This document shows positions 1 to 16,267 of a stretch of DNA of 16,267 nt, one piece after another. The stretch lies in IMG/VR virus record IMGVR_UViG_2778261227_000013, positions 1-16,267 of that record. One strand, 5' to 3'. Under the pieces are notes generated by a model. That model ran no database searches and had not been told where the DNA came from. It saw nothing but the letters and a program-made list of their open reading frames with translations. This DNA is from a virus. Lineage: Duplodnaviria; Heunggongvirae; Uroviricota; Caudoviricetes. How positions within the stretch are numbered: the first letter of the stretch is position 1; every line of letters begins with the position of its first letter. Made by a program: the position numbers and the translations under genes.

Positions 1-1731
1 TTAGCCTGAGATATATTCGTCCGCTGCGTTCTTGATTATTTTTGACCTAACATTTTTAATGTACGGTATTTTTTTCAGATCATCCCTCGAACAGTGAACG
101 ATATCACCCACTTTAGGATAGGTTTCTTTTATTCGGTCGCATATTGCGTTACTAATTGACAAGCAACTAACCGGATCATCAAGAAGTTGTCCTACAATTG
201 ACCTTGTTGGTACAGGTGTCCCACACTTAGGACAAAACTTCGCATCTCCAGGTAACTCAGCGGAACAAGTTTGACACTCATCAGCTGATTCTTTCAATTT
301 TTCTAAAAAACGCTCTAATTCAGAATCTGCTGCGCCAAATTCTTTATAATCAGCGAGAGATAATAGTGTTATTATCTCCCCGAACTTATTAGATACGAAT
401 GCTTTTTCAGTGAAAAGTAATGATAAATTAACCATGTAGCGCTGACCCGATTTTCGATTAGACATCTTCACGGACCCTTGCTTGGAAAGAACACCAGAAT
501 AACAAAGCAAATCTAGAGACAATCTAAGATTTGGAGAAATAACGGGAGGAAGAACAAAAAAAGCAGATTGGGTTTGAGTCTTTTTCTCTCTGTTATTTTT
601 CAATCTAAGCTCAGGGATAATACACTCCCTAAGAATATCAAGTCCAATGCGAACATGGTGAGAATACTTAGGTAATCGTTTTGAAAGCCCTAAATGATAA
701 GGTAATAATTCTTGATTGACATAATCCTGAGTGCAAGTTAAAAGATCTCTTTCAGTATAACCTTTCTCATATACTTTATTAAATAAATGGAGAAATGCTC
801 TAGGGTTTCCGGATGAAAGATGAATACATTGATCTAGCAAATCACCTTTAGCCAATATTCTCTTTTTTGCTGCTCCTTGTGTGACCCGTTTATCTAATAG
901 ATCACGATATAAACGTCGTGTTCGTTCCCGCCCAATATTTCCAGTTTCGTATCCTCCGAGGTTTATCATCATGGCATCTTGACCAACTTCAAAATTTTTA
1001 CCATACGATGTAATTGACGGATATACAGCCGCCTTAACTGCAATTTTACCGCCATGAAGCAATTTAAATATTTCGAAGAATATTTCTTGCTGTTCTGGTA
1101 TAAAGGTATGAGCAGCCTCATCAAATAAAAAAACAATTCTATTAAGTTGGTATTCTTGAATTATCTCCTTGATGATGTCATTTACATAACTTATATCATT
1201 AACCTTATCTAAAAAATCCTCTCCAATTTCATTCAACAATTTATCTGAAGAAGGATCTCTTGATAACCTTTGAAGCAGATGAATTTTAGATTGTAGAGCA
1301 TCTTTCATCCCAGTTATAGTTTTAATCCCAAAAATTCTTTGAAATGGATCACTGCTATTATTGTCACGAATGACATCTAAAAATATCAACTTTTCGTACA
1401 AAGCTTGTAGTAACTTAGCGCTTACCCATATCTGAAATGCATTTTTATTGTCAGCTTTAACCCCTTCCAGCAAAGTACTGGTTTTGAAATTAACATATAC
1501 CCCCACAATCTTTTTAACAGGAAAATCACTATCTAATTCAGCTTCTGCCGCTCTTAGAAGCATAGACTTTCCAATTCCTCTGGCACCCTGAATCAGATGA
1601 GAGCCCGCTATTTTTAGTTTTGCTACAACATCTTTTTCAAACTCACCAAGAACAGCCAGTTGTTTGACCTGTTTCAACTCAAGATCTTCGGTACGTGCTG
1701 CATGTAATAACTCAGTGTCTAACATAGACAT
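1..1731 (-). CDS. P-loop NTPase with C-terminal zinc ribbon and RpoA alpha-CTD-like helix-hairpin-helix domain; candidate defence/cargo protein
   Basis: Complete 576-aa ORF with ATG at 1729-1731 and TAA at 1-3. Walker A GARGIGKS near residue 50, Walker B-like IVFLFDEAAH, and an SSGNPRAF sensor-like motif. C-terminal CQTCS...CPKCG four-cysteine ribbon, then a segment resembling the RNA polymerase alpha C-terminal domain (LSISNAICDRIKE...VGDIV...DDLKKIPYIKNVRSKII). One-nucleotide TAATG overlap with the upstream gene; GAGGT upstream. Very AT-rich. Confidence 0.8.
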   Translation of the reverse strand: MSMLDTELLHAARTEDLELKQVKQLAVLGEFEKDVVAKLKIAGSHLIQGARGIGKSMLLRAAEAELDSDFPVKKIVGVYVNFKTSTLLEGVKADNKNAFQIWVSAKLLQALYEKLIFLDVIRDNNSSDPFQRIFGIKTITGMKDALQSKIHLLQRLSRDPSSDKLLNEIGEDFLDKVNDISYVNDIIKEIIQEYQLNRIVFLFDEAAHTFIPEQQEIFFEIFKLLHGGKIAVKAAVYPSITSYGKNFEVGQDAMMINLGGYETGNIGRERTRRLYRDLLDKRVTQGAAKKRILAKGDLLDQCIHLSSGNPRAFLHLFNKVYEKGYTERDLLTCTQDYVNQELLPYHLGLSKRLPKYSHHVRIGLDILRECIIPELRLKNNREKKTQTQSAFFVLPPVISPNLRLSLDLLCYSGVLSKQGSVKMSNRKSGQRYMVNLSLLFTEKAFVSNKFGEIITLLSLADYKEFGAADSELERFLEKLKESADECQTCSAELPGDAKFCPKCGTPVPTRSIVGQLLDDPVSCLSISNAICDRIKETYPKVGDIVHCSRDDLKKIPYIKNVRSKIIKNAADEYISG

Positions 1732-2420
1732 TATAAAACTACCTCACTAGATTTAGGAAATGAAGATAGCACTTCTTTTCTTATCTTATGACGAACAATA
1801 TTGGAATTAATTATCATACCCAAAACAACCTCAGCCAGACCTATGAACCTCTCCCAATCTTCACTTTCAAAAGTGAACTTATTAGGCAAATCAGTTTCAA
1901 ATGAGGTTATTTTTCCATGAACGATATCACTTAATTGTCCATAAATTTTCTGTGCTCTTCTCATATCAATAACACATACTTTCCCTCCTATCTTCTCATT
2001 TTCTGTGAAGTAGTCTATATAGCCTTGATTTGTTATATGCTTCAACATATCACTGAAACTTAAGTCTTCATCATGATTTTTCCAAGAATATACAACATGA
2101 GGCATATCCCAAAGATAAATAGATGCGACACCTAGTTCCAAAACTCTCCTTAGAACAATATTAGCTGGTTTATCTATGGCACAGGCAGAAAGATATAAAG
2201 AAGATGACGTATCAGCAATAATCTCACTAAAAATTTTAATACAAACATCATGATGAACTGATGTTTTCTTTTTATTCAAAATTTCAGCAATCGTGTTAAG
2301 AGTGAAAATTGAGATAATTACTTTATCTAATTTTTTATCTTGTATGCCCTGCCATTCACGAAAGTTACTATTGAACTTATCGCTTAGCATATTAATTATC
2401 TCAGTAGGTGATTTGTTCAT
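1731..2420 (-). CDS. Hypothetical protein (229 aa), first gene of the AT-rich cargo operon; no recognisable motif
   Basis: ORF with ATG at 2418-2420 and AAGGGA upstream. Its stop overlaps the start of the downstream NTPase gene by one nucleotide, suggesting translational coupling. Same AT-rich composition as its partner. Confidence 0.7.
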   Translation of the reverse strand: MNKSPTEIINMLSDKFNSNFREWQGIQDKKLDKVIISIFTLNTIAEILNKKKTSVHHDVCIKIFSEIIADTSSSLYLSACAIDKPANIVLRRVLELGVASIYLWDMPHVVYSWKNHDEDLSFSDMLKHITNQGYIDYFTENEKIGGKVCVIDMRRAQKIYGQLSDIVHGKITSFETDLPNKFTFESEDWERFIGLAEVVLGMIINSNIVRHKIRKEVLSSFPKSSEVVL

Positions 2421-2520
2421 TTATTATGCATATCCCTTGTTTTTATCTGTCAATCAATAAGATAATAAGTATAATTTTATAATACAAGAAAATAAAAAGC
2501 CTTATTGATGTGTTTTATTG
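2421..2520 (-). promoter_or_regulatory. AT-rich putative promoter region for the two-gene cargo operon
   Basis: About 100 bp of very AT-rich non-coding sequence directly upstream of the 229-aa gene, at the composition boundary with the island backbone. No specific -35/-10 hexamers were assigned. Confidence 0.3.
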
Positions 2521-2741
2521 CTACTAAAGCGCGCAATGCTCTCCCCAGCAGGCCTGCCCGCTACACAGAGCAGTTTTCATGCAAGTGCATGATAAAAGCC
2601 TATCAGAATCGGCAGTTTTCAACATAAACGCCCACTAGCTACAGAGTGCAATTTTTCGTCATCGGCAATATCAACAACTAAACGCATAAATCAGACAAAC
2701 TGCTACCCGGCTCAATTTTGAGCCGTCTTTTAATCAACGGG

Positions 2742-2921
2742 TTATCGCCGCAGCATGTCCGGTTTCTTCCACTGATACGGCCTCACATCATCATGCTGGT
2801 GGCGTTCCTGTTGCAGCACAACGGAAACAGGCGCTGAACACCTGTTAATTTTGCTTGCTGGTTGTTTGATTTCGGCAATGCTGCGGAGCATCTCCAGCAT
2901 ATCGGCTTCGGTGATGGTCAT
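2742..2921 (-). CDS. Possible small protein (59 aa), hypothetical
   Basis: ORF not in the supplied track (below its size cutoff). ATG at 2919-2921 with AAGGTG about 8 nt upstream; translation MTITEADMLEMLRSIAEIKQ...DMLRR; TAA at 2742-2744. Confidence 0.25.
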   Translation of the reverse strand: MTITEADMLEMLRSIAEIKQPASKINRCSAPVSVVLQQERHQHDDVRPYQWKKPDMLRR

Positions 2922-2952
2922 GATTTACACCTTAGGAAATCTTAGGGGCTGG

Positions 2953-3205
2953 TTGACACTTTCCGGCTTAGGACCTTAACAAATCTTAACATCGCAGGTT
3001 GACACACTTGACACTTTTTCGCGAAAAACCTTATCAAACCTTAGCATTTCTAAGCATGGCAACTTGACACTTTTCGCGATTTTTTCGGCTTTTTGACGTG
3101 GTAAATCTGGCGAAAGGCCAGTAATGGCGCGGCTTACAGCGAGGTTGACACTTTTTCGCGTTCAGAGTGTAAAGTGTCAACCTGGCAAGCTGCTCAACTT
3201 GACAC
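2953..3205. repeat. Array of seven TTGACAC motifs (six direct, one inverted), three extended as TTGACACTTTT(T)CGCG; candidate protein-binding or packaging-recognition array
   Basis: TTGACAC at 2953, 2999, 3008, 3064, 3145 and 3199; inverted GTGTCAA at 3174. A TTGACGTG variant lies at 3093. The array sits immediately downstream of the Nu1/TerS-like HTH gene. Confidence 0.6.
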
Positions 3206-3214
3206 TTTTTGATG

Positions 3215-3742
3215 TCATTGATGGTCTGATTTTTCCCATTCAGCCAGGGCGTTTAGCCCGGCTTCACTCCATGATTCCAGTTCATCGGGACAATCACCTG
3301 CAACATAGCAGAGTTCGCAACGCAGCATACGAATTGCCAGCCTGGCATTACCTCGCAAATTGTATTGTTCAAAGTAATGCTGCCCGTCGCAATCCTCAAG
3401 GCAGATAGCACCATCATCAAGAAAGTGCACTTCCCAGCCTAATTCCCCGGCTGCATCCTGCACACGCTGCTGTATGCCCTCGTCCGTTGCTGGCGCAGGA
3501 ATTTTACCGCCTCTGGCCTTAACTGCTTTCCAGAACTCGCCCCACGTCATTTCCAGCGTTCTCTCTGGCCACATTTCAGAAACTGTGTCTTTTCCCTGTG
3601 CTGGTGGGCTGTTCCGCTGCTCTGTCGCTTCCACATCGATTTTTTTACCGGACATGACCACTTCGCCTTTCTCGATCCAGTCGTAAACTGTCTGGCGGCT
3701 TACGCCTTTGTGTTTGGCATATTCTGCCTTACTCATCAGCAT
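3215..3742 (-). CDS. Nu1/small-terminase-like N-terminal HTH protein (175 aa); possible packaging-redirection (Rpp-like) protein
   Basis: N-terminal SKAEYAKHKGVSRQTVYDWIEKGEV resembles the winged-HTH of lambda Nu1-type small terminase subunits. AAGGGTGAG upstream of the ATG at 3742; 6-nt gap from the upstream gene. Confidence 0.6.
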   Translation of the reverse strand: MLMSKAEYAKHKGVSRQTVYDWIEKGEVVMSGKKIDVEATEQRNSPPAQGKDTVSEMWPERTLEMTWGEFWKAVKARGGKIPAPATDEGIQQRVQDAAGELGWEVHFLDDGAICLEDCDGQHYFEQYNLRGNARLAIRMLRCELCYVAGDCPDELESWSEAGLNALAEWEKSDHQ

Positions 3743-3748
3743 TATGAC

Positions 3749-4420
3749 TCACCCTTCTTTTTCCAGTTGAGCCAGCCGCCCGGATATTTCTTCCAGTTTT
3801 TCCAGGGCTGGCTTGCAGGCCGCATCAATAACGTCCCGGACCATTCCGGCAAGCTGTTCTTCTGCTGTCGGCGTTGTTACTTCCACGCCCGATGGTTTCC
3901 CGCCCTTATCCCAAACACCAAGCGGCACGAGCGCAACGTGATCGATAAGAAATGGCGTACCCTCAATAAAAAAATTGTCCTCGCCCATTACATCAGGAAC
4001 TTCTGCCCCACCTGAGGCACCACAAAACACAACCGACGGACTGGTGGATACCTCCCCTCGGGCTTTCTGGATGTAATCGATGATTTCCTGTCCGTAAATC
4101 CGGCATACGCCCCACACCTCGTCACCGCGAATATACGGCAACATGACGGTGCCAATAATGCGCGACCGTTCGCCCACGTCTTCAAGGGTTTTGCTTTCGG
4201 GATGGTCGATAATGACGGGTACTCCGGCGCAACGTTCCAGGAACTGCGGATTGAGATAAGTTTGCGGTGAACGCCAGACAAATTCTTTTTCTTCGGCGCG
4301 GTAGGCCATTCCGGTTCCTGTGATACGCAGGTTAACCAGCCACATGTTGGAAAACTGATAAGGCGACGGTAGCTGTCCGTCCCGAATCTGCTTCGCCGCC
4401 TCAATTTCTGTTAAAAGCAT
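3749..4420 (-). CDS. Hypothetical protein (223 aa)
   Basis: Long ORF in operon arrangement with the downstream HTH gene. No clear Shine-Dalgarno before the ATG at 4420, so the start is uncertain. An imperfect hairpin lies in the upstream intergenic region. Confidence 0.6.
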   Translation of the reverse strand: MLLTEIEAAKQIRDGQLPSPYQFSNMWLVNLRITGTGMAYRAEEKEFVWRSPQTYLNPQFLERCAGVPVIIDHPESKTLEDVGERSRIIGTVMLPYIRGDEVWGVCRIYGQEIIDYIQKARGEVSTSPSVVFCGASGGAEVPDVMGEDNFFIEGTPFLIDHVALVPLGVWDKGGKPSGVEVTTPTAEEQLAGMVRDVIDAACKPALEKLEEISGRLAQLEKEG

Positions 4421-4484
4421 AATGTTATCCGGTTATAAGCAATAAGCCCCGCCAAATCCGGCAGGGCTGAACTCAGCACGTTTT

Positions 4485-5063
4485 TCATGCCCCCGCGAGG
4501 CTTGCAGTGTTAATTTTGACCAGGCGACGGGGAGGGATTTTGAAAGCACTAAGCCAGTTATTCGGATCCCCCTGATATTCAGTAATCCGCCGTCCGGCTT
4601 CATCCATTCTTACGGTTTTACGCAAATAGCCCGGCGTATTTTCCACAGCCCACTGAACACTGTCTTTTGCAGCCTGGTAAATCTGATCTTCCAGCACCGC
4701 CAGCGTTGCAGAATCTGAAACGGAACGAATATCCACATCACTGAATTTTTTAGCCAGCTTCTGTGCACCAATTAATGCACGCTTGCGGTAATCCATCGAC
4801 TTTTCGCCAGCAAACGGGGCCGGAGCGCGACGCCCCATATTGCTGTATGCGGAATCCGCTTTGGCCTGGGCTTCTGCCAGTGAGGATTCATCTTCGACTG
4901 ACGCGACGATGTTTTGATTAGCGTTATCCTCTTTTATGAAATCCTGTGCGGGGATCGCATTCAGAATTTCGATAATCTCCTGCGGAGTGCTTCCCTGCGA
5001 CTCTGACAGAGCGTTAACCACCTCCATCAGTTTTAATCGCAAATCTTCTTTGCTTGCTGGCAT
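4485..5063 (-). CDS. Hypothetical protein (about 192 aa)
   Basis: The track ORF begins at a GTG at 5072. An ATG at 5063 preceded by GAGAGGTGG is the more likely start (MPASKEDLRLK...). Confidence 0.6.
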   Translation of the reverse strand: MPASKEDLRLKLMEVVNALSESQGSTPQEIIEILNAIPAQDFIKEDNANQNIVASVEDESSLAEAQAKADSAYSNMGRRAPAPFAGEKSMDYRKRALIGAQKLAKKFSDVDIRSVSDSATLAVLEDQIYQAAKDSVQWAVENTPGYLRKTVRMDEAGRRITEYQGDPNNWLSAFKIPPRRLVKINTASLAGA

Positions 5064-5102
5064 TTTTACCACCTCTCTTTTTTCACCAAAAAATCACGAC
5101 CA

Positions 5103-5276
5103 TCAGGCCGGACGTTCTACGGGATAAAGCGCCCGCTGCATTAAACGCCGGGCGACCTCATGAATGCTCGGAGCAATCCCCAGCGGAGAATTGCGGCGTT
5201 CCTCGTCCTGGATGCGCTGTAATGCTTCAATCTGATCACGAGCGAGTAAAACGGGTTTCACGCTGGCTTTTCTCAT
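5103..5276 (-). CDS. Small hypothetical protein (about 57 aa)
   Basis: AGGAG lies 8 nt upstream of the ATG at 5276 (MRKASVKPVLLARDQIEALQ...). The track's longer start at 5300 lacks a suitable ribosome-binding site. Confidence 0.5.
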   Translation of the reverse strand: MRKASVKPVLLARDQIEALQRIQDEERRNSPLGIAPSIHEVARRLMQRALYPVERPA

Positions 5277-5410
5277 AGTCATATCTCCTGAACAAAACAA
5301 TGGTTATGATTGCATAAACTGAAATGACGATCTACATCATTGCAATTTATGAAACGATAACGCATGATGATCGCGTTCTTCCCATTGACTTCAATCACCT
5401 GAAAAACAAA

Positions 5411-5472
5411 GCCCGCAACACTTCTGGCTGCGGGCTTTTTACTGGCACAAAAAAGCCGGGAAAAATCCCGGC
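5411..5472 (-). terminator. Tandem intrinsic-terminator-like hairpins downstream of the PerC-like gene
   Basis: GCCCGCA...TGCGGGC hairpin at 5411-5435 flanked by T/A runs on both sides. GCCGGG-aaaaat-CCCGGC hairpin at 5455-5472, followed on the minus strand by TTTTTT. Confidence 0.6.
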
Positions 5473-5477
5473 CTCCG

Positions 5478-5765
5478 TCACTGACTGCAATTTTTCGATC
5501 CAGGGTATTTCCTGAATGCCTTACCATTGGGCTGATGTAATCCCATCCCGGCATGTGCCCGGCTGATGGTTTCGCGCATCTCCCCGAAATTATCCTGCCT
5601 TGCTGGTGGGCGTGCTGCCTTGCGGATACATTCCGCGCGACGTTTTGCCGCCTGTTCCCGTGCCTTGTCATCATTCGCCAGCATGATGACCTCAGCCCAC
5701 CGCGCCGCCGCTCTCCGGTACAGACCACGCGCTTCCAGTGCTTCCGCTTTGCTGTCGTGAATCAT
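5478..5765 (-). CDS. PerC-like small transcriptional regulator (95 aa), tentative
   Basis: Translation MIHDSKAEALEARGLYRRAAARWAEVI... matches my recollection of the PerC-family N-terminal signature. ATGA overlap with the stop of the upstream ProQ/FinO gene. Confidence 0.55.
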   Translation of the reverse strand: MIHDSKAEALEARGLYRRAAARWAEVIMLANDDKAREQAAKRRAECIRKAARPPARQDNFGEMRETISRAHAGMGLHQPNGKAFRKYPGSKNCSQ

Positions 5766-6346
5766 GCGCCTGTTTTCTCCTTTGCTACCCGGCGCTGACG
5801 TTTGCGCTTCTCATTCAGCGCCACCAGCCGCGTTTCTGCGTCCTGTTGTTCCTGTGGTGTCACCTCGCCGCACGGCTGGCCTTTCAGGTCGTAGCGTACC
5901 CCACCAGCCATTAAGGCGCGGTAATAGCGCGGACACTGCGCATAAGATGCCAGCGTCGCACGTAATGCCCCTGGCCCGAATGCCAGCCCCCTGACGGCGA
6001 GATCCTGCATCAGGTCGTCGAATACCCCCACCTTTAGCGGCTTCGGTGCTTCCCGGCTGAATAATTCTGGCCACAACTCAGTGAGGCGGTTAACGCGTCT
6101 GCGGTTTTTTCGCTGCCGTTTGGTCATATGCCGCCACGGTGTCGCCCCTGTGGGCTTCTGCTGCGCTTTCTGGTTACCGGGCATCACTTTATGCGCCGAT
6201 GTGGTTTTATCCTGCTGCTGCTGCTGCGCCGCCTTCGTCGTTTTCTGCGGCGTGCCGTAAATGCCTTTCGGTTTTCTGTTAATGGTCAGCTTAGTCATGC
6301 TTTGCCCCATCGTTTTTACTGATTGTTTCATATCCGGTACTTTCAT
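5762..6346 (-). CDS. ProQ/FinO-domain RNA-binding protein (194 aa; start uncertain)
   Basis: Segment LTELWPELF...PLKVGVFDDL...LRATLASYAQCPRYYRALMAGGVRYDLKGQPCGEVT parallels the ProQ N-terminal FinO domain (PLKIGIFQDL...RVDLDGNPCGEL) as recalled. Basic, Q-rich N-terminus. No good ribbon-binding site before the first ATG. Confidence 0.75.
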   Translation of the reverse strand: MKVPDMKQSVKTMGQSMTKLTINRKPKGIYGTPQKTTKAAQQQQQDKTTSAHKVMPGNQKAQQKPTGATPWRHMTKRQRKNRRRVNRLTELWPELFSREAPKPLKVGVFDDLMQDLAVRGLAFGPGALRATLASYAQCPRYYRALMAGGVRYDLKGQPCGEVTPQEQQDAETRLVALNEKRKRQRRVAKEKTGA

Positions 6347-6351
6347 CTTCT

Positions 6352-6637
6352 GGGTAGAGGGGTAGACGGAGGGTAGATAACAAAAAATAGTCCTCTACCC
6401 ACTTAACTTAATGAAAAAAAACAACTTTCACACATTAGGTAGAGGGGTAGACCGTAAAATAGAAAAGTTTGAAACTTACTTTCTTACAATCTGTGTTTTC
6501 CTCTCGCTGTATAAAAAGTTTTTTGAGCGGGGATGTTGTCTACCCCTCTACCCACTTCTCTGAAAGCCTTGTGCTACGAGGGATTCAGCGGGTAGACAAT
6601 AAAAAATCACCATCTACCCTGTGTCTACCCATCTACC
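6352..6637. repeat. Iteron array GGGTAGA(G/C/T) in direct and inverted copies with A-rich spacers; putative replication origin
   Basis: Direct copies at 6352, 6360, 6371, 6438, 6445 and 6590. Inverted copies at 6393, 6538, 6546, 6612, 6623 and 6631. A-rich spacers between clusters. Located immediately downstream of the primase/helicase gene. Confidence 0.75.
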
Positions 6638-6654
6638 TGTTACGGGTATTACTC

Positions 6655-8403
6655 TTATAAAAATTCCTCGGTTCTCTCCGTTTGTATAACGTTGGTTTGT
6701 ATTCGTCCTTTAAAACCTCTTGTCAGGTATTCAGCCCCATATTCTCTTGCTGCTGACTTCATGGCCTTACCAAAATCACCGACACTTAATATTTCTTCTT
6801 CCCCCATATACTCCATAAAGGCGAGATATAGTCTGTACAGGCTTGTACGCGGATTAAGATCAGTTAATCTCTTACCGCCTCCCATCATCATCCCATGCGG
6901 TTCATCAAGAAATGCAAGCGCCGCACATAACCCAATGACAGGATCAGTTTCCTGTTTTATTTTCAGAGCTTCGGCACCGTCGCGCTGCTCCAACAATAAT
7001 TCCCGTGCTTTTTCTGGATCGGAAAAGTTAGCCAGTAATCGACGAATAATGACAGGTATTTCCGCCGCTATCTTTTGCGGTAACTCTTTATCCTTTTCGG
7101 TCTCCCTTACAATATTATCGAACCGAAAAATTACACGTCGACGCGCAACGCCTCCGGCCCGTTCGGTGAATGTCATCGGCACGTTATTTGTTGCCAGCAC
7201 GACGGACCTGATAATTGTTGTGAAACGCTTTTCATATTTCGGGTTAATTTCAACTGGATCTCCACCCGTTATTTTTTTGATGCCGGATCCTTCACCTGTA
7301 TATTTCGGCTGGTCTGCCAGGACAATAAGACGACTTCCGACAACCTGCGCACGCCCGCCAGCATCATCAAGCGATGTCATTTCAGCGCTTACCGTGTTCT
7401 GTTTCCCTGCCAGAAGGGTGGCTATGTGCGTGATTGTGCTCTTGCCGCTCCCGCCTTCCCCTGTGGCCTCAATAAACATCTGCCAGTCGTACCGGTTCGC
7501 CATAATCATGTACAGCGCGGCGCATATACGCATCATCTTTCGCGGGTCTTTTCCTGCGGCGTGATCAAGCCATTTATGAAAGTTTGGCGCGTTGTCGCGG
7601 ATGTTCTCCCCTGGTACTGGTGGCGTGTACTCAATGCCGTTATGCGTGGTGATCCAGTTATCCGGCGAGTGCGGGGAAAATTCGCCAGTTTTCATGTCAA
7701 GCACGCCATTAGAGAACGGCAATAAATCACCTGACGGTTCCCCCATTGGCCTGGCCATAACTTTTAAAGCATCCACTGCATTACTTATTGCTCTCCGACT
7801 AAACGATGTTCCGTTTTCTTCGTAAATAGCCACCATTTCACGACTAAGATCCAGTGTGCTTACCGGAACCCAAAAATCATCGCGCCAGACGTGGACAACC
7901 TCACTCTCCTGATTCATTGCTACATCCTGAAATCGTTCAGCTAAAAGTTTTGCCCTTTGGCTGTCCGCCATTCTGGAAAGAGATATTTTGTGTTTTTTCT
8001 CGGTCCTTCCTGACAGAATTTCTCCGCGCTCAGCCTGTTCGCGGATCCGTTGCAGGTAGTCGCGCCAGTTCTCCGGTTCCTGGTCGGTGATGCCTTTGTA
8101 TAATTTCGCCTCCTGTACGCCAGCCAGCGCCAGCTTTTCAGCGATAGCATTGATCTGGATTGGCTCGATCTCCCCCGCGAGATAGACACGCGCAAAGCGG
8201 CGTTTCTCGTCAATAATGCGGATATTCGCCAGGTCTGCCAGTTGCTTTGGTCCCAGATAAACAGGTGGCACGTTATCGCAGTGTTTTCGTCCTTCGCTTT
8301 CAATCCAGTGTTGGGCATGGGCGTAAGCATCCGTCCCGGCAAAAATGATTACCTCAGTGAATTTATCCTTCGGCTGATATTTCAAACTCGGTGCGTTTTT
8401 CAC
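6655..8403 (-). CDS. P4-type primase/helicase-like replication protein with D5-like NTPase (582 aa)
   Basis: Walker A GEGGSGKST and Walker B-like LIVLAD within a long ORF, followed directly by the iteron array. Family assignment is from recalled resemblance to phage/plasmid P4-family primase C-terminal regions. Start overlaps the upstream gene by 4 nt. Confidence 0.8.
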   Translation of the reverse strand: MKNAPSLKYQPKDKFTEVIIFAGTDAYAHAQHWIESEGRKHCDNVPPVYLGPKQLADLANIRIIDEKRRFARVYLAGEIEPIQINAIAEKLALAGVQEAKLYKGITDQEPENWRDYLQRIREQAERGEILSGRTEKKHKISLSRMADSQRAKLLAERFQDVAMNQESEVVHVWRDDFWVPVSTLDLSREMVAIYEENGTSFSRRAISNAVDALKVMARPMGEPSGDLLPFSNGVLDMKTGEFSPHSPDNWITTHNGIEYTPPVPGENIRDNAPNFHKWLDHAAGKDPRKMMRICAALYMIMANRYDWQMFIEATGEGGSGKSTITHIATLLAGKQNTVSAEMTSLDDAGGRAQVVGSRLIVLADQPKYTGEGSGIKKITGGDPVEINPKYEKRFTTIIRSVVLATNNVPMTFTERAGGVARRRVIFRFDNIVRETEKDKELPQKIAAEIPVIIRRLLANFSDPEKARELLLEQRDGAEALKIKQETDPVIGLCAALAFLDEPHGMMMGGGKRLTDLNPRTSLYRLYLAFMEYMGEEEILSVGDFGKAMKSAAREYGAEYLTRGFKGRIQTNVIQTERTEEFL

Positions 8404-8690
8404 TTCTTACCTCCCGCAACCAACATTGCCCGGATTTTTTTTATATTCGTGGCTGCACGTCTTGCCACTGCCTGTTGTTTGTTTTCCACCAGAATAAAAT
8501 CACGCTCAAACTGACGGCGCGGCATTACGCAGTCATATTCGTAAGCCTCACGGCGGTAGGTGATATTGCCTGGCGTAACGTGACGAATAACCACTCGTCC
8601 CCCACTTCTGGTGTCGCGGTAAATATCTCCGTGTCTGATTTCAGGCCGAGAGAGACCGCTGGCAGTAAAGCCAGAATTTTTCTTTTTCAT
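8400..8690 (-). CDS. Hypothetical protein (96 aa)
   Basis: AGGAAAA upstream of the ATG at 8690; ATGA-type 4-nt overlap with the primase gene. Confidence 0.6.
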   Translation of the reverse strand: MKKKNSGFTASGLSRPEIRHGDIYRDTRSGGRVVIRHVTPGNITYRREAYEYDCVMPRRQFERDFILVENKQQAVARRAATNIKKIRAMLVAGGKK

Positions 8691-8694
8691 GGTT

Positions 8695-8895
8695 TTATTT
8701 TCCTGTCAGCAGTTCCGGTTTTATTTCCGCACGAATACAAAGTTCAGAAAAAAATTCAGGAGAACCAACAATCTCATTACTTTTCAGTCGGCATTGTGAT
8801 TTCACTTTCCCTTTATCCAGGTAAACCAGTACGCGTCCGGTGAAATCATCTGGCACATTAAGCACTACGGGTACATGCGCTTCATGATTATGCAT
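8695..8895 (-). CDS. Hypothetical small protein (66 aa), paralog-like to the N-terminus of the 9114..9479 product
   Basis: GGAGGA upstream of the ATG at 8895. Begins MHN and carries FTGRVLVYLDKGKVKS, similar to FTGQLLVNVENGRVVS in the 9114..9479 product. Confidence 0.6.
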   Translation of the reverse strand: MHNHEAHVPVVLNVPDDFTGRVLVYLDKGKVKSQCRLKSNEIVGSPEFFSELCIRAEIKPELLTGK

Positions 8896-9121
8896 GGCTT
8901 ACATCCTCCGTGAATTTTCTTCTGTAACGCGTCTCTGCCACATATTCCGCATAGTCCGACGCAATACTAAGAATCATTTCACCCTCTGACTTGTAGCCAC
9001 TGGTATTGATAAGAAAATATGCAGCTTTCATCATGTCAGCAACGCTCAACAATGCGCCCGCTGCATCTTCCGGTGCGCCATCAAATTCCCGTTTCAGGGA
9101 ATTAAAACGATCATCACGCAT
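8888..9121 (-). CDS. Hypothetical small protein (77 aa)
   Basis: AGGGGGG upstream of the ATG at 9121; 8-nt overlaps with both neighbouring genes. Confidence 0.6.
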   Translation of the reverse strand: MRDDRFNSLKREFDGAPEDAAGALLSVADMMKAAYFLINTSGYKSEGEMILSIASDYAEYVAETRYRRKFTEDVSHA

Positions 9122-9479
9122 GTTTACCCCCCTGAATGACCTGATAACCGCAACTGGTCAGCAATTCCATAAATTCCGGCAATGTGCCGAAACAGTAATC
9201 ATCACACAGACGTTCGCGGGATACTTCAACGCCGTTTTCGTAGTGACTCACCATACACCCGGTAAAACGCAGATCATCATCGTGATGGCACGTTGACGGC
9301 TTAATCAGTCGCGCACGCTCCGCCAGTGCCAGGAATGCTTCAACGCTTCCGGCAATTGCACCATCCGGCAGGTGATAATTACTTACTACGCGTCCATTCT
9401 CTACATTGACCAGTAGCTGCCCGGTAAATTTCTCATCAAACTGAATGCTGTTAAGTTCAGAAATAGCCGAATTATGCAT
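9114..9479 (-). CDS. Hypothetical protein (about 121 aa)
   Basis: AGGAGGTG upstream of the ATG at 9479 (MHNSAISELN...). The track's longer ORF start at 9497 is less likely. Confidence 0.6.
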   Translation of the reverse strand: MHNSAISELNSIQFDEKFTGQLLVNVENGRVVSNYHLPDGAIAGSVEAFLALAERARLIKPSTCHHDDDLRFTGCMVSHYENGVEVSRERLCDDYCFGTLPEFMELLTSCGYQVIQGGKHA

Positions 9480-9696
9480 GGTGCACCTCCTGCACATCAG
9501 CCATGATAATTTTTCCGGCCTTATCCAGTGCCTGATCGGCTTTTAGCTGCACAAATGCTAAATAATGGGAGATGCATTCTGATTCTCTGACTGCGTGTTT
9601 ATGCGCCACACCAGCGATAGCTGAAATCTCAATAAGTGAATCCATCAGCGTTTTGATAGCGTCTACCGCTGCATCAGGCCATGTTACATTACACAT
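9472..9696 (-). CDS. Hypothetical small protein (74 aa)
   Basis: AGGAGGTGGAG upstream of the ATG at 9696; 8-nt ATGTGTAA overlap with the upstream gene. Confidence 0.6.
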   Translation of the reverse strand: MCNVTWPDAAVDAIKTLMDSLIEISAIAGVAHKHAVRESECISHYLAFVQLKADQALDKAGKIIMADVQEVHHA

Positions 9697-10054
9697 GCTC
9701 CACCTCCTGGCGAATACGGGCAGCGAATACCATCACGCAGCCATCAGGGGATTGCTGGCGTGCTTCCTGTTCGCTGGTGGCCTCGATGTGAATTACGCGC
9801 GGTTGTGCTGTGCTCAGGGCGATAAAACGCCAGATAAAATTGTTCTCGCATTTCTGAATAAACAGCGTGTTTTCTTCGCGCCCTTTCCATGTTGCCGAGA
9901 TATAGCCCATGTCATTGAGCATCTCGCAGGCATCAACCAGCGTATCAGCAGCTACGTGTACAGTGTTTTTACCGTCAGCTATGCAATCACGGTGCACCGC
10001 CAGGAAGGTGTATATAAATTTAGGGTGAGTTTGGGTATGCTGTGTTCCAGCCAT
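9689..10054 (-). CDS. Hypothetical protein (121 aa), first gene of the leftward operon
   Basis: ATG at 10054 preceded by GAGGT. It is the C-terminal part of the 510-aa track ORF, whose upstream portion is judged non-coding or shadow. Confidence 0.6.
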   Translation of the reverse strand: MAGTQHTQTHPKFIYTFLAVHRDCIADGKNTVHVAADTLVDACEMLNDMGYISATWKGREENTLFIQKCENNFIWRFIALSTAQPRVIHIEATSEQEARQQSPDGCVMVFAARIRQEVEHV

Positions 10055-10143
10055 AATCGTTACCTCATTTAACGGTTTGGTTAGACGCCCCGCTACTGCC
10101 GCAAACAGTTCGGGGCGTTGTCGTTTACATCCTCTTACTGAGG

Positions 10144-10219
10144 TGTGATTTAAATTAAATTTAACTGAATCACAGGTCAAGTATTTTTTGTGATTCTTTT
10201 TTGTGTATACTGAATCACA
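10144..10219. promoter_or_regulatory. Divergent promoter/operator region with two 31-bp palindromes TGTGATT-N17-AATCACA
   Basis: Palindrome 1 at 10144-10174 and palindrome 2 at 10189-10219. Palindrome 2 encloses a TATACT -10-like hexamer (10206-10211) for the rightward gene. A leftward TTGACC -35-like hexamer (complement of 10175-10180) lies beside palindrome 1. Confidence 0.6.
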
Positions 10220-10241
10220 TCTTTTGTTTAGGAGAATGCAC

Positions 10242-10547
10242 ATGGCAAAAAACACTATCAACGACAAATCAAAACAGATTTCAATTCGTATCCCACATGA
10301 TGCTTTTGAAGGCATGGAATCCGTAAAACTGGACGGTGAAAGCAACGCCGGATTCATAGTAACCGCCATGCGCGGTGAGATCGCCCGCCGCCAGGCAGAA
10401 GGAAGCGGAGAAAATCCCCTGGTTTCTTCGCTCGATGCGCTGGCGCAGGTGGAAAAAATCGGAGTCAAAGCTGCCGAGGAGATCGGGCAGCTCGTCACCG
10501 TCGCACGTGAAGAACTCCAGCGCCGCAAGGCCAAAGAATCAGAATAA
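10242..10547 (+). CDS. Ribbon-helix-helix-like (Arc/MetJ/CopG-type) DNA-binding regulator (101 aa), tentative
   Basis: AGGAG 8 nt upstream of the ATG at 10242. N-terminal KQISIRIPHDAFEGMESV...NAGFIVTAMRGEIARRQ has the strand-helix-helix pattern; the C-terminus is charged and coiled-coil-like. Confidence 0.6.
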   Translation: MAKNTINDKSKQISIRIPHDAFEGMESVKLDGESNAGFIVTAMRGEIARRQAEGSGENPLVSSLDALAQVEKIGVKAAEEIGQLVTVAREELQRRKAKESE

Positions 10548-10604
10548 TAACTATCATCGCCGTGGTGTGAGGAACTCCGGCGCATTGCTTTACAGGTACA
10601 CAGA

Positions 10605-10799
10605 ATGACCAACAAAGAATCAACCAATACACCATCACCGGCACGGAAAAGACGGCGCAGAAAGATAGAGCATGAATCAGAAAGATTCGCGCCATGTGCT
10701 TTTGCCCTTGAGCAATTCCTTAAAGAGTACAGGCGCACAAAAATGGGATCGCATACCTGGAAAACATCGCGGCATGGCAATGTTAAAGAGCATGAATAG
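10605..10799 (+). CDS. Possible small basic protein (64 aa), hypothetical
   Basis: ORF downstream of and co-oriented with the RHH-like gene; weak AGGT upstream. Composition is plausible (K/R/E-rich), whereas the opposite-strand frame here is Cys/Ser-rich. Confidence 0.3.
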   Translation: MTNKESTNTPSPARKRRRRKIEHESERFAPCAFALEQFLKEYRRTKMGSHTWKTSRHGNVKEHE

Positions 10800-10829
10800 C
10801 CCACCAGCAAGCCAGCACACTGATCACAT

Positions 10830-11221
10830 TGCCCACCAGCCGCAAATCTGGCATTGTTGGCAATGTGTTCAAGTGTGTAGCTTTCCCACTGGTGGCCCTC
10901 TGCAGTCGCCTTTGTTTTATCCAGAACGAAATCAGACATCAGATTGATCAGCACCTGGTGACCTGACAAAATCGCATCAGTCGCGCCACCAGCAAAATTT
11001 TTTGCTTTCCGGACAGCGTGGCTAACGGCATTTTGCAGCAAAATATTCTGCATTTCTGGCGTACTGTAGTAACAGTGATCAGCGCCTTCACTCTGTGCGA
11101 CCACAACGCTATAATCTGCCTCGTAGACAGTAAGCAATATGGCGCAGTAGGCTATTCGTTCACAAAGGCGCTCCGGCAACGGGGCGCTTTCTCTTTTTGT
11201 AACGGTCAGAGCGTTACACAT
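10830..11221 (-). CDS. Candidate gene with unresolved 3' end (5' part of the 510-aa track ORF); possibly a remnant
   Basis: ATG at 11221 preceded by GGAGGA, with an 8-nt ATGTGTAA overlap to the antirepressor gene stop. The first roughly 130 codons look protein-like, but there is no in-frame stop until 9689. The 3' coordinate is approximate. Confidence 0.3.
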
Positions 11222-12014
11222 GGCTGTTTTCCTCCATGCGACGGGCTAACCAACGCTGCGAAAGACGAATTAATTCAGCCTTCCGCTGGTGGTAGTCCTG
11301 GCCTAACTCAATCAGCGTGATATTGCTCTGCTCAAGGTAAGAAAGGTGCTCAAGCTGCAACGTGCTCATGTGGTCGCGTGGTTCGCCTGTAATGCCGTTC
11401 GCCAGTGCCCACTGTTTTGCAGTCATGCCACCCAGCACGATACGCGCCAGCATGCTCGCTTCCGTGGTGTAGTGGTGCTGGAGTGTGTTTTTACCCAGTT
11501 CAGCCCGGTACGCCTCCAGCGCGGCACACATTGGCTTAAAGTAGCTGGCAACTGTGATACGGGCTTTCAGTTCCCGGCGTAACGCTGCGGAACGAACAGG
11601 CGCAACCTTGTGTAGCTCCTCCTCGCATTTGATAAAGTACTGGCGAACGGCGCGGCCCTGTTCGGTACGTTCGACCATCGCCAGTTCTTTCGCCATGTTC
11701 ACTGTGATGATGTACTCAAGAGCGGTTTGCTGGCGAGATTTTGCGCTCACCGGATCGGGTCGGCTCAAATATTCAACAACCTCATAATCCACGCCTTCCG
11801 TGAACCCGTATTCTTCAATGCGCCCCTTGATCCACGAACGGAAAACGCGCCCTACACCTAACGCCTTATGTAACGCTCTGGCGCTAACAATAGTGGTTTC
11901 ACTCCCGCCAATAACGCCGGAAATAATCGGGATAATTTCGCCGAAATTTTGCAGATTCTGGTTTTCAGTCCGAACGAAGCCCCGCCCCTGTACGGGCGTT
12001 TTTGGAAATTTCAT
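11214..12014 (-). CDS. Phage antirepressor-like protein (AntA N-terminal / KilAC-type C-terminal domains), 266 aa
   Basis: N-terminal ...TIVSARALHKALGVGRVFRSWIKGRIEEYGFTEGVDYEV... resembles the AntA/Bro-N type antirepressor signature as recalled. AGGAG 7 nt upstream of the ATG at 12014. Confidence 0.7.
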   Translation of the reverse strand: MKFPKTPVQGRGFVRTENQNLQNFGEIIPIISGVIGGSETTIVSARALHKALGVGRVFRSWIKGRIEEYGFTEGVDYEVVEYLSRPDPVSAKSRQQTALEYIITVNMAKELAMVERTEQGRAVRQYFIKCEEELHKVAPVRSAALRRELKARITVASYFKPMCAALEAYRAELGKNTLQHHYTTEASMLARIVLGGMTAKQWALANGITGEPRDHMSTLQLEHLSYLEQSNITLIELGQDYHQRKAELIRLSQRWLARRMEENSHV

Positions 12015-12091
12015 AAAAACTCCTGCTATCGAATTAAGTTACTTTTATTTGCTGGTGGATAGCTGGGGGCAATAGCCCCGTAGCCATTTAA

Positions 12092-12289
12092 TCAGGTAGC
12101 TGTTCCGCGTGATTCCGCAATACGCTGATTAATCCACTCGTCAATTTCACTCTCAACGAAAGCAATAGCTCGCGAGCCAATTTTAACTGATGCAGGAAAT
12201 TTACCTTGCCCCATAAGGCGATAAATCCATGCCTTGCTATATCCAGTTCTACGCTGAACTTCTGTTAAACGAATAAGCGTATTTGACAT
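12092..12289 (-). CDS. alpA: AlpA-family phage transcriptional regulator (65 aa)
   Basis: MSNTLIRLTEVQRRTGYSKAWIYRLMGQGKFPASVKIGSRAIAFVESEIDEWI matches the AlpA/MerR-like HTH family signature (YRL...GKFP..K.G.RA.A..ESE...WI). GAGGT upstream of the ATG at 12289. Confidence 0.85.
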   Translation of the reverse strand: MSNTLIRLTEVQRRTGYSKAWIYRLMGQGKFPASVKIGSRAIAFVESEIDEWINQRIAESRGTAT

Positions 12290-12358
12290 ATATTTACCTC
12301 ATAACGTCTACTCAATTTGACGAGGTAATCATGGCACAGAAATAACGAATATTTTCAT

Positions 12359-12502
12359 ACCCTCAGGCCTAATGGTTACCGGAAGGAAATTAACCCTAAG
12401 GGTGATGGTAATCGGGAGGAAATCTACCCTAAGGGTGATGGTAAAATTGACGGGGAAGATAAAAAAATACCCTCAGGGTAACAGTAAATCATCCTCAGGG
12501 TA
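12359..12502. promoter_or_regulatory. Upstream region of alpA with five ACCCT(A/C)AGGG palindromic boxes, including a 31-bp tandem duplication
   Basis: Boxes at 12359, 12393, 12426, 12469 and 12492. Copies at 12381-12411 and 12414-12444 are near-identical (GGA[A/G]GGAAAT[T/C][A/T]ACCCTAAGGGTGATGGTAA). Confidence 0.55.
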
Positions 12503-12516
12503 TGCGGTATGGTGCG

Positions 12517-13314
12517 TTAATCCGGCTTTGCGTTCTTTTGGCTGTTGTCTCGGTTAATAGGGCAGGCAGTCCTCTCTATGAGCGTTGCAAGTGCATTACT
12601 TGCCCCCCACTGCTTAAGCTCCCTGGTTATCGCTTCTTGATTTCCCCTGGTGGCAAAATCATTTTCTGGATCGTAATTGGCCCACTCTCTGTTTCTAATC
12701 TCAATAGCCTTAGCTAATGGGTCTTTATCCCAGTATTTATATAAGTGTATCGGGCGCTCTTGCTCTAACTGCTCTATCCTTGCCCTTAACTCTGCGTTTT
12801 CTTTTTCCAGCATTGCGATTTGGGATAATAAATCATCCTCTGTACGCAACTCTTTCTTTTCAATATCGCGTCCTTGTGCCTCGTCATTTTCAGAAGAGTT
12901 AGCGCCTTCCAGCTTCGTTAACGCGTCAAGGACATCGGGAAAAATTGCGAAAATTTCACCCCTTATAAATCCAATGTTCTCAAATTCGGGATCTTCCCAA
13001 TAACCGGACACCAGAAAACCATTTTCATCCCTCTCACCAGGTAAACAACCACGTTTCCGAACCGCATTCAGATTTCTATAAAGAACATCATAATCAAATT
13101 CATCCCGATACGGGTTACAAAAAGATTCCAACAGCTTAAATTCATTTACTGTGTACAGGCGGATATGTTCTCCGCTTATTCTCCTGAGTATCCAAGTTAT
13201 GACATCTGAAACATCATAATCATCACCAGCGACCTTAAGCACGACCTCAAGAAATTCACGTAAAGAAATAAAATCTTTTTTGTATTCGTTTAATTCGGCA
13301 TGAATATCAATCAT
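12517..13314 (-). CDS. Hypothetical protein (about 265 aa) with central coiled-coil; AT-rich cargo-like gene between int and alpA
   Basis: The track ORF starts at a GTG at 13320; an ATG at 13314 preceded by GAGGTG is more likely. Coiled-coil-like segment LSQIAMLEKENAELRARIEQLEQE. Visibly AT-rich relative to its neighbours. Confidence 0.65.
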   Translation of the reverse strand: MIDIHAELNEYKKDFISLREFLEVVLKVAGDDYDVSDVITWILRRISGEHIRLYTVNEFKLLESFCNPYRDEFDYDVLYRNLNAVRKRGCLPGERDENGFLVSGYWEDPEFENIGFIRGEIFAIFPDVLDALTKLEGANSSENDEAQGRDIEKKELRTEDDLLSQIAMLEKENAELRARIEQLEQERPIHLYKYWDKDPLAKAIEIRNREWANYDPENDFATRGNQEAITRELKQWGASNALATLIERTACPINRDNSQKNAKPD

Positions 13315-13442
13315 ACGCACACCTCAGCGTCCTCTACTGTAGTGGCTGTACCAGTCCGTCGAGGTGTACGGATTTTCGGGAGCGACCCTAGACACAGCCT
13401 TTTCTTTCGTCGCTCAAAGTCTACTACTGTATACGCAACCAG

Positions 13443-14657
13443 TCATCCACATTTTCCGAACTTGCCATGCACCACGTTACCGCCATGTTCGAGCGAATCC
13501 ATATAGTCGGCGTACCACTGGAGCATCTCGCGCCGCCCGTCCAGATATTGCGCATGATTGTACGTGCCACGAATTGAGTTCTTATCAACGTGTGCAAGCT
13601 GCGTTTCTATCCACGCGGTGTTATAGCCCTGCTCATGTAAAATCGTGCTCATGGTGTGCCGGAATCCATGACCAGTAACCTTTCCGTTATAGCCGATGCG
13701 TTTAAATACTTGGTTTATGCTAGCCTCGCTCATTGTTTTCCTTGGATCATTACGGCCGGGAAACATAAGCGGATAATTACCAGTTAATTCTTTAATCTGC
13801 CCAATAAGAGAAAGAGCCTGCTTAGACAAAGGCACCACATGAGGGCGACGCATTTTCATCCGTGAAGCAGGTATCTCCCAGATAGCCTTGTTGAGATCGA
13901 TTTCATCCCATAATGCACCGCGCAGTTCGCCAGTTCGCAAACCAGTGATAATCAGTAGACGAGCCGCCATAACAACCAATGCACTTCCTGAGTAACTGGA
14001 CAATGCCTTGAAAAAATCAGGCAATTCTTTGGCTGTGAGGAAAGGATAATGATTAGATTCATGGCCTTGCATCGCGCTAGTAAGATCTGGGGCAGGGTTA
14101 TACTCTGCGCGACCAGTGACTATTGCATAGCGGAAAACTTCCCCGCACCGCTGCCTCACTTTTTTGGCTTTTTCTGTAGCACCGCGCCCCTCGATGCGTC
14201 GCAGCACATTCAGAAGTTCAAGTGGTTTGATTTCGGCAATTGGTTTTTTGCCAATGTAAGGGAACACATCTTTGTTGAAGGCTTCGAGGATATCTGAAGC
14301 ATAACCAGCAGACCATTTTTTTAATTTGCTGCTGTGCCACTCAAGGGCAATATCTTTGAAGGTATTGTTTAACTGCGTTTCCCGGGCAATCTTTTCCTCT
14401 CGTTTCGCTTCCATCGGATCGATACCCCCAGCGATACCCCTTTTAGCTTCTTCACGTTTTGCACGAGCATCAGCCAAGGTAACTTCAGGATACACACCTA
14501 GTGCTAACAGCTTCTCTTTACCAGCTACACGATATTTAAAGCGCCAGTATTTTCCTCCACTAGGTTTTACCAGGAGATACAGACCACCACCATCAGCCAG
14601 CTTGTAAGCCTTCTCTTTTGGCTTGGCAGTGTCTATTTGACGGGCATTGAGTTTCAC
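13443..14657 (-). CDS. int: Tyrosine recombinase / phage integrase (P4-type, with N-terminal arm-binding domain), 404 aa
   Basis: N-terminus AKPKEKAYKLADGGGLYLLVKPSGGKYWRFKY is typical of P4-like integrases. C-terminal catalytic region contains HGFRHT and a terminal Y (GTYNHAQY). GTG start at 14657 with GGAGGT upstream. Directly adjacent to the tRNA 3' end. Confidence 0.93.
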   Translation of the reverse strand: MKLNARQIDTAKPKEKAYKLADGGGLYLLVKPSGGKYWRFKYRVAGKEKLLALGVYPEVTLADARAKREEAKRGIAGGIDPMEAKREEKIARETQLNNTFKDIALEWHSSKLKKWSAGYASDILEAFNKDVFPYIGKKPIAEIKPLELLNVLRRIEGRGATEKAKKVRQRCGEVFRYAIVTGRAEYNPAPDLTSAMQGHESNHYPFLTAKELPDFFKALSSYSGSALVVMAARLLIITGLRTGELRGALWDEIDLNKAIWEIPASRMKMRRPHVVPLSKQALSLIGQIKELTGNYPLMFPGRNDPRKTMSEASINQVFKRIGYNGKVTGHGFRHTMSTILHEQGYNTAWIETQLAHVDKNSIRGTYNHAQYLDGRREMLQWYADYMDSLEHGGNVVHGKFGKCG

Positions 14658-14823
14658 TTGGGGGTACCTCCACTAAACCGAACAGCAAATACCCCCAAAA
14701 GTACCCCCAATTGACTGTAGATTTTGGGGTACTTAAGTAGACATCAAAAGACTAAAAGGGGCGCTAACATGCGGATTATAAGAGGTTTTTAAATACTTGA
14801 GTAGACTTGGGGAGACGTTAGAA
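14658..14823. other. att-proximal region between integrase and tRNA with candidate arm-type repeats
   Basis: Direct repeats TACTT(A/G)AGTAGAC at 14730-14742 and 14794-14806. GGGGTAC at 14661 and 14726, with inverted GTACCCC at 14701. Confidence 0.45.
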
Positions 14824-14899
14824 TGGTGCCGATAATAGGAGTCGAACCTACGACCTTCGCATTACGAATGCGCTGCTCTACCAACTGAGCTATATCGGC
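14824..14899 (-). tRNA. thrW: tRNA-Thr (anticodon CGU)
   Basis: The reverse complement reads GCCGATATAGCTCAGTTGGTAGAGCAGCGCATTCGTAATGCGAAGGTCGTAGGTTCGACTCCTATTATCGGCACCA: a 76-nt cloverleaf-compatible sequence with a CGT anticodon and encoded CCA end. Confidence 0.96.
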
Positions 14900-15013
14900 C
14901 CTGAAAGGACATGTTCACGAACGTGAATCACGGTGGACAAGGTTAAAACTAACCGGGCGATGCGTCAATGGCCTTGTGAATCAAATGGCTACTTTTGCAT
15001 CACCCGGTTTTAT

Positions 15014-16267
15014 TTACGCACGAATGGTGTAATCACCAATGCCGATCCACTTGTAAGTGGTCAGTGCTTCCAGCCCCATTGGGCCACGCGCGTGGAGTTT
15101 TTGTGTGCTTACCGCCACTTCCGCACCCAGACCAAACTGGCCGCCGTCGGTAAAACGCGTAGAGGCGTTAACGTAAACAGCGGACGAATCCACTTCGTTA
15201 ACAAAACGCTGGGCGTTGCGCATATCGCGGGTCAGGATCGCATCGGAGTGTTGTGTGCCGTGTTCACGAATATGGGCGATGGCATCGTCAAGATCGCTGA
15301 CGATTTTGACGTTCAAATCTAATGACAGAAACTCATCGTCATACTCTTCGGCTTTAACAGCAACCACCTTCGCAGGGCCTGCCTGCAACTGCGCCAGTGC
15401 AGCTGCATCTGCGTGTAATGTCACGCCGCTTTCCGCCATTTGTTTGCTTAATGCGGGCAGGAAGCTATCGGCGATGTTTTTATTCACCAGCAACGTTTCA
15501 ACCGTATTACATGTGCTCGGACGCTGAGTTTTCGCGTTGACGATCACTTTTAATGCTTCAGCGATCTCTACACTTTCATCAACGTAAATATGGCATACGC
15601 CTATACCACCTGTGATCACCGGGATTGTCGACTGTTCACGGCACAGTTTATGCAAACCAGCGCCACCACGCGGGATCAGCATGTCGATGTATTTATCCAT
15701 ACGCAGCATTTCACTGACCAGCGCACGGTCAGGATTATCAATCGCCTGCACGGCACCCGCCGGTAAGCCGCAGGATTTCAGGGCGTCCTGAATCACCGCC
15801 ACCGTTGCAGCGTTAGTGCGACACGTTTCTTTGCCACCGCGCAGGATCACCGCATTACCGGTTTTCAGGCACAGCGAAGCGACATCAACCGTCACGTTCG
15901 GGCGCGCTTCATAAATCACGCCAATAACCCCCAGCGGTACGCGACGACGCTCAAGACGCAGGCCGCTGTCCAGTACGCTGCCATCGATTACCTGCCCCAC
16001 CGGATCGGCGAGGTTACACACCTGGCGCACATCATCGGCAATGCCTTTCAGCCGTGCGGGCGTCAGTGCCAGACGGTCAAGCATCGCTTCGCCAAGGCCA
16101 TTGGCACGCGCGTCAGCAACATCCTGGGCGTTAGCGTTGAGGATGATTTCGCTTTGTGCTTCCAGTTCATCGGCGATTTTTTCCAGCACGCGATTTTTTT
16201 CGCGGCTGGAGAGTTGCGCTAATTTATACGAGGCTTGCTTCGCGGCAATGCCCATTTGTTCCAGCAT
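15014..16267 (-). CDS. proA: Gamma-glutamyl phosphate reductase (glutamate-5-semialdehyde dehydrogenase)
   Basis: Complete 417-aa ORF with ATG at 16265-16267 and TAA at 15014-15016. Translation [40 protein letters not shown]... matches enterobacterial ProA as recalled. Confidence 0.96.

Follow-up and report, generated by a model that had tools for sequence, protein, structure and literature searches.

A candidate two-gene anti-phage defence cassette built on an ORC/Cdc6-type AAA+ ATPase and carried in a thrW island

Introduction

Like the A-B gene pair described here, in which the small protein is a putative effector, the PARIS, Septu, Lamassu and Gabija defence systems combine an NTPase with a small effector, and are sporadic and AT-rich. 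Among the places in which such cargo resides, P4-like satellites carry the best-understood defence hotspot, the published position between psu and int (PMC9122126). DefensePredictor Table S10 lists a protein identical to our B (WP_061352522.1) as a "predicted novel defense gene" with a mean log-odds of 9.56; this is a prediction by machine learning, and the pair is outside the set tested in that paper.

We analysed the pair, which sits at the distal end of a phage-satellite island of E. coli, in a viral window of 16,267 nt, the window being the whole stretch of DNA under analysis. The first-pass annotation had taken it for a candidate undescribed defence or accessory system. The word undescribed holds for the pair, of which our literature search found no description beside the DefensePredictor listing, but not for B, which that listing already contains. 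The supplements of Rousset 2022 do not list the A and B proteins.

Results

Gene structure and base composition

The first-pass annotation described two coupled genes encoding 229 and 576 residues and sharing one nucleotide, and both the ORF list and the sequence agree with it (Table 1). At the A-B junction the minus strand reads ...GTTTTATAATGTCT..., base 1731 being common to the TAA stop of A (1733-1731) and the ATG start of B (1731-1729). This overlap couples A to B translationally, with a GAGG 10 nt before the start of B. Homologues fall into 418 clusters for B and 78 for A, or 169 with a profile; by sequence, both ORFs are real genes and both are strongly conserved. The pair is compact, at 2.4 kb, and of E. 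coli source.

The AT-rich character of the block and of its own upstream region (2421 to about 2600), as noted earlier, is evident from a GC content of 29-39% across intervals spanning 1-2750 against about 47-61% over most of 2500-6250. The upstream region is the presumed promoter; since a sigma-70 scan upstream of A gave nothing above chance, the promoter itself is not pinpointed. Position 1 of the window is exactly the end of the B stop codon, and the operon terminator therefore lies outside the window.

Table 1. Coordinates of the gene pair, the motifs and domains of B, and the island end in the window
Feature	Position	Strand	Basis or remark
Gene A	1731..2420	-	229 aa, six-frame ORF list; predicted all-helical, divergent DUF5677 relative; putative effector, or regulator, acting with B
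Gene B	1..1731	-	576 aa, six-frame ORF list; predicted ORC/Cdc6-type AAA+ ATPase
TAATG stop/start overlap A-B	1729..1733	-	Read from sequence
AT-rich upstream region of cassette, presumed promoter	2421..2592 (AT-rich to about 2600)	-	DNA homology to Kosakonia
Walker A (P-loop) of B, GARGIGKS, residues 49-56	1564..1587	-	G49, R51, G52, G54, K55, S56 invariant, 41 homologues
Walker B of B, VFLFDE, residues 200-205	1117..1134	-	L202, F203, D204, E205 invariant, 41 homologues
GNPR motif of B, residues 308-311	799..810	-	G308, N309, P310, R311 invariant
C4 zinc ribbon of B, CxxC...CxxC, residues 486-503	223..276	-	Pfam Zn_Ribbon_1, DZR; C486, C489, C500, C503 invariant
C-terminal domain of B, residues 510-576	4..204	-	Probable helix-hairpin-helix like RNA polymerase alpha CTD
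tRNA-Thr (thrW), attL end of island bearing cassette	14824..14899	-	ARAGORN

Protein B

Its primary structure marks B as an AAA+ ATPase of the ORC/Cdc6 type in which the Walker A, Walker B and GNPR motifs are all intact. In a profile search it scored 51.7 bits against Pfam PF24389 (ORC-CDC6-like; cut-off 27) over residues 38-286, and precomputed annotation places PF24389 on its homologues as well. B carries both the Walker A pattern GxxGxGK[ST] and the Walker B pattern hhhhDE, with the key residues invariant in 41 sequences. The GNPR motif sits where Cdc6/Orc1 carries the sensor-2 arginine, and by this analogy we take it to be a candidate sensor 2. The fold is nearest to Cdc6/Orc1 of the initiator clade, with likeness also to TnsC, MuB, MalT, BrxC and RdrA, and a search of solved structures by sequence gave zinc-ribbon matches only.

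A helix-then-hairpin pattern at about residues 400-435 is suggestive of a winged helix, which the model is not able to confirm because the predicted structure is poor (pLDDT <50) throughout residues 353-473. Residues 510-576 probably adopt a helix-hairpin-helix fold resembling the RNA polymerase alpha CTD. Since hhalign gave no significant alignment of B with the RpoA CTD of E. coli (E 0.019), this call rests on a distant relative that terminates, as B does, in ...EYISG; its equivalent domain matches RNA_pol_A_CTD at E 3e-4 and HHH_5 at E 3.7e-4, each under the curated cut-off. The ORC/Cdc6-type motifs, the zinc ribbon and the C-terminal module thus accord with the initial view of the large protein as an NTPase with nucleic-acid-binding-type C-terminal domains.

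Protein A

A is all-helical, with hints of a HEPN-like fold. It scored 16.3 bits against DUF5677 (PF18928), under the cut-off of 27.1, and a weak DUF5677 match appears in 44 of 53 relatives of A (best E 5.7e-6); these weak matches suggest that A is distantly related to DUF5677, not a member of it. The Rx4-6H motif of HEPN is absent, as the invariant R91, R92, H108, H128 and H168 are never 4-6 residues apart, and Foldseek against the PDB returned no match with E <0.2. The partner of a distant B relative shows a weak HEPN_RiboL-PSP match together with an R-x4-H motif. The statement that the small protein has no recognisable catalytic motif is therefore only partly right: it is correct for Rx4-6H, but A does possess invariant residues, polar ones and histidines, besides the HEPN-like hints. 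A DUF5677 ORF assayed in E. faecalis, a different protein distant from A, was not among the ORFs reported as protective.

Linkage, spread and genomic setting

The pair behaves as a conserved unit. Of 40 species genomes, which represent many bacterial phyla and one archaeon, 39 have A immediately upstream of B in the same orientation, and the junction is equally tight in 37 other loci, with gaps of -16 to +22 nt. The pairing extends even to a distantly related B-like protein, whose partner is A-like (hhalign probability 98%, E 1.8e-13). Homologues of B have a median identity of 53% to the B of the window, and those of A a median identity of 35% to its A. A conserved third gene was rejected, the flanking genes being different in nearly every locus. 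Only 4 of 5,426 complete E. coli genomes contain the pair, and its GC content is below that of the flanks at 40 of 41 loci (median difference -10 points); this rarity and the low GC are signs of horizontal transfer.

Most homologues are chromosomal, in distant phyla and the archaeon, with no satellite near. Ordinary housekeeping genes are the neighbours at many loci, and in Alcanivorax the pair is a two-gene insertion among them. No homologue was found in 50,697 deposited phage genomes. P4-like satellites from three further genera have close homologues beside int, in support of the satellite accessory hotspot initially proposed. In Kosakonia (94% identity) and Citrobacter (83%) the psu-int interval holds the pair, and Serratia (82%) has it between delta and int. 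The pair is also found on prophage contigs, both P1-like and lambdoid. It adjoins dndBCDE and, in Enterobacter, SIR2-HerA, and DNA methyltransferases of restriction-modification are its neighbours at 5 of about 38 loci. A sister satellite has a SieB gene in the same distal slot as the window's pair, and a distant relative on a plasmid adjoins ParDE and HipA modules. Across about 38 loci, no transposase, replication or centromere-binding gene is consistently beside the pair.

Origin of the copy in the window

The window's copy and the foreign integrase fragment joined to it are a piece of a P4 hotspot that now lies within the thrW island. The shared P4-like block consists of the upstream region, A, B and a 3' fragment of int, with no psu gene. 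It has 82% DNA identity to the Kosakonia P4-like hotspot over 3,009 nt, beginning 166 nt upstream of A. The limits of 1-2520 initially assigned to the AT-rich block capture its place but not its extent, since the foreign block runs on the right to about 2592, the end of DNA homology to P4-like satellites, and on the left about 400 nt past the window's end, where the terminator hairpin (CCCCAT-GTAA-ATGGGG-T8, within about 60 nt of position 1) and an integrase fragment in convergent orientation are located (L001 17584-17995). The integrase fragment is truncated and frameshifted.

The thrW gene in Table 1 marks one end of the island. The probable attR, TGGTGC-GATAATAGGA, lies about 830 nt to the left of the window start (L001 17158-17173). 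This candidate, a copy with a 1-nt deletion, was found by an exact-word search, and 25-mer and 14-mer searches allowing mismatches returned no attR. Both frames are intact here, and they are 99.9-100% identical in three other genomes; the copy of strain SCU-316 carries indels, and its annotation shows three short ORFs.

Comparison with protein models

The best match of the window's A and B in PADLOC-DB 2.0.0 had an E of 0.0089, which is not significant, and a PADLOC scan of all members of both alignments gave nothing consistent. Neither protein matched a defence model of NCBIfam 20.0 above its cut-off; B reached 27 bits against the DS-41 model (NF053860, DS41_1; cut-off 370). These results sustain the earlier impression that the pair corresponds to no known defence system. 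Nor does it belong to a named non-defence family, because B matches only generic ORC-CDC6-like and zinc-ribbon models and A only DUF5677, weakly. A transposition or partition ATPase pair was also considered. The likeness to TnsC/MuB is at the level of the fold only, with no Pfam or NCBIfam match to a TnsC/MuB or ParA-type family, and a TnsC/MuB-type transposition role was rejected since no transposase is linked.

Discussion

We consider it reasonably probable that the pair is a self-contained, horizontally mobile two-gene cassette for defence against phages or other mobile elements. The gene structure, the domain content, the intact ATPase motifs, the strict pairing, the mobility and the residence in defence hotspots and islands are established; beyond these we infer the defence phenotype, the sensing of DNA, an A-B complex and the effector role of A. 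B would be the sensor and switch, an ATP-dependent AAA+ protein of the ORC/Cdc6/STAND type that may bind nucleic acid via the C4 zinc ribbon and the probable winged-helix and helix-hairpin-helix domains. Because B is unusually conserved across phyla, the trigger would seem to be universal and not phage-specific, likely a constant feature of DNA that is invading the cell or being replicated, as opposed to a variable phage protein. A, presumably made in stoichiometric amounts through translational coupling, would be the partner under the control of B, most likely a HEPN-like helical effector, and could halt infection through an attack on RNA or some other essential target, perhaps to the detriment of the cell.

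Several observations count against a defence role. Conservation of B at 53%, compared with 35% for A, is unusual for an immune sensor. Housekeeping genes adjoin the pair at many loci, deposited phage genomes hold no homologue, neither protein significantly matches a validated defence protein, and A has neither Rx4-6H nor a significant Foldseek match. The DUF5677 ORF assayed in E. faecalis, though distant from A, is missing from the protective set, and B is poorly modelled over residues 353-473.

In a more specific form of the defence explanation, which we regard as rather unlikely, B would be an initiator-derived immune sensor and A an unrecognised catalytic variant of HEPN/DUF5677, both nearly unchanged from E. 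coli to an archaeon. Through the winged helix, zinc ribbon and helix-hairpin-helix modules, B would then recognise a structural hallmark of DNA that is invading or replicating, for instance ends, nicks or a melted region like that of an origin, and would activate A, which might use an R-R-E and H-G-K constellation instead of Rx4-6H. The same two-protein machine would thus operate in E. coli, Firmicutes, cyanobacteria and one archaeon.

Other functions have to be weighed against a defence cassette. A tightly coupled combination of one small and one large protein, sporadic and AT-rich, residing on satellites and prophages and having a distant plasmid relative beside ParDE and HipA, would also suit an addiction or toxin-antitoxin-like module, in which one protein is toxic and the other restrains it, stabilising the carrier element without dedicated phage sensing. 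However, neither Pfam nor NCBIfam assigns A or B to a toxin or antitoxin family, and an ATPase of 576 aa and several domains, with three modules that putatively bind DNA, far exceeds the needs of an antitoxin. Such a module is unlikely; since many toxin-antitoxin modules act in phage defence, it would overlap with the defence explanation rather than exclude it. We judge it very unlikely that B serves a mobile element as an ATPase for replication initiation, DNA maintenance or target selection (of Orc1/Cdc6, DnaA, TnsC or MuB type) with A as an accessory. P4-like and thrW satellites have their own primase-helicase, the pair occupies the variable cargo slot of P4-like elements and not the replication module, no transposase or replication gene is consistently adjacent at the loci surveyed, and insertions of the two genes among housekeeping genes, as in Alcanivorax, speak against it as well.

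Residence in the accessory slots of satellites and prophages would also suit a pair that serves its carrier against helper phages or host defences, by interference or counter-defence, instead of protecting the cell. We find this highly improbable, given that the majority of homologues are chromosomal, in distant phyla and an archaeon, and have no satellite near, and the strict conservation in such different hosts argues against a fit to a particular helper phage. With regard to the window alone, the cassette might be an inert remnant left by a decayed P4-like element and have lost its expression or function, as the damaged integrase fragment, the lack of an above-chance promoter and the broken SCU-316 copy could indicate. 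This is distinctly unlikely, because the intact frames recur almost unchanged in three other genomes, the genes have kept both their 166-nt upstream region and their terminator hairpin, and long open frames in DNA of about 35% GC do not persist without selection.

If the pair does protect against phages, it would add a new type of system to the bacterial immune repertoire, with a sensor of the ORC/Cdc6 replication-initiator kind and an effector without a known catalytic motif. Its small size, its E. coli source, its link to the P4 hotspot and the conservation of B make it attractive for experimental work. The locus is also a concrete case of cargo moved between two kinds of satellite together with a piece of the donor integrase. 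Its importance is tempered by its being one of roughly a thousand predicted defence gene clusters of E. coli.

A defence cassette of this composition differs from the described systems in distinct ways. DS-41, a single-gene AAA ATPase validated in the DefensePredictor study, resembles B only in the P-loop (hhalign E 0.0025, 70 columns) and, unlike B, has no zinc ribbon and no partner. Of the PF24389 model, only the N-terminal half aligns with B; in comparison with the Orc1/Cdc6 initiators of archaea and eukaryotes, B has an additional C4 zinc ribbon and probable helix-hairpin-helix domain and a constant small partner, and is found in accessory or defence slots, not at origins. BrxC of BREX and the DUF499 ATPases of BREX-related systems, some of which are fused to HEPN, show no sequence-level match to B, and PglZ, PglX and BrxA/B genes are absent near the pair; the DUF499 architecture is far larger than B, whose partner is a separate protein without Rx4-6H. 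As for RADAR, the pair matches neither the rdrA nor the rdrB model of PADLOC, RdrB is an adenosine deaminase whereas A is a helical protein of 229 aa, and the gene order is reversed. HEPN effectors and DUF5677 proteins are set apart from A by the missing Rx4-6H motif, a Foldseek result that is not significant and a score of 16.3 bits against a required 27.1. PARIS, Septu, Lamassu and Gabija are made of other protein families, and their PADLOC models do not match the pair. Crouga, Bandua, Aernus, Toga, Reve and Hailong, newly validated in the 2026 P4 study, have architectures other than that of A-B. With the P4 psu-int cargo systems (PMC9122126, PMC13586616), the pair shares the very slot that it occupies in other genera.

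The A-B gene pair and its conservation

At the junction of gene A (229 aa) and gene B (576 aa), the minus strand of the window reads ...TTTATAATGTCT..., where the A stop codon (TAA, 1733-1731) and the B start codon (ATG, 1731-1729) have one base in common, and GAGG is located 10 nt 5' of the B start. GC content lies between 0.29 and 0.39 in 1-2750 and then rises to 0.47-0.61 for most of the following 4 kb. The ORFs, the one-base TAATG overlap and the base composition thus bear out the two overlapping genes in an AT-rich block that the first-pass annotation described.

To evaluate the pair as a unit, one genome per species was scanned, yielding 40 loci with a B relative. They are distributed over Gamma-, Beta- and Deltaproteobacteria, Campylobacterota, Nitrospirae, Acidobacteriota, Verrucomicrobia, Cyanobacteria, Bacteroidota, Bacillus, Actinomycetota and a Methanophagales archaeon. 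A profile search of all ORFs located an A-like ORF immediately 5' of B on the same strand in 39/40 loci, and the sole exception is a frameshifted long-read assembly. The same arrangement is present in Paenibacillus, Desulfobacter and Alcanivorax loci, and the A-B junction ranges from -16 to +22 nt (37 loci). Comparison of flanking genes across loci revealed no third conserved gene beside the pair. Even a distant B-like protein without the zinc ribbon keeps an A-like partner (hhalign probability 98%, E 1.8e-13). In 40 of 41 loci the pair is less GC-rich than its flanks (median difference, -10 points).

B belongs to a small family: of 1.84 billion 50%-identity cluster representatives, E<=1e-30 is reached by 124, E<=1e-10 by 295 and E<=1e-3 by 880. 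The mean column identity of the B alignment is 73% (41 sequences), and the E. coli and Paenibacillus proteins are 55% identical. Median identity to the window's protein is 53% for B versus 35% for A; such stronger conservation of the putative sensor than of its partner is unusual for an immune sensor.

Origin of the pair and its satellite island

The window is an E. coli thrW island, a PICI-like phage satellite that starts at the tRNA-Thr gene (Table). Since the window begins at the B stop codon, whose end coincides with the first base, anything 3' of the operon falls outside it, and the matching E. coli TUM9757 locus (L001) was used beyond this end. Window 1-2600 is 100% identical to TUM9757, and 2600-6400 only 97.1%, which shows that the window derives from another strain closely related to TUM9757. 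Directly past the B stop, a hairpin is followed by T8 on B's strand. B shares this terminator with the 3' fragment of a P4-like integrase gene that comes next, which is AT-rich, frameshifted and convergent to B.

Canonical P4-like satellites at ssrA in three other genera carry the pair with convergent int directly after it. The psu-int position corresponds to the defence hotspot described for P4 (PMC9122126). BLASTN aligns the Kosakonia element with the E. coli locus at 82% identity across 3,009 nt, in a block comprising 166 nt 5' of A, both genes and the 3' part of int, whose end coincides exactly with that of the E. coli integrase fragment. Window 1 to ~2592, together with ~400 nt outside it, is therefore a piece of a P4-like hotspot that now resides inside a different kind of satellite and retains a remnant of the donor's int. 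This block, 99.7-100% identical, adjoins at least three different E. coli satellite backbones, and the pair is present in only 4 of 5,426 complete E. coli genomes. In E. coli SCU-316 (L053) the copy is 98.7% identical with indels, and its annotation consists of three short hypothetical proteins; either it is decaying or its assembly is faulty.

TUM9757 has a probable attR ~830 nt left of the window start, consisting of the thrW 3' end minus one base, TGGTGC-GATAATAGGA. Its 11-nt exact core by itself is expected ~0.3 times by chance in the searched region; the call is based on the 16-nt match obtained on extension, together with the location of the site where island and conserved chromosome meet. 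The att-bounded island therefore includes the pair at its distal end, where it had been placed originally. This slot is variable, since in sister satellites with the same backbone it holds a SieB superinfection-exclusion gene in one and is empty in another.

Other features of the island were also observed. Between a 59-aa ORF and the small-terminase-subunit-like gene, the 10-mer AAAGTGTCAA is present in six copies, five on one strand and the sixth inverted (0.04 expected); these may form a binding array for packaging or regulation. Immediately 3' of the primase gene, GGTAGAGGGGTAGAC is repeated four times, with two copies in each orientation (0.01 expected), and these repeats are candidate replication-origin iterons. 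The 267-aa ORF adjoining the integrase has a lower GC content (0.42-0.45) and no match in Pfam or PHROG; because related satellites have a different gene there, its position may be a second variable cargo slot. A 510-aa open frame is probably not a gene; in the corresponding part of TUM9757 it overlaps several short annotated genes, among them the Icd-like gene and, on the opposite strand, the YlcI/YnfO gene.

Table. Features of the island and of related loci (window coordinates unless a locus is named)
Feature	Position	Strand	Remark
Gene B	1-1731	minus	ORF, 576 aa
Gene A	1731-2420	minus	ORF, 229 aa
AAAGTGTCAA array	2953-3208		six copies
GGTAGAGGGGTAGAC copies	6353-6637		four copies
tRNA-Thr (thrW)	14824-14899		with proA, island's starting end
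P4-type integrase	13443-14657		
267-aa ORF	12517-13320	minus	
33-nt tandem repeat	12372-12444		2.2 copies, between 267-aa ORF and HTH regulator gene
510-aa open frame	9689-11221	minus	
Anti-repressor and Icd-like gene			between integrase and ProQ/FinO, alongside primase
Primase	6655-8403		
ProQ/FinO and PerC genes			after primase
DUF2213 protein			head maturation protease-like
175-aa protein			small terminase subunit-like; last in order
Integrase fragment	L001 17584-17995		5-420 nt left of window start
Probable attR	L001 17158-17173		
SCU-316 pair copy	L053 9001-11618		
Kosakonia P4-like satellite			pair between psu and int; B 94% identical
Citrobacter freundii P4-like satellite			pair between psu and int; B 83% identical
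Serratia marcescens P4-like satellite			pair between delta and int; B 82% identical
Distant pair beside dnd genes	L059 815-8488		
Piscirickettsia salmonis 108-aa protein	L062 3959-4285		plasmid-borne

Genomic neighbourhoods

The pair is located on a 93-kb P1-like viral contig and also on a lambdoid prophage contig, where the replication genes lie on one side and a DNA methyltransferase on the other. It adjoins SIR2-HerA, ResIII helicase and dcm-vsr in Enterobacter, and resolvase, Uma2, reverse-transcriptase and transposase genes in Desulfobacter. In 5 of ~38 loci, the four closest genes include N6/N4 DNA methyltransferases. Other loci have plain housekeeping surroundings, compatible with a cassette inserting on its own. 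The pair is absent from all deposited phage genomes searched, and plasmids carry only distant relatives. In one locus (L059), a distant B-like ATPase and its A-like partner immediately adjoin a dndB-C-D-E cluster and a cysteine desulfurase, so one may ask if certain members of the family act together with DNA phosphorothioation.

Proteins B and A and their proposed roles

B matches ORC-CDC6-like above the cut-off, as well as a zinc ribbon (Pfam). Walker A (GARGIGKS), Walker B (LFDE), four cysteines and a GNPR motif at the place of the Cdc6/Orc1 sensor-2 arginine are all invariant. The AlphaFold model is moderate at residues 30-350 and poor at 353-473. The last 67 residues resemble the RNA polymerase alpha C-terminal domain by eye, and direct hhalign between the two was not significant; a distant family member, also ending in EYISG, matches Pfam RNA_pol_A_CTD and HHH_5 at E ~3e-4, both under curated cut-offs. 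Zinc ribbon and C-terminal domain also exist on their own, as a stand-alone 108-aa protein in a prophage-like region of Piscirickettsia salmonis plasmids (33% identical to B residues 486-575). B is thus an initiator/STAND-class ATPase, apparently active, that carries several putative DNA-binding modules, in agreement with the NTPase with a nucleic-acid-binding-type C-terminus read originally.

A is most aptly classed as a helical, DUF5677-like protein: its model is confident (pLDDT 90.9) and all helical, and 44 of 53 family members weakly match DUF5677. Its 14 invariant residues are polar, histidine, aromatic or structural, and it has no Rx4-6H motif. On a Limimaricola plasmid, the downstream partner of a distant B relative has a weak HEPN_RiboL-PSP match and an R-x4-H motif, and A may be a non-canonical HEPN relative. 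A Bacillota DUF5677 ORF, enriched near serine recombinases, was tested in E. faecalis and is not among the ORFs reported as protective.

We consider, with moderate confidence, that the pair most likely functions in defence, as a two-gene system that combines an ATPase switch with an effector and in which B would sense nucleic acid and A, the effector as we infer, would execute. These roles follow from domain content and the conservation pattern, and could be reversed. The observation behind the first-pass annotation is confirmed, and its interpretation as a candidate defence system is supported.

Comparison with known systems

PADLOC 2.0.0 and NCBIfam defence models match neither protein, consistent with the earlier failure to assign the pair to a known system. 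The DefensePredictor paper lists a protein identical to B, WP_061352522.1, in its Table S10, with a mean log-odds of 9.56 and the label "Predicted novel defense gene"; its sole similarity to a known defence protein, a TIR-NLR protein, spans 22% of its length, and it is outside the 118 transcription units tested there (PMC13092281). The pair is unnamed and unvalidated, with one of its two genes already flagged computationally. Six systems were newly validated from P4 hotspots in 2026, and their architectures are unlike that of the A-B pair.

Follow-up and report, generated by a model that had tools for sequence, protein, structure and literature searches.

A mobile two-gene cargo of an E. coli phage satellite pairs a DUF5677-related helical protein with an ORC/Cdc6-like ATPase and is a candidate anti-phage module

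The window, i.e., the whole stretch of 16,267 nucleotides analysed here, is an E. coli phage satellite at tRNA-Thr, and its first 2,420 positions carry two adjacent minus-strand genes, designated A and B (Table 1). The ATG at 2420 on the minus strand was taken as the start of gene A because the homologues share a conserved N-terminus, MNKxPxEI, and the resulting product has 229 aa. The minus-strand sequence of the A/B junction is TGAGGTAGTTTTATAATG, in which the TAA of gene A (1733-1731) and the ATG of gene B (1731-1729) overlap by exactly one base and a GAGG lies 10 nt upstream of the gene B ATG. The single-nucleotide coupling proposed in the first-pass annotation of this DNA is therefore real; at other loci, the called stop of A and start of B range from a 17-nt overlap to a gap of about 12 nt. 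The matching composition of the two genes, proposed at the same time, was also confirmed, as both are AT-rich (GC of 31.6% in gene A and 36.0% in gene B) compared with the remainder of the island, which has 48.5% GC, and the GC content of positions 2001-2500 is 29%. A promoter of the cargo would be expected within 2421-2530, and a scan of this interval with the sigma-70 consensus returned no minus-strand site.

Table 1. Features of the A-B cargo and its border in the window
Feature	Position	Strand	Description or basis
Gene A	1731..2420	-	229-aa soluble, acidic protein, predicted all-helical; putative divergent DUF5677 member with HEPN-like fold
Conserved core of A (residues 56-175)	1896..2255	-	Superfamily alignments; helix positions from model
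Translational-coupling junction	1729..1745	-	GAGG 1742-1745, A stop TAA 1731-1733, B start ATG 1729-1731
AT-rich 5' region of cargo	2421..2530	-	Presumed own promoter and leader
Gene B	1..1731	-	576-aa predicted ORC/Cdc6-like AAA+ ATPase; stop codon at 1-3; Pfam PF24389
AAA+ core of B (residues ~38-290)	862..1620	-	Pfam and alignment
Walker A of B, GARGIGKS	1564-1587	-	Invariant across phyla
Walker B of B, VFLFDE	Residues 200-205	-	Invariant across phyla
Sensor-2-like motif of B, SSGNPRAF	Residues 306-313	-	Alignment
CxxC...CxxC zinc ribbon of B (C486, C489, C500, C503)	223..276	-	Pfam Zn_Ribbon_1, E 2.1e-6
C-terminal tail of B (residues 515-576)	4..189	-	Putatively helix-hairpin-helix (HhH) / RNA polymerase alpha-CTD-like
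Cargo / conserved satellite backbone boundary	2530/2531		Onset of homology to 165 genomes

The reading of gene A as an accidental open frame, or as a pseudogene in decay and without function, has a negligible probability. It could draw on the copy in E. coli SCU-316, one of four, which is annotated as several short fragments; this fragmentation may stem from assembly errors in AT-rich homopolymers, and E. coli TUM9757 and WWCOL-236 encode identical, intact A proteins. An open frame of 229 codons would arise by chance at this base composition with a probability of about 1.3e-8, and a search revealed 78 homologues of the product, nearly all of 219-233 aa, with E-values as low as 1e-145. Full-length homologues with invariant residues occur across many phyla. 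The conservation data thus refute the chance-frame or pseudogene reading in practice. Neither outcome that the first-pass annotation named as a refutation was seen: related elements keep the frame intact, and its product shows no homology to a housekeeping family.

Regarding the family of protein A, the Pfam model DUF5677 (PF18928) is matched by A itself with 16.3 bits (E 0.011, profile positions 2-83 of 166), which lies below the gathering cut-off of 27.1 bits. The same model matches 21 of the 25 members of the A family, with a best E-value of 5.7e-6, and seven homologues of A bear a precomputed PF18928 assignment. From these profile matches, protein A is most plausibly a remote, peripheral branch of DUF5677. 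The earlier description of A as a protein without recognisable family therefore survives only in the sub-threshold score of A itself; it gives way once the relatives are considered, and remote-homology searches and structure prediction suggest distant membership in DUF5677 and an HEPN-like fold. The A family is small: a search of 1.84 billion representatives found 222 clusters, nearly all of which are standalone proteins of 215-245 aa. A 1535-aa protein from the representative search (P0263) was discarded as a false positive, since a methyltransferase-like motif, RVLELGCG, that recurs in it accounts for the match. PADLOC, PHROGs and NCBIfam scans of A recognised nothing.

Superfamily alignments revealed that R91, Y160 and H168 of A are invariant and that E66, D70, E95, Y134 and G169 are nearly so, with the R, Y, H and E/D/E set kept strictly invariant down to 20% sequence identity. 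In the structural model, the conserved residues form i/i+4 stripes on three helices; R91, Y160 and H168 together with E66, D70 and E95 would line one face of these helices, suggesting a catalytic or ligand-binding pocket. The model is confident and all-helical, and its helical-bundle core comes closest to HEPN domains, those of sacsin and Roquin being among the best matches. The sacsin and Roquin HEPN domains are not known to be catalytic. A Foldseek comparison of the model with PDB and BFVD gave no match at E <= 0.001, and a PDB sequence search with the A profile returned noise only (E >= 0.6). HEPN sequence models gave no match, and hhalign of the A superfamily profile against the MAE_28990 HEPN protein of a sister satellite gave a probability of 0.2%, a weak test given its single-sequence template. 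The Rx4-6H motif is absent from A, where the segment Y160-G161-Q-L-S-D-I-V-H168 has no Arg 4-6 residues ahead of the His. The position that would give R-x6-H is G161 in A, and among 195 family members it is R/K in 34% and G in 45%; the His equivalent to H168 is invariant within an S-[DE]-x-V-H-G motif. As a membership claim, the assignment of A as a canonical HEPN RNase was ruled out by the missing Rx4-6H motif. A membrane-pore effector was likewise rejected, because A is soluble and acidic (pI 5-6.4) and contains no hydrophobic segment of transmembrane strength.

Gene B encodes the ATPase of the pair. The product matches PF24389 with 51.7 bits (E 7.8e-14), above the 27-bit cut-off, and the match covers only the N-terminal half (positions 28-309 of the 571-position model). 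With both Walker motifs intact, B is predicted to be an active ORC/Cdc6-type AAA+ ATPase. Its zinc-ribbon cysteines are invariant in the alignment, and mean column identity across phyla is 71-73% in two alignments. Although a Pfam search of the C-terminal tail found no direct match in the window protein, the corresponding position in a distant orthologue from Bacillus mycoides matches HHH_5 (28.2 bits, E 2.6e-6) as well as RNA_pol_A_CTD (E 1.4e-3), and another orthologue matches HHH_2 (E 0.017). The tail of the window protein may accordingly be HhH-like, and it presumably binds DNA. Domain searches found no nuclease or other effector domain in B. An AlphaFold model of B, built on 24 sequences that are rather alike, was of poor quality (pLDDT 59); a PDB profile search with B returned only a short zinc-ribbon match, and a search with the tail alone returned nothing. 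PADLOC, PHROGs and NCBIfam recognise B only marginally. In DefensePredictor, the entry WP_061352522.1, which is identical to B, is labelled a "predicted novel defense gene" with a log-odds of 9.56, where the stringent cut-off is 4 (PMC13092281).

Inspection of gene neighbourhoods revealed that A relatives are followed on the same strand by an ORC/Cdc6-like AAA+ relative of B in all 32 loci read. These loci come from Pseudomonas, Vibrio, Paenibacillus, Desulfobacter, Nitrospira, Cyanobacteria, Bacteroidota, Verrucomicrobiota, Chitinispirillaceae, Bacillus, Listeria, Brevibacillus and Pontibacter, and nearly all of the paired ATPases also contain the zinc ribbon and the HhH-like tail. The pairing is obligate, and its persistence across many phyla supports the earlier proposal that the two genes belong together. 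Protein A shows identities of 33-60% versus 50-78% for B, diverging about 1.5 times faster in every pair, and it is never exchanged for other effector domains across the 32 loci. The flanks of the pair differ completely between loci. In Vibrio the pair stands between matE and gcvP, housekeeping genes with no mobile element around, and it is likewise alone among housekeeping genes in Paenibacillus, Brevibacillus and Chitinispirillaceae; in Bacillus mycoides it adjoins a BglII/BamHI-type endonuclease gene and a MutH-like gene.

In E. coli, the pair (positions 1-2530) is present in only 4 of 5426 genomes, compared with about 170 for the backbone next to it, and homology to 165 other E. coli genomes begins at 2531. 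This occurrence, together with the differing flanks and the AT-richness, establishes the A-B pair as mobile. A tblastn search of A against phage and plasmid collections gave no match. A search near the module for an attR repeat found no exact copy of the tRNA 3' end; the only match, degenerate and 15 nt long, lies some 830 nt outside the window, past its start, in strain TUM9757. Within the satellite, the pair is placed beside packaging genes. The equivalent slot of sister satellites holds either PARIS (AriA E 3e-43, AriB E 4e-22) or a restriction-like module of a type II methyltransferase, an NsnA/PD-T4-2_A-like DUF262 protein and an HEPN protein. The placement thus agrees with the first-pass suggestion of a two-gene defence module, as the slot is a hotspot that houses known defence systems in sister elements.

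Taken together, the leading explanation, to which we give slightly less than even confidence, is that A-B is an autonomous, horizontally mobile two-gene operon carried as satellite hotspot cargo, with an anti-phage function and with A as the effector-type partner. B would probably be a switch that binds DNA, is driven by ATP and detects DNA that is invading or replicating, and A, a soluble helical DUF5677/HEPN-like protein, would be its dedicated small subunit. Once triggered, B may activate or position A, which would then act on nucleic acid in an HEPN-like, non-canonical manner and stop phage growth. The defence function, the physical contact between A and B, the effector role of A and its nuclease chemistry are all conjectural elements of this scheme. 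A more specific version, which we consider unlikely on balance, is a new multi-phylum anti-phage system in which a loader of the ORC/Cdc6 type, equipped with zinc-ribbon and HhH DNA readers, would detect phage DNA or intermediates of replication and then activate a DUF5677 subunit; the R-Y-H + E/D/E pocket of this subunit would be a new, non-canonical derivative of the HEPN active site. Literature searches found neither an experimental test of the A-B pair nor a described ORC/Cdc6 + DUF5677 system, and a text search of the cloned-unit table of PMC13092281 did not find the A-B transcription unit. A different DUF5677 ORF, assayed alone in Enterococcus faecalis, gave no protection (PMC12632615).

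The invariant polar residues of A and the absence of an effector domain from B favour an effector or catalytic A, whereas the faster evolution of A, its acidic pI and its lack of the canonical HEPN motif are just as compatible with a role as sensor or regulator. The pair may accordingly be a defence system in which A is the sensor, specificity or regulatory subunit and B performs the interference, a reading that we consider unlikely on balance although a serious competitor. A could then be a non-catalytic HEPN-like adaptor that binds a ligand or nucleotide, or an inhibitor restraining B, and B could load on or clamp phage DNA or origins, or consume ATP. Consistent with such a role are the faster divergence of A in every pair, the lack of the canonical HEPN arginine, the acidic A beside a basic B (pI 6.4 vs 8.6), the constancy of A across the 32 loci, where no alternative effector domain replaces it, and the appearance of the sacsin and Roquin domains among its best structural matches. 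However, B has no recognisable toxic or nucleolytic domain that would carry out the interference, and an R, Y, H and E/D/E set held invariant at 20% identity resembles an active site rather than a fast-adapting recognition surface. Several observations count against the leading explanation: the acidity of A is unusual for a free nucleic-acid enzyme; a fast-evolving, never-swapped protein is a pattern more typical of sensors; A lacks the Rx4-6H motif; PADLOC, PHROGs and NCBIfam fail to recognise A and barely recognise B; the phage and plasmid collections yielded no copy of the pair; and the DUF5677 ORF assayed in E. faecalis did not protect.

A service to the mobile element instead of immunity, whether by initiating replication or loading DNA, by maintenance or addiction, or by manipulating the helper phage, is improbable. 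ATPases of the ORC/Cdc6 type that bear a DNA-binding tail classically act as initiators, loaders and regulators of transposition (PMC10853773), the pair lies beside the packaging genes of a satellite, and the conservation of B is far above that usual for defence genes, all of which would suit such a service. Against it, the pair also stands alone between housekeeping genes, for example in the lineages described above, it is missing from most sister satellites, where defence systems fill the slot, and a primase-type gene for replication of the satellite is already present at 6655-8403.

If the pair is protective against phage, it would constitute a compact two-gene system spanning Enterobacteria, Bacillota, Cyanobacteria and Bacteroidota, with a B protein unusually conserved for an immune gene. 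Protection by the pair would also provide an experimental handle on DUF5677, which is present in Aditi, a system that is validated though mechanistically opaque, as well as in other genes with a predicted role in defence; should the pocket interpretation hold, it would give the first function for DUF5677, including the C-terminal domain of DitA. Owing to the strict pairing and the invariance of R91, Y160, H168, E66, D70 and E95, precise point mutants can be designed. The locus also adds a variable cargo slot to those already documented in E. coli phage satellites, and other systems can be sought there.

Among known systems, Aditi is related through the C-terminal part of DitA, whose DUF5677 domain (residues 276-427 of UniRef50_A0A096AIV3 in the DefensePredictor supplement) appears to be a remote relative of A, and DUF5677 proteins are enriched in defence contexts. 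The link consists of the family name and conveys no mechanism, and a literature search found none for DitA; A differs in being a standalone 229-aa domain whose partner is an ORC/Cdc6-like ATPase instead of DitB. PADLOC models of DitA and DitB matched neither A, 25 A homologues nor B, and for A and B this holds even at E <= 1. DS-41, a DefensePredictor AAA ATPase, and the Sll1717 family share a weak N-terminal P-loop similarity with B (residues 16-115 for NCBIfam DS41_1), but the scores of 27 bits against a cut-off of 370 (NF053860, DS41_1_antiphage) and of 25 bits against 75 (ATPase_Sll1717) fall far short of either threshold, and DS-41 is listed as a single gene in contrast to the obligate A-B pair. 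The HEPN superfamily provides the best structural matches to the helical-bundle core of A, which also has an invariant His, whereas the Rx4-6H motif is not conserved in A and its invariant R91 is found on a different helix. Some HEPN domains are joined to ATPases of the ORC/Cdc6 or STAND type, for example in HEPN-fused DUF499/BrxC-like ATPases (PMC12839542); A is comparably placed ahead of an ORC/Cdc6-type ATPase in a defence context, although as a separate gene and not as an N-terminal fusion. PARIS shows no sequence relationship to the pair, since it combines an ABC/AAA_21-type ATPase (AriA) with a Toprim/DUF4435 nuclease (AriB) instead of an ORC/Cdc6-like AAA+ protein with an all-helical partner, but it shares with A-B the two-gene layout of an ATPase and a smaller partner, and it occupies the equivalent slot.

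Gene A (229 aa) is followed on its own strand by B, a 576-aa ATPase gene, and the junction of the two reads TGAGGTAGTTTTATAATG on the minus strand. The last A of the A stop codon TAA (1733-1731) is also the first base of the B start codon ATG (1731-1729), and a GAGG lies 10 nt 5' of this ATG. The GC content is 31.6% in A and 36.0% in B, against 48.5% in the remaining island. An open frame of 229 codons would arise at the base composition of A with a probability of about 1.3e-8, and 78 homologues were retrieved (E down to 1e-145), almost all of 219-233 aa; A as a chance ORF is therefore excluded. The homologues have an MNKxPxEI N-terminus in common, which supports the ATG at 2420 as the start. 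The frame, the one-base coupling to the NTPase gene and the matching composition of the two genes proposed in the first-pass annotation are thus confirmed. In strain SCU-316, which has one of the module's four E. coli copies (L036 1501-4745, 97.9% identity), the annotation gives a series of short hypothetical ORFs in place of the two genes; the cause is either decay or faulty assembly of AT-rich homopolymers.

The next same-strand gene after the A relative is a B relative in 32/32 loci, with the called A stop and B start ranging from a 17-nt overlap to a gap of about 12 nt. These loci come from Pseudomonas, Vibrio, Desulfobacter, Methylophilus, Electrothrix, Ectothiorhodospira, Sulfuricurvum, Paenibacillus, Nitrospirae, Nitrospira, Chitinispirillaceae, Scytonema, Coleofasciculus, Limisphaerales, Bacteroidota and Flavobacteriaceae and, with more distant A relatives, from Bacillus mycoides, Listeria seeligeri, Brevibacillus and Pontibacter. 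What flanks the pair is unrelated from locus to locus: among the neighbours are P2/P4-like genes, integrases, a BglII/BamHI-type endonuclease accompanied by a MutH-like gene, and ordinary housekeeping genes; in Vibrio, the pair stands between matE and gcvP. When 1.84 billion representative proteins were searched exhaustively with a profile, only 222 A-family clusters came up at E <= 0.001; almost all consist of a standalone protein of 215-245 aa, and no fusion was seen among them. The constant pairing and the small standalone family show A to be a partner dedicated to ATPases of this type rather than a promiscuous module, and the proposal that A acts together with the NTPase holds at the gene level. 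Identity to the window proteins is 50-78% for B versus 33-60% for A and is higher for B in every pair. Across loci L003-L035, B is 64-78% identical to its E. coli counterpart in several further phyla and 50-55% identical in Cyanobacteria and Bacteroidota, which is unusual conservation for a mobile accessory gene.

Protein A had been described as having no recognisable family. This stands for the PADLOC, PHROGs and NCBIfam models, none of which it matches, and the window protein reaches only 16.3 bits against Pfam DUF5677, below the 27.1-bit cut-off; it does not stand for the family, as 21/25 members match DUF5677 (best E 5.7e-6) and DUF5677 is among the precomputed assignments of some homologues. 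R91, Y160 and H168 are invariant throughout the superfamily, down to about 20% identity, and E66, D70, E95, Y134 and G169 are nearly so. The conserved residues form i/i+4 stripes on three helices (E66/D70, R91/E95 and Y160/S164/H168), suggesting that they line one pocket. The canonical HEPN motif Rx4-6H is not conserved in the family, and A failed this defining test of a canonical HEPN member; the R-x6-H position is G161 in A and is R or K in 34% of 195 family members. The protein is soluble and acidic (pI 5-6.4), with no segment of transmembrane strength. In the DefensePredictor supplement (PMC13092281), DUF5677 is the C-terminal part of DitA of the Aditi system, and a DUF5677 protein of E. 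coli is listed among the predicted defence genes. The domain is enriched beside serine recombinases marking defence loci; the one DUF5677 ORF that was assayed by itself, in Enterococcus, did not protect.

B, a basic protein (pI 8.6), scores 51.7 bits against Pfam ORC-CDC6-like and also has a zinc-ribbon match. In an alignment spanning phyla (mean column identity 71-73%), Walker A GARGIGKS, Walker B VFLFDE, a sensor-2-like SGNPRAF and four zinc-ribbon cysteines are invariant. The last 60 residues show a helix-hairpin-helix/RNA polymerase alpha-CTD pattern; the tail of the window protein has no Pfam match, and orthologues match, in the corresponding stretch, HHH_5 (28.2 bits) and RNA_pol_A_CTD (E 1.4e-3) in Bacillus mycoides and HHH_2 (E 0.017) in another case. 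B showed neither a nuclease domain nor an effector domain of any other kind. Its AlphaFold model was poor (pLDDT 59) and was left out of the analysis. The exact protein, WP_061352522.1, is listed as a "predicted novel defense gene" with a log-odds of 9.56 (stringent cut-off 4), and a text search of the table of units that were cloned and tested did not retrieve it (PMC13092281).

The pair comes last, at the far end of an island that measures about 14.8 kb, is inserted at tRNA-Thr(CGU) next to proA and has the gene content of a phage satellite. Among 5426 complete E. coli genomes searched by megablast, window 1-2530 occurs in 4 and the backbone from 2531 onward in about 170. Sister satellites hold different cargo in the equivalent slot, including PARIS, so that the module occupies a variable cargo slot that demonstrably houses defence systems. 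The DUF4747 pair found in one of these slots has no PADLOC match and may be a further candidate defence module.

Coordinates of the A-B pair, the satellite backbone and the equivalent cargo slots (window positions unless a comparison locus is named)
Feature	Position	Strand	Remark
A	1731-2420	minus	ATG start, 229 aa
B	1-1731	minus	576 aa
HTH, small-terminase-like gene	3215-3742
Primase	6655-8403
int-alpA RNA motif	13331-13398	minus	Rfam, 45.5 bits; just downstream of integrase gene
Integrase	13443-14657
tRNA-Thr(CGU)	14824-14899	minus	integration site
proA	15014-16267		after tRNA-Thr(CGU)
AntA-type antirepressor, DUF4222 and Icd-like genes			satellite backbone
ProQ/FinO gene, PerC gene, capsid-related DUF2213/phrog_6216 genes			satellite backbone
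Slot equivalent to window 1-2530	L031 3703-5659		PARIS (AriA E 3e-43, AriB E 4e-22)
Slot equivalent to window 1-2530	L002 4767-7865		type II methyltransferase, DUF262 protein (NsnA/PD-T4-2_A-like), HEPN protein
Slot equivalent to window 1-2530	L029 4173-5665		DUF4747 pair
Slot equivalent to window 1-2530	L030 3662-5650		662-aa protein, annotated RNA-binding, weak pAgo-related PADLOC matches

In TUM9757, the B stop is followed immediately by a GC-rich hairpin and a T-run (L001 14966-14997, just outside the window beyond position 1), likely the operon terminator. A weak hairpin (2708-2725) comes after the last backbone ORF. Given these two hairpins, the pair looks like a separate transcription unit, and we infer a promoter in 2421-2530. 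About 830 nt beyond the TUM9757 hairpin, past an integrase remnant, the 3' end of tRNA-Thr recurs in degenerate form (GGTGCGATAATAGGA, L001 14158-14173), likely as an old attR. Within the backbone, 2951-3215 carries at least 7 copies of TTGACACTTT(TT) in both orientations, interleaved with ACCTTAnnAAATCTTA repeats, just upstream of the small-terminase-like gene; this is probably an array of the satellite that binds protein (pac site, operator or origin). The adjacent ORFs 3749-4420 and 4485-5072 (minus strand) match positions 115-328 and 409-545 of the 545 of phrog_6216; either the gene has been split, or it is a modular satellite gene related to the capsid. A 510-codon frame (9689-11221, minus strand) has no Pfam or PADLOC match, and RefSeq annotates only its last ~121 codons (Icd-like) and two opposite-strand genes inside it. 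The frame is still open in strain 537-20 (512 aa, in-frame 6-nt difference, 96.9% nucleotide identity), which is unexpected for a non-coding frame.

Our preferred reading, held tentatively, is that A and B constitute an autonomous two-subunit candidate defence system. B would be an ATP-driven, DNA-binding switch. A, the obligate partner, would have a pocket of HEPN-like ancestry that is catalytic or binds a ligand, and would act on nucleic acid after B has been triggered. That A is the effector, or has a catalytic role, is favoured by the invariant polar set, the HEPN-like fold, the link of DUF5677 to Aditi and a B protein devoid of any effector domain. Against such a role stand the weak fold evidence, the missing canonical motif, the acidic pI, the faster evolution of A than of B and the lack of effector swapping; on these grounds, a sensor or regulator subunit is a serious, though less likely, alternative. 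Service of the pair to the mobile element outside immunity is less likely still, because the pair is present without any mobile element in several genomes and most sister satellites manage without it.

Under model tests, the candidate defence pair belongs to neither Aditi, nor PARIS, nor DS-41, the single-gene AAA ATPase system of DefensePredictor, and no description of it was found in the literature. It resembles the many defence operons of an ATPase plus a partner in satellite and prophage hotspots, PARIS among them, and arrangements that combine HEPN with an ORC/Cdc6-type ATPase, for instance the HEPN-fused DUF499/BrxC-like ATPases (PMC12839542). A-B is presented as a computationally flagged candidate two-gene system whose partner family is unusual and deeply conserved.

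What the first reader, a model, noticed from the sequence alone, without database searches (positions are those of the whole stretch)
1..14899. Satellite-like island integrated at thrW beside proA; left boundary not captured
An integrase abuts the 3' end of tRNA-Thr(CGU) and is followed by alpA, an antirepressor, a switch region, a replication operon with a P4-type primase/helicase, an iteron origin and a Nu1/TerS-like gene. This architecture fits P4-like or PICI-like satellites. The tRNA-Thr(CGU) gene next to proA is a known integration hotspot; in E. coli K-12 it holds the cryptic prophage CP4-6. The content here looks like a different occupant of that site. No structural or capsid genes are recognisable, consistent with a satellite rather than a full prophage.
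Basis: partly seen in the sequence, partly recalled or inferred. Interest (0 to 1): 0.6.

Follow-up and report, generated by a model that had tools for sequence, protein, structure and literature searches.

The report
PICI-type phage satellite at thrW
This is a roughly 15.7-kb phage satellite (a PICI) inserted in the E. coli tRNA-Thr gene thrW: an ordinary member of a known family, carrying a copied phage head-protease gene that points to Rac-type phages as its helper, and a two-gene cargo that looks like an undescribed anti-phage system.

Summary
An intact tyrosine integrase sits 166 nt from the 3' end of tRNA-Thr(CGU). It is followed by alpA, an AntA antirepressor, a small divergent gene pair, a replication operon and an iteron origin.

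The element is a Gram-negative PICI, not a P4-like satellite.
- Its integrase is 97% identical to that of EcCIMP1, a PICI shown experimentally to excise from this same thrW site.
- Its Pri-Rep protein is 70% identical over its full length to that of the prototype EcCICFT073, and the origin uses the same GGTAGA iterons.
- Of the P4 proteins, only Int, AlpA/Vis and the helicase part of alpha have homologues. Sid, Psu, Delta, epsilon and a P2/P4 or lambda cos site are absent.

The missing left end is recovered in a 99.1%-identical genome (TUM9757). The att core CGATAATAGGA recurs 0.84 kb left of the window, beside yagP/paoD, with no structural genes in between.

Two corrections apply.
- Capsid-assembly genes are present. 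Two adjacent genes are the split halves of a Rac-type phage head protease gene. Genomes carrying this module also carry Rac-type head genes in at least 17 of 34 cases, against 0.5 expected.
- The "TerS-like" gene is supported only as a winged-HTH protein.

The AT-rich cargo pair is a candidate defence system shared with a Serratia P4-like satellite.

The parts
14824..14899 (-). tRNA-Thr(CGU) gene thrW, the integration target; intact
   Evidence: ARAGORN; Rfam tRNA 71.8 bits
14830..14840 (.). att core CGATAATAGGA (tRNA-proximal junction). The second copy lies about 0.84 kb left of window base 1.
   Evidence: Only two copies occur in the 40-kb locus L001, at 11163 and 26835. It contains the EcCIMP1 core TCCTATTATC.
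14658..14711 (.). Candidate integrase arm-type sites: ACCCCCAA at 14691 and 14703, inverted copy at 14658
   Evidence: The same doublet follows the distal att copy in L001 (11237, 11249) and in EC11. Function is inferred.
13443..14657 (-). Tyrosine integrase, 404 aa
   Evidence: Pfam domains; 97% aa identity to EcCIMP1 Int; 43% to P4 Int; 25% to EcCICFT073 Int
13331..13398 (-). int-alpA RNA motif (Rfam RF02996)
   Evidence: 45.5 bits against a gathering score of 35.8, E 8.5e-7
12517..13320 (-). 267-aa ORF of unknown function between int and alpA
   Evidence: No Pfam, NCBIfam or PADLOC hit; 100% identical in the WWCOL-236 and EC11 islands
12372..12444 (.). 33-bp tandem repeat, 2.2 copies, upstream of alpA; possible regulatory site
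   Evidence: TRF score 111; role not tested
12092..12289 (-). AlpA-family regulator/excisionase
   Evidence: PF05930 E 2.4e-19; 81% identity to EcCIMP1 AlpA, 37% to EcCICFT073 AlpA and to P4 Vis
11214..12014 (-). AntA/AntB-type antirepressor
   Evidence: PF08346 E 2.3e-23; 59% identity to the EcCIMP1 homologue
10203..10799 (+). Two rightward genes (YlcI/YnfO-family 10203-10547; 64-aa ORF 10605-10799), divergent from the replication operon: the 'switch' region
   Evidence: NF041551 E 5.6e-18; both conserved in EcCICFT073 in the same relative position (35% and 77% identity)
8400..10054 (-). Leftward early operon: Icd-like (9689-10054), four small ORFs, DUF4222 (8400-8690)
   Evidence: NF033153 E 2.4e-21; PF13973 E 3e-19; EcCICFT073 counterparts 35-74% identical
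6655..8403 (-). Pri-Rep replication protein, 582 aa (D5_N plus SF3 helicase plus C-terminal domain)
   Evidence: 69.6% identity over full length to EcCICFT073 Pri-Rep; residues 142-578 are 41% identical to P4 alpha 327-763; phrog_864 E 4e-138
6352..6637 (.). Replication origin: 12 GGTAGA iterons in two opposed sets around an A+T-rich core (6453-6537)
   Evidence: The same iteron core lies 3' of EcCICFT073 pri-rep, whose ori was shown to be functional (PMC6092414).
5762..6346 (-). ProQ/FinO-family protein
   Evidence: PF04352 E 7e-23
5478..5765 (-). PerC-family regulator, followed by a strong terminator-like hairpin (5438-5408)
   Evidence: PF06069 E 2e-32
4485..5072 (-). 195-aa homologue of the C-terminal domain of the Rac-type phage head protein 'rac43'
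   Evidence: 65% identity to residues 295-423 of Rac-SA53 ALP46870 and to the TUM9757 Rac prophage copy; phrog_6216 positions 409-545
3749..4420 (-). 223-aa DUF2213 protein: prohead-protease-fold homologue of the N-terminal half of rac43
3215..3742 (-). 175-aa winged-HTH protein: candidate packaging-specificity factor (TerS/Rpp analogue) or excisionase
2742..2921 (-). 59-aa conserved small ORF
   Evidence: phrog_7271 and phrog_1561. The same PHROGs sit next to the TerS-like gene of the gut-transferred island of PMC12251178.
1..2420 (-). AT-rich cargo operon: 229-aa protein (1731-2420) plus 576-aa ORC/Cdc6-like P-loop ATPase with C-terminal zinc ribbon (1-1731); candidate anti-phage system
   Evidence: GC 0.29-0.39; PF24389 E 8e-14 and Zn_Ribbon_1; pair conserved in Serratia, Vibrio and Chitinispirillaceae; no convincing PADLOC match (best hit E 0.0089, 11.7 bits)

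Best explanation
The window holds nearly all of a phage-inducible chromosomal island (PICI) of the E. coli lineage. It is about 15.7 kb long and integrated by its own tyrosine integrase into the 3' end of thrW.

Shown by sequence:
- The int/att module is that of EcCIMP1.
- The regulatory and replication backbone is that of EcCICFT073: AlpA, divergent YlcI/YnfO gene, Icd-like gene, small ORFs, DUF4222, Pri-Rep, iteron ori, PerC.
- The slot after PerC holds two genes copied from a Rac-type phage head protease gene.
- A conserved winged-HTH gene closes the operon.
- A variable cargo slot lies between that gene and the distal att arm.

Inferred from experiments on those relatives:
- A helper phage switches on alpA. 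AlpA drives the leftward operon and, together with Int, excision.
- Pri-Rep binds the GGTAGA iterons and replicates the circle.
- The DNA is packaged into helper-made virions.

Inferred here:
- The helper is a Rac-SA53-like lambdoid phage.
- The satellite's free protease domain and free C-terminal domain enter or compete in the helper's procapsid assembly, to resize or sabotage it.
- The 175-aa HTH protein supplies packaging specificity.

The cargo pair is most likely an anti-phage system that benefits the host and the satellite.
For: Site and integrase:
- Int is 97% identical to EcCIMP1 Int.
- The att core and the distal junction AATGGTGC-GATAATAGGAAC are the same as in EcCIMP1.
- EcCIMP1's excision, boundaries and helper-mediated transfer were shown experimentally (PMC11773190).

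Backbone:
- Gene order is colinear with EcCICFT073.
- Identities are Pri-Rep 69.6%, Icd 74%, orf64 77%, DUF4222 52%, PerC 53%.
- Iterons lie 3' of pri-rep with the same core as the EcCICFT073 ori, matching the PICI ori layout of PMC6092414.

Whole element:
- Only two att copies exist in TUM9757, 15.7 kb apart. There are no lysis, tail, portal, capsid or terL genes.

Mobility:
- Int, the 267-aa ORF and AlpA are 100% identical in islands with other cargo, another primase allele or another morphogenesis module, and in tandem arrays.
- A backbone relative transferred between strains in the mouse gut in a donor carrying the Nef and KingRac prophages (PMC12251178).

Helper:
- The two genes are 54% and 65% identical to the two ends of one Rac-SA53 head gene that lies between the portal gene (rac41)/rac42 and two further unannotated head-region genes, rac44 and the 342-aa rac45.
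- The N-terminal half has the protease fold.
- The module occurs in 34 of 5426 genomes and Rac head genes in 84 of 5426. At least 17 genomes have both, against 0.53 expected, hypergeometric p about 1e-21.
- TUM9757 itself carries a Rac-type prophage.
- A relative in STEC005 carries two further Rac-gene homologues.
Against: - No induction, excision or transfer data exist for this element.
- The helper assignment rests on homology and co-occurrence. Co-occurrence is inflated by related strains (many ETEC/STEC isolates from the same studies).
- The Rac prophage of TUM9757 has an IS1-truncated integrase.
- No DNA segment resembling a helper pac or cos site is shared with Rac phages, and no lambda or P2 cos site is present.
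- The 175-aa protein has no detectable TerS or Rpp domain beyond the HTH.
- EcCIMP1, which has the same integrase, uses a P22-like helper, so the integrase says nothing about the helper.
- SatelliteFinder could not be run. It scored related islands only as incomplete P4-like/PICI or as Type C PICI.
Confidence: 0.78

Rival explanations
1. It is a PICI, but Rac-type phages are its target rather than its helper. On this reading the copied protease half and C-terminal half act as a decoy that poisons Rac capsid assembly (interference or defence), and another phage, for example a P22-like or lambda-like one, mobilises the island.
For: - EcCIMP1, with a 97%-identical integrase, is mobilised by the P22-like phage Kapi1.
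- PICIs are known to interfere with phage reproduction.
- The split and swapped order of the two halves, with a terminator-like hairpin between them, fits a dominant-negative design.
- No Rac-like pac sequence is shared.
Against: - In characterised satellites the interference target is normally the helper itself, so this overlaps largely with the main reading.
- Co-residence in at least half of the carrier genomes is expected for a helper.
- The sister island in STEC005 carries further Rac virion-gene homologues, as EcCIMP1 does for its own helper Kapi1.
Confidence: 0.15
2. It is a decayed, no longer mobile remnant: a cryptic island fixed at thrW, like CP4-6 in K-12.
For: - The distal att copy lacks one C relative to the tRNA copy.
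- The left end is chimeric, with a foreign integrase fragment.
- The full-length configuration is seen in only 2 of 5426 complete genomes.
Against: - The same one-base-shorter distal att is present in EcCIMP1, which excises.
- All core ORFs are intact and match their family models over full length.
- Near-identical backbones carry different cargo and modules and sit in tandem arrays, which implies recent movement and recombination.
Confidence: 0.1
3. It is a P4-like satellite that depends on a P2-type helper.
For: - Int is 43% and Vis/AlpA 37% identical to the P4 proteins, and the helicase part of alpha is 41% identical.
- An Icd-like gene is present.
- The cargo pair also occurs in a P4-like satellite hotspot.
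Against: - There is no Sid, Psu, Delta or epsilon homologue at E<=0.01.
- There is no P2/P4 cos site within 3 mismatches.
- Alpha's primase domain is absent.
- The gene order is that of EcCICFT073, not P4.
- Only 3 of the 7 P4 core components of de Sousa et al. are present.
Confidence: 0.02
4. It is an integrative element moved by conjugation or another non-phage route, and its phage-like genes are incidental.
For: A ProQ/FinO-family gene is typical of conjugative plasmids. No terminase or cos site was identified.
Against: - No relaxase, oriT-associated or type IV secretion gene is found in Pfam or PHROG scans.
- The backbone is that of experimentally phage-mobilised PICIs.
- Phage head-gene homologues are present.
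Confidence: 0.03

Closest known systems
EcCIMP1 (E. coli MP1 PICI, helper phage Kapi1; PMC11773190)
   Same: - Same integration site (tRNA-Thr between proA and the yagU side) and same att core.
- Int is 97% identical, AlpA 81%, AntA 59%, PerC 46%.
- Same orientation and general order.
   Different: - EcCIMP1 is 20 kb with a TOPRIM/DUF927 primase of 918 aa.
- Its post-primase module holds homologues of P22-like DNA-ejection proteins.
- It has different cargo.
- Beyond int, alpA and antA there is no DNA similarity.
EcCICFT073 (prototype E. coli PICI, helpers lambda and phi80; PMC6092414, PMC6739421)
   Same: - Colinear backbone from alpA to PerC.
- Pri-Rep is 69.6% identical, with GGTAGA iterons 3' of pri-rep.
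- The divergent YlcI/YnfO gene pair, the Icd-like gene and DUF4222 are shared.
   Different: - The integrase is only 25% identical and the att site differs (next to roxA/phoQ).
- SSB replaces ProQ.
- Its post-PerC module is annotated as major-capsid and head-decoration homologues.
- It uses RppA plus a lambda-type cosN, and neither is found here.
Satellite phage P4
   Same: It is a tRNA-integrating satellite with an Int of the same family, a Vis/AlpA regulator, an alpha-type SF3 helicase with iteron binding, and a defence-cargo hotspot.
   Different: The window has no sid-delta-psu operon, no epsilon, no P2-type cos site and no alpha primase domain, and the gene order differs.
SaPI1 capsid-size redirection (CpmA/CpmB) and other satellite scaffold mimics (reviewed in PMC6893505; comparison from general knowledge)
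   Same: The satellite carries a short protein related to part of a helper head-assembly protein. Such a protein could compete inside the procapsid.
   Different: - Here the donor gene is a protease with a C-terminal domain, split into two satellite genes in swapped order.
- No size redirection has been shown.
- There is no sequence relationship to Cpm proteins.
Putative satellite transferred in the mouse gut (PMC12251178)
   Same: The backbone families match: Int, AlpA, DUF4222, primase, ProQ, PerC, a phrog_57 HTH/TerS-like gene followed by a phrog_7271/1561 small ORF, and cargo at the end. The donor carries a Rac-like prophage, KingRac.
   Different: That island has Ash, SSB, a DUF927 primase, a second TerS-like gene and an AIDA autotransporter cargo. 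No DUF2213 gene is listed.

Membership tests
PICI, Gram-negative lineage (Fillol-Salom 2018; de Sousa 2023) | Own integrase and a specific chromosomal att site, flanked by direct repeats | tested here: met
   The integrase is intact. The 11-bp core is repeated 15.7 kb apart in TUM9757. The core is the same as in EcCIMP1.
PICI, Gram-negative lineage (Fillol-Salom 2018; de Sousa 2023) | AlpA-type regulator near int, transcribed in the same direction as the bulk of the element | tested here: met
   PF05930 E 2.4e-19 at 12092-12289(-). All large genes are on the '-' strand except two small ORFs.
PICI, Gram-negative lineage (Fillol-Salom 2018; de Sousa 2023) | Pri-Rep replication protein, with an origin of two iteron sets around an A+T-rich region immediately 3' of the gene | tested here: met
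   69.6% identity to EcCICFT073 Pri-Rep. 12 GGTAGA iterons lie at 6352-6637. The layout follows.
PICI, Gram-negative lineage (Fillol-Salom 2018; de Sousa 2023) | Size of about 10-20 kb and no lysis, tail, portal, capsid or large-terminase genes | tested here: met
   15.7 kb between att copies. Pfam, PHROG and NCBIfam scans of all ORFs of 55 aa or more on the coding strand find none.
PICI, Gram-negative lineage (Fillol-Salom 2018; de Sousa 2023) | Capsid-morphogenesis component | tested here: met
   The genes at 3749-4420 and 4485-5072 are homologous to a Rac-type head protease gene, and the former has the protease fold. Whether SatelliteFinder's own profiles would score them was not tested.
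PICI, Gram-negative lineage (Fillol-Salom 2018; de Sousa 2023) | Small terminase or Rpp packaging-redirection protein | tested here: inconclusive
   The 175-aa protein shares only the winged HTH with TerS, Rpp and Xis. There is no PDB sequence match to RppC or TerS and no viral fold match.
PICI, Gram-negative lineage (Fillol-Salom 2018; de Sousa 2023) | Helper-phage-dependent induction, replication, packaging and high-frequency transfer | not testable with these tools
   This was shown only for the relatives EcCICFT073 and EcCIMP1.
Rpp/cos subgroup of E. coli PICIs (EcCICFT073 type) | Lambda-like cosQ-cosN next to an rpp gene | tested here: not met
   GGGCGGCGACCT is absent even with 2 mismatches. 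No Rpp homologue was found by sequence.
P4-like satellites (de Sousa 2023: Int, Psu, Delta, Sid, AlpA, epsilon/Ash, alpha) | The psu-delta-sid capsid-hijack operon and epsilon | tested here: not met
   tblastn of all P4 proteins finds no hit with E<0.09 for sid, psu, delta or epsilon. No Phage_ASH domain is present.
P4-like satellites (de Sousa 2023: Int, Psu, Delta, Sid, AlpA, epsilon/Ash, alpha) | Full-length alpha (primase plus helicase) and a P2-type 19-nt cos site | tested here: not met
   Only alpha residues 327-763 are matched. The cos pattern is absent with 3 mismatches.
Capsid-forming PICI (cfPICI) | Own major capsid, portal, head-tail adaptor/connector and terL genes | tested here: not met
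   None was detected. Among Rac head proteins, only rac43 has homologues in the window.
Cryptic prophage CP4-6 | Sequence homology to the K-12 thrW occupant | tested here: not met
   Only the flank and att segment match (L001 11101-11173 against K-12). The integrase fragment is not intF-like.

The most novel reading that the evidence does not exclude
The satellite has taken its helper's single protease-plus-targeting-domain head gene and split it into two separately expressed genes. One is a free assemblin/gp21-fold protease that retains the invariant His and Ser. The other is a free C-terminal domain. Together they would be used to re-programme or sabotage Rac-type procapsid assembly.

This would be a capsid-hijack mechanism not described for any PICI. 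It would also give a sequence-based way to predict helpers: the slot after PerC carries helper-specific virion-gene copies. Examples are lambda-like capsid genes in EcCICFT073, P22-like ejection genes in EcCIMP1 and Rac-type genes here.

In addition, the 229-aa plus ORC/Cdc6-like ATPase-zinc-ribbon pair may be a new anti-phage system that shuttles between P4-like and PICI satellites.
Probability: 0.35. Interest if true: 0.6.

Novelty: new member of a known kind. Interest (0 to 1): 0.35.

Why it matters
The island itself is a routine PICI, but it is informative in three ways.

1. It shows that thrW, known in K-12 for the cryptic CP4-6, is a shared landing pad for mosaic PICIs. These reuse one integrase with interchangeable replication, morphogenesis and cargo modules.

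2. The morphogenesis slot appears to record the helper lineage. That gives a testable helper prediction (Rac-type phages, whose K-12 representative Rac is a cryptic prophage) and a possible new protease-based capsid hijack.

3. The cargo pair, which moved together with a piece of a foreign integrase from a P4-like hotspot, is a concrete candidate for an uncharacterised defence system. It is also an example of defence genes shuttling between satellite families.

Tried and rejected
- Lambda cosN (up to 2 mismatches) and the P2/P4 cos site (up to 3 mismatches) were searched; there were no matches.
- A shared pac-like DNA segment between the island and three Rac-type phages or prophages was sought. 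Only the protease-gene homology appeared.
- The 175-aa protein was compared with PDB sequences, phage genomes by tblastn, PDB folds and viral predicted folds. Only the HTH matched, so a TerS or Rpp assignment could not be made.
- The two morphogenesis proteins and the cargo ATPase had no useful PDB sequence relatives.
- PADLOC gave no convincing match for the cargo pair (best hit for the ATPase E 0.0089, 11.7 bits; none for the partner). NCBIfam gave only weak P-loop similarity to an 'anti-phage protein' model, 27 bits against a cut-off of 370.
- The integrase fragment left of the window was first taken for an intF/CP4-6 remnant. That reading was rejected: it does not match intF, and it is 63-75% identical to the integrase of a Serratia P4-like satellite that carries the same cargo.
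- The 380-aa protein of the alternative morphogenesis module in WWCOL-236 had no phage match.
- The apparent closeness of satellite and Rac prophage in STEC005 (about 40 kb) was checked as a possible helper-embedded satellite. They are separate insertions at ttcA and beside smrA.
- The 510-codon ORF at 9689-11221 was rejected as a gene. Only its Icd-like end has support, and it runs antisense to two conserved genes.

Full report
**What is in the window.** The window is E. coli chromosome. It matches strain TUM9757 over all 16,267 bases at 99.1% identity, and 5,416 of 5,426 complete genomes match some part of it, consistent with the proA/tRNA end being core chromosome. proA lies at 15014-16267(-). 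tRNA-Thr(CGU) lies at 14824-14899(-). Leftward from the tRNA, almost everything is on the minus strand:
- a 404-aa tyrosine integrase (13443-14657);
- an Rfam int-alpA RNA motif (13331-13398, 45.5 bits);
- a 267-aa ORF without family;
- AlpA (12092-12289) and an AntA antirepressor (11214-12014);
- two small rightward genes, a YlcI/YnfO-family gene at 10203-10547 and a 64-aa ORF;
- a leftward operon of an Icd-like gene, four small ORFs, DUF4222 and a 582-aa D5_N/DUF5906 replication protein (6655-8403);
- a 300-bp intergenic region full of repeats;
- ProQ/FinO, and PerC followed by a strong terminator-like hairpin;
- a 195-aa ORF, a 223-aa DUF2213 protein, a 175-aa HTH protein and a 59-aa ORF;
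- an AT-rich pair (GC 0.29-0.39 against about 0.5) encoding a 229-aa protein and a 576-aa ORC/Cdc6-like ATPase with a zinc ribbon.

**Check of the observation.** The iteron claim is well above chance: 10 of the 11 GGGTAGA sites in the window lie in 6352-6630, against 0.88 expected, and no shuffle reached that number. In total there are 12 GGTAGA copies, six per strand, around a 67% A+T core.

Three details need correction.
- The replication protein is "P4-type" only in its helicase and C-terminal part. It is 41% identical to alpha residues 327-763 and has a different 140-residue N-terminus in place of alpha's primase domain.
- The "Nu1/TerS-like" gene is supported only as a winged HTH.
- The statement that no capsid genes are recognisable is wrong (see the morphogenesis section below).

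**Left boundary.** In TUM9757 (locus L001) the window corresponds to 12001-28272. The 11-mer CGATAATAGGA from the tRNA 3' end occurs only twice in those 40 kb: in the tRNA (26835, which is window 14830) and at 11163, next to the yagP-like LysR fragment and paoD. These are the same chromosomal neighbours that bound CP4-6 in K-12. The extended repeat is AATGGTGC(C)GATAATAGGA, and the distal copy lacks one C.

The same distal junction (AATGGTGCGATAATAGGAAC...) is found in E. coli MP1, WWCOL-236 and EC11. The core is the TCCTATTATC repeat that Sanger sequencing of excision products defined for EcCIMP1 (PMC11773190). The element is therefore about 15.7 kb, and its left end lies 0.84 kb outside the window.

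The first roughly 400 bp inside the distal att are 84% identical to the EC11 island. They carry the same ACCCCCAA doublet that lies upstream of int, so they are candidate arm sites. Beyond that point the sequences diverge. No phage structural genes lie in the flank.

**Which family.** Comparison with P4 itself gives homologues only for Int (43%), Vis/AlpA (37%) and the alpha C-terminal part (41%). Sid, Psu, Delta and epsilon have no match, and the P2/P4 cos site is absent. PMC6092414 states that exactly these three proteins are the only distant links between E. coli PICIs and P4.

In contrast, the island is colinear with the prototype PICI EcCICFT073 from alpA to PerC. Identities are Pri-Rep 69.6% over full length, Icd-like 74%, the 64-aa ORF 77%, DUF4222 52% and PerC 53%. 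The region 3' of EcCICFT073 pri-rep was shown to be a functional origin built of two iteron sets around an A+T-rich stretch, and it uses the same GGTAGA core.

The integrase is instead that of EcCIMP1 (97% amino-acid identity; 94% DNA identity across int-tRNA-proA). EcCIMP1 is a PICI at this very site that is induced and transferred by phage Kapi1. The element is thus a mosaic PICI: the EcCIMP1 integration module, the EcCICFT073 replication backbone, and its own morphogenesis and cargo modules. Relatives confirm the modularity. WWCOL-236 and EC11 have 100% identical Int, 267-aa ORF and AlpA but a 54%-identical primase allele, and a different morphogenesis module or different cargo.

**Morphogenesis module and helper.** The 223-aa DUF2213 protein and the 195-aa protein both hit one 545-position PHROG, at positions 115-328 and 409-545. 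They are 54% and 65% identical to residues 1-226 and 295-423 of a single 430-aa protein of Escherichia phage Rac-SA53. The gene for that protein lies after terS, terL, the portal gene and rac42, and before rac44 and the 342-aa rac45.

In the island the two halves are separate genes in swapped order, the C-terminal half first, with a terminator-like hairpin between them. No other Rac head gene has a homologue in the window.

Co-occurrence was tested as follows.
- The island module occurs in 34 of 5,426 complete genomes.
- The Rac-SA53 genes rac44-rac45, which are not homologous to anything in the island, occur in 84.
- 16 genomes appear in both lists as displayed.
- TUM9757 itself has a Rac-type prophage at ttcA with the full late region. 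Its DUF2213 protein is 53% and 65% identical to the island proteins.
- At least 17 of 34 genomes therefore carry both, against 0.53 expected, hypergeometric p about 1e-21.
- Many carriers are related ETEC/STEC isolates, so the p-value is overstated. The carriers nevertheless come from water, cattle, otter, pig, goat, baboon and crow.

A sister island in STEC005 carries two further homologues of Rac tail-region genes, at 80% and 53% identity. EcCIMP1 likewise carries homologues of its helper's ejection proteins, and EcCICFT073 carries capsid and decoration homologues after PerC. Independently, a backbone relative was seen to transfer in the mouse gut from a donor carrying the Rac-like prophage KingRac. 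That relative has ProQ, PerC, a phrog_57 HTH gene, a phrog_7271/1561 small ORF, DUF4222, AlpA and Int (PMC12251178). I therefore rate Rac-type phages as the most likely helper, at about 0.55. The mechanism (competition or mis-timed proteolysis in procapsid assembly) is inference only.

**Cargo.** The 229-aa/576-aa pair occurs in only 4 of 5,426 E. coli genomes. The same ordered, overlapping pair is found in three other settings:
- in a Serratia P4-like satellite, between Ogr/Delta and int, which is the documented P4 defence hotspot;
- as an isolated insertion in Vibrio;
- in Chitinispirillaceae.

The slot in TUM9757 (L001 11584-14421) is colinear at 71.5% DNA identity with the Serratia locus, including the 3' third of that satellite's integrase gene. 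This explains the integrase pseudogene left of the window: it hitch-hiked with the cassette and is not a remnant of intF. EC11 carries an ATP-dependent nuclease in the same slot. PADLOC has no convincing match, and NCBIfam gives only weak P-loop similarity to an anti-phage model. Recent work found that most unannotated P4-hotspot loci tested (6 of 8) do confer phage resistance (PMC13586616). A defence role is likely, at about 0.5, but untested.

**Verdict.** The finding is real and its interpretation is right. The element is a new mosaic member of the known E. coli PICI family at a published PICI site. It is ordinary as a class, with two leads worth following: the protease-based hijack with helper prediction, and the cargo pair.

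Noticed in passing
window 13331-13398 (-): Rfam int-alpA RNA motif (RF02996), 45.5 bits against a gathering score of 35.8, directly downstream of int. Its function is unknown.
   Followed up: no
window 12372-12444: A 33-bp tandem repeat (2.2 copies, 87% match) lies 83-155 nt upstream of the alpA start. It may be an operator for whatever signal switches on alpA.
   Followed up: no
window 9689-11221 (-): A stop-free frame of 510 codons runs antisense through two conserved rightward genes. Only its last 121 codons (Icd-like) have family support. EcCIMP1 has a decayed ash gene at the equivalent place.
   Followed up: partly
window 1-2420; L001 11584-14421; L007 8000-10854: The AT-rich cargo pair is colinear (71.5% nt identity) with the defence hotspot of a Serratia P4-like satellite, including the 3' third of that satellite's integrase. 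The cassette therefore moved between satellite families with a piece of integrase attached.
   Followed up: yes
L005 21415-27426; L006 17891-23929; L003 1-8709: thrW holds tandem arrays in other strains: the island plus a prophage with its own integrase in WWCOL-236 and EC11, and the island plus a vat/MarR islet in MP1. Prophage-type elements therefore sit in tandem with the PICI at this tRNA locus.
   Followed up: partly
L015 39781-49501: A sister island beside smrA in STEC005 keeps the split protease genes and adds homologues of two Rac tail-region genes: a 205-aa protein at 80% identity and an SLT-domain protein at 53%.
   Followed up: partly
L017 10799-12219: The Rac-type prophage of TUM9757 has its integrase truncated by IS1 and lacks the xis-recET region, yet keeps racR and an apparently complete late region. 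It may act as a helper only in situ, or not at all.
   Followed up: no
L015 6252-7688; L017 31695-33131: RefSeq names the Rac portal-position gene 'anti-CBASS protein Acb1 family protein', whereas Pfam gives Phage_portal_3 for the Rac-SA53 orthologue. This is probably a misleading annotation.
   Followed up: no
window 3749-4420 homologues: In several other phages and metagenomic contigs the DUF2213 protease-fold domain is fused to a NUDIX hydrolase domain instead of the Rac-type C-terminal domain. The reason is unknown.
   Followed up: no

Follow-up and report, generated by a model that had tools for sequence, protein, structure and literature searches.

The best-described precedent for the locus examined here is the phage satellite EcCICFT073, in which Rpp redirects packaging and which possesses a private cosB (Fillol-Salom et al. 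2019, PMC6739421). In this island, the cosQ-cosN-cosB unit cos1 directly precedes rppA, and the cosB of cos1 is the only one to respond to RppA; Rpp proteins also bind TerS, thereby blocking helper packaging, and no R elements were identified in the cosB of PICIs by that paper (PMC6739421). Three CCGGACAT repeats that follow rppA were considered here as Rpp sites and set aside, since the supplement of the same paper places them in cos2, which is not RppA-responsive (PMC6739421). To date, such redirection has been described for one protein family in one experimentally studied island. A further point of reference is Serratia phage BZS1 (vB_SspM_BZS1): analysis of its virion DNA established the 12-nt 5' overhang GCATTGCGCGCC (PMC7556043).

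The window analysed here, meaning the whole stretch of 16,267 bp, is a PICI-type phage satellite integrated at tRNA-Thr, the thrW site. The PICI features found in it comprise an integrase by the tRNA-Thr gene, an AlpA-type gene, a primase with a downstream origin, a same-strand gene order (all genes lie on the minus strand) and an incomplete set of virion genes. From the tRNA end, its parts are as follows.

14827-14899, minus strand: tRNA-Thr gene, followed by the integrase, the int-alpA RNA and a small HTH/AlpA-type gene
Minus strand, between the small HTH gene and the primase: antirepressor gene
6655-8403, minus strand: D5_N/DUF5906 primase
6339-6640, directly after the primase gene: replication origin with GGGTAGA iterons in both orientations and an AT-rich centre
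Minus strand, after the primase: ProQ/FinO and PerC genes
Minus strand, before the 175-aa HTH gene: a 195-aa protein and a DUF2213 protease-like protein
3215-3742, minus strand: gene of the 175-aa protein (winged HTH 1-44, linker 45-60, C-terminal alpha/beta domain 61-170)
2742-2921, minus strand: 59-aa ORF on the far side of the array, a relative of the last EcCICFT073 ORF
1-2420, minus strand: AT-rich pair of cargo genes, one encoding an ORC/Cdc6-like P-loop protein

The HTH gene is thus the final gene of an operon with capsid-related genes, and together with the repeat array that follows it forms a module at the border between conserved genes and variable defence-gene cargo. Gene and array, about 89-96% identical, also occur in elements with an unrelated replicase and other capsid-related genes.

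The array occupies the 293-bp gap between the stop codon of the 175-aa ORF and the start codon of the 59-aa ORF, with its edge 10 bp from the stop codon of the HTH gene; it is therefore downstream of this gene, and inverted relative to it. The following elements were recognised in the gap.

2953-3205, both strands: exact TTGACAC array, seven copies at 2953, 2999, 3008, 3064, 3145, 3174 (minus strand) and 3199
2924-2930, plus strand: variant TTTACAC, overlapping the start codon of the 59-aa ORF
3167-3173, minus strand: variant TTTACAC, 7 bp from the inverted site at 3174
2929-3053, plus strand: another family of repeats, ACCTTAnnAAAtCTTA (YTAAG-N5-YTAAG), present four times in between the TTGACAC sites
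3103-3143: conserved spacer between two clusters of sites, containing CCAGTAATGGCG, the reverse complement of CGCCATTACTGG

Across the 16267-bp window, TTGACAC was observed 8 times versus 1.9 expected, and seven of these eight exact copies fall in a stretch of 253 bp. Such clustering is far beyond chance: in 100000 uniform placements, seven of eight copies fell inside 260 bp 0 times. The two TTTACAC variants, at 2924 (plus) and 3167 (minus), bring the array to nine sites spanning 2924-3205, and 331 bp contain nine of the ten TTKACAC sites found in 16.3 kb. The variant (GTGTAAA/TTTACAC) is seen again in the arrays of relatives, and the tandem 7-bp packing at 3167/3174 recurs both in a paralogous satellite group described below and in the GGTAACA repeats of BZS1. 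On the plus strand the extended site follows the consensus (R)(S)TTGACACTTT, which in the sense of the HTH gene reads AAAGTGTCAA(C/G)(C/T). An earlier note on this DNA had reported seven TTGACAC copies, one of them inverted, directly downstream of an HTH gene, and both statements hold. It had also given three copies an identical 16-bp extension, a count that has to be reduced to two: the 16-mer TTGACACTTTTTCGCG is present at 3008 and 3145 only, while the copy at 3064 is one T shorter (TTGACACTTTTCGCGA) and that at 3199 reads TTGACACTTTTTGATG.

The sequence between the sites is itself partly shared with relatives. The ACCTTAnnAAAtCTTA copy at 2929-2947 marks the distal limit of the conserved module, and two blocks related to it, GCTTAGAAATGCTAAGG and CCCCTAAGATTTCCTAAG, are kept in Klebsiella/Raoultella-type and Pantoea relatives, just as the CGCCATTACTGG block is common to relatives and the spacer of the window. 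This spacer (3103-3143) also aligns with Sepvirinae Stx phages at 88% over 40 bp; in those phages the match is located upstream of antB, far from the terminase genes, which indicates that it marks no cos there. Viewed as a hidden cosN, the spacer is loosely similar by eye to lambda GTTACGGGGCGGC, but it varies more than the R sites among close relatives and is no better conserved than its surroundings, and it is therefore not convincing in that role. Near 3030-3043 there is a partial match, by eye only, to the IHF site WATCAANNNNTTR. A scan against Rfam gave no match in the array.

Beyond the window, 22 loci from other species were fetched via protein alignment, 16 of which were analysable. 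In 12 of these 16 loci, from other genera, the 320 bp that follow the stop codon contain 3-7 copies of AAAGTGTCAA(C/G)(C/T); the remaining four carry the gene with no clear array. Site density amounts to 8.0 per kb in the 320 bp after the gene versus 0.076 per kb in the rest, an enrichment of about 100-fold, the consensus site being nearly missing from the other ~12 kb of each locus. Genera with an array comprise Rouxiella, Raoultella, Buttiauxella, Pantoea, Lelliottia, Pseudocitrobacter, Enterobacter and Escherichia, and the usual arrangement in relatives includes one inverted copy. When a viral collection was scanned for the inverted site pair, 83 loci were recovered, and in all 47 of the scanned loci that encode a full-length homologue the array begins right after the gene. 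The layout is kept across genera, including the non-repeat blocks CGCC(A/G)TTACTGG, GCTTAGAAATGCTAAGG and a terminal CCCCTAAGATTTCCTAAG, past which the loci split into different cargo. The sites are strictly conserved whereas the flanking sequence drifts. The distal array end, to which a pac-like option raised below refers, is where relatives diverge into different cargo. Among 5426 complete E. coli genomes, about 170 carry the module. E. coli TUM9757 and SCU-316 are two strains with this same segment.

That the N-terminus of the encoded protein resembles a Nu1-type small terminase, as had been proposed from the sequence earlier, is borne out by several comparisons. Residues 1-42 match PHROG 57 'terminase small subunit' (E = 1.5e-7), with weaker matches to excisionase and MerR-type models, and residues 3-40 share 47% identity and 76% positives with the N-terminus of the Nu1-type TerS of BZS1, a relation that was reached only via the DNA of the paralogous satellite group. 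The likely recognition stretch is SRQTVYDW in the window protein and SRKTVTSW in BZS1 TerS. Homologues form 115 clusters from Escherichia, Citrobacter, Klebsiella, Raoultella, Enterobacter, Serratia, Pantoea, Rouxiella and Yersinia, all with absent or generic names, and some database entries label relatives 'repressor' or 'MerR family regulator'. In the family alignment residues 1-41 are nearly invariant, whereas the rest falls to about 35% identity; a constant HTH with a divergent C-terminus is compatible with a DNA target that stays the same and protein partners that vary. A search for covariation of HTH residue 18 (T/A) with site position 3 (G/T) gave none.

In the AlphaFold model (pLDDT 89), residues 1-44 form a winged HTH and residues 61-170 an alpha/beta domain, with a disordered linker between them. 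Structural matches were led by Mycobacteriophage Xis (7.0), followed by a small terminase (7lxs, 6.7), the lambda small terminase (6hn7_B, 6.4), BldC (6.0), RdfS (5.7), P2 Cox (5.7) and RppC (6hn7_A, 5.6). The N-terminal fold of the TerS (Nu1) DNA-binding domain, which is a feature of Rpp proteins, is thus present; however, since this HTH fold is common to excisionases, BldC, P2 Cox and TerS, the fold alone assigns no function. Proteins of this fold class occupy several neighbouring repeats in a head-to-tail manner, a habit that would fit an array without deciding its function. For the C-terminal domain, only weak dsRBD-like structural matches were obtained, and a Foldseek search against the PDB and viral models returned weak HTH matches only, with none informative for this domain. 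Sequence searches against PDB chains, RppC included, gave no significant match either with the protein or with a 100-sequence profile; NCBIfam gave only sub-threshold excisionase/RacR HTH matches, PADLOC gave no match, and tblastn of the 175-aa protein against isolated phages gave nothing at E <= 0.01. Literature searches brought up no paper on this protein family or on the TTGACAC sites.

The scan of the viral collection for the inverted site pair also yielded a second, paralogous satellite group (L044, L070, L077, L083, L084, L102, L107, L111 and L117), and it is here that the evidence is strongest. Its members encode a protein of 186-209 aa that has the HTH alone in common with the window protein (MSLMSVSQYAKHAGMSRQALYSWE...; hhalign probability 96.8, 43 columns). 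One of them, L084, has a DUF927 replicase, carries an OLD-type nuclease as its cargo and is integrated in a major capsid gene of lambda-like type. Members of the group have the array upstream of the HTH gene, and a complete lambda-family cos is immediately upstream of the array, the order being cosQ GGGTCCYTCC, 27 nt, ACGG|GCATTGCGCGCC|, a CTAGCTATnAActTTTGAAtTTGA block, the TTGACAC/TTTACAC array (beginning TTGACAC-TTTACAC-TTGACAC, then more sites) and the HTH gene. BZS1 (Serratia) and phiNP (Citrobacter) have an identical cosQ, 12 nt and following block before their Nu1-type terS; after the block come GGTAACA repeats, of which three are ahead of the start codon and a further five or more are within terS. 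The shared cosQ/cosN and the differing repeats indicate that these satellites keep the helper-type cosQ and cosN and swap GGTAACA for TTGACAC, and they also encode a protein with an HTH variant of the helper's. The paralogous repeats therefore sit where cosB would be, with a BZS1-type cosQ-cosN on one side and the HTH gene on the other, and this layout is the known Rpp arrangement of a helper cosN, a private cosB and a TerS-like adaptor.

In the window itself, repeated R-like elements beside a Nu1-type HTH gene, which are part of a lambda-type cos, are present as nine sites. Lambda cosN GGGCGGCGACCT has no match with two or fewer mismatches in the window, the count at three mismatches being at chance level, and an nhmmer profile of the lambda, EcCICFT073, BZS1/phiNP and paralogous-group cos found nothing in the window or in any subfamily locus. 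With no lambda-family cosQ-cosN in the subfamily, the site at which a Nu1/gpA-type terminase would cut is missing. The only recognisable cos in the window is of a different family and had gone unmentioned in the earlier note.

2529-2593: P2-family cos, about 400 bp from the array
2536-2554, plus strand: equivalent of the 19-nt cohesive end ATGCTCTCCCCAGCAGGCC

The segment 2529-2593 aligns with the cos of ENT90, pro483 and Yersinia Eganvirus, which lies about 190 bp past their portal gene (nhmmer E-value 4e-20). With an iterated profile, a P2-type cos was detected in about 16 of roughly 75 subfamily loci, usually 0.4-1.6 kb beyond the array; L005 and L006 have no P2-type cos. On the plus strand it is 5' of the TTGACAC sites, the same polarity as from cosN to array in the paralogous group. 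Its flanks are unlike those of the BZS1 cos, and it contains GCATTGCGCGCt, which equals 11 of the 12 bases of the BZS1 overhang. One set of relatives becomes similar to the window inside this cos (2531), another at the distal end of the array, breakpoints that give a hint of DNA ends at either place.

Taken together, these comparisons largely support the proposal of the earlier note that the array is a TerS-like binding array for packaging, because the paralogous array lies at the cosB position and the arrangement is Rpp-like. The conserved module, the Nu1-like HTH and the paralogous cosB position all speak for the proposal; the position of the array downstream of the gene, the lack of a lambda cosN and a likeness to Rpp that is confined to the HTH do not fit it. 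It is very probable that the 175-aa protein binds the TTGACAC sites, given their co-occurrence, the invariant HTH, a fold class of array binders and the paralogous architecture. That the predicted protein-array complex serves packaging specificity is a weaker claim, which we consider somewhat favoured mainly on the strength of the paralogous group and the Rpp precedent.

The array might instead be an operator through which a transcription regulator of the Cox/BldC/Xis class switches the 59-aa ORF and the cargo (defence) genes, a reading that we consider unlikely and still worth weighing. Judged by its fold, the protein is as close to BldC, P2 Cox, AlpA and excisionase-type regulators as to TerS, the naming of some relatives as repressors or MerR family regulators points the same way, the array is always at the border of conserved genes and variable cargo, and the island remnants L024 and L030 retain just the tRNA, HTH gene, array and cargo. 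However, a promoter and terminator scan of 2300-3900 found no sigma-70-like promoter pair in the array on either strand, even though TTGACA equals the -35 consensus, nine sites exceed the need of a simple operator, the HTH is closest in sequence to a terminase, and the paralogous array lies between a bona fide cos and the gene, as lambda cosB does. This paralogous link of the array to a complete cos also speaks against a reading of pure interference, in which the protein would titrate the helper small terminase or another helper protein and the array would concentrate or stabilise the protein, with no packaging of the satellite. Such a role has a precedent in Rpp, which binds TerS and blocks helper packaging (PMC6739421), and it would accord with a subfamily that has no matching cosN and with the lack of a recognisable cos near the array in most relatives; nevertheless, titration needs no DNA array, and the sites are strictly conserved amid drifting flanks, so that we rate interference alone as improbable.

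Two further explanations concern other processes that use repeated sites. Mycobacteriophage Xis is the top structural match, excisionase models match weakly and Xis proteins bind tandem repeats, all of which would suit sites for a recombination directionality factor (excisionase) in the arm of an attachment site. The array is, however, at least 2.9 kb from the island end (the cargo at 1-2420 lies between, and attR is beyond the window) rather than within ~200 bp of an att core, the cargo between array and island end differs in length among relatives, and an AlpA-type gene with the int-alpA RNA is already present beside the integrase; chiefly because of the distance to the island end, this explanation is disfavoured and appears very unlikely. 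Least probable of all, by a narrow step, is that the repeats are iterons of the satellite replication origin. Although iteron-like repetition in a non-coding gap is what an origin would display, a separate, typical origin follows the primase gene at 6339-6640, so the TTGACAC array is not expected to be the origin. Moreover, the array is unchanged beside an unrelated DUF927 replicase in L006; the repeats do not track the replicase, and their retention there, together with the separate origin, points to independence from replication.

Under the preferred packaging reading, the TTGACAC array would act as a private, cosB-like signal made of putative R elements, to which the 175-aa protein from the adjoining upstream gene would bind. 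The winged HTH would be a close copy of the Nu1-type DNA-binding domain with changed recognition residues. Like Nu1, Xis, Cox and BldC on their own repeats, the protein may occupy the nine sites as several adjacent copies. Its C-terminal alpha/beta domain, which is variable, might then contact the helper terminase, and packaging would be steered to satellite DNA and away from helper DNA, as by Rpp in EcCICFT073. Site binding, terminase recruitment and the position of the cut are steps that we infer, and the P2-type cos at 2529-2593, recognised by alignment, is the only candidate cut site seen. Several findings count against the packaging reading: the sole recognisable cos is P2-type, a class whose small terminases are not known to be of the Nu1 type, and occurs in only about 1 in 5 relatives, the fold is common to Cox, BldC and excisionases, four of 16 loci have no clear array, and the C-terminal domain has no informative structural match. 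A tentative variant, to which we attach a low probability, is that the gene-then-array module is a packaging-initiation signal that operates without a lambda-type cosN, either through a pac-like cut in or at the distal end of the array or through an adaptor that links Nu1-type recognition to the P2-type cos. If the adaptor option were true, one satellite could be packaged by both lambda-like (Nu1/gpA terminase) and P2-like helpers.

With regard to significance, the analysis adds a second Enterobacterales protein family that has only the terminase-like DNA-binding head in common with Rpp, together with an explicit 12-bp site consensus for the 175-aa protein family. Satellites with a BZS1-type cosQ/cosN and TTGACAC for GGTAACA represent a natural swap experiment, and the sites and residues listed here can be tested for the re-coding of packaging specificity. 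Since the module borders defence-gene cargo, a start of packaging at this place would bear on the movement of defence genes between strains.

Among known systems, several share the array-binding fold, the cos or the gene order of the window, each in part. Lambda Xis, P2 Cox and Streptomyces BldC have the same fold and bind repeat arrays, acting in recombination or transcription; unlike these proteins, the window HTH has a terminase as its best sequence relative, and the paralogous arrays are located at a cos. The window likewise carries a P2-family cos, the P2/P4 kind known from satellite P4 and Peduoviridae helpers. The layout of P4, in which a late operon is followed by cos and variable cargo, is matched by the order of the window; however, P4 is not known to have a TerS-like protein or a repeat array beside cos, and the other genes of the window element are PICI-like, not P4-like. 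The BZS1/phiNP cos resembles the window array in having 7-bp units in tandem beside a terminase-type gene, but its repeats are GGTAACA in place of TTGACAC, its protein is a true small terminase followed by terL, and none of its cosQ-cosN sequence is present in the window.

The comparison with Rpp is the closest. In both cases a satellite encodes a protein with a TerS(Nu1)-like winged HTH and carries repeats unlike those of the helper. The gene order also agrees: in EcCICFT073 (L011), rppA is last in an operon with capsid-like genes and is followed by cos2 and a 93-aa ORF, which has its N-terminus and a C-terminal Y(Q/H)WKKP(D/E)xLRR in common with the 59-aa ORF of the window, and the order of cos1 and rppA is that of cosQ, cosN, private cosB and gene in the paralogous group. 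A BLASTP comparison with RppA (L011:22660-23094) aligned only residues 2-26 with 7-31 (36% identity, E = 0.001); by sequence, the window protein is not a homologue of RppA-C beyond the HTH. In addition, cos1 is upstream of rppA, whereas the window array is downstream of its gene and has no lambda-type cosN; R-like elements are explicit here, in 7-9 copies with a 12-bp consensus, whereas the Rpp paper named none in the cosB of PICIs. The module is best read as belonging to a second Rpp-like adaptor family, widespread and with defined R elements, whose arrangement the known model explains only in part.

The window contains the following further features:

1-2420: pair of AT-rich cargo genes at the end of the island
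2529-2593: P2-family cos, with the equivalent of the 19-nt segment at 2536-2554
2929-3053: a second family of repeats (YTAAG-N5-YTAAG) interspersed among the TTGACAC sites
3749-4420 and 4485-5072: DUF2213 protease-like protein and 195-aa protein, matching PHROG 6216
6339-6640: origin-like region immediately past the primase gene
9689-11221: 510-aa ORF with an Icd-like cell-division-inhibitor domain at its end

The P2-family cos aligns to the cos sites of ENT90, pro483 and Yersinia Eganvirus phages, and within it, on the gene-sense strand, lies GCATTGCGCGCt, which equals 11 of the 12 bases of the cohesive end of the Serratia phage BZS1. This cos was not among the features listed in the earlier note. 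The second repeat family, one copy of which forms the dyad CTTAG-N5-CTAAG, is kept in relatives of other genera. Farther along the array region, a 40-bp segment (window 3103-3143; 2501-2540 in the comparison locus L007) matches many Sepvirinae Stx phages at 88%, and its counterpart in these phages precedes the antirepressor gene antB by about 270 bp.

Repeats are also found at other loci. In the helper-type phage BZS1, at least five additional GGTAACA repeats are present within terS (L120 200-310), where they encode GNK repeats; because the repeats continue inside the gene, cosB of this phage may reach into the coding region. In EcCICFT073 (L011 23135-23260), three CCGGACAT repeats, one of them inverted, are placed between the rppA stop codon and the inverted lambda cosN belonging to cos2, a site reported not to respond to RppA (PMC6739421). 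Metagenomic phage contigs (L042 11170-11950, as well as L058, L067, L072 and L098) carry 13-20 copies of AAAGTGTCAA/AAAGTGTAAA, with a small ORF and terL following 1.2-1.9 kb downstream of them. These contigs yielded no HTH protein of the SRQ type.

With regard to the remaining genes, the cargo pair encodes a P-loop protein of 576 aa, which resembles ORC/Cdc6 and has a zinc ribbon, together with a 229-aa partner. It was weakly matched by an NCBIfam anti-phage model and is considered a candidate defence system; relatives carry different cargo at this position. The DUF2213 protease-like and 195-aa proteins match separate parts of PHROG 6216 (545 positions) and may represent a single phage protein in split form. 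In the close relative L001, the region corresponding to the 510-aa ORF contains a short Icd-like gene. The origin-like region consists of an AT-rich centre flanked by GGGTAGA(G/C) iterons in both orientations.

Two comparison loci (L024 5642-6492 and L030 5508-6487) have a tRNA-Thr(CGU) upstream of the HTH gene, at a distance of less than 420 bp (284 bp in L024), and look like decayed islands in which the HTH gene, array and cargo alone have been retained. In L084 (11084-11785), a satellite of the paralogous group sits within a truncated lambda-like major capsid gene, in agreement with the published 'helper-embedded satellites' (bioRxiv 10.1101/2022.07.18.500453).

Follow-up and report, generated by a model that had tools for sequence, protein, structure and literature searches.

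A predicted FinO-type RNA-binding protein and an overlapping PerC-family gene form a conserved, modular unit beside the replication origin of a PICI in Escherichia

By its gene content and insertion site, the window (the whole stretch of 16,267 nucleotides of DNA that was analysed) is a phage-inducible chromosomal island (PICI) at thrW/proA of an Escherichia genome. Our criteria for a PICI were an integrase at a specific att site, alpA, a primase with an iteron origin, packaging-redirection genes, the lack of tail and lysis genes, and a length of about 10–18 kb, and annotation of the sequence found all of these gene-content features in the window. The integrase gene (13443–14657) lies beside proA and the tRNA-Thr gene thrW (14824–14899), which is the insertion site of the island. 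The island also contains an AlpA-type HTH gene (12092–12289), an AntA/AntB-type gene, a DUF4222 gene (8400–8690), a D5-type (D5_N/DUF5906) primase gene (6655–8403), a replication origin with GGGTAGA iterons (6346–6655) and a packaging operon (3215–5276), in which a 57-aa gene is accompanied by protease/scaffold-like and small-terminase-like genes (3215–5072). AT-rich cargo of 29–39% GC occupies positions 1–2420, and no capsid, tail or lysis genes were found in the window. An Rfam search of the window detected tRNA-Thr and the int-alpA motif only, and no antisense-RNA family. The window also encodes a homologue of RgdR, a T3S regulator from the same type of island (PMC6092414).

Directly after the replication origin lie two genes on the minus strand, separated by tandem terminators from the packaging operon downstream. 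No other 500 nt of the window are as rich in GC as this segment (60.6%), which we count as a sign of mosaic origin.

The upstream gene of the pair encodes a FinO-domain protein. Its longest open reading frame extends to 6346, and in an alignment of 16 homologues the conserved start was Met17 of this frame (N-terminus MTKLTINRKPKG), so that the gene most likely spans 5762–6298 and encodes 178 aa; PGAP calls the same start, and thus the same 178 aa, in an island that is 99.4% identical. The Pfam model PF04352 (ProQ/FINO) matched the frame at 5762–6346 with E = 7.3e-23 and 81.1 bits, against a cutoff of 27, across residues 82–186 and model positions 5–108 of 109. From its N-terminus onwards, the protein has a basic motif (MTKLTINRKPKGIY), a disordered linker rich in Gln, the basic stretch TKRQRKNRRR and then the FinO core, and it ends in a basic helix. 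Among solved structures, the best match by sequence was the N-terminal domain of ProQ (5NB9, E = 1e-11), followed by FinO (2e-10), with NMB1681 and RocC matched as well. AlphaFold predicted the N-terminal 75 residues (194-aa numbering) to be disordered and the core to fold with pLDDT >90, and the top Foldseek matches of this core were FinO (1DVO, the best), RocC (7RGT/7RGU) and NMB1681 (3MW6), with a probability of 1.0 and target-normalised TM-scores of 0.6–0.84.

Residues associated with RNA recognition were also examined. Tyr125, Arg135 and Gly91 (178-aa numbering) were invariant across the island-type proteins, FinO and FopA; the Tyr and Arg correspond to Y87/R97 of RocC and Y70/R80 of ProQ, which with the turn Gly make up the pocket for the RNA 3' nucleotide, and FinO domains bind terminator hairpins plus the 3' tail (PMC9674577). 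The helix-cap Arg equivalent to RocC R75 is present, but an invariant Gly takes the place of the cap Ser, and neither of the two flanking Lys is found. One subclade of these proteins has Cys at the helix-cap Arg position, which we counted against the accessory-operon reading given below. With fold and pocket both intact in the alignment and the structural model, the protein is a predicted RNA-binding member of the FinO family.

Within that family, sequence comparison places it in a satellite-restricted clade apart from ProQ, FinO and FopA. Assignment to ProQ proper was rejected, as the protein scored 55.2 bits with NCBIfam NF003434 (cutoff 127) and ends after the FinO core and one helix. Plasmid FinO was rejected on a score of 64.3 bits with NF010317 (cutoff 136), on identity of 30–35% confined to the core, and on a genomic context that is a PICI origin; FopA was rejected on 31% identity to FopA of pCol1B9, again confined to the core, and an unrelated N-terminal region. 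The N-terminal motif, LT(I/L)xRK..G..TP, aligns with the extreme N-terminus of plasmid FinO, and the overall layout is therefore FinO-like.

The downstream gene (5478–5765, minus strand) encodes a small regulator of the PerC/Pch family, of 95 aa, with a YRRAAxRW motif that was invariant in 27 PerC homologues. It matched PF06069 (PerC) with E = 2.2e-32 and 111.6 bits, against a cutoff of 22.6, over model positions 1–89 of 90. The protein is 53% identical to the PerC homologue of EcCICFT073, 51% to PchE of strain Sakai, 46% to EcCIMP1_025 and 44% to EPEC PerC. NCBI likewise gives the name PchE to a 54-aa frameshifted copy, which shows 91% identity along its whole length and also has a FinO gene in front of it. 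Resemblance to the ANR (AraC negative regulator) family was faint, since NF033650 gave 14.4 bits (E = 0.024) where the cutoff is 32; the authors of the EcCIMP1 study noted a similarly faint ANR resemblance for EcCIMP1_025. Sequence searches found no solved PerC structure, and a fold search with the window protein returned generic TPR-like helical matches only. In comparison with the E. albertii island, dN/dS was 0.22 and 0.33 for the FinO/PerC pair, and both genes are under purifying selection.

At the junction of the two genes the plus strand reads tcat (5762–5765), so the stop codon of the FinO-type gene and the start codon of the PerC-type gene overlap as ATGA on the minus strand. A Shine-Dalgarno sequence for the PerC-type gene (AAGGAG, 5777–5782, minus strand) is located inside the 3' end of the FinO-type gene, 11 nt upstream of the ATG. 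Terminator 1 (about 5449–5476, minus strand) begins 2 nt past the PerC stop codon and is a hairpin, GGCCGGGA-UUUU-UCCCGGCU, with a U-run, and terminator 2 (about 5402–5443, minus strand), detected by a terminator scan and by folding, is a hairpin of 12 bp between an A-run and a U-run, a bidirectional shape. The 91-nt terminator stretch folded at -41.4 kcal/mol (z = -4.8), and none of 200 shuffled sequences folded as well. The hairpin at the position of terminator 1 is kept in related islands, with compensatory changes in the stem (G:C, U:A, C:G), and is kept also where a different gene follows FinO; equivalent tandem terminators occur in EcCICFT073 and in loci L009–L011, whose PerC-like gene is named PchE at NCBI. 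The preliminary description of this locus had proposed a FinO-domain gene coupled by ATGA to a PerC-like gene, ahead of tandem terminators and on a satellite, and both domain assignments, the overlap, the two hairpins with their U-runs and the carriage on a phage satellite (PICI gene content at thrW) were borne out by these analyses.

Upstream of the pair, the leader and presumed promoter region (6299–6400, minus strand) extends from the last iterons to the FinO start, the promoter being placed there by analogy. A scan for the sigma-70 consensus upstream of the FinO-type gene gave 0 sites at threshold. Searches for antisense promoters or terminators in or beside the module gave sub-threshold matches only, and the weak terminator-like sites that the terminator scan reported on the plus strand were within chance expectation.

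We then evaluated how widely the pair is distributed. The 1.4-kb segment that contains it was present in 321 of 5,426 complete E. coli genomes (about 6%), on chromosomes every time, and its carriers include commensal, ETEC, STEC and environmental strains alike. The phage collection held no near match to this segment, and protein searches of phages found distant relatives of the two proteins only; the single close match in the plasmid collection was a 4.8-Mb record that is evidently a chromosome. RefSeq names the genes in near-identical islands "ProQ/FINO family protein" and "PerC family transcriptional regulator", and the pair is thus not a discovery at the level of annotation.

Conservation of the pairing was assessed in 87 FinO-bearing loci, taken from E. 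ruysiae, E. albertii, a Pantoea species, L009–L011 and 79 IMG/VR contigs. Because a scan of one genome per species gave 3 loci only, this comparison rests mostly on the IMG/VR contigs, a redundant set in which E. coli predominates. The start of PerC overlapped the FinO stop by 4 nt in 57 of the 87 loci and by 11 nt in 2; PerC followed FinO after a short gap in 2 more, was separated from it by a 138-aa ORF in 4, and lay upstream of it in 3. In the other 19 loci FinO was overlapped as GTGA by phrog_1957, an unrelated gene of 82 aa, and the islands concerned encode capsid, protease and portal proteins. Most of the 87 loci had a strong hairpin terminator behind the overlapping gene, and the FinO unit ranged from E. 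coli to Pantoea, in the latter at 43%/41% identity. Viewed from the PerC side, FinO preceded the PerC gene in 42 of 42 loci when that gene was at least 70% identical to the one in the window; more distant PerC genes had an SSB gene or something else upstream.

Exactly at the gene junction, near-identical FinO genes are joined either to PerC alleles that are only 60–66% identical or to the 82-aa gene, and the N-terminal motif of FinO is the same with every partner gene. Both observations weaken the idea of specific co-evolution or physical pairing between FinO and PerC. The variety of partners instead indicates that the conserved unit consists of FinO, an overlapping small gene and a terminator, and that it is modular rather than co-evolved.

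The place that this unit holds in the island can be compared with that of PerC-family genes in related islands. EcCICFT073 has, from the primase onwards, a small gene, SSB, PerC, terminators and capsid-type genes, and in Sakai Sp7 the primase is followed by ECs1586, SSB, pchE and capsid genes; in both, the PerC-family gene is therefore the last of a short post-origin operon. Judged by gene order, the FinO-type gene of the window stands where the small gene and SSB stand in these two islands. In Sp7, transcription starts 10 nt upstream of ECs1586 (5' RACE and RNA-seq), and ECs1586, SSB and pchE form a single transcript that is low without induction and is reduced by an SOS-inducing antibiotic (PMC7369912). 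By analogy, transcription of the FinO-PerC unit may start from a promoter bordering the origin, with expression from the resident island. Beyond the terminators, a conserved repeat/palindrome (GTTTCATAAATTGCAAT...TGCAAT) is present at about 5305–5356. Its role as a target operator of PerC was considered and found no support, since it tracks the first small gene of the packaging operon, even in EcCIMP1, where perC is about 8 kb away, and is absent from several PerC-bearing islands. Three other searches were made around the pair: C4/isrK RNAs occur in some related islands and do not co-occur with FinO, a PADLOC search for defence systems gave no match for either protein, and PerB of EPEC, encoded upstream of perC on pMAR2, was rejected as a diverged FinO domain, having its own Pfam family and no similarity.

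The two functional labels given in the preliminary description fared less well than its structural claims. It had suggested an RNA chaperone; a ProQ-like global chaperone is not supported, as the protein falls below the NCBIfam cutoffs for ProQ and FinO, lacks the ProQ C-terminal domain and groups in the separate satellite clade. It had also suggested a virulence-gene activator. Group 1 Pch proteins and EPEC PerC do activate LEE1 (PMC4764244, PMC11773190), and EPEC PerC and EHEC PchA/B/C do so by relief of H-NS silencing (PMC4764244), but the window protein is only 44% identical to EPEC PerC and is nearer to PchE and EcCIMP1_025, for which repression has been described. Overexpression of PchE represses csgD, curli, biofilm and HEp-2 adhesion, and pchD and pchE have little effect on LEE (PMC6265319); LEE1-lux is silenced by EcCIMP1_025, whereas LEE1 fusions are reported in the same study to be unaffected by the PerC-like genes of EcCIEDL933 and EcCICFT073 (PMC11773190). 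The data on PchE and EcCIMP1_025 come from overexpression of proteins that are 46–51% identical to the window PerC. As the closest characterised relatives either repress host genes or reportedly leave LEE1 unaffected, activation of LEE is not expected by homology, and "virulence activator" is probably not the right description of this protein.

The likeliest reading of the locus is an accessory operon whose two products act in trans, one on RNA and one on transcription, and we put at about even the chance that it is a self-contained operon of this kind, in which the FinO-type protein acts on terminator-type RNAs and the PerC-type protein acts on transcription through protein contacts. Under this model the unit would probably be expressed from an origin-adjacent promoter while the island is resident, and the overlap of the PerC start with the FinO stop would cause both proteins to be made together. 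The FinO-type protein would bind terminator-type hairpins with 3' U-tails, plausibly including the end of its own mRNA, and would stabilise or pair a limited number of RNAs, much as FinO and FopA serve the elements that encode them. Binding to its own mRNA is only plausible, because terminators after an operon are ordinary and EcCICFT073, which has no FinO, carries similar ones. The PerC-type protein would not be a classical DNA-binding activator; it would alter transcription by contacting other proteins, one example being relief of H-NS silencing in the manner of Pch. Its effects, whether on the host or on other mobile elements, may lie nearer to those of PchE and EcCIMP1_025 (repression of curli, flagella or LEE-type genes) than to activation of LEE. 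The position of the pair argues against an accessory role, as core satellite functions are more usual than cargo in a slot that separates replication from packaging genes, and the obvious cargo lies at the far end of the island.

That position is also the starting point of a different explanation, which we regard as possible though doubtful, namely that the two proteins regulate the life cycle of the satellite itself and are expressed after helper induction as the tail of an alpA-primase transcript. The PerC-type protein would then activate the packaging operon or the AT-rich cargo, or free one of them from silencing, and the FinO-type protein would control RNA of the island or the helper, for example in timing, copy number or terminator read-through. 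PerC indeed holds the slot just ahead of the packaging or capsid operon in each of EcCICFT073, Sakai Sp7 and the window, FinO occupies that slot in capsid-forming islands too, and the GC content of the cargo is typical of DNA silenced by H-NS; moreover, FinO and FopA control key functions of their own elements via antisense RNAs (PMC9977716, PMC7491321). However, the conserved operator upstream of the packaging operon tracks the first gene of that operon and not PerC, it is missing from several islands that have PerC, and the presence of PerC is itself variable among EcCIMP1-like islands (PMC11773190). Expression of pchE drops on SOS induction (PMC7369912), the post-origin genes of EcCICFT073, c1503 excepted, gave no interference with lambda (PMC6739421), and the Rfam and C4/isrK results in the window and related islands supply no antisense partner for FinO.

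Two further explanations look outward from the island, and we consider each of them unlikely. If a ProQ-like global RNA chaperone and a PerC-type activator of virulence genes (LEE) jointly reprogrammed the host, this would agree with the correct assignment of both families, with activation of LEE1 by Group 1 Pch proteins and EPEC PerC, and with the presence in the window of a homologue of RgdR, another T3S regulator. It conflicts with the failure of the closest characterised PerC homologues to activate LEE (PMC6265319, PMC11773190), with equivalog scores below the ProQ and FinO cutoffs and a protein without the ProQ C-terminal domain, with the few targets of the element-borne FinO proteins studied so far (PMC9977716), and with the occurrence of the segment in pathogenic and commensal strains alike. 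The pair might otherwise be a weapon against competing mobile elements, of benefit to the island or the host, in which the FinO-type protein would capture FinP- or Inc-type antisense RNAs and so shut down plasmid conjugation or replication, or would bind terminator RNAs of a helper phage. The LT(I/L)xRK motif and the layout resemble those of plasmid FinO, FinO proteins cross-talk with foreign antisense RNAs (PMC8136791, PMC9977716), and PICIs often carry functions against other mobile elements, according to work cited in PMC13612085; yet identity to FinO and FopA is 30–35% and restricted to the core domain, neither protein matched PADLOC, and the proposal is pure conjecture.

PerC homologues on such islands have been described since 2018 (PMC6092414, PMC11773190), and ProQ/FinO-like genes on satellites were noted in 2026 (PMC13612085, PMC13230959). 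A full-text literature search combining PerC, FinO/ProQ and PICI returned no description of a coupled FinO-PerC unit, and in the literature searched we found no experiment on the satellite FinO clade. What is new here is modest: as judged from the sequences compared, there is a satellite-restricted clade of FinO proteins whose genes nearly always have a small gene, most often PerC, overlapping their 3' end and a strong terminator after that. FinO and FopA, both borne on mobile elements, have each proved to govern a key function of the element that carries it by way of one antisense RNA (PMC9977716, PMC7491321), and a clade that roughly 6% of complete E. coli genomes carry would offer a tractable place for the study of RNA-level control in interactions between satellite, helper and host; interest in it would rise if an RNA partner were found for the FinO-type protein. 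In pathogenic E. coli, island-borne members of the PerC family affect adhesion, curli, flagella and the expression of LEE, and by extension carriage of the unit could change colonisation traits. A bolder proposal, which we think improbable, is that the satellite clade constitutes a fourth dedicated FinO-type protein of Escherichia that forms an obligate pair with the overlapped small protein, whether PerC-like or the 82-aa protein. In such a pair the small helical partner may dock on the N-terminal motif and steer FinO to terminator RNAs of the helper phage or host, and satellites would thereby gain an RNA-level handle on helper late genes or host surface structures.

Among known systems, ECs1586-ECs1587(SSB)-pchE of Sakai Sp7 (O-island 51, a capsid-forming island of the EcCIEDL933 type) is the counterpart in the same slot, with a PerC-family protein 51% identical to that of the window; it differs in that an 83-aa protein and SSB, rather than a FinO-domain protein, are encoded upstream, in that there is no ATGA overlap with a FinO gene, and in that the island has its own capsid genes. 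EcCIMP1_025, of the PICI EcCIMP1 in E. coli MP1, shares the thrW/proA site and the island type and is 46% identical, but stands alone, without FinO or SSB upstream, and is located after packaging-type genes. EPEC PerC (BfpW, pMAR2) and EHEC PchA/B/C belong to the same Pfam family and share YRRAAxRW, whereas EPEC perC comes third in the perABC cluster of a virulence plasmid, and lambdoid prophages carry the Pch genes. On the RNA-binding side, FinO of F-like plasmids has the same core fold, the basic N-terminal LT(L/I)xRK motif, a C-terminal helix and carriage on a mobile element in common with the window protein, but its gene lies at the end of a tra operon, with FinP as its partner, and that of the window lies at an island origin. 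FopA (YafB) of the IncI plasmid pCol1B9 likewise comes from a mobile element and combines a FinO domain with a basic N-terminal region, and it too lacks the C-terminal domain of ProQ (PMC7491321); its ligand is the replication antisense RNA Inc, of which no equivalent was found in the window. Chromosomal ProQ shares the FinO domain and has in addition a linker and a Tudor-like C-terminal domain that are absent from the window protein, and while ProQ is encoded by a core gene, the FinO-type gene of the window is island-borne and carried by about 6% of E. coli genomes.

The GC content of the FinO-PerC segment reached 60.6% at positions 5501-6000, the maximum per 500 nt in the window, compared with approximately 45-50% across most other DNA of the island, suggesting that the FinO-PerC module has a separate origin. 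The disordered linker near the N-terminus of the FinO protein includes a poly-Gln stretch whose codons form a CAG-type repeat (approximately 6211-6228, minus strand); this stretch varied from 3 to 9 Gln depending on the island.

We also examined the partner genes in related loci. In the capsid-forming islands found on IMG/VR contigs (L049-L061, L067-L068 and others), PerC was replaced by an unrelated 82-aa gene of family phrog_1957 (for example L052, 6543-6791) having a GTGA overlap with the FinO gene. On its 3' side in the capsid-forming islands were a terminator and GTTGTTC-type repeats, followed by the capsid genes. In the islands L009-L011, the 54-aa PerC-like gene annotated by NCBI as PchE (10001-10266) was found to derive by frameshift from a full-length PerC gene, and a second PerC-family gene (98 aa) was located near the far end of these same islands. 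Adjoining SSB and PerC-family genes were present on the conjugative Klebsiella plasmid pKv8917 (L007, 2369-3279), and this adjacency recurred in the E. coli islands EcCICFT073 and Sakai Sp7 (loci L012 and L092). Its recurrence on a plasmid as well as on islands hints that PerC-family genes may be part of a mobile-element 'establishment' gene set.

The first gene in the packaging operon encodes 57 aa. On the minus strand, 5' of this gene, we identified a conserved element, either a repeat or a palindrome, with the sequence GTTTCATAAATTGCAAT...TTATGCAATCAT (approximately 5305-5356), which was also present 5' of the homologues of this gene in EcCIMP1, EcCICFT073, an E. ruysiae island and a Pantoea island, and is probably the operator of the operon. 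The replication origin of the island (6346-6655), between the primase and FinO genes, consisted of an AT-rich core flanked by multiple copies of a GGGTAGA(C/T) iteron, which occurred in either orientation. Directly 3' of the integrase gene, Rfam placed the int-alpA RNA motif (RF02996; 13331-13398, minus strand) with 45.5 bits (gathering score, 35.8). This motif was also present in the islands of E. ruysiae and Pantoea.

The far end of the island (1-2420, minus strand) carried AT-rich cargo (29-39% GC), in which the gene for a 576-aa ORC/Cdc6-like AAA ATPase, bearing a zinc ribbon at its C-terminus, overlapped that for a 229-aa protein. The latter had no family match, and a PADLOC search returned no above-threshold match for either protein. 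The two genes occupy the usual accessory hotspot of PICIs, and we consider their products candidates for an unnamed defence pair.

Directly 5' of the primase gene, the DUF4222 gene (8400-8690, minus strand) encodes a protein 49% identical to ECs1581 (RgdR), a regulator from O-island 51 for which stimulation of LEE/type III secretion has been reported (PMC6092414); judging from this similarity, its product may therefore be a second candidate host regulator on the island.

Follow-up and report, generated by a model that had tools for sequence, protein, structure and literature searches.

The 16,267-bp stretch of viral DNA analyzed here (hereafter the window) contains a 356-bp gap between two minus-strand genes in which a short sequence is repeated in both orientations, and this raises the question of what the array (6352–6637) is for. 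An initial annotation proposed it as a candidate replication origin. On the basis of sequence comparison, it is very probably the origin of vegetative replication in a PICI-type phage-satellite island of about 14 kb, which is located at tRNA-Thr next to proA. The island is inserted at tRNA-Thr(CGT), and all of its genes are on the minus strand. In that direction, a tyrosine integrase gene (13443–14657) is followed by a small helix-turn-helix (AlpA-like) gene (12092–12289), an AntA-family gene, Icd-like and DUF4222 genes, a 582-aa gene (6655–8403), and the array. Directly after the array come a ProQ/FinO-family RNA-chaperone gene (5762–6298 with the RefSeq start; Pfam E = 7e-23) and a PerC-family regulator gene (5478–5765), followed by DUF2213 and small-terminase-like genes and low-GC accessory genes, all on the same strand. 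An int-alpA RNA motif (Rfam RF02996; 13331–13398, minus strand) was detected between the integrase and the next gene with 45.5 bits, which is above the gathering score. Judged from the genes alone, the island possesses the features expected of a Gram-negative PICI, namely an integrase, an AlpA-type regulator, a one-direction operon containing rep-ori, and a specific att site. An almost identical island is carried by E. coli TUM9757. Of 5426 complete E. coli genomes, 10 carry this origin variant, and 868 contain DNA similar to part of a 2.8-kb query, mostly to the initiator gene. The island is not listed in Table S1 of the 2018 PICI catalogue (PMC6092414), and the coordinates given below fix the replication module of this uncatalogued, tRNA-Thr-integrated E. 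coli satellite exactly.

The initial annotation counted at least twelve copies of GGGTAGA(G/C/T) in the array. This number holds for the common core hexamer GGTAGA, of which exactly 12 copies occur in 6353–6637 and three more are scattered in the rest of the window, while only 10 have the longer form GGGTAGA, because two hexamers have A in place of the leading G (6437 and 6631). The heptamer GGGTAGA occurs 11 times in the whole window against an expectation of 0.88, with 10 of the 11 copies inside 6352–6630, and none of 200 shuffles gave 11. When the window was simulated 200 times with a first-order Markov model, the hexamer reached at most 3 copies in 300 bp, against the 12 observed. Allowing one mismatch in GGTAGA gave no extra copies in the intergenic gap, and no second GGTAGA cluster was detected in the whole island, including its left end in locus L001. 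The copies are arranged in the orientation order +++-++ / --+---, so that direct and inverted copies do lie within about 290 bp as first described, and the A-rich stretches reported between them were located as A6 (6383–6388), A8 (6414–6421), and A6 (6600–6605) runs. The placement immediately downstream of the 582-aa gene was also verified, as 17 nt separate the stop codon of this gene (6655–6657) from the nearest iteron end (6637).

When the copies are paired from the outside inward, all six pairs have the same dyad centre at 6495.0. This indicates that the array consists of two mirror-image hexads at base-pair precision. The start-to-start spacings of a half-array are 8, 46, 20, 11, and 8. 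The array is built from a tandem pair spaced 8 bp and an inverted pair spaced 22 bp with an A6 run between its members, and the distance at which pairs recur is 85 bp. The first hexad, unit A (6352–6451), contains a triple on the plus strand (6353–6358, 6361–6366, and 6372–6377), an inverted single on the minus strand (6394–6399), an inner spacer of about 75–80% AT that holds the A8 run (6400–6437), and a pair on the plus strand (6438–6443, preceded by A, not G, and 6446–6451). A central spacer of 65% AT (6452–6538) separates the hexads and carries a conserved motif, CAAAAAACTTTTTATAC in the minus-strand reading. The iteron part of unit B (6539–6637) contains a pair on the minus strand (6539–6544 and 6547–6552), a GC-rich spacer with an imperfect palindrome CTGAAAGCC...GGGATTCAG (6553–6590), an inverted single on the plus strand (6591–6596), and a triple on the minus strand (6613–6618, 6624–6629, and 6632–6637, the last with A, not G, before the core). 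For alignment, unit B was taken as 6454–6640, which includes the central spacer. The enrichment of the 12 hexamers and their exact dyad symmetry together argue for the origin reading.

The 582-aa protein, which we term the initiator, is of the Pri-Rep or alpha-like type, with D5_N, an SF3 helicase P-loop, and a C-terminal origin-binding domain. Pfam assigned D5_N to aa 151–281 and the SF3-helicase P-loop family DUF5906 to aa 314–420. The protein shares 70% identity with EcCICFT073 Pri-Rep, and its residues 142–578 share 41% with residues 327–763 of the P4 alpha protein, the portion that holds the helicase and the origin-binding domain. For the helicase core, a match to SaPI5 PriRep (PDB 7OLA, E = 2e-13) was obtained, and the last 100 residues match the solved origin-binding winged-helix domain of P4 alpha (PDB 1KA8, E = 5e-10). 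The C-terminal winged-helix domain homologous to 1KA8 (aa 486–576; 6676–6948, minus strand) is presumably the reader of the iterons. At the other end, a portable 125-aa domain with a TOPRIM-like fold (8029–8403, minus strand) occupies the place of the P4 alpha primase. The initial annotation called this gene a primase/helicase gene. By homology it indeed encodes a helicase and origin-binding initiator, but the name primase is not supported by its sequence, since the P4 alpha primase region (aa 1–326) has no counterpart in it and neither a conserved catalytic Glu nor a DxD was found in the TOPRIM-like domain; this absence was counted against the origin reading.

The origin of Gram-negative PICIs has been placed immediately 3' of rep, with two sets of iterons that flank AT-rich DNA, an organization described as unique to PICIs (Fillol-Salom et al. 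2018, PMC6092414). In the same study, a pri-ori fragment of EcCICFT073 replicated a temperature-sensitive plasmid, and its Δpri (Δrep) version gave no colonies. The Δori version gave significantly fewer colonies, yet they were not abolished, which we counted against the origin reading (PMC6092414). The array of the window agrees with the PICI origins in position, composition, and architecture, and it lies 17 nt past the stop codon of an initiator related to that of EcCICFT073, whose pri-ori replicates a plasmid; the proposal of a candidate origin is strengthened accordingly. EcCICFT073, which is now classed with the capsid-forming PICIs, has the same GGTAGA iteron in a dyad-symmetric array immediately 3' of rep, and shares the upstream context of Icd-like and DUF4222 genes before rep. 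From its rep stop codon, unit A reads as a pair, an AT-rich spacer, an inverted single, and a triple, and is followed by unit B with a triple (one copy degenerate), an inverted single, a GC-rich spacer, a pair, and a CAAAACTTTTTA tail. The motif CAAAAAACTTTTTATAC of the central spacer also ends unit B of EcCICFT073. Between the window and EcCICFT073, unit A is 76% identical (z = 13.8) and unit B is 75% identical (z = 9.8), whereas alignments of A against B gave z values of only 3–4.5. The same hexamer and these homologous units are further support for the origin reading.

The two islands differ in how the units are joined. The order after the rep stop codon is B-A in the window and A-B in EcCICFT073, and as a result inward-facing pairs stand across an 86-bp spacer in the former, whereas triples abut in the latter. 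The array is 286 bp long in the window versus about 220 bp in EcCICFT073. Furthermore, the window island is integrated at tRNA-Thr/proA and EcCICFT073 at ycfD-phoQ, with integrases of different types; the downstream genes are ProQ/FinO and PerC in the former and a hypothetical gene and SSB in the latter; and a capsid is encoded by EcCICFT073 but not by the window island. Among the relatives, loci L158 and L163 have a complete 12-copy A-B version, and L161 has the B-A order with a different iteron, showing that both unit orders are recurrent variants of one design. This kind of origin has already been described and tested in a close relative, and the window has a unit-order variant of it; the array does not overturn current understanding.

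A comparison with satellite phage P4 brings out the structure of each half. According to the GenBank annotation, the P4 ori contains six type-1 repeats, TGTTCACC, in the order pair, AT-rich spacer, inverted single, and triple, whose spacings of 10, 43, 22, 11, and 10 lie within 3 bp of those of the half-array. The counterpart of the unit-A inner spacer is thus the AT-rich spacer inside the P4 ori. The iteron 8-mer of the window, TGTCTACC, is identical to TGTTCACC at 6 of 8 positions, and in both, the inverted iteron is preceded by a motif TAAGTTAA. The two halves of the PICI origin thus both look like P4-ori-like hexads, a statement that we did not find in the literature examined. The order and orientation of the P4 ori hexad, together with the 1KA8 and 7OLA matches, argue for the origin reading. 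P4 differs in that it has one hexad at ori and a separate crr element 4.5 kb away, directly after alpha, whereas the window has two hexads fused in mirror symmetry. In addition, P4 alpha has an N-terminal zinc-finger/TOPRIM primase with an EGYATA-type motif (aa 1–326), which is absent from the initiator of the window, and none of the P4 genes psu, sid, and delta was seen among the window proteins scanned. The features that make a P4 replicon, an N-terminal primase and a split ori with a distant crr carrying TGTTCACC iterons, are hence not those of the window.

The position of crr in P4 raises the alternative that the array is a cis-acting replication enhancer, which binds the initiator while synthesis starts elsewhere. 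The block directly after alpha is crr in P4, with ori 4.5 kb away (GenBank annotation), and this was also counted against the origin reading. The half-array has the geometry of the P4 ori hexad and not that of the crr repeats, whose pattern is ++ -- +. Moreover, the EcCICFT073 rep with its adjacent array alone was enough for plasmid replication (PMC6092414), and a role as crr only is disfavoured by the single GGTAGA cluster in the island, including the left end in L001. We therefore regard the enhancer as improbable, and the same single cluster, together with the SaPI precedent described next, is in line with the origin reading.

In SaPIs, 6–12 penta- or hexanucleotide iterons lie directly after rep around an AT-rich centre, with the two sides oppositely oriented, and the Reps load themselves as SF3 hexamers and recognize the iterons with a C-terminal winged-helix domain (Qiao et al. 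2022, PMC9371898). The window shares with SaPIs this iteron layout and an SF3 initiator with a C-terminal winged-helix domain, and the helicase cores are detectably homologous (7OLA). SaPIs differ in their distant sequence, their other iteron sequences, a recognizable primase (separate or fused), and their host lineage; they also have divergent regulators, whereas the window island is transcribed in one direction. The array thus displays the PICI/SaPI layout of 6–12 iterons of 5–8 bp, at least two per side and with the sides opposed, placed 3' of rep and flanking an AT-rich region, and by homology the initiator is the corresponding SF3 helicase with a C-terminal winged-helix iteron-binding domain.

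Iteron plasmids such as pSC101, R6K, RK2, F, and P1 have iterons of 17–22 bp, mostly as direct repeats, and their Reps are monomeric proteins that carry paired winged-helix domains and rely on DnaA and on DnaB loading. As in the window, repeated initiator sites adjoin the initiator gene and AT-rich DNA in these plasmids. Unlike them, the window has iterons of 6–8 bp in both orientations and no DnaA box, and its initiator is itself a helicase. The array consequently lacks the traits of a classical plasmid origin, having hexamers in both orientations, no DnaA box, and an initiator with a helicase domain. The initial annotation took iterons next to the initiator gene as the layout of satellite and plasmid origins; the layout of the array is of the PICI, SaPI, and P4 type, with 6–8-bp iterons in both orientations, and not of the classical plasmid type with 17–22-bp direct repeats and DnaA boxes. 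The origins of SV40 large T antigen and papillomavirus E1 also contain short, dyad-arranged sites of the pentamer or hexamer type, which are thought to nucleate two head-to-head SF3 hexamers. Their origin-binding domain differs in fold and position from that of the window initiator, and the comparison is an analogy alone.

In all 86 fetched loci with a gene for a related initiator, 6–12 copies of GGTAGA follow the stop codon within 420 nt. The closest divergent orthologues have 94% identity in the initiator and only 75% in the origin. Six origins were aligned, in which the iteron positions are preserved and the variable columns are 4 of 72 in the hexamer cores versus 123 of 268 elsewhere (Fisher p = 8e-12). 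This pattern suggests that the iteron cores are under selection while the spacers diverge, and the retention of GGTAGA after the stop codon, with cores conserved and spacers not, again supports the origin reading. The same p value, together with the 12 copies where simulation gave no more than 3 in 300 bp, the 0 of 200 shuffles, and the exact dyad symmetry, refutes a chance or low-complexity cluster without function, whose probability is negligible.

Relatives, whose diversity was widened with IMG/VR loci, differ from the window to varying degrees in the three initiator domains, and these natural domain swaps bear on which of the domains the iteron type follows. L004 is similar throughout (93% identity in the N-domain, 94% in the helicase, and 90% in the winged helix) and has GGTAGA. 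The same iteron is found in L005, i.e., EcCICFT073 (46%, 91%, and 55%, in the same order), in L158, a 792-aa protein with no counterpart of the N-domain (68% in the helicase and 56% in the winged helix), and in L163, which has a P4-like zinc-finger/TOPRIM primase at its N-terminus (73% and 60%). In contrast, L161 retains the N-domain (96%) and has 73% identity in the helicase and 39% in the winged helix, and its iteron is GGTGAA of the P4 type; L166 (47%, 67%, and 38%) has GGTATA, and P4 alpha, with its P4 primase (52% in the helicase and 35% in the winged helix), has GGTGAA. A winged helix with at least 55% identity hence goes with GGTAGA, whatever the N-terminus. L006 is an exception, which we counted against the origin reading, as the GGTAGA core is kept with other flanks, TTGGTAGACAG, at only 35% identity in the winged helix (94% in the N-domain and 53% in the helicase). 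As a tendency and not as a code, therefore, the iteron type appears to go with the winged-helix domain and not with the other domains. Likewise, the family motif can be written as TGT-NN-ACC, of which the middle dinucleotide (CT, TC, or AT) tends to change along with the C-terminal domain. That the iteron type tracks the winged helix through natural domain swaps is what is expected if the array is the origin. Such results suggest how co-resident satellites diversify in initiator specificity and origin incompatibility. Two further IMG/VR loci, L164 and L165, encode initiators of 781–801 aa with a winged helix of the L166 subfamily, and no repeated short motif was found within 450 nt after their stop codons; their origin may lie elsewhere, as in P4.

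The link to the winged helix bears on another explanation, in which the repeats are a pac- or cosB-like packaging site for a small-terminase-like protein. Terminase small subunits do bind repeated short sites, and the island encodes a 175-aa protein with a weakly TerS-like N-terminus (PHROG 57). The array, however, travels with the initiator among different packaging modules, e.g., that of the capsid-encoding EcCICFT073, its iteron type follows the initiator winged-helix domain, and a different repeat, three copies of TTGACACTTTTTCGCG, adjoins the TerS-like gene. A packaging site is accordingly highly improbable. In the neighbourhood of that gene (3215–3742, minus strand), the TTGACACTTTTTCGCG copies lie just downstream at 3008–3023, 3145–3160, and 3199–3214, two exact and one with 3 mismatches against an expectation of 0.22, and are, separately from the origin iterons, a candidate site for packaging or regulation.

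The gap was also scanned for other signals. Neither a DnaA box, nor an IHF consensus, nor GATC was found in 6281–6680, and the scan of 6150–6800 revealed no sigma-70-like promoter and no minus-strand terminator-like site; it gave two terminator-like hairpins, both on the plus strand and at chance level. No RNA family of Rfam was detected in the region, either at gathering thresholds over the whole window or at E ≤ 1 over 6200–6750. A distant blastn search of the array against 50,697 phage genomes gave no match, and a full-text literature search for GGTAGA or TCTACC as an iteron returned no relevant paper. These scans bear on the possibility that the repeats are operator or copy-control sites only, which would let the initiator regulate itself, act as a roadblock to transcription, or control the ProQ/FinO and PerC genes. 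Such a role is suggested by plasmid iterons, which double as control elements, and by the location of the array between two co-oriented genes. The absence of a sigma-70-like promoter and of a minus-strand terminator-like site in 6150–6800 speaks against it, as does the fact that the array follows the initiator whatever is downstream, i.e., ProQ/FinO in the window, a hypothetical gene and SSB in EcCICFT073, and a RepA-helicase remnant in L004. We thus consider control sites alone very unlikely, although the array could have a control role alongside origin function.

The GC-rich spacer of unit B has a conserved CTGAA(A/T)(G/C)CC motif (6553–6590 of the window, 5220–5250 of L004, and about 7176–7215 of L005). 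The motif forms a palindrome in window-type origins, which is perfect with 12-bp arms in L004, has one two-sided change in L011, and is degenerate in the window; EcCICFT073-type origins keep CTGAAAGCCGCGCCATTACTG in its place. It could be a host-factor or priming site. A terminator was considered and rejected, since the palindrome is not followed by a T-tract and EcCICFT073-type origins have not kept it.

With the array read as the origin, replication could proceed as follows. Upon induction, the minus-strand operon would be expressed, including the 582-aa alpha-like initiator, whose C-terminal winged-helix domains would dock on GGTAGA in its 8-mer context TGTCTACC. The six sites on each side of the dyad would then recruit and orient the SF3 helicase, plausibly as one hexamer per hexad in a head-to-head arrangement; the 6+6 count and the precedents of SaPI and SV40 type suggest this stoichiometry. 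AT-rich DNA in or beside the hexads would be melted, at 6400–6437 and/or 6454–6494, and the self-loaded helicases would lead to bidirectional theta replication with the host replisome. What is inferred in this scheme is the binding, the number of hexamers, where the DNA melts, and where the primers come from. The least stable 30–40 bp of the intergenic region were located at 6454–6494 in the central spacer, and the second least stable segment at 6401–6442, i.e., in the unit-A spacer. These AT-rich segments are moderately unstable (z of about 2), and the window has less stable DNA elsewhere, which we counted against the origin reading. The unit-A spacer (6400–6437) would be the preferred melting site, since no other AT-rich stretch lies between iterons in both unit orders and also in P4, with 6454–6494 as the alternative.

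A broader and rather doubtful proposal is that the origin consists of two permutable P4-ori-like hexads with six winged-helix docking sites each, one for every subunit of an SF3 hexamer, so that the 6+6 array would template a head-to-head double hexamer. The ori/crr split of P4 and the A-B and B-A orders would then be alternative assembly solutions, and the initiator would have lost its primase and depend on host DnaG or on the TOPRIM-like domain as a non-catalytic adaptor. If the double-hexamer reading is true, the array would be a bacterial counterpart of the SV40 or papillomavirus origins. The 6+6 dyad, the units in either order, the P4-ori-like hexad, and the iteron type following the winged helix may be of interest for satellite replication.

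Several further features of the island were observed. A tandem 33-nt repeat, ATGGTAACCGGAAGGAAATCAACCCTAAGGGTG, is present at 12372–12444 (2.2 copies, 87% match), upstream of the helix-turn-helix gene at 12092–12289; one of the three stray GGTAGA copies falls inside it, and it is possibly a regulatory or operator region of the island operon. Two adjacent minus-strand genes encode a 223-aa protein (3749–4420) and a 195-aa protein (4485–5072) that match different parts of the 545-position phrog_6216, the former also matching DUF2213 and, weakly, a head-maturation protease; the two resemble a capsid-interference or morphogenesis gene that is split or modular. At the far end of the island, a low-GC pair of minus-strand genes (1–2420) encodes a 229-aa protein and a 576-aa P-loop ATPase that ends in a C-terminal zinc ribbon. 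In NCBIfam, the ATPase gave weak matches to the anti-phage protein DS41_1 and the Sll1717 ATPase family, the 229-aa protein had no NCBIfam match, and PADLOC identified neither of them; the pair may be uncharacterized defence cargo. In E. coli cq9, a truncated pseudogene of the helicase RepA family (L004, 4596–5003) lies between the origin and the ProQ/FinO gene, and its first codons, ATGAAAGTACCGGATA, are also present at 6331–6346 of the window. This recurrence suggests that the distal edge of the origin is a recombination junction.

Follow-up and report, generated by a model that had tools for sequence, protein, structure and literature searches.

A YlcI/YnfO-family RHH-type protein as candidate repressor at a probable immunity switch of a Gram-negative PICI

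Control of Gram-negative PICIs has been described around the activator AlpA, over-expression of which was alone sufficient to induce EcCICFT073 and which activates the genes downstream of it (PMC6092414). The founding paper on these islands called the presence of a global repressor "unclear" and the reliance on an activator, as against the repressors used by Gram-positive PICIs, "a mystery" (PMC6092414). Later papers in the full-text literature searched mentioned YlcI/YnfO only as an accessory "prophage-associated protein" (PMC13612085). The question raised by this locus is whether a small YlcI/YnfO-family gene, placed back to back with a replication operon over repeated palindromic DNA, encodes the repressor presumed missing from these islands.

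The window, meaning the whole stretch of DNA analyzed (16,267 nucleotides, 16.3 kb), is an EcCIMP1/EcCICFT073-type Gram-negative PICI of Escherichia coli at tRNA-Thr. This identity was shown by gene content and insertion site; helper induction, packaging, and transfer are inferred. The int, alpA, and primase genes shared one orientation in an element of ~10-15 kb with a specific attachment site and no phage structural or lysis set, as expected for a Gram-negative PICI, and the flanks agreed with those described for EcCIMP1 (PMC11773190). The genes of the window that matter here are:

6655..8403, minus strand: D5_N/DUF5906 primase-helicase, the main cargo of the leftward operon
9689..10054, minus strand: Icd-like/Kil-like gene of 121 aa (NF033153, E=6e-23), the first gene of the leftward operon
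10242..10547, plus strand: RHH-type regulator gene of 101 aa, YlcI/YnfO family, with Shine-Dalgarno AGGAGA at 10230-10235
10605..10799, plus strand: ORF of 64 aa following the RHH gene (phrog_21027, no known function), found in some related loci and not in others
11214..12014, minus strand: AntA-family gene
12092..12289, minus strand: AlpA-family regulator (Pfam PF05930, E=2.4e-19)
13443-14657: int
14824-14899: tRNA-Thr, with proA also alongside

From homology to EcCICFT073 (PMC6092414), the AlpA of the window is presumed to be the helper-induced activator and the source of any read-through transcription. The YlcI/YnfO RHH module was identified in 822 of 5,426 complete E. coli genomes (~15%), Nissle 1917 among them, and a truncated copy is carried by the model island EcCICFT073.

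The motif TGTGATT-N17-AATCACA had exactly two matches, at 10144-10174 (O1) and 10189-10219 (O2), with starts 45 bp apart, and no further copy was present in the 16.3-kb window even with two mismatches allowed. Dinucleotide-preserving shuffles gave a mean of 0.11 matches and none of 200 contained two. The right arms of the palindromes lengthen into an 11-nt direct repeat, ACTGAATCACA. AATCACA occurred five times in the window, and all but one of these heptads lay inside the 76-bp palindrome span; the exception, at 8795, was consistent with chance, and a wider heptad regulon across the island was rejected. The arms of the palindromes, counted as single sites, and the other elements of the region are:

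10085..10118, no strand assigned: conserved GC-rich hairpin between the Kil-like start codon and site 1, in the leftward 5' leader and terminator-like on the plus strand
10144..10150, no strand assigned: site 1, TGTGATT, left arm of O1, at the predicted leftward start site and at -98 from the RHH ATG
10152..10180, minus strand: leftward promoter (PLE-like), -35 TTGACC at 10180-10175, 17-nt spacer, -10 TAATTT at 10157-10152
10168..10174, no strand assigned: site 2, AATCACA, right arm of O1, immediately past the leftward -35
10184..10211, plus strand: rightward promoter of the RHH gene, weak T-rich -35 at 10184-10189, 16-nt spacer, -10 TATACT at 10206-10211
10189..10195, no strand assigned: site 3, TGTGATT, left arm of O2, immediately past the rightward T-rich -35
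10213..10219, no strand assigned: site 4, AATCACA, right arm of O2, at the predicted rightward start site

The sites are spaced by 24, 21, and 24 bp in the window, with gaps of 14-17 bp between heptads. A fixed layout was conserved in 25 related loci from ~10 genera, with four sites of 7-11 bp at ~-98, -74, -53, and -29 from the ATG, such that each promoter had one site right after its -35 and another at its start; site 1 kept its position in the 25 loci and had a class-specific sequence. Most classes had the sites as -> <- -> <-, the QxKNI class had -> -> <- <-, and EcCICFT073 had direct repeats, each site there being a 9-bp palindrome in its own right (GTGGnCCAC). The last two arrangements favor four single sites over two palindromes as the functional units. 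The 24-bp centre-to-centre spacing is not in helical phase, and no RHH operator with a spacing as long as this is known to us.

Both promoters were read from the sequence without transcript data, and their quality was unequal. The leftward promoter has a near-consensus -35 and an A-tract just upstream (10188-10181, minus strand), and a TTGACx-17/18-TAnnnT arrangement occurred at matching positions in 21 of the 25 related loci. The rightward promoter has a good -10 and no convincing -35, and TATAAT, TATACT, or TATATT was found at -36/-35 in 16 of 25 loci. A simple promoter scan with a 9-of-12 cut-off reported neither, each having one weak hexamer. By eye, no convincing rightward promoter was found upstream of the leader hairpin that would give it something to terminate. 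Both transcription start sites and the direction of regulation are inferred in the absence of an experiment or transcript map.

An earlier note on this DNA had described a divergent-promoter switch with twin palindromes 45 bp apart, one enclosing the -10 of the rightward gene and the other beside the leftward promoter. The palindromes (45 bp start to start), the enclosed TATACT, and the divergent-promoter region itself held. The position given to the other palindrome did not, as O1 encloses the leftward spacer, -10, and predicted start site. The note had also missed the four single sites, a long eta/kil-like frame on the minus strand, and a swappable specificity cassette, the last two of which are described below.

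The rightward ORF starts at ATG 10242 and not at GTG 10203, and its 101-aa product is annotated by NCBI as a YlcI/YnfO family protein. The 42-residue N-terminal model NF041551 of NCBIfam, a family without assigned function, matched residues 9-50 with 65.3 bits against a cut-off of 30. The AlphaFold model displayed an extended N-terminus, helices at 19-28 and 35-55, and a long helix at 59-100, with pLDDT 84-90 in the RHH part. The predicted topology is that of an RHH domain, namely an N-terminal beta-strand followed by two helices (beta-alpha-alpha) in ~45 residues, and RHH domains were the best low-rmsd structural matches of the model. Two segments of the gene are relevant to function:

10272..10292, plus strand: codons 11-17 (KQISIRI), the predicted DNA-reading beta-strand, which sets the specificity class; Arg16 and Pro18 are invariant
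10416..10541, plus strand: codons 59-100, the long C-terminal helix, conserved across specificity classes and removed by an in-frame deletion in EcCICFT073

The strand register matches Arc QFNLRWP and Mnt HFNFRMP, so that the variable residues 12 and 14 and the invariant Arg16 align opposite Arc Gln9, Asn11, and Arg13. Sequence-level evidence was weak. None of the Pfam RHH families (Arc, RHH_1/CopG, and similar) reached threshold, the sole hit being PSK_trans_fac with 16.6 bits against a cut-off of 28.3; hhalign gave E=0.003 and a probability of 11% for Arc and a probability of 1% for Mnt; phmmer and profile searches of the PDB found no RHH protein; and tblastn found no match in 50,697 phage records, P4 included. 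A Hef helix-hairpin-helix match (E=0.01) in the PDB search lay over the C-terminal helix. The RHH-type fold is thus a model prediction, and DNA binding, dimerization, repression, and the presumed role of the C-terminal helix as oligomerization domain are inferred. An RHH dimer with its strands in the major groove was indirectly supported by strand-site covariation and by the 9-bp palindromic sites of EcCICFT073. The 59-aa copy in EcCICFT073, the only island studied experimentally, lacks the C-terminal helix, and the module may be dispensable or defective there.

Comparative analysis of the 25 loci revealed that the site sequence shifts with the N-terminal strand of the protein, in at least seven classes. 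Site identity was 88% between loci of the same strand class compared to 42% across classes, a gap reached in none of 5000 label permutations. The sites of the window were 98% identical to those of the Serratia locus L025, despite only 67% identity in the remainder of the RHH protein and 23% in the left gene, and only 36% identical to those of locus L026, despite 95% and 97%, respectively. Comparison with locus L035 displayed a natural exchange: AlpA (65/65), Int (403/404), a 267-aa protein (265/265), Ant (254/266), and RHH residues 44-101 (a single difference) were conserved, and RHH residues 1-43 and all four sites differed. E. coli FDAARGOS_403 has an AlpA identical to that of the window and near-identical Int, Ant, Icd-like, and RHH 44-101 sequences, with different RHH residues 1-43 and four different sites. 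Sliding identity against L035 and L034 delimited the exchanged segment:

~10074..10373, no strand assigned: variable "immunity cassette" holding the leader hairpin, four sites, both promoters, and RHH codons 1-44

This cassette was replaced as a unit between otherwise near-identical islands. The strand codons lie ~50 bp from site 4, and the non-site DNA of the cassette also follows strand class (78% vs. 43%); the covariation is therefore partly physical linkage. Within a class, site identity exceeded that of the intervening DNA (88% vs. 78%), also across genera (91-98% vs. 62-68%). Covariation of the site sequence with the predicted DNA-reading strand, and with nothing else nearby, was shown.

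The region is not simply intergenic because a long minus-strand frame runs through the RHH gene and the operators:

9689..11221, minus strand: eta-like open frame of 510 aa, antisense through the 64-aa ORF, RHH gene, and operators, and continuing in frame into the Icd/Kil-like gene

The frame has its start codon (ATG) at 11221, overlapping the Ant stop codon, with GGAGG 9 nt upstream. In the part between the genes, minus-strand stops averaged 0.67 in this frame (zero in 19 of 24 loci) compared to 5.7 and 6.0 in the other two (zero in none of 24). Across the RHH gene the frame had no stop in 24/24 loci, compared to 3.2 and 5.9 stops in the other two frames, and in the window it was free of stops where the remaining minus frames had 3-6. 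The chance of zero stops across the RHH gene, estimated from codon usage, was 0.001-0.26 per locus; in the AT-rich Xenorhabdus and Photorhabdus the frame was open though the expected probability was 0.001-0.006 for the gene alone. The open frame was maintained across at least six operator classes, and the Kil-like ATG was in frame with it in exactly the 19 loci with a stop-free intergenic part, the other five having a stop there. EcCICFT073 has the same layout with an equivalent frame of 428 aa, whose ATG lies 53 nt past the alpA stop. The translation antisense to the RHH gene is rich in Ser, Ala, Arg, and Cys, compositionally unlike a folded protein and without family match, and family hits to the 510-aa frame were found only from residue 378 on, around and within the Icd-like gene. 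Minus-strand coding in place of the RHH gene was rejected, as the plus-strand gene is backed by its family, fold, and covariation. By frame arithmetic, the RHH gene and the antisense frame share wobble positions, so third-position analysis cannot separate the strands. Selective maintenance of the open frame was shown by the absence of stops; suppression of Rho-dependent termination by its translation has only indirect support and is inferred.

The best overall explanation, considered likely, takes the region as the immunity switch of this Gram-negative PICI. In this scheme the 101-aa YlcI/YnfO RHH protein would recognize the four 7-bp sites as dimers, with binding probably held together by the long C-terminal helix. 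Occupancy should shut the leftward promoter of the operon running from the Kil/Icd-like gene to the primase and limit the promoter of the protein itself, because each promoter has sites just after its -35 and at its start. Specificity would reside in residues 11-15 of the N-terminal strand, and strand and sites would travel together as a cassette of 240-300 bp in no fewer than seven immunity types. If the parallel with P4 holds, ribosomes would follow the AlpA-driven transcripts arriving from upstream along the eta-like frame and over the switch without a break. Such transcripts would resist Rho-dependent termination and reach the replication operon regardless of the repressor; they would also run head-on into the repressor gene. 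The sites, conserved geometry, covariation, cassette boundaries, and selectively maintained open frame were shown, as was the fold at the level of prediction, and DNA binding, repression, oligomerization, read-through, and their consequences are inferred. As regards the further claims of the earlier note, the RHH-like nature of the rightward gene held for topology and low-rmsd structural matches without any Pfam RHH family being reached, and the proposal of an autoregulated repressor controlling a lytic-type operon was supported by fold, site placement, and covariation, with binding and repression still inferred. Its statement that such a repressor stands out since these satellites usually rely on AlpA held in part, as AlpA is also present; control of the window is inferred, without regulation data, to be dual (RHH plus AlpA) and not an alternative to AlpA. 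With DNA binding and repression inferred, the RHH protein is a strong candidate for the missing repressor.

An alternative that is considered unlikely is that the protein binds the sites without being a simple dual repressor, either repressing one promoter and stimulating the other or only regulating itself, with AlpA read-through alone controlling the leftward operon. The Mnt protein of P22 represses one and stimulates the other of Pant and Pmnt, in the asymmetric logic of immI. The unequal promoters would fit such a role, the leftward one having a near-consensus -35 with an A-tract and the rightward one having no real -35, a weakness typical of activator-dependent promoters, as would the induction of EcCICFT073 by AlpA alone (PMC6092414). 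Against it, sites 1 and 2 on the leftward spacer and start are mirrored by sites 3 and 4 on the rightward promoter, which argues for occlusion of both, and the EcCICFT073 protein without its C-terminal helix may be unrepresentative of the full-length module. Also unlikely is that the long minus-strand frame is a functionless by-product of codon bias and the switch an ordinary divergent-promoter region. An antisense frame sharing wobble positions is the one most often open by chance, the Ser/Ala/Arg/Cys-rich translation has no family match, and the frame is broken between the genes in five of 24 loci. Against this, the AT-rich, promoter-bearing intergenic part was stop-free in 19/24 loci compared to 0/24 for each other frame, and the frame was open across at least six operator classes and in AT-rich Xenorhabdus and Photorhabdus. 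Moreover, the frame starts overlapping or closely following the upstream gene, and the homologous nested arrangement of P4 has a demonstrated function (PMC10111431).

Two further readings are very unlikely. The repeats could be read by another factor (AlpA, an Ant-family protein, an Icd/Kil-like protein, the primase using them as origin iterons, or host CRP), the RHH gene being merely adjacent. In favor of this, AlpA activates these islands and binds DNA, the Icd-like family carries the PHROGs label "transcriptional repressor", and TGTGA and TCACA are the half-site cores of CRP. Natural swaps reject all of these readers: the sites can differ wholly between islands whose AlpA is identical and whose Int, Ant, and Icd-like proteins are near-identical, and the same sites occur beside a D5_N primase in the window and a DUF927 primase in L025. 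CRP would need a spacing of N6, but the cores are 21 nt apart within a palindrome and 16 nt apart between palindromes, and the other classes have neither TGTGA nor TCACA; the PHROG label probably derives from the obsolete "cI gene product" ORF of P4. Alternatively, the palindromes could be RNA hairpins acting in stability, processing, or termination, with covariation due to hitch-hiking in a recombining cassette. Base pairing is possible for arms of 7-10 nt, the cassette DNA outside the sites follows class too, and P4 controls the homologous position via RNA structure (PMC10111431). However, arm orientation varies by class, which leaves no hairpin shared by all; the sites of one class are more conserved than the DNA separating them, and the 15-17 nt "loops" vary freely; and the EcCICFT073 site GTGGnCCAC is itself palindromic, as expected for a symmetric dimer.

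Returning to the immunity switch, a bolder version of it can be stated as one joint claim, for which the balance of evidence at present falls slightly short. YlcI/YnfO would be the long-sought master repressor of many Gram-negative PICIs, with at least seven interchangeable immunity types defining cross-repression, and the switch would also work by convergent transcription, with a complete sense/antisense gene overlap of more than 100 codons kept across Enterobacterales; swapping of the cassette may be promoted by Chi sites that face it from either side. A ribosome-covered, AlpA-driven transcript would both bypass the repressor and collide with its gene, because the repressor gene and operators lie antisense in the translated Eta-like frame. 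The analysis thereby puts forward a specific protein, sites, and residues for the missing repressor function of Gram-negative PICIs, and the truncation of the module in EcCICFT073 could explain why it was overlooked. Through this module the eta/kil principle of P4 reaches a whole protein-coding gene overlapped on the other strand, which would be a clean natural case of dual-strand coding constraint, and the immunity types would bear on the coexistence or interference of satellites within one cell.

Among known systems, P4 has the layout of the window in gene order and strand logic: an AlpA/Vis-type gene, an adjoining long frame in which the replication-operon promoter lies and whose last part is a short nested Kil/Icd-like protein, small ORFs, and a primase. 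In P4 the eta ATG (8761) abuts the vis stop and the kil ATG (8365) is nested in eta. The nested layout was matched by the 11221-9689 frame, which spans the leftward promoter and leads without frame shift into the short first gene, as well as in 19/24 loci and EcCICFT073, and coupling of the long-frame start to the upstream gene on the alpA/vis side was found in the window, EcCICFT073, and P4. The similarity of the Icd-like N-terminus to P4 Kil covers only 27 aa in the window (48% identity, E=1e-4) and is better in L023 (54 aa, E=7e-11). Translation of Eta from the upstream promoter prevents termination in P4 (PMC10111431, citing Forti 1999), the PLE of which is described as constitutive (PMC10111431), whereas the equivalent promoter of the window is bracketed by operator sites. 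The Eta frame of P4 is 197 aa long compared to 510 aa, and where P4 has the CI RNA the window has a protein repressor gene and operators on the opposite strand. No C4/CI or isrK/seqA RNA was found in the window at the Rfam gathering threshold, nor at E<=10 over 9600-11300 (noise only), with P4 and L028 as positive controls each having C4 and isrK, and the eta-like frame has no Ash domain. The related island L028 carries the RHH cassette together with P4-type isrK/C4 RNAs. In P1 immI (c4 RNA - icd - ant), the first translated gene of an operon under immunity control encodes a small Icd-type protein, with its translation coupled to downstream transcription; the Icd-like domain is common to both systems, and the C4 antisense RNA of P1 is absent from the window.

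Omega, the ParB of pSM19035, binds one RHH dimer per non-palindromic heptad WATCACW, direct or inverted, over promoters (PMC9499535), and its consensus is fitted exactly by AATCACA. Omega heptads are contiguous in arrays of 7-10, in contrast to repeats 21-24 bp apart centre to centre in the window; omega has no long C-terminal helix and serves also in plasmid partition, and the likeness was assessed at fold level only. In the Stl/Rpr systems of SaPIs and other Gram-positive PICIs, as with the candidate of the window, the repressor gene points away from the island's operon for excision and replication (PMC6092414). Stl repressors are large, of the helix-turn-helix type, and inactivated by helper-phage proteins, whereas the window has a 101-aa RHH candidate, for which no helper-encoded antirepressor is known to us, plus the activator AlpA. 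The immI region of P22 (Mnt/Arc, divergent Pmnt/Pant) differs in having single operators of 21-23 bp instead of four sites across 76 bp, no overlapping antisense frame, and an antirepressor instead of replication functions in the controlled operon, and sequence homology is not significant (hhalign probability 1-11%). Like the window as interpreted here, however, it has a small RHH repressor gene facing away from the operon that it controls via operators over back-to-back promoters, and the strand motifs of Arc and Mnt are in register with QISIRIP of the window protein. Mnt consists of an RHH domain followed by a C-terminal oligomerization helix, the same order as predicted for the window protein.

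A pattern search of the whole 16,267-bp window returned exactly two matches to TGTGATT-N17-AATCACA (10144-10174 and 10189-10219), upholding the earlier note's claim of two copies. No further copy was found in the window with up to two mismatches permitted, and two matches were reached in none of 200 dinucleotide-preserving shuffles of the window. Four of the window's five AATCACA heptads fall within the 76 bp spanned by the palindromes, whose extended right arms form the 11-nt direct repeat ACTGAATCACA. The note's claim that one palindrome encloses the rightward -10 also held, as TATACT lies inside the second; its placing of a palindrome beside the leftward promoter did not, since the promoter hexamers lie across the first. 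The control elements are:

10180-10175 and 10157-10152, minus strand, leftward promoter hexamers TTGACC and TAATTT, 17 nt apart, spanning the first palindrome
10206-10211, plus strand, TATACT hexamer within the second palindrome
10242 (ATG) to 10547, plus strand, rightward gene, ATG preceded by AGGAGA

The 101-aa product of the rightward gene (RHH protein, for ribbon-helix-helix) matched NCBIfam YlcI_YnfO_N (65 bits, residues 9-50). It probably belongs to the RHH fold but falls in no curated RHH sequence family, because its sole Pfam match was sub-threshold, to an antitoxin-type family, PDB sequence searches gave nothing relevant, and the profile comparison with P22 Arc and Mnt was not significant but aligned in register. 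That alignment pairs QISIRIPHD with Arc QFNLRWPRE and Mnt HFNFRMPME, placing residues 12, 14, and 16 opposite Arc Gln9, Asn11, and Arg13, which are base-contacting residues in Arc. In the C-terminal helix, conserved LAQVEKIGVKAAEEI (residues about 67-86; window 10440-10500) resembles a helix-hairpin-helix (HhH) motif with an invariant Gly74, and a profile search matched the Hef HhH domain over this stretch (E=0.01); contrary to a hairpin, AlphaFold gave a single continuous helix across it.

Homologs of the RHH protein (215 found) are conserved apart from residues 11-15, within the predicted DNA-reading beta-strand, which form discrete strand classes. Control regions were compared in EcCICFT073 and 24 further distinct loci; the genera covered are Escherichia, Enterobacter, Erwinia, Xenorhabdus, Photorhabdus, Serratia, Edwardsiella, Klebsiella, and Phytobacter, and one contig is deposited as Martelella. 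Every locus had the same ungapped geometry: four sites (the palindrome arms in the window) lie at about -98, -74, -53, and -29 relative to the ATG, sites 2 and 3 flank a GTCAAG block, and sites 3 and 4 a TATAAT-like hexamer.

Strand classes (RHH residues 11-15) and their site sequences
KQISI / RQISI: TGTGATT
QLTTV / QLFTV: GTGTTTC
QSLTA: TGTAAG
QQLNA: TGGTATTCA
QQINA: GGGATTCA
QxKNI: GTGTGTATTTA-type
QMTTI: GAGATATAC-type
QALKA (EcCICFT073): GTGGCCCAC

Site identity was 88% for same-class pairs compared with 42% for different-class pairs, a gap reached by none of 5,000 label permutations. The protein-site pairing dissociates from the remaining sequence in both directions: the window and a Serratia locus (L025) share 98% of site sequence with 67% identity in the rest of the RHH protein and 23% in the neighboring gene, whereas an E. 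coli locus (L026) has only 36% site identity with 95% and 97%, respectively. The cleanest natural swap was with E. coli FDAARGOS_403 (L035), where AlpA (65/65), Int (403/404), the 267-aa protein (265/265), and Ant (254/266) are identical or nearly so and RHH residues 44-101 have one difference, with RHH residues 1-43 and all four sites differing. By sliding identity, the replaced segment was about 10074-10373 against this island and about 10044/10074-10313 against a second (L034).

Physical linkage could itself produce such covariation, and it does contribute, because inter-site DNA likewise tracks class (78% vs. 43%); within a class, the sites are nevertheless better conserved than the spacers, above all across genera. 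Another protein might instead read the sites. The natural swaps and the two-way dissociation excluded AlpA, Ant, Int, the Icd-like protein, and the primase, and CRP was excluded by the absence of TGTGA from other classes and by wrong spacing.

The second swap partner, from E. coli ETEC1747 (NZ_CP122722.1 1116000-1130500), is a related island without int and alpA, located inside a type I-E CRISPR-cas operon with Cas5 fragments on both flanks and an integrase arm-domain remnant at one edge. The window also carries eleven Chi sites (GCTGGTGG) in 16.3 kb compared with 0.36 expected from shuffles (0/200 shuffles reach 11):

2795, 3600, 5602, 9773, 11285, and 12051, plus strand, Chi
5821, 5901, 10801, 10833, and 10986, minus strand, Chi

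E. coli averages about one Chi per 4.5 kb; against that average, the window density would be roughly threefold higher. Enterobacter, Serratia, and Klebsiella islands also keep a minus-strand Chi 3' of the RHH gene. The Chi sites bracketing the variable cassette, 9773(+) and 10801-10986(-), have the orientation recognized by RecBCD when leaving it and could possibly favor cassette replacement or protect replicating island DNA.

The sites appear to be four single elements, not a pair of palindromes. The QxKNI class has them at the same positions oriented -> -> <- <-, and sites 1 and 2 of EcCICFT073 form a direct repeat, each holding a 9-bp palindrome GTGGnCCAC. These arrangements would fit one symmetric RHH dimer per site with either orientation tolerated, although there are no binding data. 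The omega protein of pSM19035 is reported to bind non-palindromic WATCACW heptads irrespective of their orientation, one dimer to each (PMC9499535); the window's AATCACA fits this consensus, but omega heptads are contiguous and the window sites are 24, 21, and 24 bp apart. The conserved C-terminal helix is inferred to link RHH dimers.

A leftward TTGACx-17/18-TAnnnT promoter lies at constant positions in 21 of 25 loci (8-10 of 12 matches) and a rightward -10 (TATAAT, TATACT, or TATATT) at -36/-35 in 16, with a merely T-rich rightward -35 in this comparison. On the leftward promoter, site 2 directly follows the -35 and site 1 lies at the start point, a placement mirrored by sites 3 and 4 on the rightward promoter. 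Because sites sit after the -35 and at the start of each, both promoters should be blocked on occupancy, as inferred from position without transcript data.

The minus-strand genes of the window, a chromosomal island adjoining tRNA-Thr (14824-14899) and proA, run in the order:

13443-14657, minus strand, int
between int and alpA, minus strand, gene for the 267-aa protein
12092-12289, minus strand, alpA
11214-12014, minus strand, AntA-family gene (ant)
9689-10054, minus strand, Icd-like (Kil-like) gene, after the two plus-strand genes
between the Icd-like and primase genes, minus strand, small ORFs, then DUF4222
6655-8403, minus strand, D5_N primase
after the primase, minus strand, ProQ/FinO, PerC, DUF2213, and others

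This gene set and proA-side location are as in the Gram-negative PICI EcCIMP1 (PMC11773190). The switch-containing stretch is 99.9% identical to E. coli TUM9757, and matches to the switch region occur in 822 of the 5,426 complete E. coli genomes searched, Nissle 1917 among them. At 13331-13398 (-), between int and the 267-aa gene, Rfam detects an int-alpA RNA (RF02996) at 45.5 bits, exceeding the gathering score.

A 510-aa minus-strand ORF (11221-9689; the eta-like frame) spans the palindromes, promoters, and RHH gene, starting at an ATG that overlaps the Ant stop with GGAGG upstream. Family matches are confined to the part from residue 378 onward, in and around the Icd-like gene, and the part antisense to the RHH gene is not protein-like in appearance. 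The frame lacks stops over the RHH gene in 24/24 distinct loci, over the AT-rich control region in 19/24, and for 200 nt beyond the RHH gene in 18/24; the 19 loci with a stop-free control region are also precisely those whose Icd-like ATG is in this frame. One of the other two minus frames is stop-free over the RHH gene in 2/24 loci; otherwise these frames are never stop-free in any of the three regions, averaging 3-6 stops. The chance of zero antisense stops in the RHH gene alone is 0.001-0.26, given each locus's own codon usage.

A 64-aa ORF (phrog_21027; 10605-10799, plus strand), also antisense within the eta-like frame, lies 3' of the RHH gene in just a subset of the related islands. A 17-nt direct repeat (GTGAAGAACTCCAGCGC / GTGAGGAACTCCGGCGC) at 10507-10523 and 10567-10583, with one copy at the RHH coding 3' end and the other in the spacer before this ORF, is possibly a duplication remnant or substrate for deletions. 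A GC-rich hairpin (10085-10118), placed between site 1 and the Kil-like start codon, is kept in 16/16 aligned loci with compensatory changes (e.g., CG:6 / GC:5 at one pair) and is followed on the minus strand by invariant TCTAACCA. On the plus strand, where every locus has a T-rich tract after it, the hairpin fits marginally better (5 G-U pairs against 0) and therefore resembles a rightward-facing terminator, though no transcript that it might end is evident; a 5'-leader stem in the leftward mRNA is an equally possible reading.

In the proposed resting state, RHH protein from its own weak promoter would occupy the four sites, shutting the leftward Kil-like-to-primase promoter and limiting its own synthesis. 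By homology with EcCICFT073 and P4, a helper phage would trigger alpA and the alpA-ant transcript would run on into the eta-like frame, with ribosomes predicted to follow across the RHH gene and operators. Ribosome cover would keep Rho off, such that transcription reaches the replication operon whatever the repressor does, and the read-through transcript, antisense to RHH mRNA and converging on its promoter, is expected to reduce repressor production and make the induced state self-sustaining. DNA binding, repression, and translation of the eta-like frame are inferred and none was demonstrated here. Precedents exist for RHH repressors acting on divergent promoters, for recognition of heptads, and for the nested genes of P4. 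Relative to the searchable literature, the new elements are a function, still inferred without binding or repression data, for the YlcI/YnfO family; a putative repressor for Gram-negative PICIs; its presumed cassette-like immunity types; and the complete antisense overlap of repressor gene and operators with a selectively maintained, presumably translated frame.

In EcCICFT073 (NC_004431.1, about 1377930-1388650), int and alpA are followed by a 428-aa open frame, then by a YlcI/YnfO gene on the opposite strand whose sites form a class of their own, and finally by the Icd-like and primase genes. The 428-aa frame begins 53 nt after alpA, and over its length the remaining two frames contain 28 and 19 stops. 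In a 2018 study of this island, AlpA activated a fusion to "ORF3", and whether a repressor exists was left unclear (PMC6092414); judging from gene order, ORF3 could be the 428-aa frame. The EcCICFT073 RHH gene (L037 9474-9653; NC_004431.1 1380473-1380652) encodes only 59 aa, the long C-terminal helix being lost by in-frame deletion (...GEIKRRQ|RRKAKEQE), and this possibly crippled repressor may be why one went unnoticed.

In P4, frame 8171-8821 contains eta (197 aa), whose ATG at 8761 directly adjoins the vis stop, and nested within it kil (65 aa, ATG 8365). P4 Kil is a truncated Eta, and transcripts from a constitutive promoter within eta are terminated through CI and seqA RNA sites (PMC10111431, summarizing Forti et al., 1999). 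Rfam places C4 and isrK inside the P4 eta frame and also in an island that carries the RHH cassette (L028, E. coli FHI_NMBU_10), where isrK (seqA-like, 1081-1168) and C4 (CI-like, 1190-1266) lie downstream of the RHH/operator cassette and before the Icd-like gene. As this island has both, protein and RNA devices, with immunity function inferred, can be stacked. The Pfam Ash family (PF10554) corresponds to the eta-frame translation of the P4 seqA/CI RNA region (P4, L032 8171-8761; L028 long ORF residues 313-406), and the PHROG label "transcriptional repressor" on Icd-like families was probably inherited from an obsolete P4 ORF, "cI gene product (AA 1-137)"; either annotation could be misleading. 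Island Icd-like proteins align with Kil (E=7e-11 in locus L023; E=1e-4 over only 27 aa in the window), and neither C4/isrK RNAs (Rfam) nor an Ash domain was found in the window. The layout of the window switch region is thus P4-like, differing in that an opposite-strand protein cassette, the putative repressor, occupies the slot of P4's RNA immunity device.

What the first reader, a model, noticed from the sequence alone, without database searches (positions are those of the whole stretch)
12359..12502. Five ACCCT(A/C)AGGG palindromic boxes, two within a tandem 31-bp duplication, upstream of alpA
Regularly recurring perfect 5+1+5 palindromes in the alpA upstream region look like an operator array. 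Candidate binders are AlpA itself, the RHH-like protein, the antirepressor target, or the adjacent 265-aa protein. The duplicated unit suggests recent expansion of a binding site.
Basis: seen in the sequence. Interest (0 to 1): 0.5.

Follow-up and report, generated by a model that had tools for sequence, protein, structure and literature searches.

The report
Operator array of a satellite regulator
The repeated ACCCT-N-AGGGT boxes in front of alpA are a real, conserved protein-binding array in a phage-satellite island, and comparative evidence points to the uncharacterised 265-aa protein encoded just upstream, not AlpA, as their reader, making it a candidate for the unidentified switch regulator of Gram-negative phage satellites.

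Summary
The boxes are real but described imprecisely. Three are perfect ACCCTNAGGGT. Box 5 has one mismatch and box 1 has two. The tandem unit is 33 bp, not 31.

The window is an EcCIMP1-like phage-inducible chromosomal island (PICI) at tRNA-Thr/proA, with gene order int, ORF2 (265 aa), boxes, alpA, ant.

Across divergent islands the boxes persist while the DNA between them diverges. Box centres are spaced about 22, 33 or 43 bp apart, so they lie on one DNA face. One box sits 108-109 nt from the alpA ATG in most of the related islands examined.

In 80 loci chosen by AlpA homology, 39 have an ORF2 homologue and at least two boxes; 41 have neither. Loci whose AlpA is 97% identical but which lack ORF2 have no boxes. 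Natural chimeras show the boxes go with ORF2's conserved C-terminal domain. Distant ORF2 relatives carry variant boxes of the form AC..T-N-A..GT.

Islands with other proteins in the same slot carry other repeats. ORF2 has no Pfam family and no convincing structural match.

Best reading: the boxes are ORF2's operator array and control the alpA master switch. Whether ORF2 represses or activates is unresolved. Binding is inferred, not shown.

The parts
12359..12369 (.). Box 1, the site nearest the promoter. It is degenerate: ACCCTCAGGcc on the plus strand, GGCCTGAGGGT in the alpA sense. Its centre is 75 nt upstream of the alpA ATG.
   Evidence: A conserved '..C(C/T)TGAGGGTATGA' element occupies the same position in divergent islands.
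12393..12403 (.). Box 2, a perfect ACCCTAAGGGT. Its centre is 109 nt upstream of the alpA ATG.
   Evidence: Most of the 24 distinct box layouts have a box at 107-109 nt.
12426..12436 (.). Box 3, a perfect ACCCTAAGGGT, centre at 142 nt. It lies in the second copy of the 33-bp unit.
12469..12479 (.). Box 4, a perfect ACCCTCAGGGT (13-mer TACCCTCAGGGTA), centre at 185 nt.
   Evidence: On the minus strand it is followed by T7 and was flagged as terminator-like. That T-run is not conserved in other lineages.
12491..12501 (.). Box 5, AtCCTCAGGGT with 1 mismatch, centre at 207 nt. It lies 15 nt after the ORF2 stop codon.
   Evidence: It is a perfect ACCCTCAGGGT in other strains.
12372..12444 (.). Tandem repeat with a 33-bp period and 2.2 copies. 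It carries boxes 2 and 3.
   Evidence: Copy number is 1, 2 or 3 among E. coli genomes. Another variant has a 22-bp deletion that fuses boxes 4 and 5.
12517..13314 (-). ORF2, 265 aa, the proposed reader of the boxes. It has an acidic, variable N-terminal domain, a leucine-zipper-like coiled coil (about aa 159-186) and a conserved C-terminal helical domain (about aa 186-255, DNA 12550-12759).
   Evidence: It co-occurs perfectly with the boxes. The start ATG at 13314 has a GAGG Shine-Dalgarno sequence 7 nt upstream. It has no Pfam, PHROG-function or PADLOC match.
12092..12289 (-). alpA (65 aa; Phage_AlpA/HTH_17). It is the gene downstream of the array and the master activator of the PICI cycle in characterised relatives.
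   Evidence: PMC6092414 and PMC11773190.
12294..12328 (-). Hairpin in the alpA leader that pairs the ribosome-binding site (GAGG) with an upstream complementary segment.
   Evidence: The stems differ in sequence between lineages but keep their pairing.
13331..13398 (-). Rfam int-alpA RNA motif (RF02996). Here it lies between int and ORF2, so it is the leader of ORF2 rather than of alpA. Included for context.
   Evidence: It has the same placement in 14 other loci.

Best explanation
The five boxes are the cognate operator array of the island's own 265-aa protein, ORF2 (12517-13314, minus strand).

ORF2 belongs to an uncharacterised family with three parts: a variable N-terminal domain, a leucine-zipper-like coiled coil, and a conserved helical domain of about 70 aa at the extreme C-terminus.

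Proposed mechanism:
- Coiled-coil dimers place two C-terminal domains on each 11-bp palindrome ACCCT-N-AGGGT.
- The 3-6 sites lie on one face of the DNA, with centres about 22, 33 or 43 bp apart. They run from beside the core alpA promoter to just after the ORF2 stop codon. This geometry allows cooperative assembly.
- The assembly sets the output of the weak alpA promoter, for which no sigma-70 consensus match was found. It thereby sets the master switch for satellite excision and replication.
- The variable N-terminal domain is the input side, most plausibly contacted by a helper-phage protein.

My preferred sign is repression. In this view ORF2 holds the self-activating alpA off until the helper phage arrives, analogous to Stl in staphylococcal islands.

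Shown here: the boxes, their conservation, their phasing, their copy-number polymorphism, and their exclusive association with the ORF2 C-terminal domain.

Inferred: physical binding, dimerisation, the sign of regulation, and the phage input.
For: 1. Statistics: 3 perfect boxes against 0.03 expected.

2. Phylogenetic footprint. In islands whose spacers cannot be aligned, the boxes persist. Information content is about 2 bits at ACCCT/AGGGT, about 0.1 at the centre base, and under 0.8 in the flanks.

3. Phasing. 53 inter-box gaps from 24 distinct layouts cluster at 21-24, 32-34 and 42-44 bp. Vector strength is 0.84 at a 10.5-bp period. Natural indels are 33 and 22 bp.

4. Association. In 80 AlpA-selected loci, ORF2 and boxes co-occur as 39/0/0/41. 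Int, AlpA, Ant and seven other island genes show no association.

5. AlpA independence. Loci with a 97%-identical AlpA (L092-L096) and the 81%-identical EcCIMP1 have no boxes.

6. Domain mapping. ORF2 homologues down to 28-50% identity keep only the C-terminal domain (about aa 171-257) and still keep the boxes. Chimeras with an L111-type N-domain and an ORF2-type C-domain carry ACCCTNAGGGT and no CTTCCA repeats.

7. Co-variation in distant members:
- Salmonella P0036 goes with ACCGTGAGGGT/CCCCTCACGGT, 22 bp apart.
- Cedecea and Xenorhabdus go with ACCCTGAGAGT/ACCATGATAGT.
- Metagenomic P0037 goes with ACTATNATAGT.
- Pasteurellaceae go with ACTATGATAGT.

8. In the prophage-like locus L052, an ORF2-like gene is followed by four boxes although no alpA is adjacent.

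9. A remote homologue of the C-domain (L092 family; hhalign 87.5%, E 3.6e-6) goes with a different motif.

10. Every other protein family in the same slot has its own repeat motif upstream of alpA.

11. The alpA upstream region is the phage-responsive control region in the relative EcCIMP1 (reporter spanning -449 to +50) and in EcCICFT073 (PMC11773190, PMC6092414).
Against: - No binding experiment exists.
- ORF2 has no recognisable DNA-binding domain. Pfam, PHROGs and PDB sequence searches give only coiled-coil hits.
- The proteins are acidic (pI 4.5-5.7). The C-domain has a net charge of only 0 to +3.
- The boxes start 15 nt after the ORF2 stop codon. Co-inheritance of the C-terminal coding region and the boxes, including in the chimeras, could therefore partly reflect physical linkage.
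- The transcription start site is unknown. No sigma-70 consensus promoter was found, so the positions of the sites relative to the promoter are not fixed. That leaves the sign of regulation open. An array lying mostly upstream of the core promoter is at least as typical of activators as of repressors.
- The residue-to-base co-variation is not clean. L052 lacks the RGNQ segment yet has ACCCTCAGGGT boxes.
Confidence: 0.42

Rival explanations
1. Same reader, opposite sign. ORF2 bound to the phased array acts as an activator or recruiter for the weak alpA promoter. It becomes active, or is made, only when a helper-phage cue reaches its N-terminal domain or its structured leader.
For: - No sigma-70-like promoter is detected in the gap.
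- With either plausible -10 element, the degenerate proximal box lies near -43 to -46 and the strong boxes lie further upstream. This layout resembles OmpR/PhoB-type or class II activators.
- alpA promoters of related islands are known to be activated, not derepressed (PMC6092414, PMC11773190).
- The N-terminal domain is acidic.
- The slot-2 gene has a conserved structured leader, the int-alpA RNA, which suggests its own synthesis is controlled.
Against: - An island-encoded protein that is present before the phage arrives must keep alpA off by default.
- The great diversity of slot-2 families, each with a private operator, and the shuffling of N-domains look like immunity or repressor modules such as SaPI Stl. 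Satellite late-promoter activators (Ogr/Delta) are conserved by comparison.
- The transcription start site is not known.
Confidence: 0.3
2. The boxes are read by a protein not encoded next to them, either a helper-phage regulator or a host factor. ORF2 is a linked partner that modulates this protein, for example as an acidic decoy or adaptor binding it through the conserved C-domain, rather than touching DNA itself.
For: - ORF2 is acidic and lacks a recognisable DNA-binding fold.
- alpA promoters of ORF2-less relatives respond to an unidentified phage factor (PMC6092414, PMC11773190).
- Physical linkage could explain the co-inheritance.
Against: - It needs an extra, unseen component that co-varies with ORF2 across Enterobacterales, Pasteurellaceae and a prophage-like element.
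- tblastn of the ORF2 C-domain against 50,697 phage genomes found nothing.
- Apart from satellite/island loci that also encode AlpA, Int or an ORF2-type domain, box pairs in viral contigs occur only in contigs that have none of these.
- No other island gene associates with the boxes.
Confidence: 0.15
3. The boxes are AlpA's own autoregulatory sites.
For: AlpA activates its own promoter in EcCICFT073 and EcCIMP1. The boxes lie upstream of alpA.
Against: - A nearly identical AlpA (63 of 65 residues, identical from residue 5 to the end) occurs in five loci with no box at all.
- EcCIMP1 has none in 22 kb.
- The same class of 5-N-5 boxes (AC..T-N-A..GT) occurs next to AlpA-like proteins only 23-27% identical, and in L052 without an adjacent alpA.
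Confidence: 0.03
4. The boxes are not a protein operator. They are instead a structural or RNA-level repeat, such as a terminator, a REP-like element, integrase arm sites or a replication origin.
For: Box 4 followed by a T-run was flagged as terminator-like. The array lies directly after a stop codon.
Against: - A 5-bp stem with a 1-nt loop cannot fold as a hairpin, so the palindromes cannot act as RNA stems.
- The T-run is not conserved.
- No Rfam family matches the region; the only match in 12000-13500 is the int-alpA RNA, outside the boxes.
- The boxes are 2.3 kb from the tRNA-Thr att site and about 4 kb from the primase gene.
- Helical phasing and a fixed distance to the alpA ATG point to promoter-linked protein binding.
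Confidence: 0.03

Closest known systems
SaPI Stl master repressors and their operators (Gram-positive PICIs)
   Same: - An island-encoded regulator sits next to int and controls the switch that starts the satellite cycle.
- Stl sequences are known to be very diverse between islands (established knowledge); here the slot-2 proteins are very diverse.
- The part not assigned to DNA reading is variable; in Stl that part is contacted by helper-phage proteins, whereas for ORF2 such contact is only proposed.
- There are multiple cognate sites.
   Different: - No HTH domain is detectable in ORF2.
- ORF2 is transcribed in the same direction as its target, whereas stl/str are divergent.
- The target is the promoter of an activator gene (alpA).
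- Repression and phage-mediated derepression are untested here.
alpA promoters of Gram-negative PICIs EcCICFT073 and EcCIMP1 (PMC6092414, PMC11773190)
   Same: - Same kind of island; EcCIMP1 uses the same tRNA-Thr/proA site.
- Same int ... alpA ... ant ... primase layout.
- The alpA upstream region is the helper-responsive, AlpA-autoactivated control region.
   Different: - EcCIMP1 has no gene between int and alpA and no ACCCTNAGGGT box.
- By the 2018 paper's ORF numbering, EcCICFT073 appears to have no such gene either. I did not examine its sequence.
- No operator or island-encoded regulator has been defined for either island. [quoted passage not shown]
P4 late promoters (P_LL/P_sid) activated by Ogr/Delta
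   Same: A satellite promoter upstream of the alpA homologue vis is controlled through a dyad-symmetric upstream site in response to the helper phage (established knowledge; context in PMC10111431).
   Different: - The P4 site is a single TGT-N12-ACA dyad near -55, read by a zinc-finger activator encoded by the phage or by P4.
- No TGT-N12-ACA exists in this gap.
- Here there are 3-6 short 5-N-5 palindromes tied to a neighbouring island gene.
Phage immunity modules (CI/Cro-type repressors with OR/OL operator triplets)
   Same: - Several similar palindromic operators allow cooperative binding.
- Modules are swapped as regulator-plus-operator cassettes, giving many specificities in one genomic slot.
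   Different: - Those operators are 14-17 bp with half-sites about one helical turn apart, and they overlap the core promoters.
- Here the boxes are 11 bp with half-site centres 6 bp apart. The conserved domain is C-terminal to a coiled coil and has no family assignment.
Rfam int-alpA RNA motif (RF02996)
   Same: It is a conserved non-coding element of the same int-alpA region of these islands.
   Different: - It is an RNA structure located at 13331-13398, upstream of ORF2.
- It does not overlap the boxes.

Membership tests
Transcription-factor operator array (generic) | Short motif over-represented locally relative to chance | tested here: met
   6 strand-matches (3 palindromic sites) against 0.03 expected; 0 of 200 shuffles reach this.
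Transcription-factor operator array (generic) | Motif conserved across diverged relatives while the flanking DNA drifts | tested here: met
   In 43 unique regions, flanks carry under 0.8 bit and the centre base is free.
Transcription-factor operator array (generic) | Fixed geometry relative to a promoter or gene, and helical phasing of the sites | tested here: met
   Most layouts have a box at 107-109 nt from the alpA ATG. Gaps are about 22, 33 or 43 bp, with vector strength 0.84 at 10.5 bp.
Transcription-factor operator array (generic) | Demonstrated occupancy by a protein | not testable with these tools
   This needs an EMSA, a footprint or ChIP.
AlpA autoregulatory sites | Sites present wherever the same AlpA, with the same recognition helix, is present | tested here: not met
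   A 97%-identical AlpA occurs with no boxes. EcCIMP1 has none.
SaPI Stl-type master repressor module | Island-encoded regulator adjacent to int, with cognate sites in front of the operon that starts the cycle | tested here: met
   The order int, ORF2, boxes, alpA is conserved in 39 loci and in Pasteurellaceae. Binding itself is only inferred.
SaPI Stl-type master repressor module | Recognisable HTH DNA-binding domain | tested here: not met
SaPI Stl-type master repressor module | Divergent transcription of the regulator and the regulated operon | tested here: not met
   ORF2 and alpA are on the same strand.
SaPI Stl-type master repressor module | Repression relieved by binding of a helper-phage protein | not testable with these tools
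   The only indirect hint is that N-terminal domains are variable and shuffled.
P4-type Ogr/Delta-dependent late promoter | TGT-N12-ACA dyad upstream of the promoter | tested here: not met
   None in 12290-12516.
Rfam int-alpA RNA (RF02996) | Match to the covariance model over the feature | tested here: not met
   The only match is at 13331-13398. Nothing matches in the box region even at E up to 1.
Integrase arm-type or excisionase sites | Location within a few hundred bp of the att core | tested here: not met
   The boxes lie 2.3 kb from the tRNA-Thr gene, with int and ORF2 in between.
Intrinsic terminator or REP-like hairpins | Palindrome able to fold (loop of at least 3 nt), followed by a conserved U-run | tested here: not met
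   The boxes have 5-bp arms with a 1-nt spacer. Only box 4 was flagged, using a shortened stem. The T-run is absent in other lineages.

The most novel reading that the evidence does not exclude
The gene slot between int and alpA of Gram-negative phage satellites holds the missing helper-sensing master regulators of these elements. The slot contains at least nine unrelated, unannotated protein families, each with a private operator array in front of alpA. ORF2 and its ACCCT-N-AGGGT boxes are one such pair. In this reading ORF2's conserved C-terminal domain is a previously unrecognised DNA-binding fold placed after a coiled coil, and its shuffled N-terminal domains determine which helper phage can induce the island.
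Probability: 0.35. Interest if true: 0.8.

Novelty: new variant of a known kind. Interest (0 to 1): 0.62.

Why it matters
How Gram-negative PICIs are kept silent and how they sense their helper phage is an open question. [quoted passage not shown] The 2025 EcCIMP1 study still defines only a phage-responsive region of about 500 bp (PMC11773190).

This analysis supplies three things:
- a defined cis element, with base-level coordinates;
- a specific candidate trans factor from a protein family with no annotation;
- a general rule (int, structured leader, variable regulator, private operators, alpA) that holds across Enterobacterales and, for ORF2-family members, Pasteurellaceae.

All of this can be tested with simple EMSA, reporter and deletion experiments. 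If confirmed, it would explain helper specificity of these satellites. That matters because the satellites move virulence and defence genes. It would also add a new DNA-binding domain family and provide orthogonal regulator-operator pairs.

Tried and rejected
- The antirepressor and other island genes as correlates of the boxes: no association.
- Known families for ORF2: Pfam, PHROGs, PADLOC and PDB sequence searches gave only coiled-coil noise.
- ORF2 C-domain in 50,697 phage genomes: no match.
- Literature search for the box sequences, the protein accession and PICI regulators: nothing relevant.
- Promoter scan: no sigma-70 consensus in the gap. I could not fix the transcription start site, so I could not decide between repression and activation. 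Two candidate -10 elements (CATGAT and GATTAC) were considered, and neither is compelling.
- Ogr/Delta dyad: absent.
- RNA family over the boxes: none.
- Attempt to tie one protein segment (..TRGNQ..) to the box sequence: not consistent, because L052 lacks the segment but has perfect boxes.
- Viral contigs that contain box pairs but no AlpA or ORF2 (for example L063, L068): unrelated repeats with 18-19-bp spacing, set aside.

Full report
**1. What is in the sequence**

The interval 12359-12502 holds five copies of a 5-N-5 palindrome.
- Three are exact ACCCTNAGGGT: 12393-12403, 12426-12436 and 12469-12479. The window-wide count is 6 strand-matches against 0.03 expected, and none of 200 shuffles reaches it.
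- Box 5 (12491-12501, AtCCTCAGGGT) has one mismatch.
- Box 1 (12359-12369, ACCCTCAGGcc) has two mismatches.
- The tandem duplication has a 33-bp period, not 31. It spans 12372-12444 with 2.2 copies and 87% matches, and it carries boxes 2 and 3.
- Box centres are 34, 33, 43 and 22 bp apart.
- No comparable site exists elsewhere in the 16-kb window.

**2. Context**

The window is a chromosomal island inserted at tRNA-Thr next to proA. All of the following genes are on the minus strand:
- int, 13443-14657
- a 265-aa protein with no Pfam match, 'ORF2', 12517-13314
- a 227-bp gap holding the boxes
- alpA, 12092-12289 (Phage_AlpA)
- an AntA/AntB antirepressor
- a D5_N-type primase gene (6655-8403), further downstream

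This is the layout and the integration site of the characterised satellite EcCIMP1. In EcCIMP1, alpA is the master regulator, and a reporter spanning -449 to +50 of alpA is switched on by the helper phage and boosted by AlpA itself (PMC11773190). The founding paper on Gram-negative PICIs likewise shows AlpA auto-activation and helper-dependent alpA transcription. It also says that a global repressor has not been identified (PMC6092414).

**3. The boxes are under selection**

The gap sequence occurs in 148 of 5,426 complete E. coli genomes.
- Among E. coli strains the 33-bp unit occurs once, twice or three times. Another variant has lost exactly 22 bp, fusing boxes 4 and 5. Box 5 is perfect in most strains.
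- In more distant islands the DNA between the boxes cannot be aligned, yet the boxes remain. These include Kluyvera, Raoultella, Pantoea, Symbiopectobacterium and many viral-contig entries.
- I compiled 145 boxes (at most 1 mismatch) from 43 unique ORF2-alpA gaps. The ten specified positions are near 2 bits, partly by construction of the selection. The centre base carries 0.14 bit and the flanks under 0.8 bit.
- Gaps between adjacent centres cluster at 21-24, 32-34 and 42-44 bp. Over 53 gaps from 24 distinct layouts, vector strength is 0.84 at a 10.5-bp period. In most layouts one box sits 107-109 nt from the alpA ATG.
- A degenerate element, '..C(C/T)TGAGGGTATGA', is conserved at the box 1 position nearest the promoter.

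These are the properties of a cooperative protein-binding array on one face of the DNA, linked to the alpA promoter.

**4. Who reads them**

I fetched 80 loci from viral contigs by AlpA homology alone.
- 39 have an ORF2 homologue directly upstream and at least two boxes. 41 have neither. There are no exceptions.
- Of eleven island genes tested, only ORF2 shows this pattern. Int, AlpA, Ant, the 510-aa protein and the small ORFs do not.
- AlpA identity does not predict boxes. Five loci have an AlpA differing only at residues 2 and 4 and have no box. EcCIMP1 (81% identical AlpA, no ORF2) has none in 22 kb.
- ORF2 homologues fall to 28-50% identity, and many share only residues about 171-257, yet they keep the boxes.
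- Three loci (L098, L129, L134) encode natural chimeras. Their N-domain comes from another slot-2 family (L111 type) and their C-domain is ORF2-type. They carry ACCCTNAGGGT boxes and no CTTCCA repeats. Genuine L111-family loci do the opposite.
- A prophage-like contig (L052) encodes a 258-aa protein with the ORF2 C-domain (HMM E 4e-10). It is followed within 10 nt by four boxes at 34/33-bp spacing, although no alpA is adjacent.

Loci chosen by ORF2 homology in 185,579 species genomes, and by exact-protein look-ups, keep the synteny ORF2-like gene, then a 140-230-bp gap, then an AlpA-like gene. They carry related 5-N-5 boxes that drift with the protein:
- ACCGTGAGGGT in Salmonella P0036
- ACCCTGAGAGT/ACCATGATAGT in Cedecea, Atlantibacter and Xenorhabdus
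- ACTATNATAGT in metagenomic P0037
- ACTATGATAGT in Pasteurellaceae

The family-wide form is AC..T-N-A..GT.

A caveat applies to all of this. The boxes begin 15 nt after the ORF2 stop codon, so linkage alone would carry the C-terminal coding DNA and the boxes together. The argument therefore rests on persistence over deep divergence, not on co-occurrence alone.

**5. What ORF2 is**

- The family is small: 122 clusters at 50% identity among 1.8 billion representative proteins. The conserved domain is almost always at the extreme C-terminus of proteins of about 150-350 aa, behind unrelated N-termini.
- None of 98 members has a Pfam family. PHROGs, PADLOC and PDB sequence searches give nothing but coiled-coil hits. 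No homologue is found in 50,697 phage genomes.
- AlphaFold models (pLDDT 75 for the full length and 78 for the C-terminal 109 aa) show three parts: an alpha/beta N-domain, a disordered acidic linker with a long helix (about 159-186, heptad leucines), and a four-helix C-terminal bundle.
- The proteins are acidic (pI 4.5-5.7) and the C-domain is roughly neutral. This is a point against direct DNA binding.

**6. A general pattern**

In AlpA-selected loci without ORF2, the same slot between int and alpA holds other co-directional genes of 200-350 aa. They belong to at least eight further families. One is DUF6387 and the rest are unannotated.

Most of these families come with their own repeat motif in front of alpA; none was evident for two of them (L138, L147):
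- ACCGCAATTGCGGT, two copies
- CACTTCCA direct repeats
- TAATGGTGGGT-type motifs
- TTGCATGCA
- TGACATGACA
- CACCTGGATTG
- TACCGGAAT

The TAATGGTGGGT family has a C-terminus remotely homologous to ORF2's (hhalign 87.5%, E 3.6e-6).

The Rfam int-alpA RNA motif (RF02996) lies just upstream of the slot-2 gene in this window (13331-13398) and in 14 other loci from several families. The general architecture is therefore int, structured leader, variable regulator, private operators, alpA.

**7. Mechanism**

The most economical reading is that ORF2 dimers, formed through the coiled coil, read each palindrome with the C-terminal domain. They assemble cooperatively along one DNA face and control the alpA promoter.

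That promoter has no sigma-70 consensus. Candidate -10 elements just upstream of the leader hairpin would put box 1 near -43 to -46 and the strong boxes further upstream, but the start site is unknown.

- I favour repression, at about 55% given that ORF2 binds. An island-encoded protein present before infection must keep a self-activating, toxic switch off. The diversity of the slot and the shuffling of N-domains resemble immunity and Stl-type modules.
- Activation remains a serious rival. The array lies mostly upstream of the core promoter, and related alpA promoters are known to be activated.

My probabilities are:
- the boxes are a functional protein-binding array: about 0.9
- the full statement including repression: about 0.4

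**8. Comparison and novelty**

The module works like a satellite or phage immunity module (SaPI Stl; CI with its operators). It sits where P4 has its helper-activated late promoter in front of vis. It fails the membership tests for each of these:
- no HTH domain is detectable
- ORF2 is co-directional with its target, not divergent
- there is no TGT-N12-ACA dyad
- it does not overlap the int-alpA RNA

Neither the boxes nor the protein appears in the searchable literature. I rate it a new variant of a known kind. It is directly relevant to the open question of how Gram-negative PICIs are held silent and how they sense helper phages.

**9. Side observation on the alpA leader**

The last ~35 nt before alpA (12294-12328) can fold into a hairpin. 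It pairs the ribosome-binding site with an upstream complementary segment.
- In 55 unique leaders, 35 have stems of at least 9 bp, against 2% of shuffled controls.
- Different lineages use different stem sequences, such as CTCGTAA/TTACGAG, CTCCTGTAG/CTACAGGAG, CTCCCGT/ACGGGAG and CACCTT/AAGGTG.

This suggests translational gating of alpA. One possibility is that read-through transcripts from int/ORF2 stay untranslated. I did not pursue it further.

Noticed in passing
window 13331-13398 (-): The Rfam int-alpA RNA motif (RF02996; 45.5 bits against a gathering score of 35.8) lies between int and ORF2. It is therefore the leader of the slot-2 gene, not of alpA. The same placement occurs in 14 other loci with different slot-2 families. 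In this window the U-run of the consensus is replaced.
   Followed up: partly
window 12294-12328 (-): A hairpin in the alpA leader pairs the Shine-Dalgarno GAGG with an upstream anti-SD segment. 35 of 55 unique leaders have stems of at least 9 bp, against 2% of shuffled controls. Stem sequences differ between lineages but keep their pairing, which suggests translational gating of alpA.
   Followed up: partly
L092, L099, L101, L104, L111, L123, L141 (alpA upstream regions): Other protein families occupying the int-alpA slot each come with a private repeat motif upstream of alpA: TAATGGTGGGT-type, ACCGCAATTGCGGT (two copies), TTGCATGCA, TGACATGACA, CACTTCCA direct repeats, CACCTGGATTG and TACCGGAAT. 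One family is DUF6387; the rest have no annotation.
   Followed up: partly
L098, L129, L134: Natural chimeric slot-2 proteins have an N-domain homologous to the L111 family fused to the ORF2-type C-domain. This shows domain shuffling within the slot.
   Followed up: yes
L052 5476-6345: In a prophage-like contig, an ORF2-like gene follows a Cro-like HTH gene. Four ACCCTNAGGGT-type boxes come after it, and then a convergent XRE-family gene, with no alpA adjacent. Which promoter the boxes serve there is unclear.
   Followed up: partly
L068 (whole locus), L063 4508-6972: Unrelated metagenomic viral contigs carry many ACCCTNAGGGT pairs 18-19 bp apart (21 boxes in 14 kb of a 127-kb contig), with no AlpA or ORF2 homologue. 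This is probably a different repeat or regulatory motif.
   Followed up: no
window 9689-11221 (-): A 510-aa ORF overlaps the antirepressor start by 8 nt and has no Pfam match. Its last ~50 residues match PHROGs annotated as 'transcriptional repressor' (phrog_6196 at 1.7e-29, phrog_1743 at 1e-27).
   Followed up: no
window 3749-4420 and 4485-5072 (-): Two adjacent ORFs match the middle (profile positions 115-328 of 545) and the C-terminal part (409-545) of the same PHROG, phrog_6216. This suggests a split or frameshifted gene.
   Followed up: no
L007 19021-19036 (EcCIMP1 alpA upstream): EcCIMP1 has no ACCCTNAGGGT box, but it contains a single AGGGTA-GAGC-TACCCT dyad with the same half-sites in the opposite arrangement. 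This may be chance.
   Followed up: no
window 12468-12480 (-): Box 4 followed by T7 was flagged as a terminator-like site (5-bp stem, 3-nt loop). It could weakly terminate read-through from ORF2 in this lineage only, because the T-run is not conserved elsewhere.
   Followed up: partly

What the first reader, a model, noticed from the sequence alone, without database searches (positions are those of the whole stretch)
12517..13314. Second AT-rich cargo-like gene wedged between the integrase and alpA
This 265-aa protein is visibly AT-rich compared with its neighbours, has a coiled-coil core, and matches no family I recognise. The integrase-proximal position is another recognised variable site in integrative elements. 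It may be an independent single-gene defence or exclusion factor, or the element's master regulator.
Basis: inference. Interest (0 to 1): 0.55.

Follow-up and report, generated by a model that had tools for sequence, protein, structure and literature searches.

The report
Candidate DNA-binding gatekeeper of satellite alpA
The gene is real and belongs to no described family. It is probably not random cargo: it looks like a modular DNA-binding regulator that always sits just upstream of the phage-satellite master switch alpA, next to its own array of binding sites, which makes it a testable candidate for how such satellites stay silent until a helper phage arrives.

Summary

It has a swappable N-terminal domain, a short junction motif, a disordered linker, a coiled coil and a conserved 70-aa C-terminal helical domain ending ACPIxR.

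In about 60 distinct loci from Escherichia, Salmonella, Pantoea, Yersinia, Xenorhabdus, Photorhabdus, Orbaceae and uncultured contigs, a gene with this C-domain lies directly upstream of an alpA-like gene on the same strand. It is followed by an array of ACCCTnAGGGT-type palindromes; the window has five.

The array tracks the C-domain only. It is kept where AlpA is 34-44% identical, and it is missing where Int (92-97%), AntA (98%) or AlpA (76-81%) are kept but another protein fills the slot.

N-domains shuffle between two unrelated C-domains and can be split off as a separate protein. That protein carries the SSB C-terminal tail (EPPMDFDDDIPF).

Best reading: a dimeric, operator-binding gatekeeper of alpA with an exchangeable sensor module, working like Stl but not a member of that family. 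Binding, the sign of regulation and the ligand are all inferred.

The parts
14824..14899 (-). tRNA-Thr(CGT), the integration site of the satellite; proA lies beyond it.
   Evidence: ARAGORN and Rfam tRNA. proA is the ORF at 15014-16267; relatives at the same site are annotated tRNA-Thr followed by proA.
13443..14657 (-). Tyrosine integrase of the satellite.
   Evidence: Pfam Arm-DNA-bind_3, Phage_int_M and Phage_integrase.
13331..13398 (-). Rfam 'int-alpA RNA' motif (RF02996), ending 16 nt before the start codon of the gene under study. It is probably the leader or left boundary of the slot gene.
   Evidence: 45.5 bits against a gathering score of 35.8. The same motif ends 12-21 nt before the annotated or likeliest start codon of the slot gene, whatever protein that gene encodes, in 12 related loci (L002, L003, L008, L009, L011, L012, L015, L017, L023, L024, L049 and the window). 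It is absent where there is no slot gene (L018). DNA homology between islands with different slot genes stops at this motif.
13015..13314 (-). Gene X, N-terminal domain (aa 1-100). This is the exchangeable module and the putative sensor.
   Evidence: AF2 pLDDT is about 85-90. L002 has 100% identical AlpA and 97% AntA, but its X is only 34% identical. DNA homology is lost exactly over 12745-13293. The same N-domain type is fused to an unrelated C-domain in P0072, P0076, P0085, P0090 and P0103.
12931..13005 (-). Gene X, junction motif GYWEDPEFENIGFIRGEIFAIFPDV (aa 104-128). The motif is shared by fused proteins of both C-domain types, and it forms the N-terminus of 'protein 2' in split relatives.
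   Evidence: Alignment A1. Split relatives begin MAGWG..DHWSAPxFDxYGFRRSEL.
12757..12840 (-). Gene X, coiled coil (aa 159-186), a probable dimerisation element. It follows a disordered linker (aa 140-157).
   Evidence: A single AF2 helix at 159-186 and pLDDT below 50 for 140-157. Weak bZIP_2/DivIC matches.
12550..12756 (-). Gene X, conserved C-terminal domain 'type 1' (aa 187-255: RPIxL..DDPLxxAIxIRNxEW...AIExVACPIxR). It is the inferred sequence-specific DNA-binding domain.
   Evidence: It is always at the C-terminus, behind varied N-termini, in most of the 70 cluster representatives found. The invariant residues are D, R, W, I, E, C, P and R. AF2 modelled alone gives pLDDT 89.8, with an N-terminal helix carried over from the coiled coil followed by four helices. 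It has no structural relative.
12359..12501 (.). Array of five ACCCTnAGGGT palindromes between the stop codon of X and alpA, the putative operators. They lie at 12359-69, 12393-403, 12426-36, 12469-79 and 12491-501, with centres 34, 33, 43 and 22 bp apart.
   Evidence: All five matches in the 16-kb window fall within these 143 bp. ACCCT/AGGGT pentamers average 5.2 per 200 nt downstream of type-1 genes, against 0.23 in the background. The array is absent from islands with another slot protein.
12092..12289 (-). alpA, the published master activator of Gram-negative PICIs and the presumed target of the gate.
   Evidence: Pfam Phage_AlpA, E = 2.4e-19. Its role is described in PMC6092414 and PMC11773190.

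Best explanation
X is a modular regulator of the satellite's integration and regulation zone.

- **Binding (inferred):** its coiled coil makes it a dimer. Its conserved C-terminal 'ACPIxR' domain binds the phased ACCCTnAGGGT palindromes that lie between its own stop codon and alpA.
- **Gatekeeping (inferred):** by occupying this array it gates alpA, the master activator. Most likely it represses the alpA promoter and/or blocks read-through from the int-X transcript.
- **Sensing (speculative):** the exchangeable N-terminal module is proposed to be the input. It would bind a helper-phage or replication-associated protein, and that binding would open the gate. Swapping the module would re-target the island to other helpers.

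**What is shown and what is not.**
- Shown: the architecture, the fixed gene order, the association of the array with the C-domain, the domain shuffling, and the split and fused forms.
- Inferred: DNA binding and the link to alpA.
- Speculative: repression rather than activation, and what the ligand is.
For: 1. **Fixed position.** A gene with the type-1 C-domain always lies directly upstream of an alpA-like gene on the same strand, and usually just after int. This holds in E. coli, Salmonella, Pantoea, Yersinia, Xenorhabdus, Photorhabdus, Orbaceae and IMG/VR contigs of satellite size.
2. **Cognate array.** 60 distinct type-1 loci average 5.2 ACCCT/AGGGT pentamers in the 200 nt after the stop codon. 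Background is 0.23, and only 0.1% of background windows reach 4. In the window, the five sites are the only matches in 16 kb.
3. **The array tracks the C-domain and nothing else.**
   - It is kept in L003 and L023, where AlpA is 34-44% and Int 36% identical to the window's. L012, where AlpA is barely detectable (29%) and Int is 39%, keeps a related palindrome, TACTATnATAGTA, instead.
   - It is absent in L016, L017 and L018 (Int 92-97%, AlpA 76-81%) and in L015 (AntA 98%, AlpA 78%). These hold other slot proteins or none.
   - L015 carries a different palindrome, ACCGCAATTGCGGT, twice.
4. **Related repeats in distant subfamilies.** These include TACTATnATAGTA, CCCTATAT and CTATCACCCT.
5. **Site spacing** of 22, 33-34 and 43 bp is close to whole helical turns. 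Copy number varies from 4 to 6 between near-identical islands.
6. **The array is not the replication origin.** A separate set of GGGTAGA iterons lies just downstream of the primase gene.
7. **Modularity.** At least four N-domain types combine with two unrelated C-domains; hhalign gives 0.3% probability that the C-domains are related. The N-domain cassette is flanked by conserved DNA.
8. **Split relatives** encode the N-module and the C-module as adjacent genes. This is Rosetta-stone evidence that the two parts work together.
9. **There is an unfilled role.** Published work says that helper phage, not SOS, switches alpA on, and that a repressor in Gram-negative PICIs is 'unclear' (PMC6092414).
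Against: - By my own residue count from the translation, the C-domain has roughly equal numbers of acidic and basic residues, so it is not notably basic.
- The putative operators lie downstream of the gene, so physical linkage contributes to the association.
- The gene is not universal. L018, and by the paper's gene numbering EcCICFT073, have no slot gene. EcCICFT073 is still helper-inducible.
- No sigma-70 promoter was found by the scan, so the position of the sites relative to the alpA promoter is unknown.
- Activation cannot be told apart from repression.
Confidence: 0.5

Rival explanations
1. X is accessory cargo: a single-gene (or, in split relatives, two-gene) anti-phage or exclusion factor sitting in a variable hotspot between int and alpA. 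Its N-domain acts on a phage or host protein. The palindromes serve only for autoregulation or for anchoring the protein on the island.
For: - The slot is variable. It can hold type-1 proteins, type-2 proteins, DUF6387, a 251-aa protein, or nothing.
- The N-domain is AT-rich (38.8% GC) and is swapped between otherwise identical islands.
- Split relatives carry an exact SSB C-terminal tail, which could act as a decoy for proteins that bind SSB.
- EcCIMP1 shows an unexplained superinfection immunity (PMC11773190).
Against: - No PADLOC match for X or for any alternative slot protein.
- The pairing with alpA is conserved across genera and includes a cognate DNA array, which ordinary cargo does not show.
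- The island's real low-GC cargo lies at its far end (31-36% GC).
- Autoregulatory sites would be expected upstream of the gene, not downstream.
Confidence: 0.2
2. X is an architectural or directionality cofactor for site-specific recombination. It would bind the array to help Int and AlpA assemble the excision complex, or to control int.
For: - It lies in the 'integration zone' between int and alpA (PMC10111431).
- AlpA relatives can act as excisionases.
- Phased repeated sites resemble the arm sites of an intasome.
Against: - The array is about 2.3 kb from the tRNA attachment site (parts list). Arm sites normally lie within a few hundred bases of the core (my knowledge).
- The array does not follow the integrase. 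Int is 92-97% identical in islands that lack the array.
Confidence: 0.1
3. X is a centromere-binding or maintenance protein. The palindrome array would be a parS-like site that stabilises the excised, plasmid-like form of the satellite.
For: - A dimeric coiled-coil protein lies next to a cluster of palindromes.
- P4-type satellites can persist as plasmids (my knowledge).
Against: - No partition ATPase is encoded nearby.
- The strict adjacency to alpA is not explained.
- The replication origin and its iterons lie elsewhere.
Confidence: 0.05

Closest known systems
Stl / Rpr master repressors of Gram-positive PICIs (SaPIs)
   Same: Both are satellite-encoded, are not linked to SOS, and lie next to int at the entry to the satellite's lytic programme. 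In Stl a DNA-binding part is combined with a variable part that captures a helper-phage protein, so different alleles give different helper specificity (PMC6092414, PMC6695447). The proposed logic of X is the same.
   Different: - X has no detectable HTH or Cro/CI domain.
- X is transcribed in the same direction as its target rather than divergently.
- Its operators lie downstream of its own gene.
- Its conserved DNA-side module is C-terminal and its variable module N-terminal.
- Binding of a phage protein has not been tested.
AlpA-centred regulation of Gram-negative PICIs (EcCICFT073, EcCIMP1)
   Same: The island type and gene order are the same: int, alpA, Bro/Ant zone, primase, origin and cargo. 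alpA is the helper-induced, self-activating master switch.
   Different: In the published models alpA follows int directly (EcCICFT073) or follows an unrelated small ORF (EcCIMP1_002). No protein gate upstream of alpA has been described, and a repressor was called 'unclear'.
Bro-N / KilA-N / AntA network of domain-swapping phage and satellite regulators
   Same: Both show extensive shuffling of N- and C-terminal modules between phage-related regulators. One such network occupies the zone next to alpA in these islands (PMC10111431).
   Different: None of the X modules matches Bro-N, KilA-N, AntA, Rha or their known C-domains. X sits upstream of alpA, not in the Bro zone.
Rfam RF02996 'int-alpA RNA' motif
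   Same: The motif is present at 13331-13398, between int and alpA as its name says.
   Different: Rfam files it as an sRNA gene. Here, and in 11 related loci, it ends 12-21 nt before the annotated or likeliest start of a protein-coding slot gene, of three unrelated kinds. It therefore looks like a leader or boundary element of that gene.
SSB C-terminal tip (DDDIPF) interaction motif
   Same: 'Protein 1' of split relatives ends in EPPMDFDDDIPF, identical to the last 12 residues of E. coli SSB. The motif is the known docking peptide for SSB partner proteins (PMC5872125).
   Different: The carrier has no OB fold and is not an SSB. The fused protein in this window lacks the motif, keeping at most a degenerate 'ERDENGF' at the equivalent place.

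Membership tests
Gram-negative PICI-type phage satellite (the element that carries the gene) | Integrase next to a specific attachment site (tRNA), followed in the same direction by alpA. | tested here: met
   tRNA-Thr 14824-14899, int 13443-14657 and alpA 12092-12289 are all on the minus strand.
Gram-negative PICI-type phage satellite (the element that carries the gene) | Primase/replicase gene followed by an iteron-bearing origin, and no phage tail or lysis genes. | tested here: met
   D5_N/DUF5906 primase at 6655-8403. GGGTAGA iterons at 6339-6640. The annotation of the near-identical island shows no tail genes inside it.
Gram-negative PICI-type phage satellite (the element that carries the gene) | Induction and packaging by a helper phage. 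| not testable with these tools
   This needs phage induction and transduction assays.
Stl/Rpr-type PICI master repressor | Cro/CI-type helix-turn-helix DNA-binding domain. | tested here: not met
Stl/Rpr-type PICI master repressor | Transcribed divergently from the genes it represses, with operators in the divergent intergenic region. | tested here: not met
   X, the array and alpA are co-directional, and the array lies downstream of X.
Stl/Rpr-type PICI master repressor | Repression is lifted by binding a helper-phage protein, and deletion gives constitutive excision and replication. | not testable with these tools
   This needs genetics and interaction assays.
Known anti-phage defence systems (PADLOC-DB 2.0) | A match to a model of a known or candidate defence protein. 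| tested here: not met
   No families at E <= 0.1 for X. None for five alternative slot proteins or two distant homologues.
Excisionase / recombination directionality factor (AlpA, Xis, Vis) | Small winged-helix protein of the Phage_AlpA/HTH_17 type. | tested here: not met
   These families match the neighbouring 65-aa AlpA, not X.
Bro-N/KilA-N/AntA domain-swapping regulators | Presence of one of the network's defining domains. | tested here: not met
   There is no such Pfam or PHROG match in X or in 16 relatives and neighbouring slot or split-module proteins. AntA matches the next gene but one.
DUF6387 (another protein family found upstream of alpA) | A match to Pfam PF19924. | tested here: not met
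   X has no match. The slot protein of L017 matches at 3.7e-38.
New 'ACPIxR' C-domain family (defined here) | (1) A C-terminal motif DDPLxxAIxIRNxEW...AIExVACPIxR preceded by a coiled coil. (2) A gene directly upstream of alpA. (3) ACCCT-type repeats after the stop codon. | tested here: met
   for the motif, 42 and 86 for the position, and 17, 71, 95 and 99 for the repeats.

The most novel reading that the evidence does not exclude
X-family proteins are the missing helper-sensing gate of a large class of Gram-negative phage satellites.

- They would form a new, fold-unassigned DNA-binding module that sits on an operator array in front of alpA.
- That module would be coupled to interchangeable sensor modules.
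- In the split relatives the sensor subunit carries a perfect SSB C-terminal tail. The gate could therefore be opened by competition from exposed SSB tails, or by phage proteins that bind SSB. That would let the satellite read 'phage DNA replication in progress' rather than one specific phage protein.
Probability: 0.25. Interest if true: 0.85.

Novelty: new variant of a known kind. Interest (0 to 1): 0.62.

Why it matters
**The open question.** How Gram-negative PICIs stay silent, and how a helper phage switches alpA on, is not settled in the papers available here. PMC6092414 calls a repressor 'unclear' and had not yet identified the inducer.

**What this analysis offers.**
- A concrete candidate that can be tested at the bench: an uncharacterised protein family plus its presumed operator.
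- A natural experiment. Islands with identical alpA, antA and operators differ only in the N-domain, which should reveal what the module senses.
- A possible role for the orphan Rfam motif 'int-alpA'. It may be the leader of this slot gene rather than a free sRNA.
- An unexpected SSB-tail mimic on satellite proteins.

**If it holds.** The module would be useful for predicting satellite-helper pairs and for building inducible PICI-based tools.

Tried and rejected
- **Family searches.** Pfam, NCBIfam, PHROGs and PADLOC on X, its relatives and alternative slot proteins gave only coiled-coil noise, plus DUF6387 for one alternative.
- **Structure searches.**
  - Foldseek against viral structures gave nothing below E = 0.5.
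  - The afdb50 library was not available.
  - Profile searches of PDB sequences gave nothing.
- **Phage records.** tblastn found no match.
- **Other proteins as binders of the palindromes.** AlpA, Int and AntA were each rejected because their identity does not track the array.
- **The array as replication origin.** Rejected: separate GGGTAGA iterons lie next to the primase gene.
- **The array as RNA hairpins or terminators.** Only one site is followed by a T-run and scored as a weak terminator. Arms of 5 nt around a 1-nt centre cannot make stable hairpins (inference).
- **A common origin for the two C-domain types.** Rejected: hhalign probability 0.3%.
- **YfjH of CP4-57 as a counterpart.** It lies between intA and alpA but on the opposite strand, so I did not pursue it.
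- **EcCIMP1_002 as a homologue.** The paper describes it as a protein about one-tenth the size of UvrB and 'UvrB-like', so it is unrelated.
- **First genome-collection scan.** A 9-sequence alignment then gave only 5 loci.
- **The alpA-leader hairpin.** The predicted fold is no better than shuffled sequence (z = -0.73). My regular-expression survey was too strict to test covariation.

Full report
**1. Setting**

The window is E. coli chromosome. Identical DNA occurs in strain EC11 and many other strains. From right to left on the minus strand it carries:
- proA (15014-16267);
- tRNA-Thr(CGT) (14824-14899);
- a tyrosine integrase (13443-14657);
- the ORF under study (12517-13314);
- alpA (12092-12289);
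- an AntA-family protein (11214-12014);
- small genes;
- a D5-type primase (6655-8403);
- low-GC cargo (1-2420).

A cluster of GGGTAGA iterons just downstream of the primase gene (6339-6640) marks the replication origin. This is the layout published for Gram-negative phage-inducible chromosomal islands (PICIs). In those islands AlpA is the helper-induced, self-activating master switch (PMC6092414; PMC11773190; PMC10111431).

**2.

- The ORF is real: 265 aa from the ATG at 13314, annotated in RefSeq as WP_000565286.1 'hypothetical protein'.
- It is present in 153 of 5426 complete E. coli genomes.
- It has diverged homologues (43 clusters; 70 representatives).
- GC is 41.5%, lower than int (47.2%) and antA (53.3%). 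It is similar to alpA (42.9%) and well above the true cargo (31-36%).
- A coiled coil at aa 159-186 is supported by AF2 and by weak bZIP/DivIC matches.
- No family, defence model, phage record or structure gives an informative match.

**3. Architecture**

Alignment and AF2 give five pieces:
- N-domain, aa 1-100;
- a junction motif, GYWEDPEFENIGFIRGEIFAIFPDV (aa 104-128);
- a disordered linker (aa 140-157);
- a coiled coil (aa 159-186);
- a 70-aa helical C-domain, RPIxL..DDPLxxAIxIRNxEW...AIExVACPIxR.

The C-domain models at pLDDT 89.8 on its own. It is always at the very C-terminus, behind quite different N-termini.

**4. Position is conserved**

Wherever I could read the context, a gene with this C-domain lies directly upstream of an alpA-like gene on the same strand, and usually just after int. 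This holds for:
- E. coli (L002) and Salmonella (L003);
- an unidentified metagenome organism with AntA next door (L005);
- Pantoea, Xenorhabdus, Photorhabdus and Orbaceae (L008-L012);
- Yersinia (L024) and a metagenome contig (L023);
- dozens of satellite-sized IMG/VR contigs.

**5. A cognate DNA array**

Between the stop codon of X and alpA the window has five ACCCTnAGGGT palindromes (12359-12501). They are the only matches in 16 kb, and their centres are 34, 33, 43 and 22 bp apart.

Across 60 distinct type-1 loci, ACCCT/AGGGT pentamers average 5.2 in the 200 nt after the stop codon. Background is 0.23, and only 0.1% of 2038 background windows reach 4. Distant subfamilies carry related repeats: TACTATnATAGTA, CCCTATAT and CTATCACCCT. 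Copy number varies from 4 to 6 among near-identical E. coli islands.

**6. What the array follows**

| Locus | Int identity to window | AlpA identity | AntA identity | Slot gene | ACCCTnAGGGT array |
|---|---|---|---|---|---|
| L003 / L023 | 36% | 34-44% | no match | type-1 C-domain | present |
| L012 | 39% | about 29% (only) | 48% | type-1 C-domain | replaced by TACTATnATAGTA |
| L016 | 92% | 76% | no match | type-2 C-domain | absent |
| L017 | 96% | 79% | 58% | DUF6387 | absent |
| L018 | 97% | 81% | 58% | none | absent |
| L015 | 66% | 78% | 98% | unrelated 251-aa protein | absent; ACCGCAATTGCGGT twice instead |

The type-1 C-domain is therefore the only protein feature that co-varies with the array. 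From this I infer that it binds the array. Linkage alone is unlikely to explain the pattern, because the motif persists where the surrounding intergenic DNA has no detectable similarity. Direct binding is still unproven.

**7. Modularity**

- L002 has 100% identical AlpA and 97% identical AntA, but its X is only 34% identical. DNA homology with the window stops at 13294, about seven codons into X and just past the RNA motif. It resumes at 12744, inside the C-domain.
- The X-type N-domain is also fused to an unrelated C-domain, 'type 2' (FAGKDTALxLIAGLAIALE..GGKYxRGxKLNKS), in P0072, P0076, P0085, P0090 and P0103. Other N-domain types likewise pair with either C-domain (L016, L020).
- The two C-domain types are unrelated: hhalign probability 0.3%.

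**8. Split forms and an SSB tail**

In L008, L012, L023, L024, L048-L054 and L068 the module is two adjacent genes.
- Protein 1 is the N-domain plus a proline-rich linker. In its clearest forms it ends ...EPPMDFDDDIPF, identical to the last 12 residues of E. coli SSB.
- DDDIPF is the SSB docking peptide for partner proteins (PMC5872125).
- Protein 2 starts 11-19 nt later with the junction motif (MAGWG..DHWSAPxFDxYGFRRSEL). It continues into the coiled coil and the C-domain.
- P0085 keeps an internal 'EPDDIPFGHDEW', which looks like a fusion scar.

The window protein is the fused form and has no such tail. Having both fused and split forms argues that the N- and C-modules act together. The role of the tail is unexplained. 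It could be a tether to protein 2, a bait for proteins that bind SSB, or a decoy.

**9. The RNA motif**

Rfam RF02996 'int-alpA RNA' matches 13331-13398 at 45.5 bits, ending 16 nt before the start codon of X. The same motif ends 12-21 nt before the annotated or likeliest start of the slot gene in 11 other loci. In those loci the gene encodes fused X, split protein 1, DUF6387, or the 251-aa protein. L018, which has no slot gene, lacks the motif, and so do L016 and L020. Homology between islands with different slot genes ends at this motif. It behaves as the leader or left boundary of the slot gene rather than as an independent sRNA. This is an inference.

**10. Mechanism proposed**

X dimerises through the coiled coil. 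It occupies the phased operator array between its own gene and alpA, and so gates alpA. I favour repression, or a roadblock to read-through from int-X, for two reasons:
- alpA is a self-activating switch that must be kept off;
- the gate is encoded immediately upstream of what it guards.

The N-module would receive the signal, and exchanging it would change helper specificity. This works like Stl of SaPIs, but X fails the structural and topological criteria for that family: no HTH, co-directional transcription and downstream operators.

Points against the proposal:
- no recognisable DNA-binding fold;
- a C-domain that is not notably basic (my count from the translation);
- no promoter found by the scan;
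- islands without any slot gene exist, and EcCICFT073 is one of them yet is helper-inducible.

X is therefore an added layer, not a universal requirement.

**11. Rivals**

- Hotspot cargo or a defence factor: 0.2.
- A recombination cofactor: 0.1.
- A partition protein: 0.05.

Each is weighed in the Rival explanations section.

**12. Verdict**

The 'cargo/defence' reading is not supported. The 'regulator' reading is supported by comparative evidence only. The family is undescribed in the libraries and papers searched. It would be a new variant of the satellite master-regulator theme.

Noticed in passing
L008, L012, L048-L054, L068 (for example L049 3438-3758); weaker in L023 and L024: In split relatives, the first protein after the int-alpA RNA motif ends in ...EPPMDFDDDIPF. 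This is identical to the C-terminal tip of E. coli SSB, yet the protein has no OB fold. Synonymous sites differ from ssb, so it is the peptide that is conserved, not recently captured DNA.
   Followed up: partly
window 13331-13398 (-): The Rfam 'int-alpA RNA' (RF02996) is filed as an sRNA. Here it ends 12-21 nt before the likeliest start of whichever protein gene fills the int-alpA slot, across three unrelated protein kinds. It is missing where the slot is empty. It may be a cis-acting leader.
   Followed up: partly
window 12294-12328 (-): The alpA leader can form a hairpin (UUACCUCGU ... AUGAGGUAA) that pairs with the alpA Shine-Dalgarno sequence. Relatives keep it as ACCTCGTAA...TTACGAGGT, with only one-sided (G-U) changes. 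The fold energy is no better than shuffles (z = -0.73). It might silence read-through transcripts.
   Followed up: partly
window 6339-6640: There are many GGGTAGA(G/C) iterons in both orientations around an AT-rich spacer, directly downstream of the primase gene. This is the probable replication origin of the satellite.
   Followed up: partly
window 9400-12600: No C4/isrK immunity RNA is detectable, even at E <= 0.1. Close relatives (L002, L003, L012, L016-L018, L024, L049) all have one downstream of the Ant/Bro genes. The near-identical island in EC11 is annotated with a truncated pseudogene here, so this island may have lost its P4-type immunity RNA.
   Followed up: partly
window 9689-11221 (-): The 510-aa ORF has no family match and a low-complexity look. 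RefSeq annotates small genes (Icd-like, YlcI/YnfO on the other strand) and a pseudogene over the equivalent stretch of strain EC11 instead. It is probably not a gene.
   Followed up: no
window 1-2420 (-): This is very low-GC cargo (31-36%). It comprises a 576-aa ORC/CDC6-like P-loop ATPase with a C-terminal zinc ribbon, overlapping by one base with a 229-aa protein that has a faint DUF5677 match. It looks like a candidate two-gene defence system. PADLOC gives only weak hits (E about 0.01).
   Followed up: no
L017 3383-4264, L019 3268-4119, L021 3439-4284: DUF6387 proteins also sit directly upstream of alpA-like genes. This includes islands where alpA is followed by two tyrosine recombinases rather than preceded by int. 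'A protein upstream of alpA' may therefore be a general arrangement.
   Followed up: no
L015 3813-4568: The 251-aa slot protein that RefSeq names 'protein kinase' has no Pfam kinase match. It has its own coiled coil and is followed by two ACCGCAATTGCGGT palindromes. The name looks unfounded.
   Followed up: partly
L029, L034, L043, L013 compared with window 12359-12501: Near-identical E. coli islands differ in the number of palindrome units (4 to 6). They gain or lose a 33-bp repeat unit.
   Followed up: no
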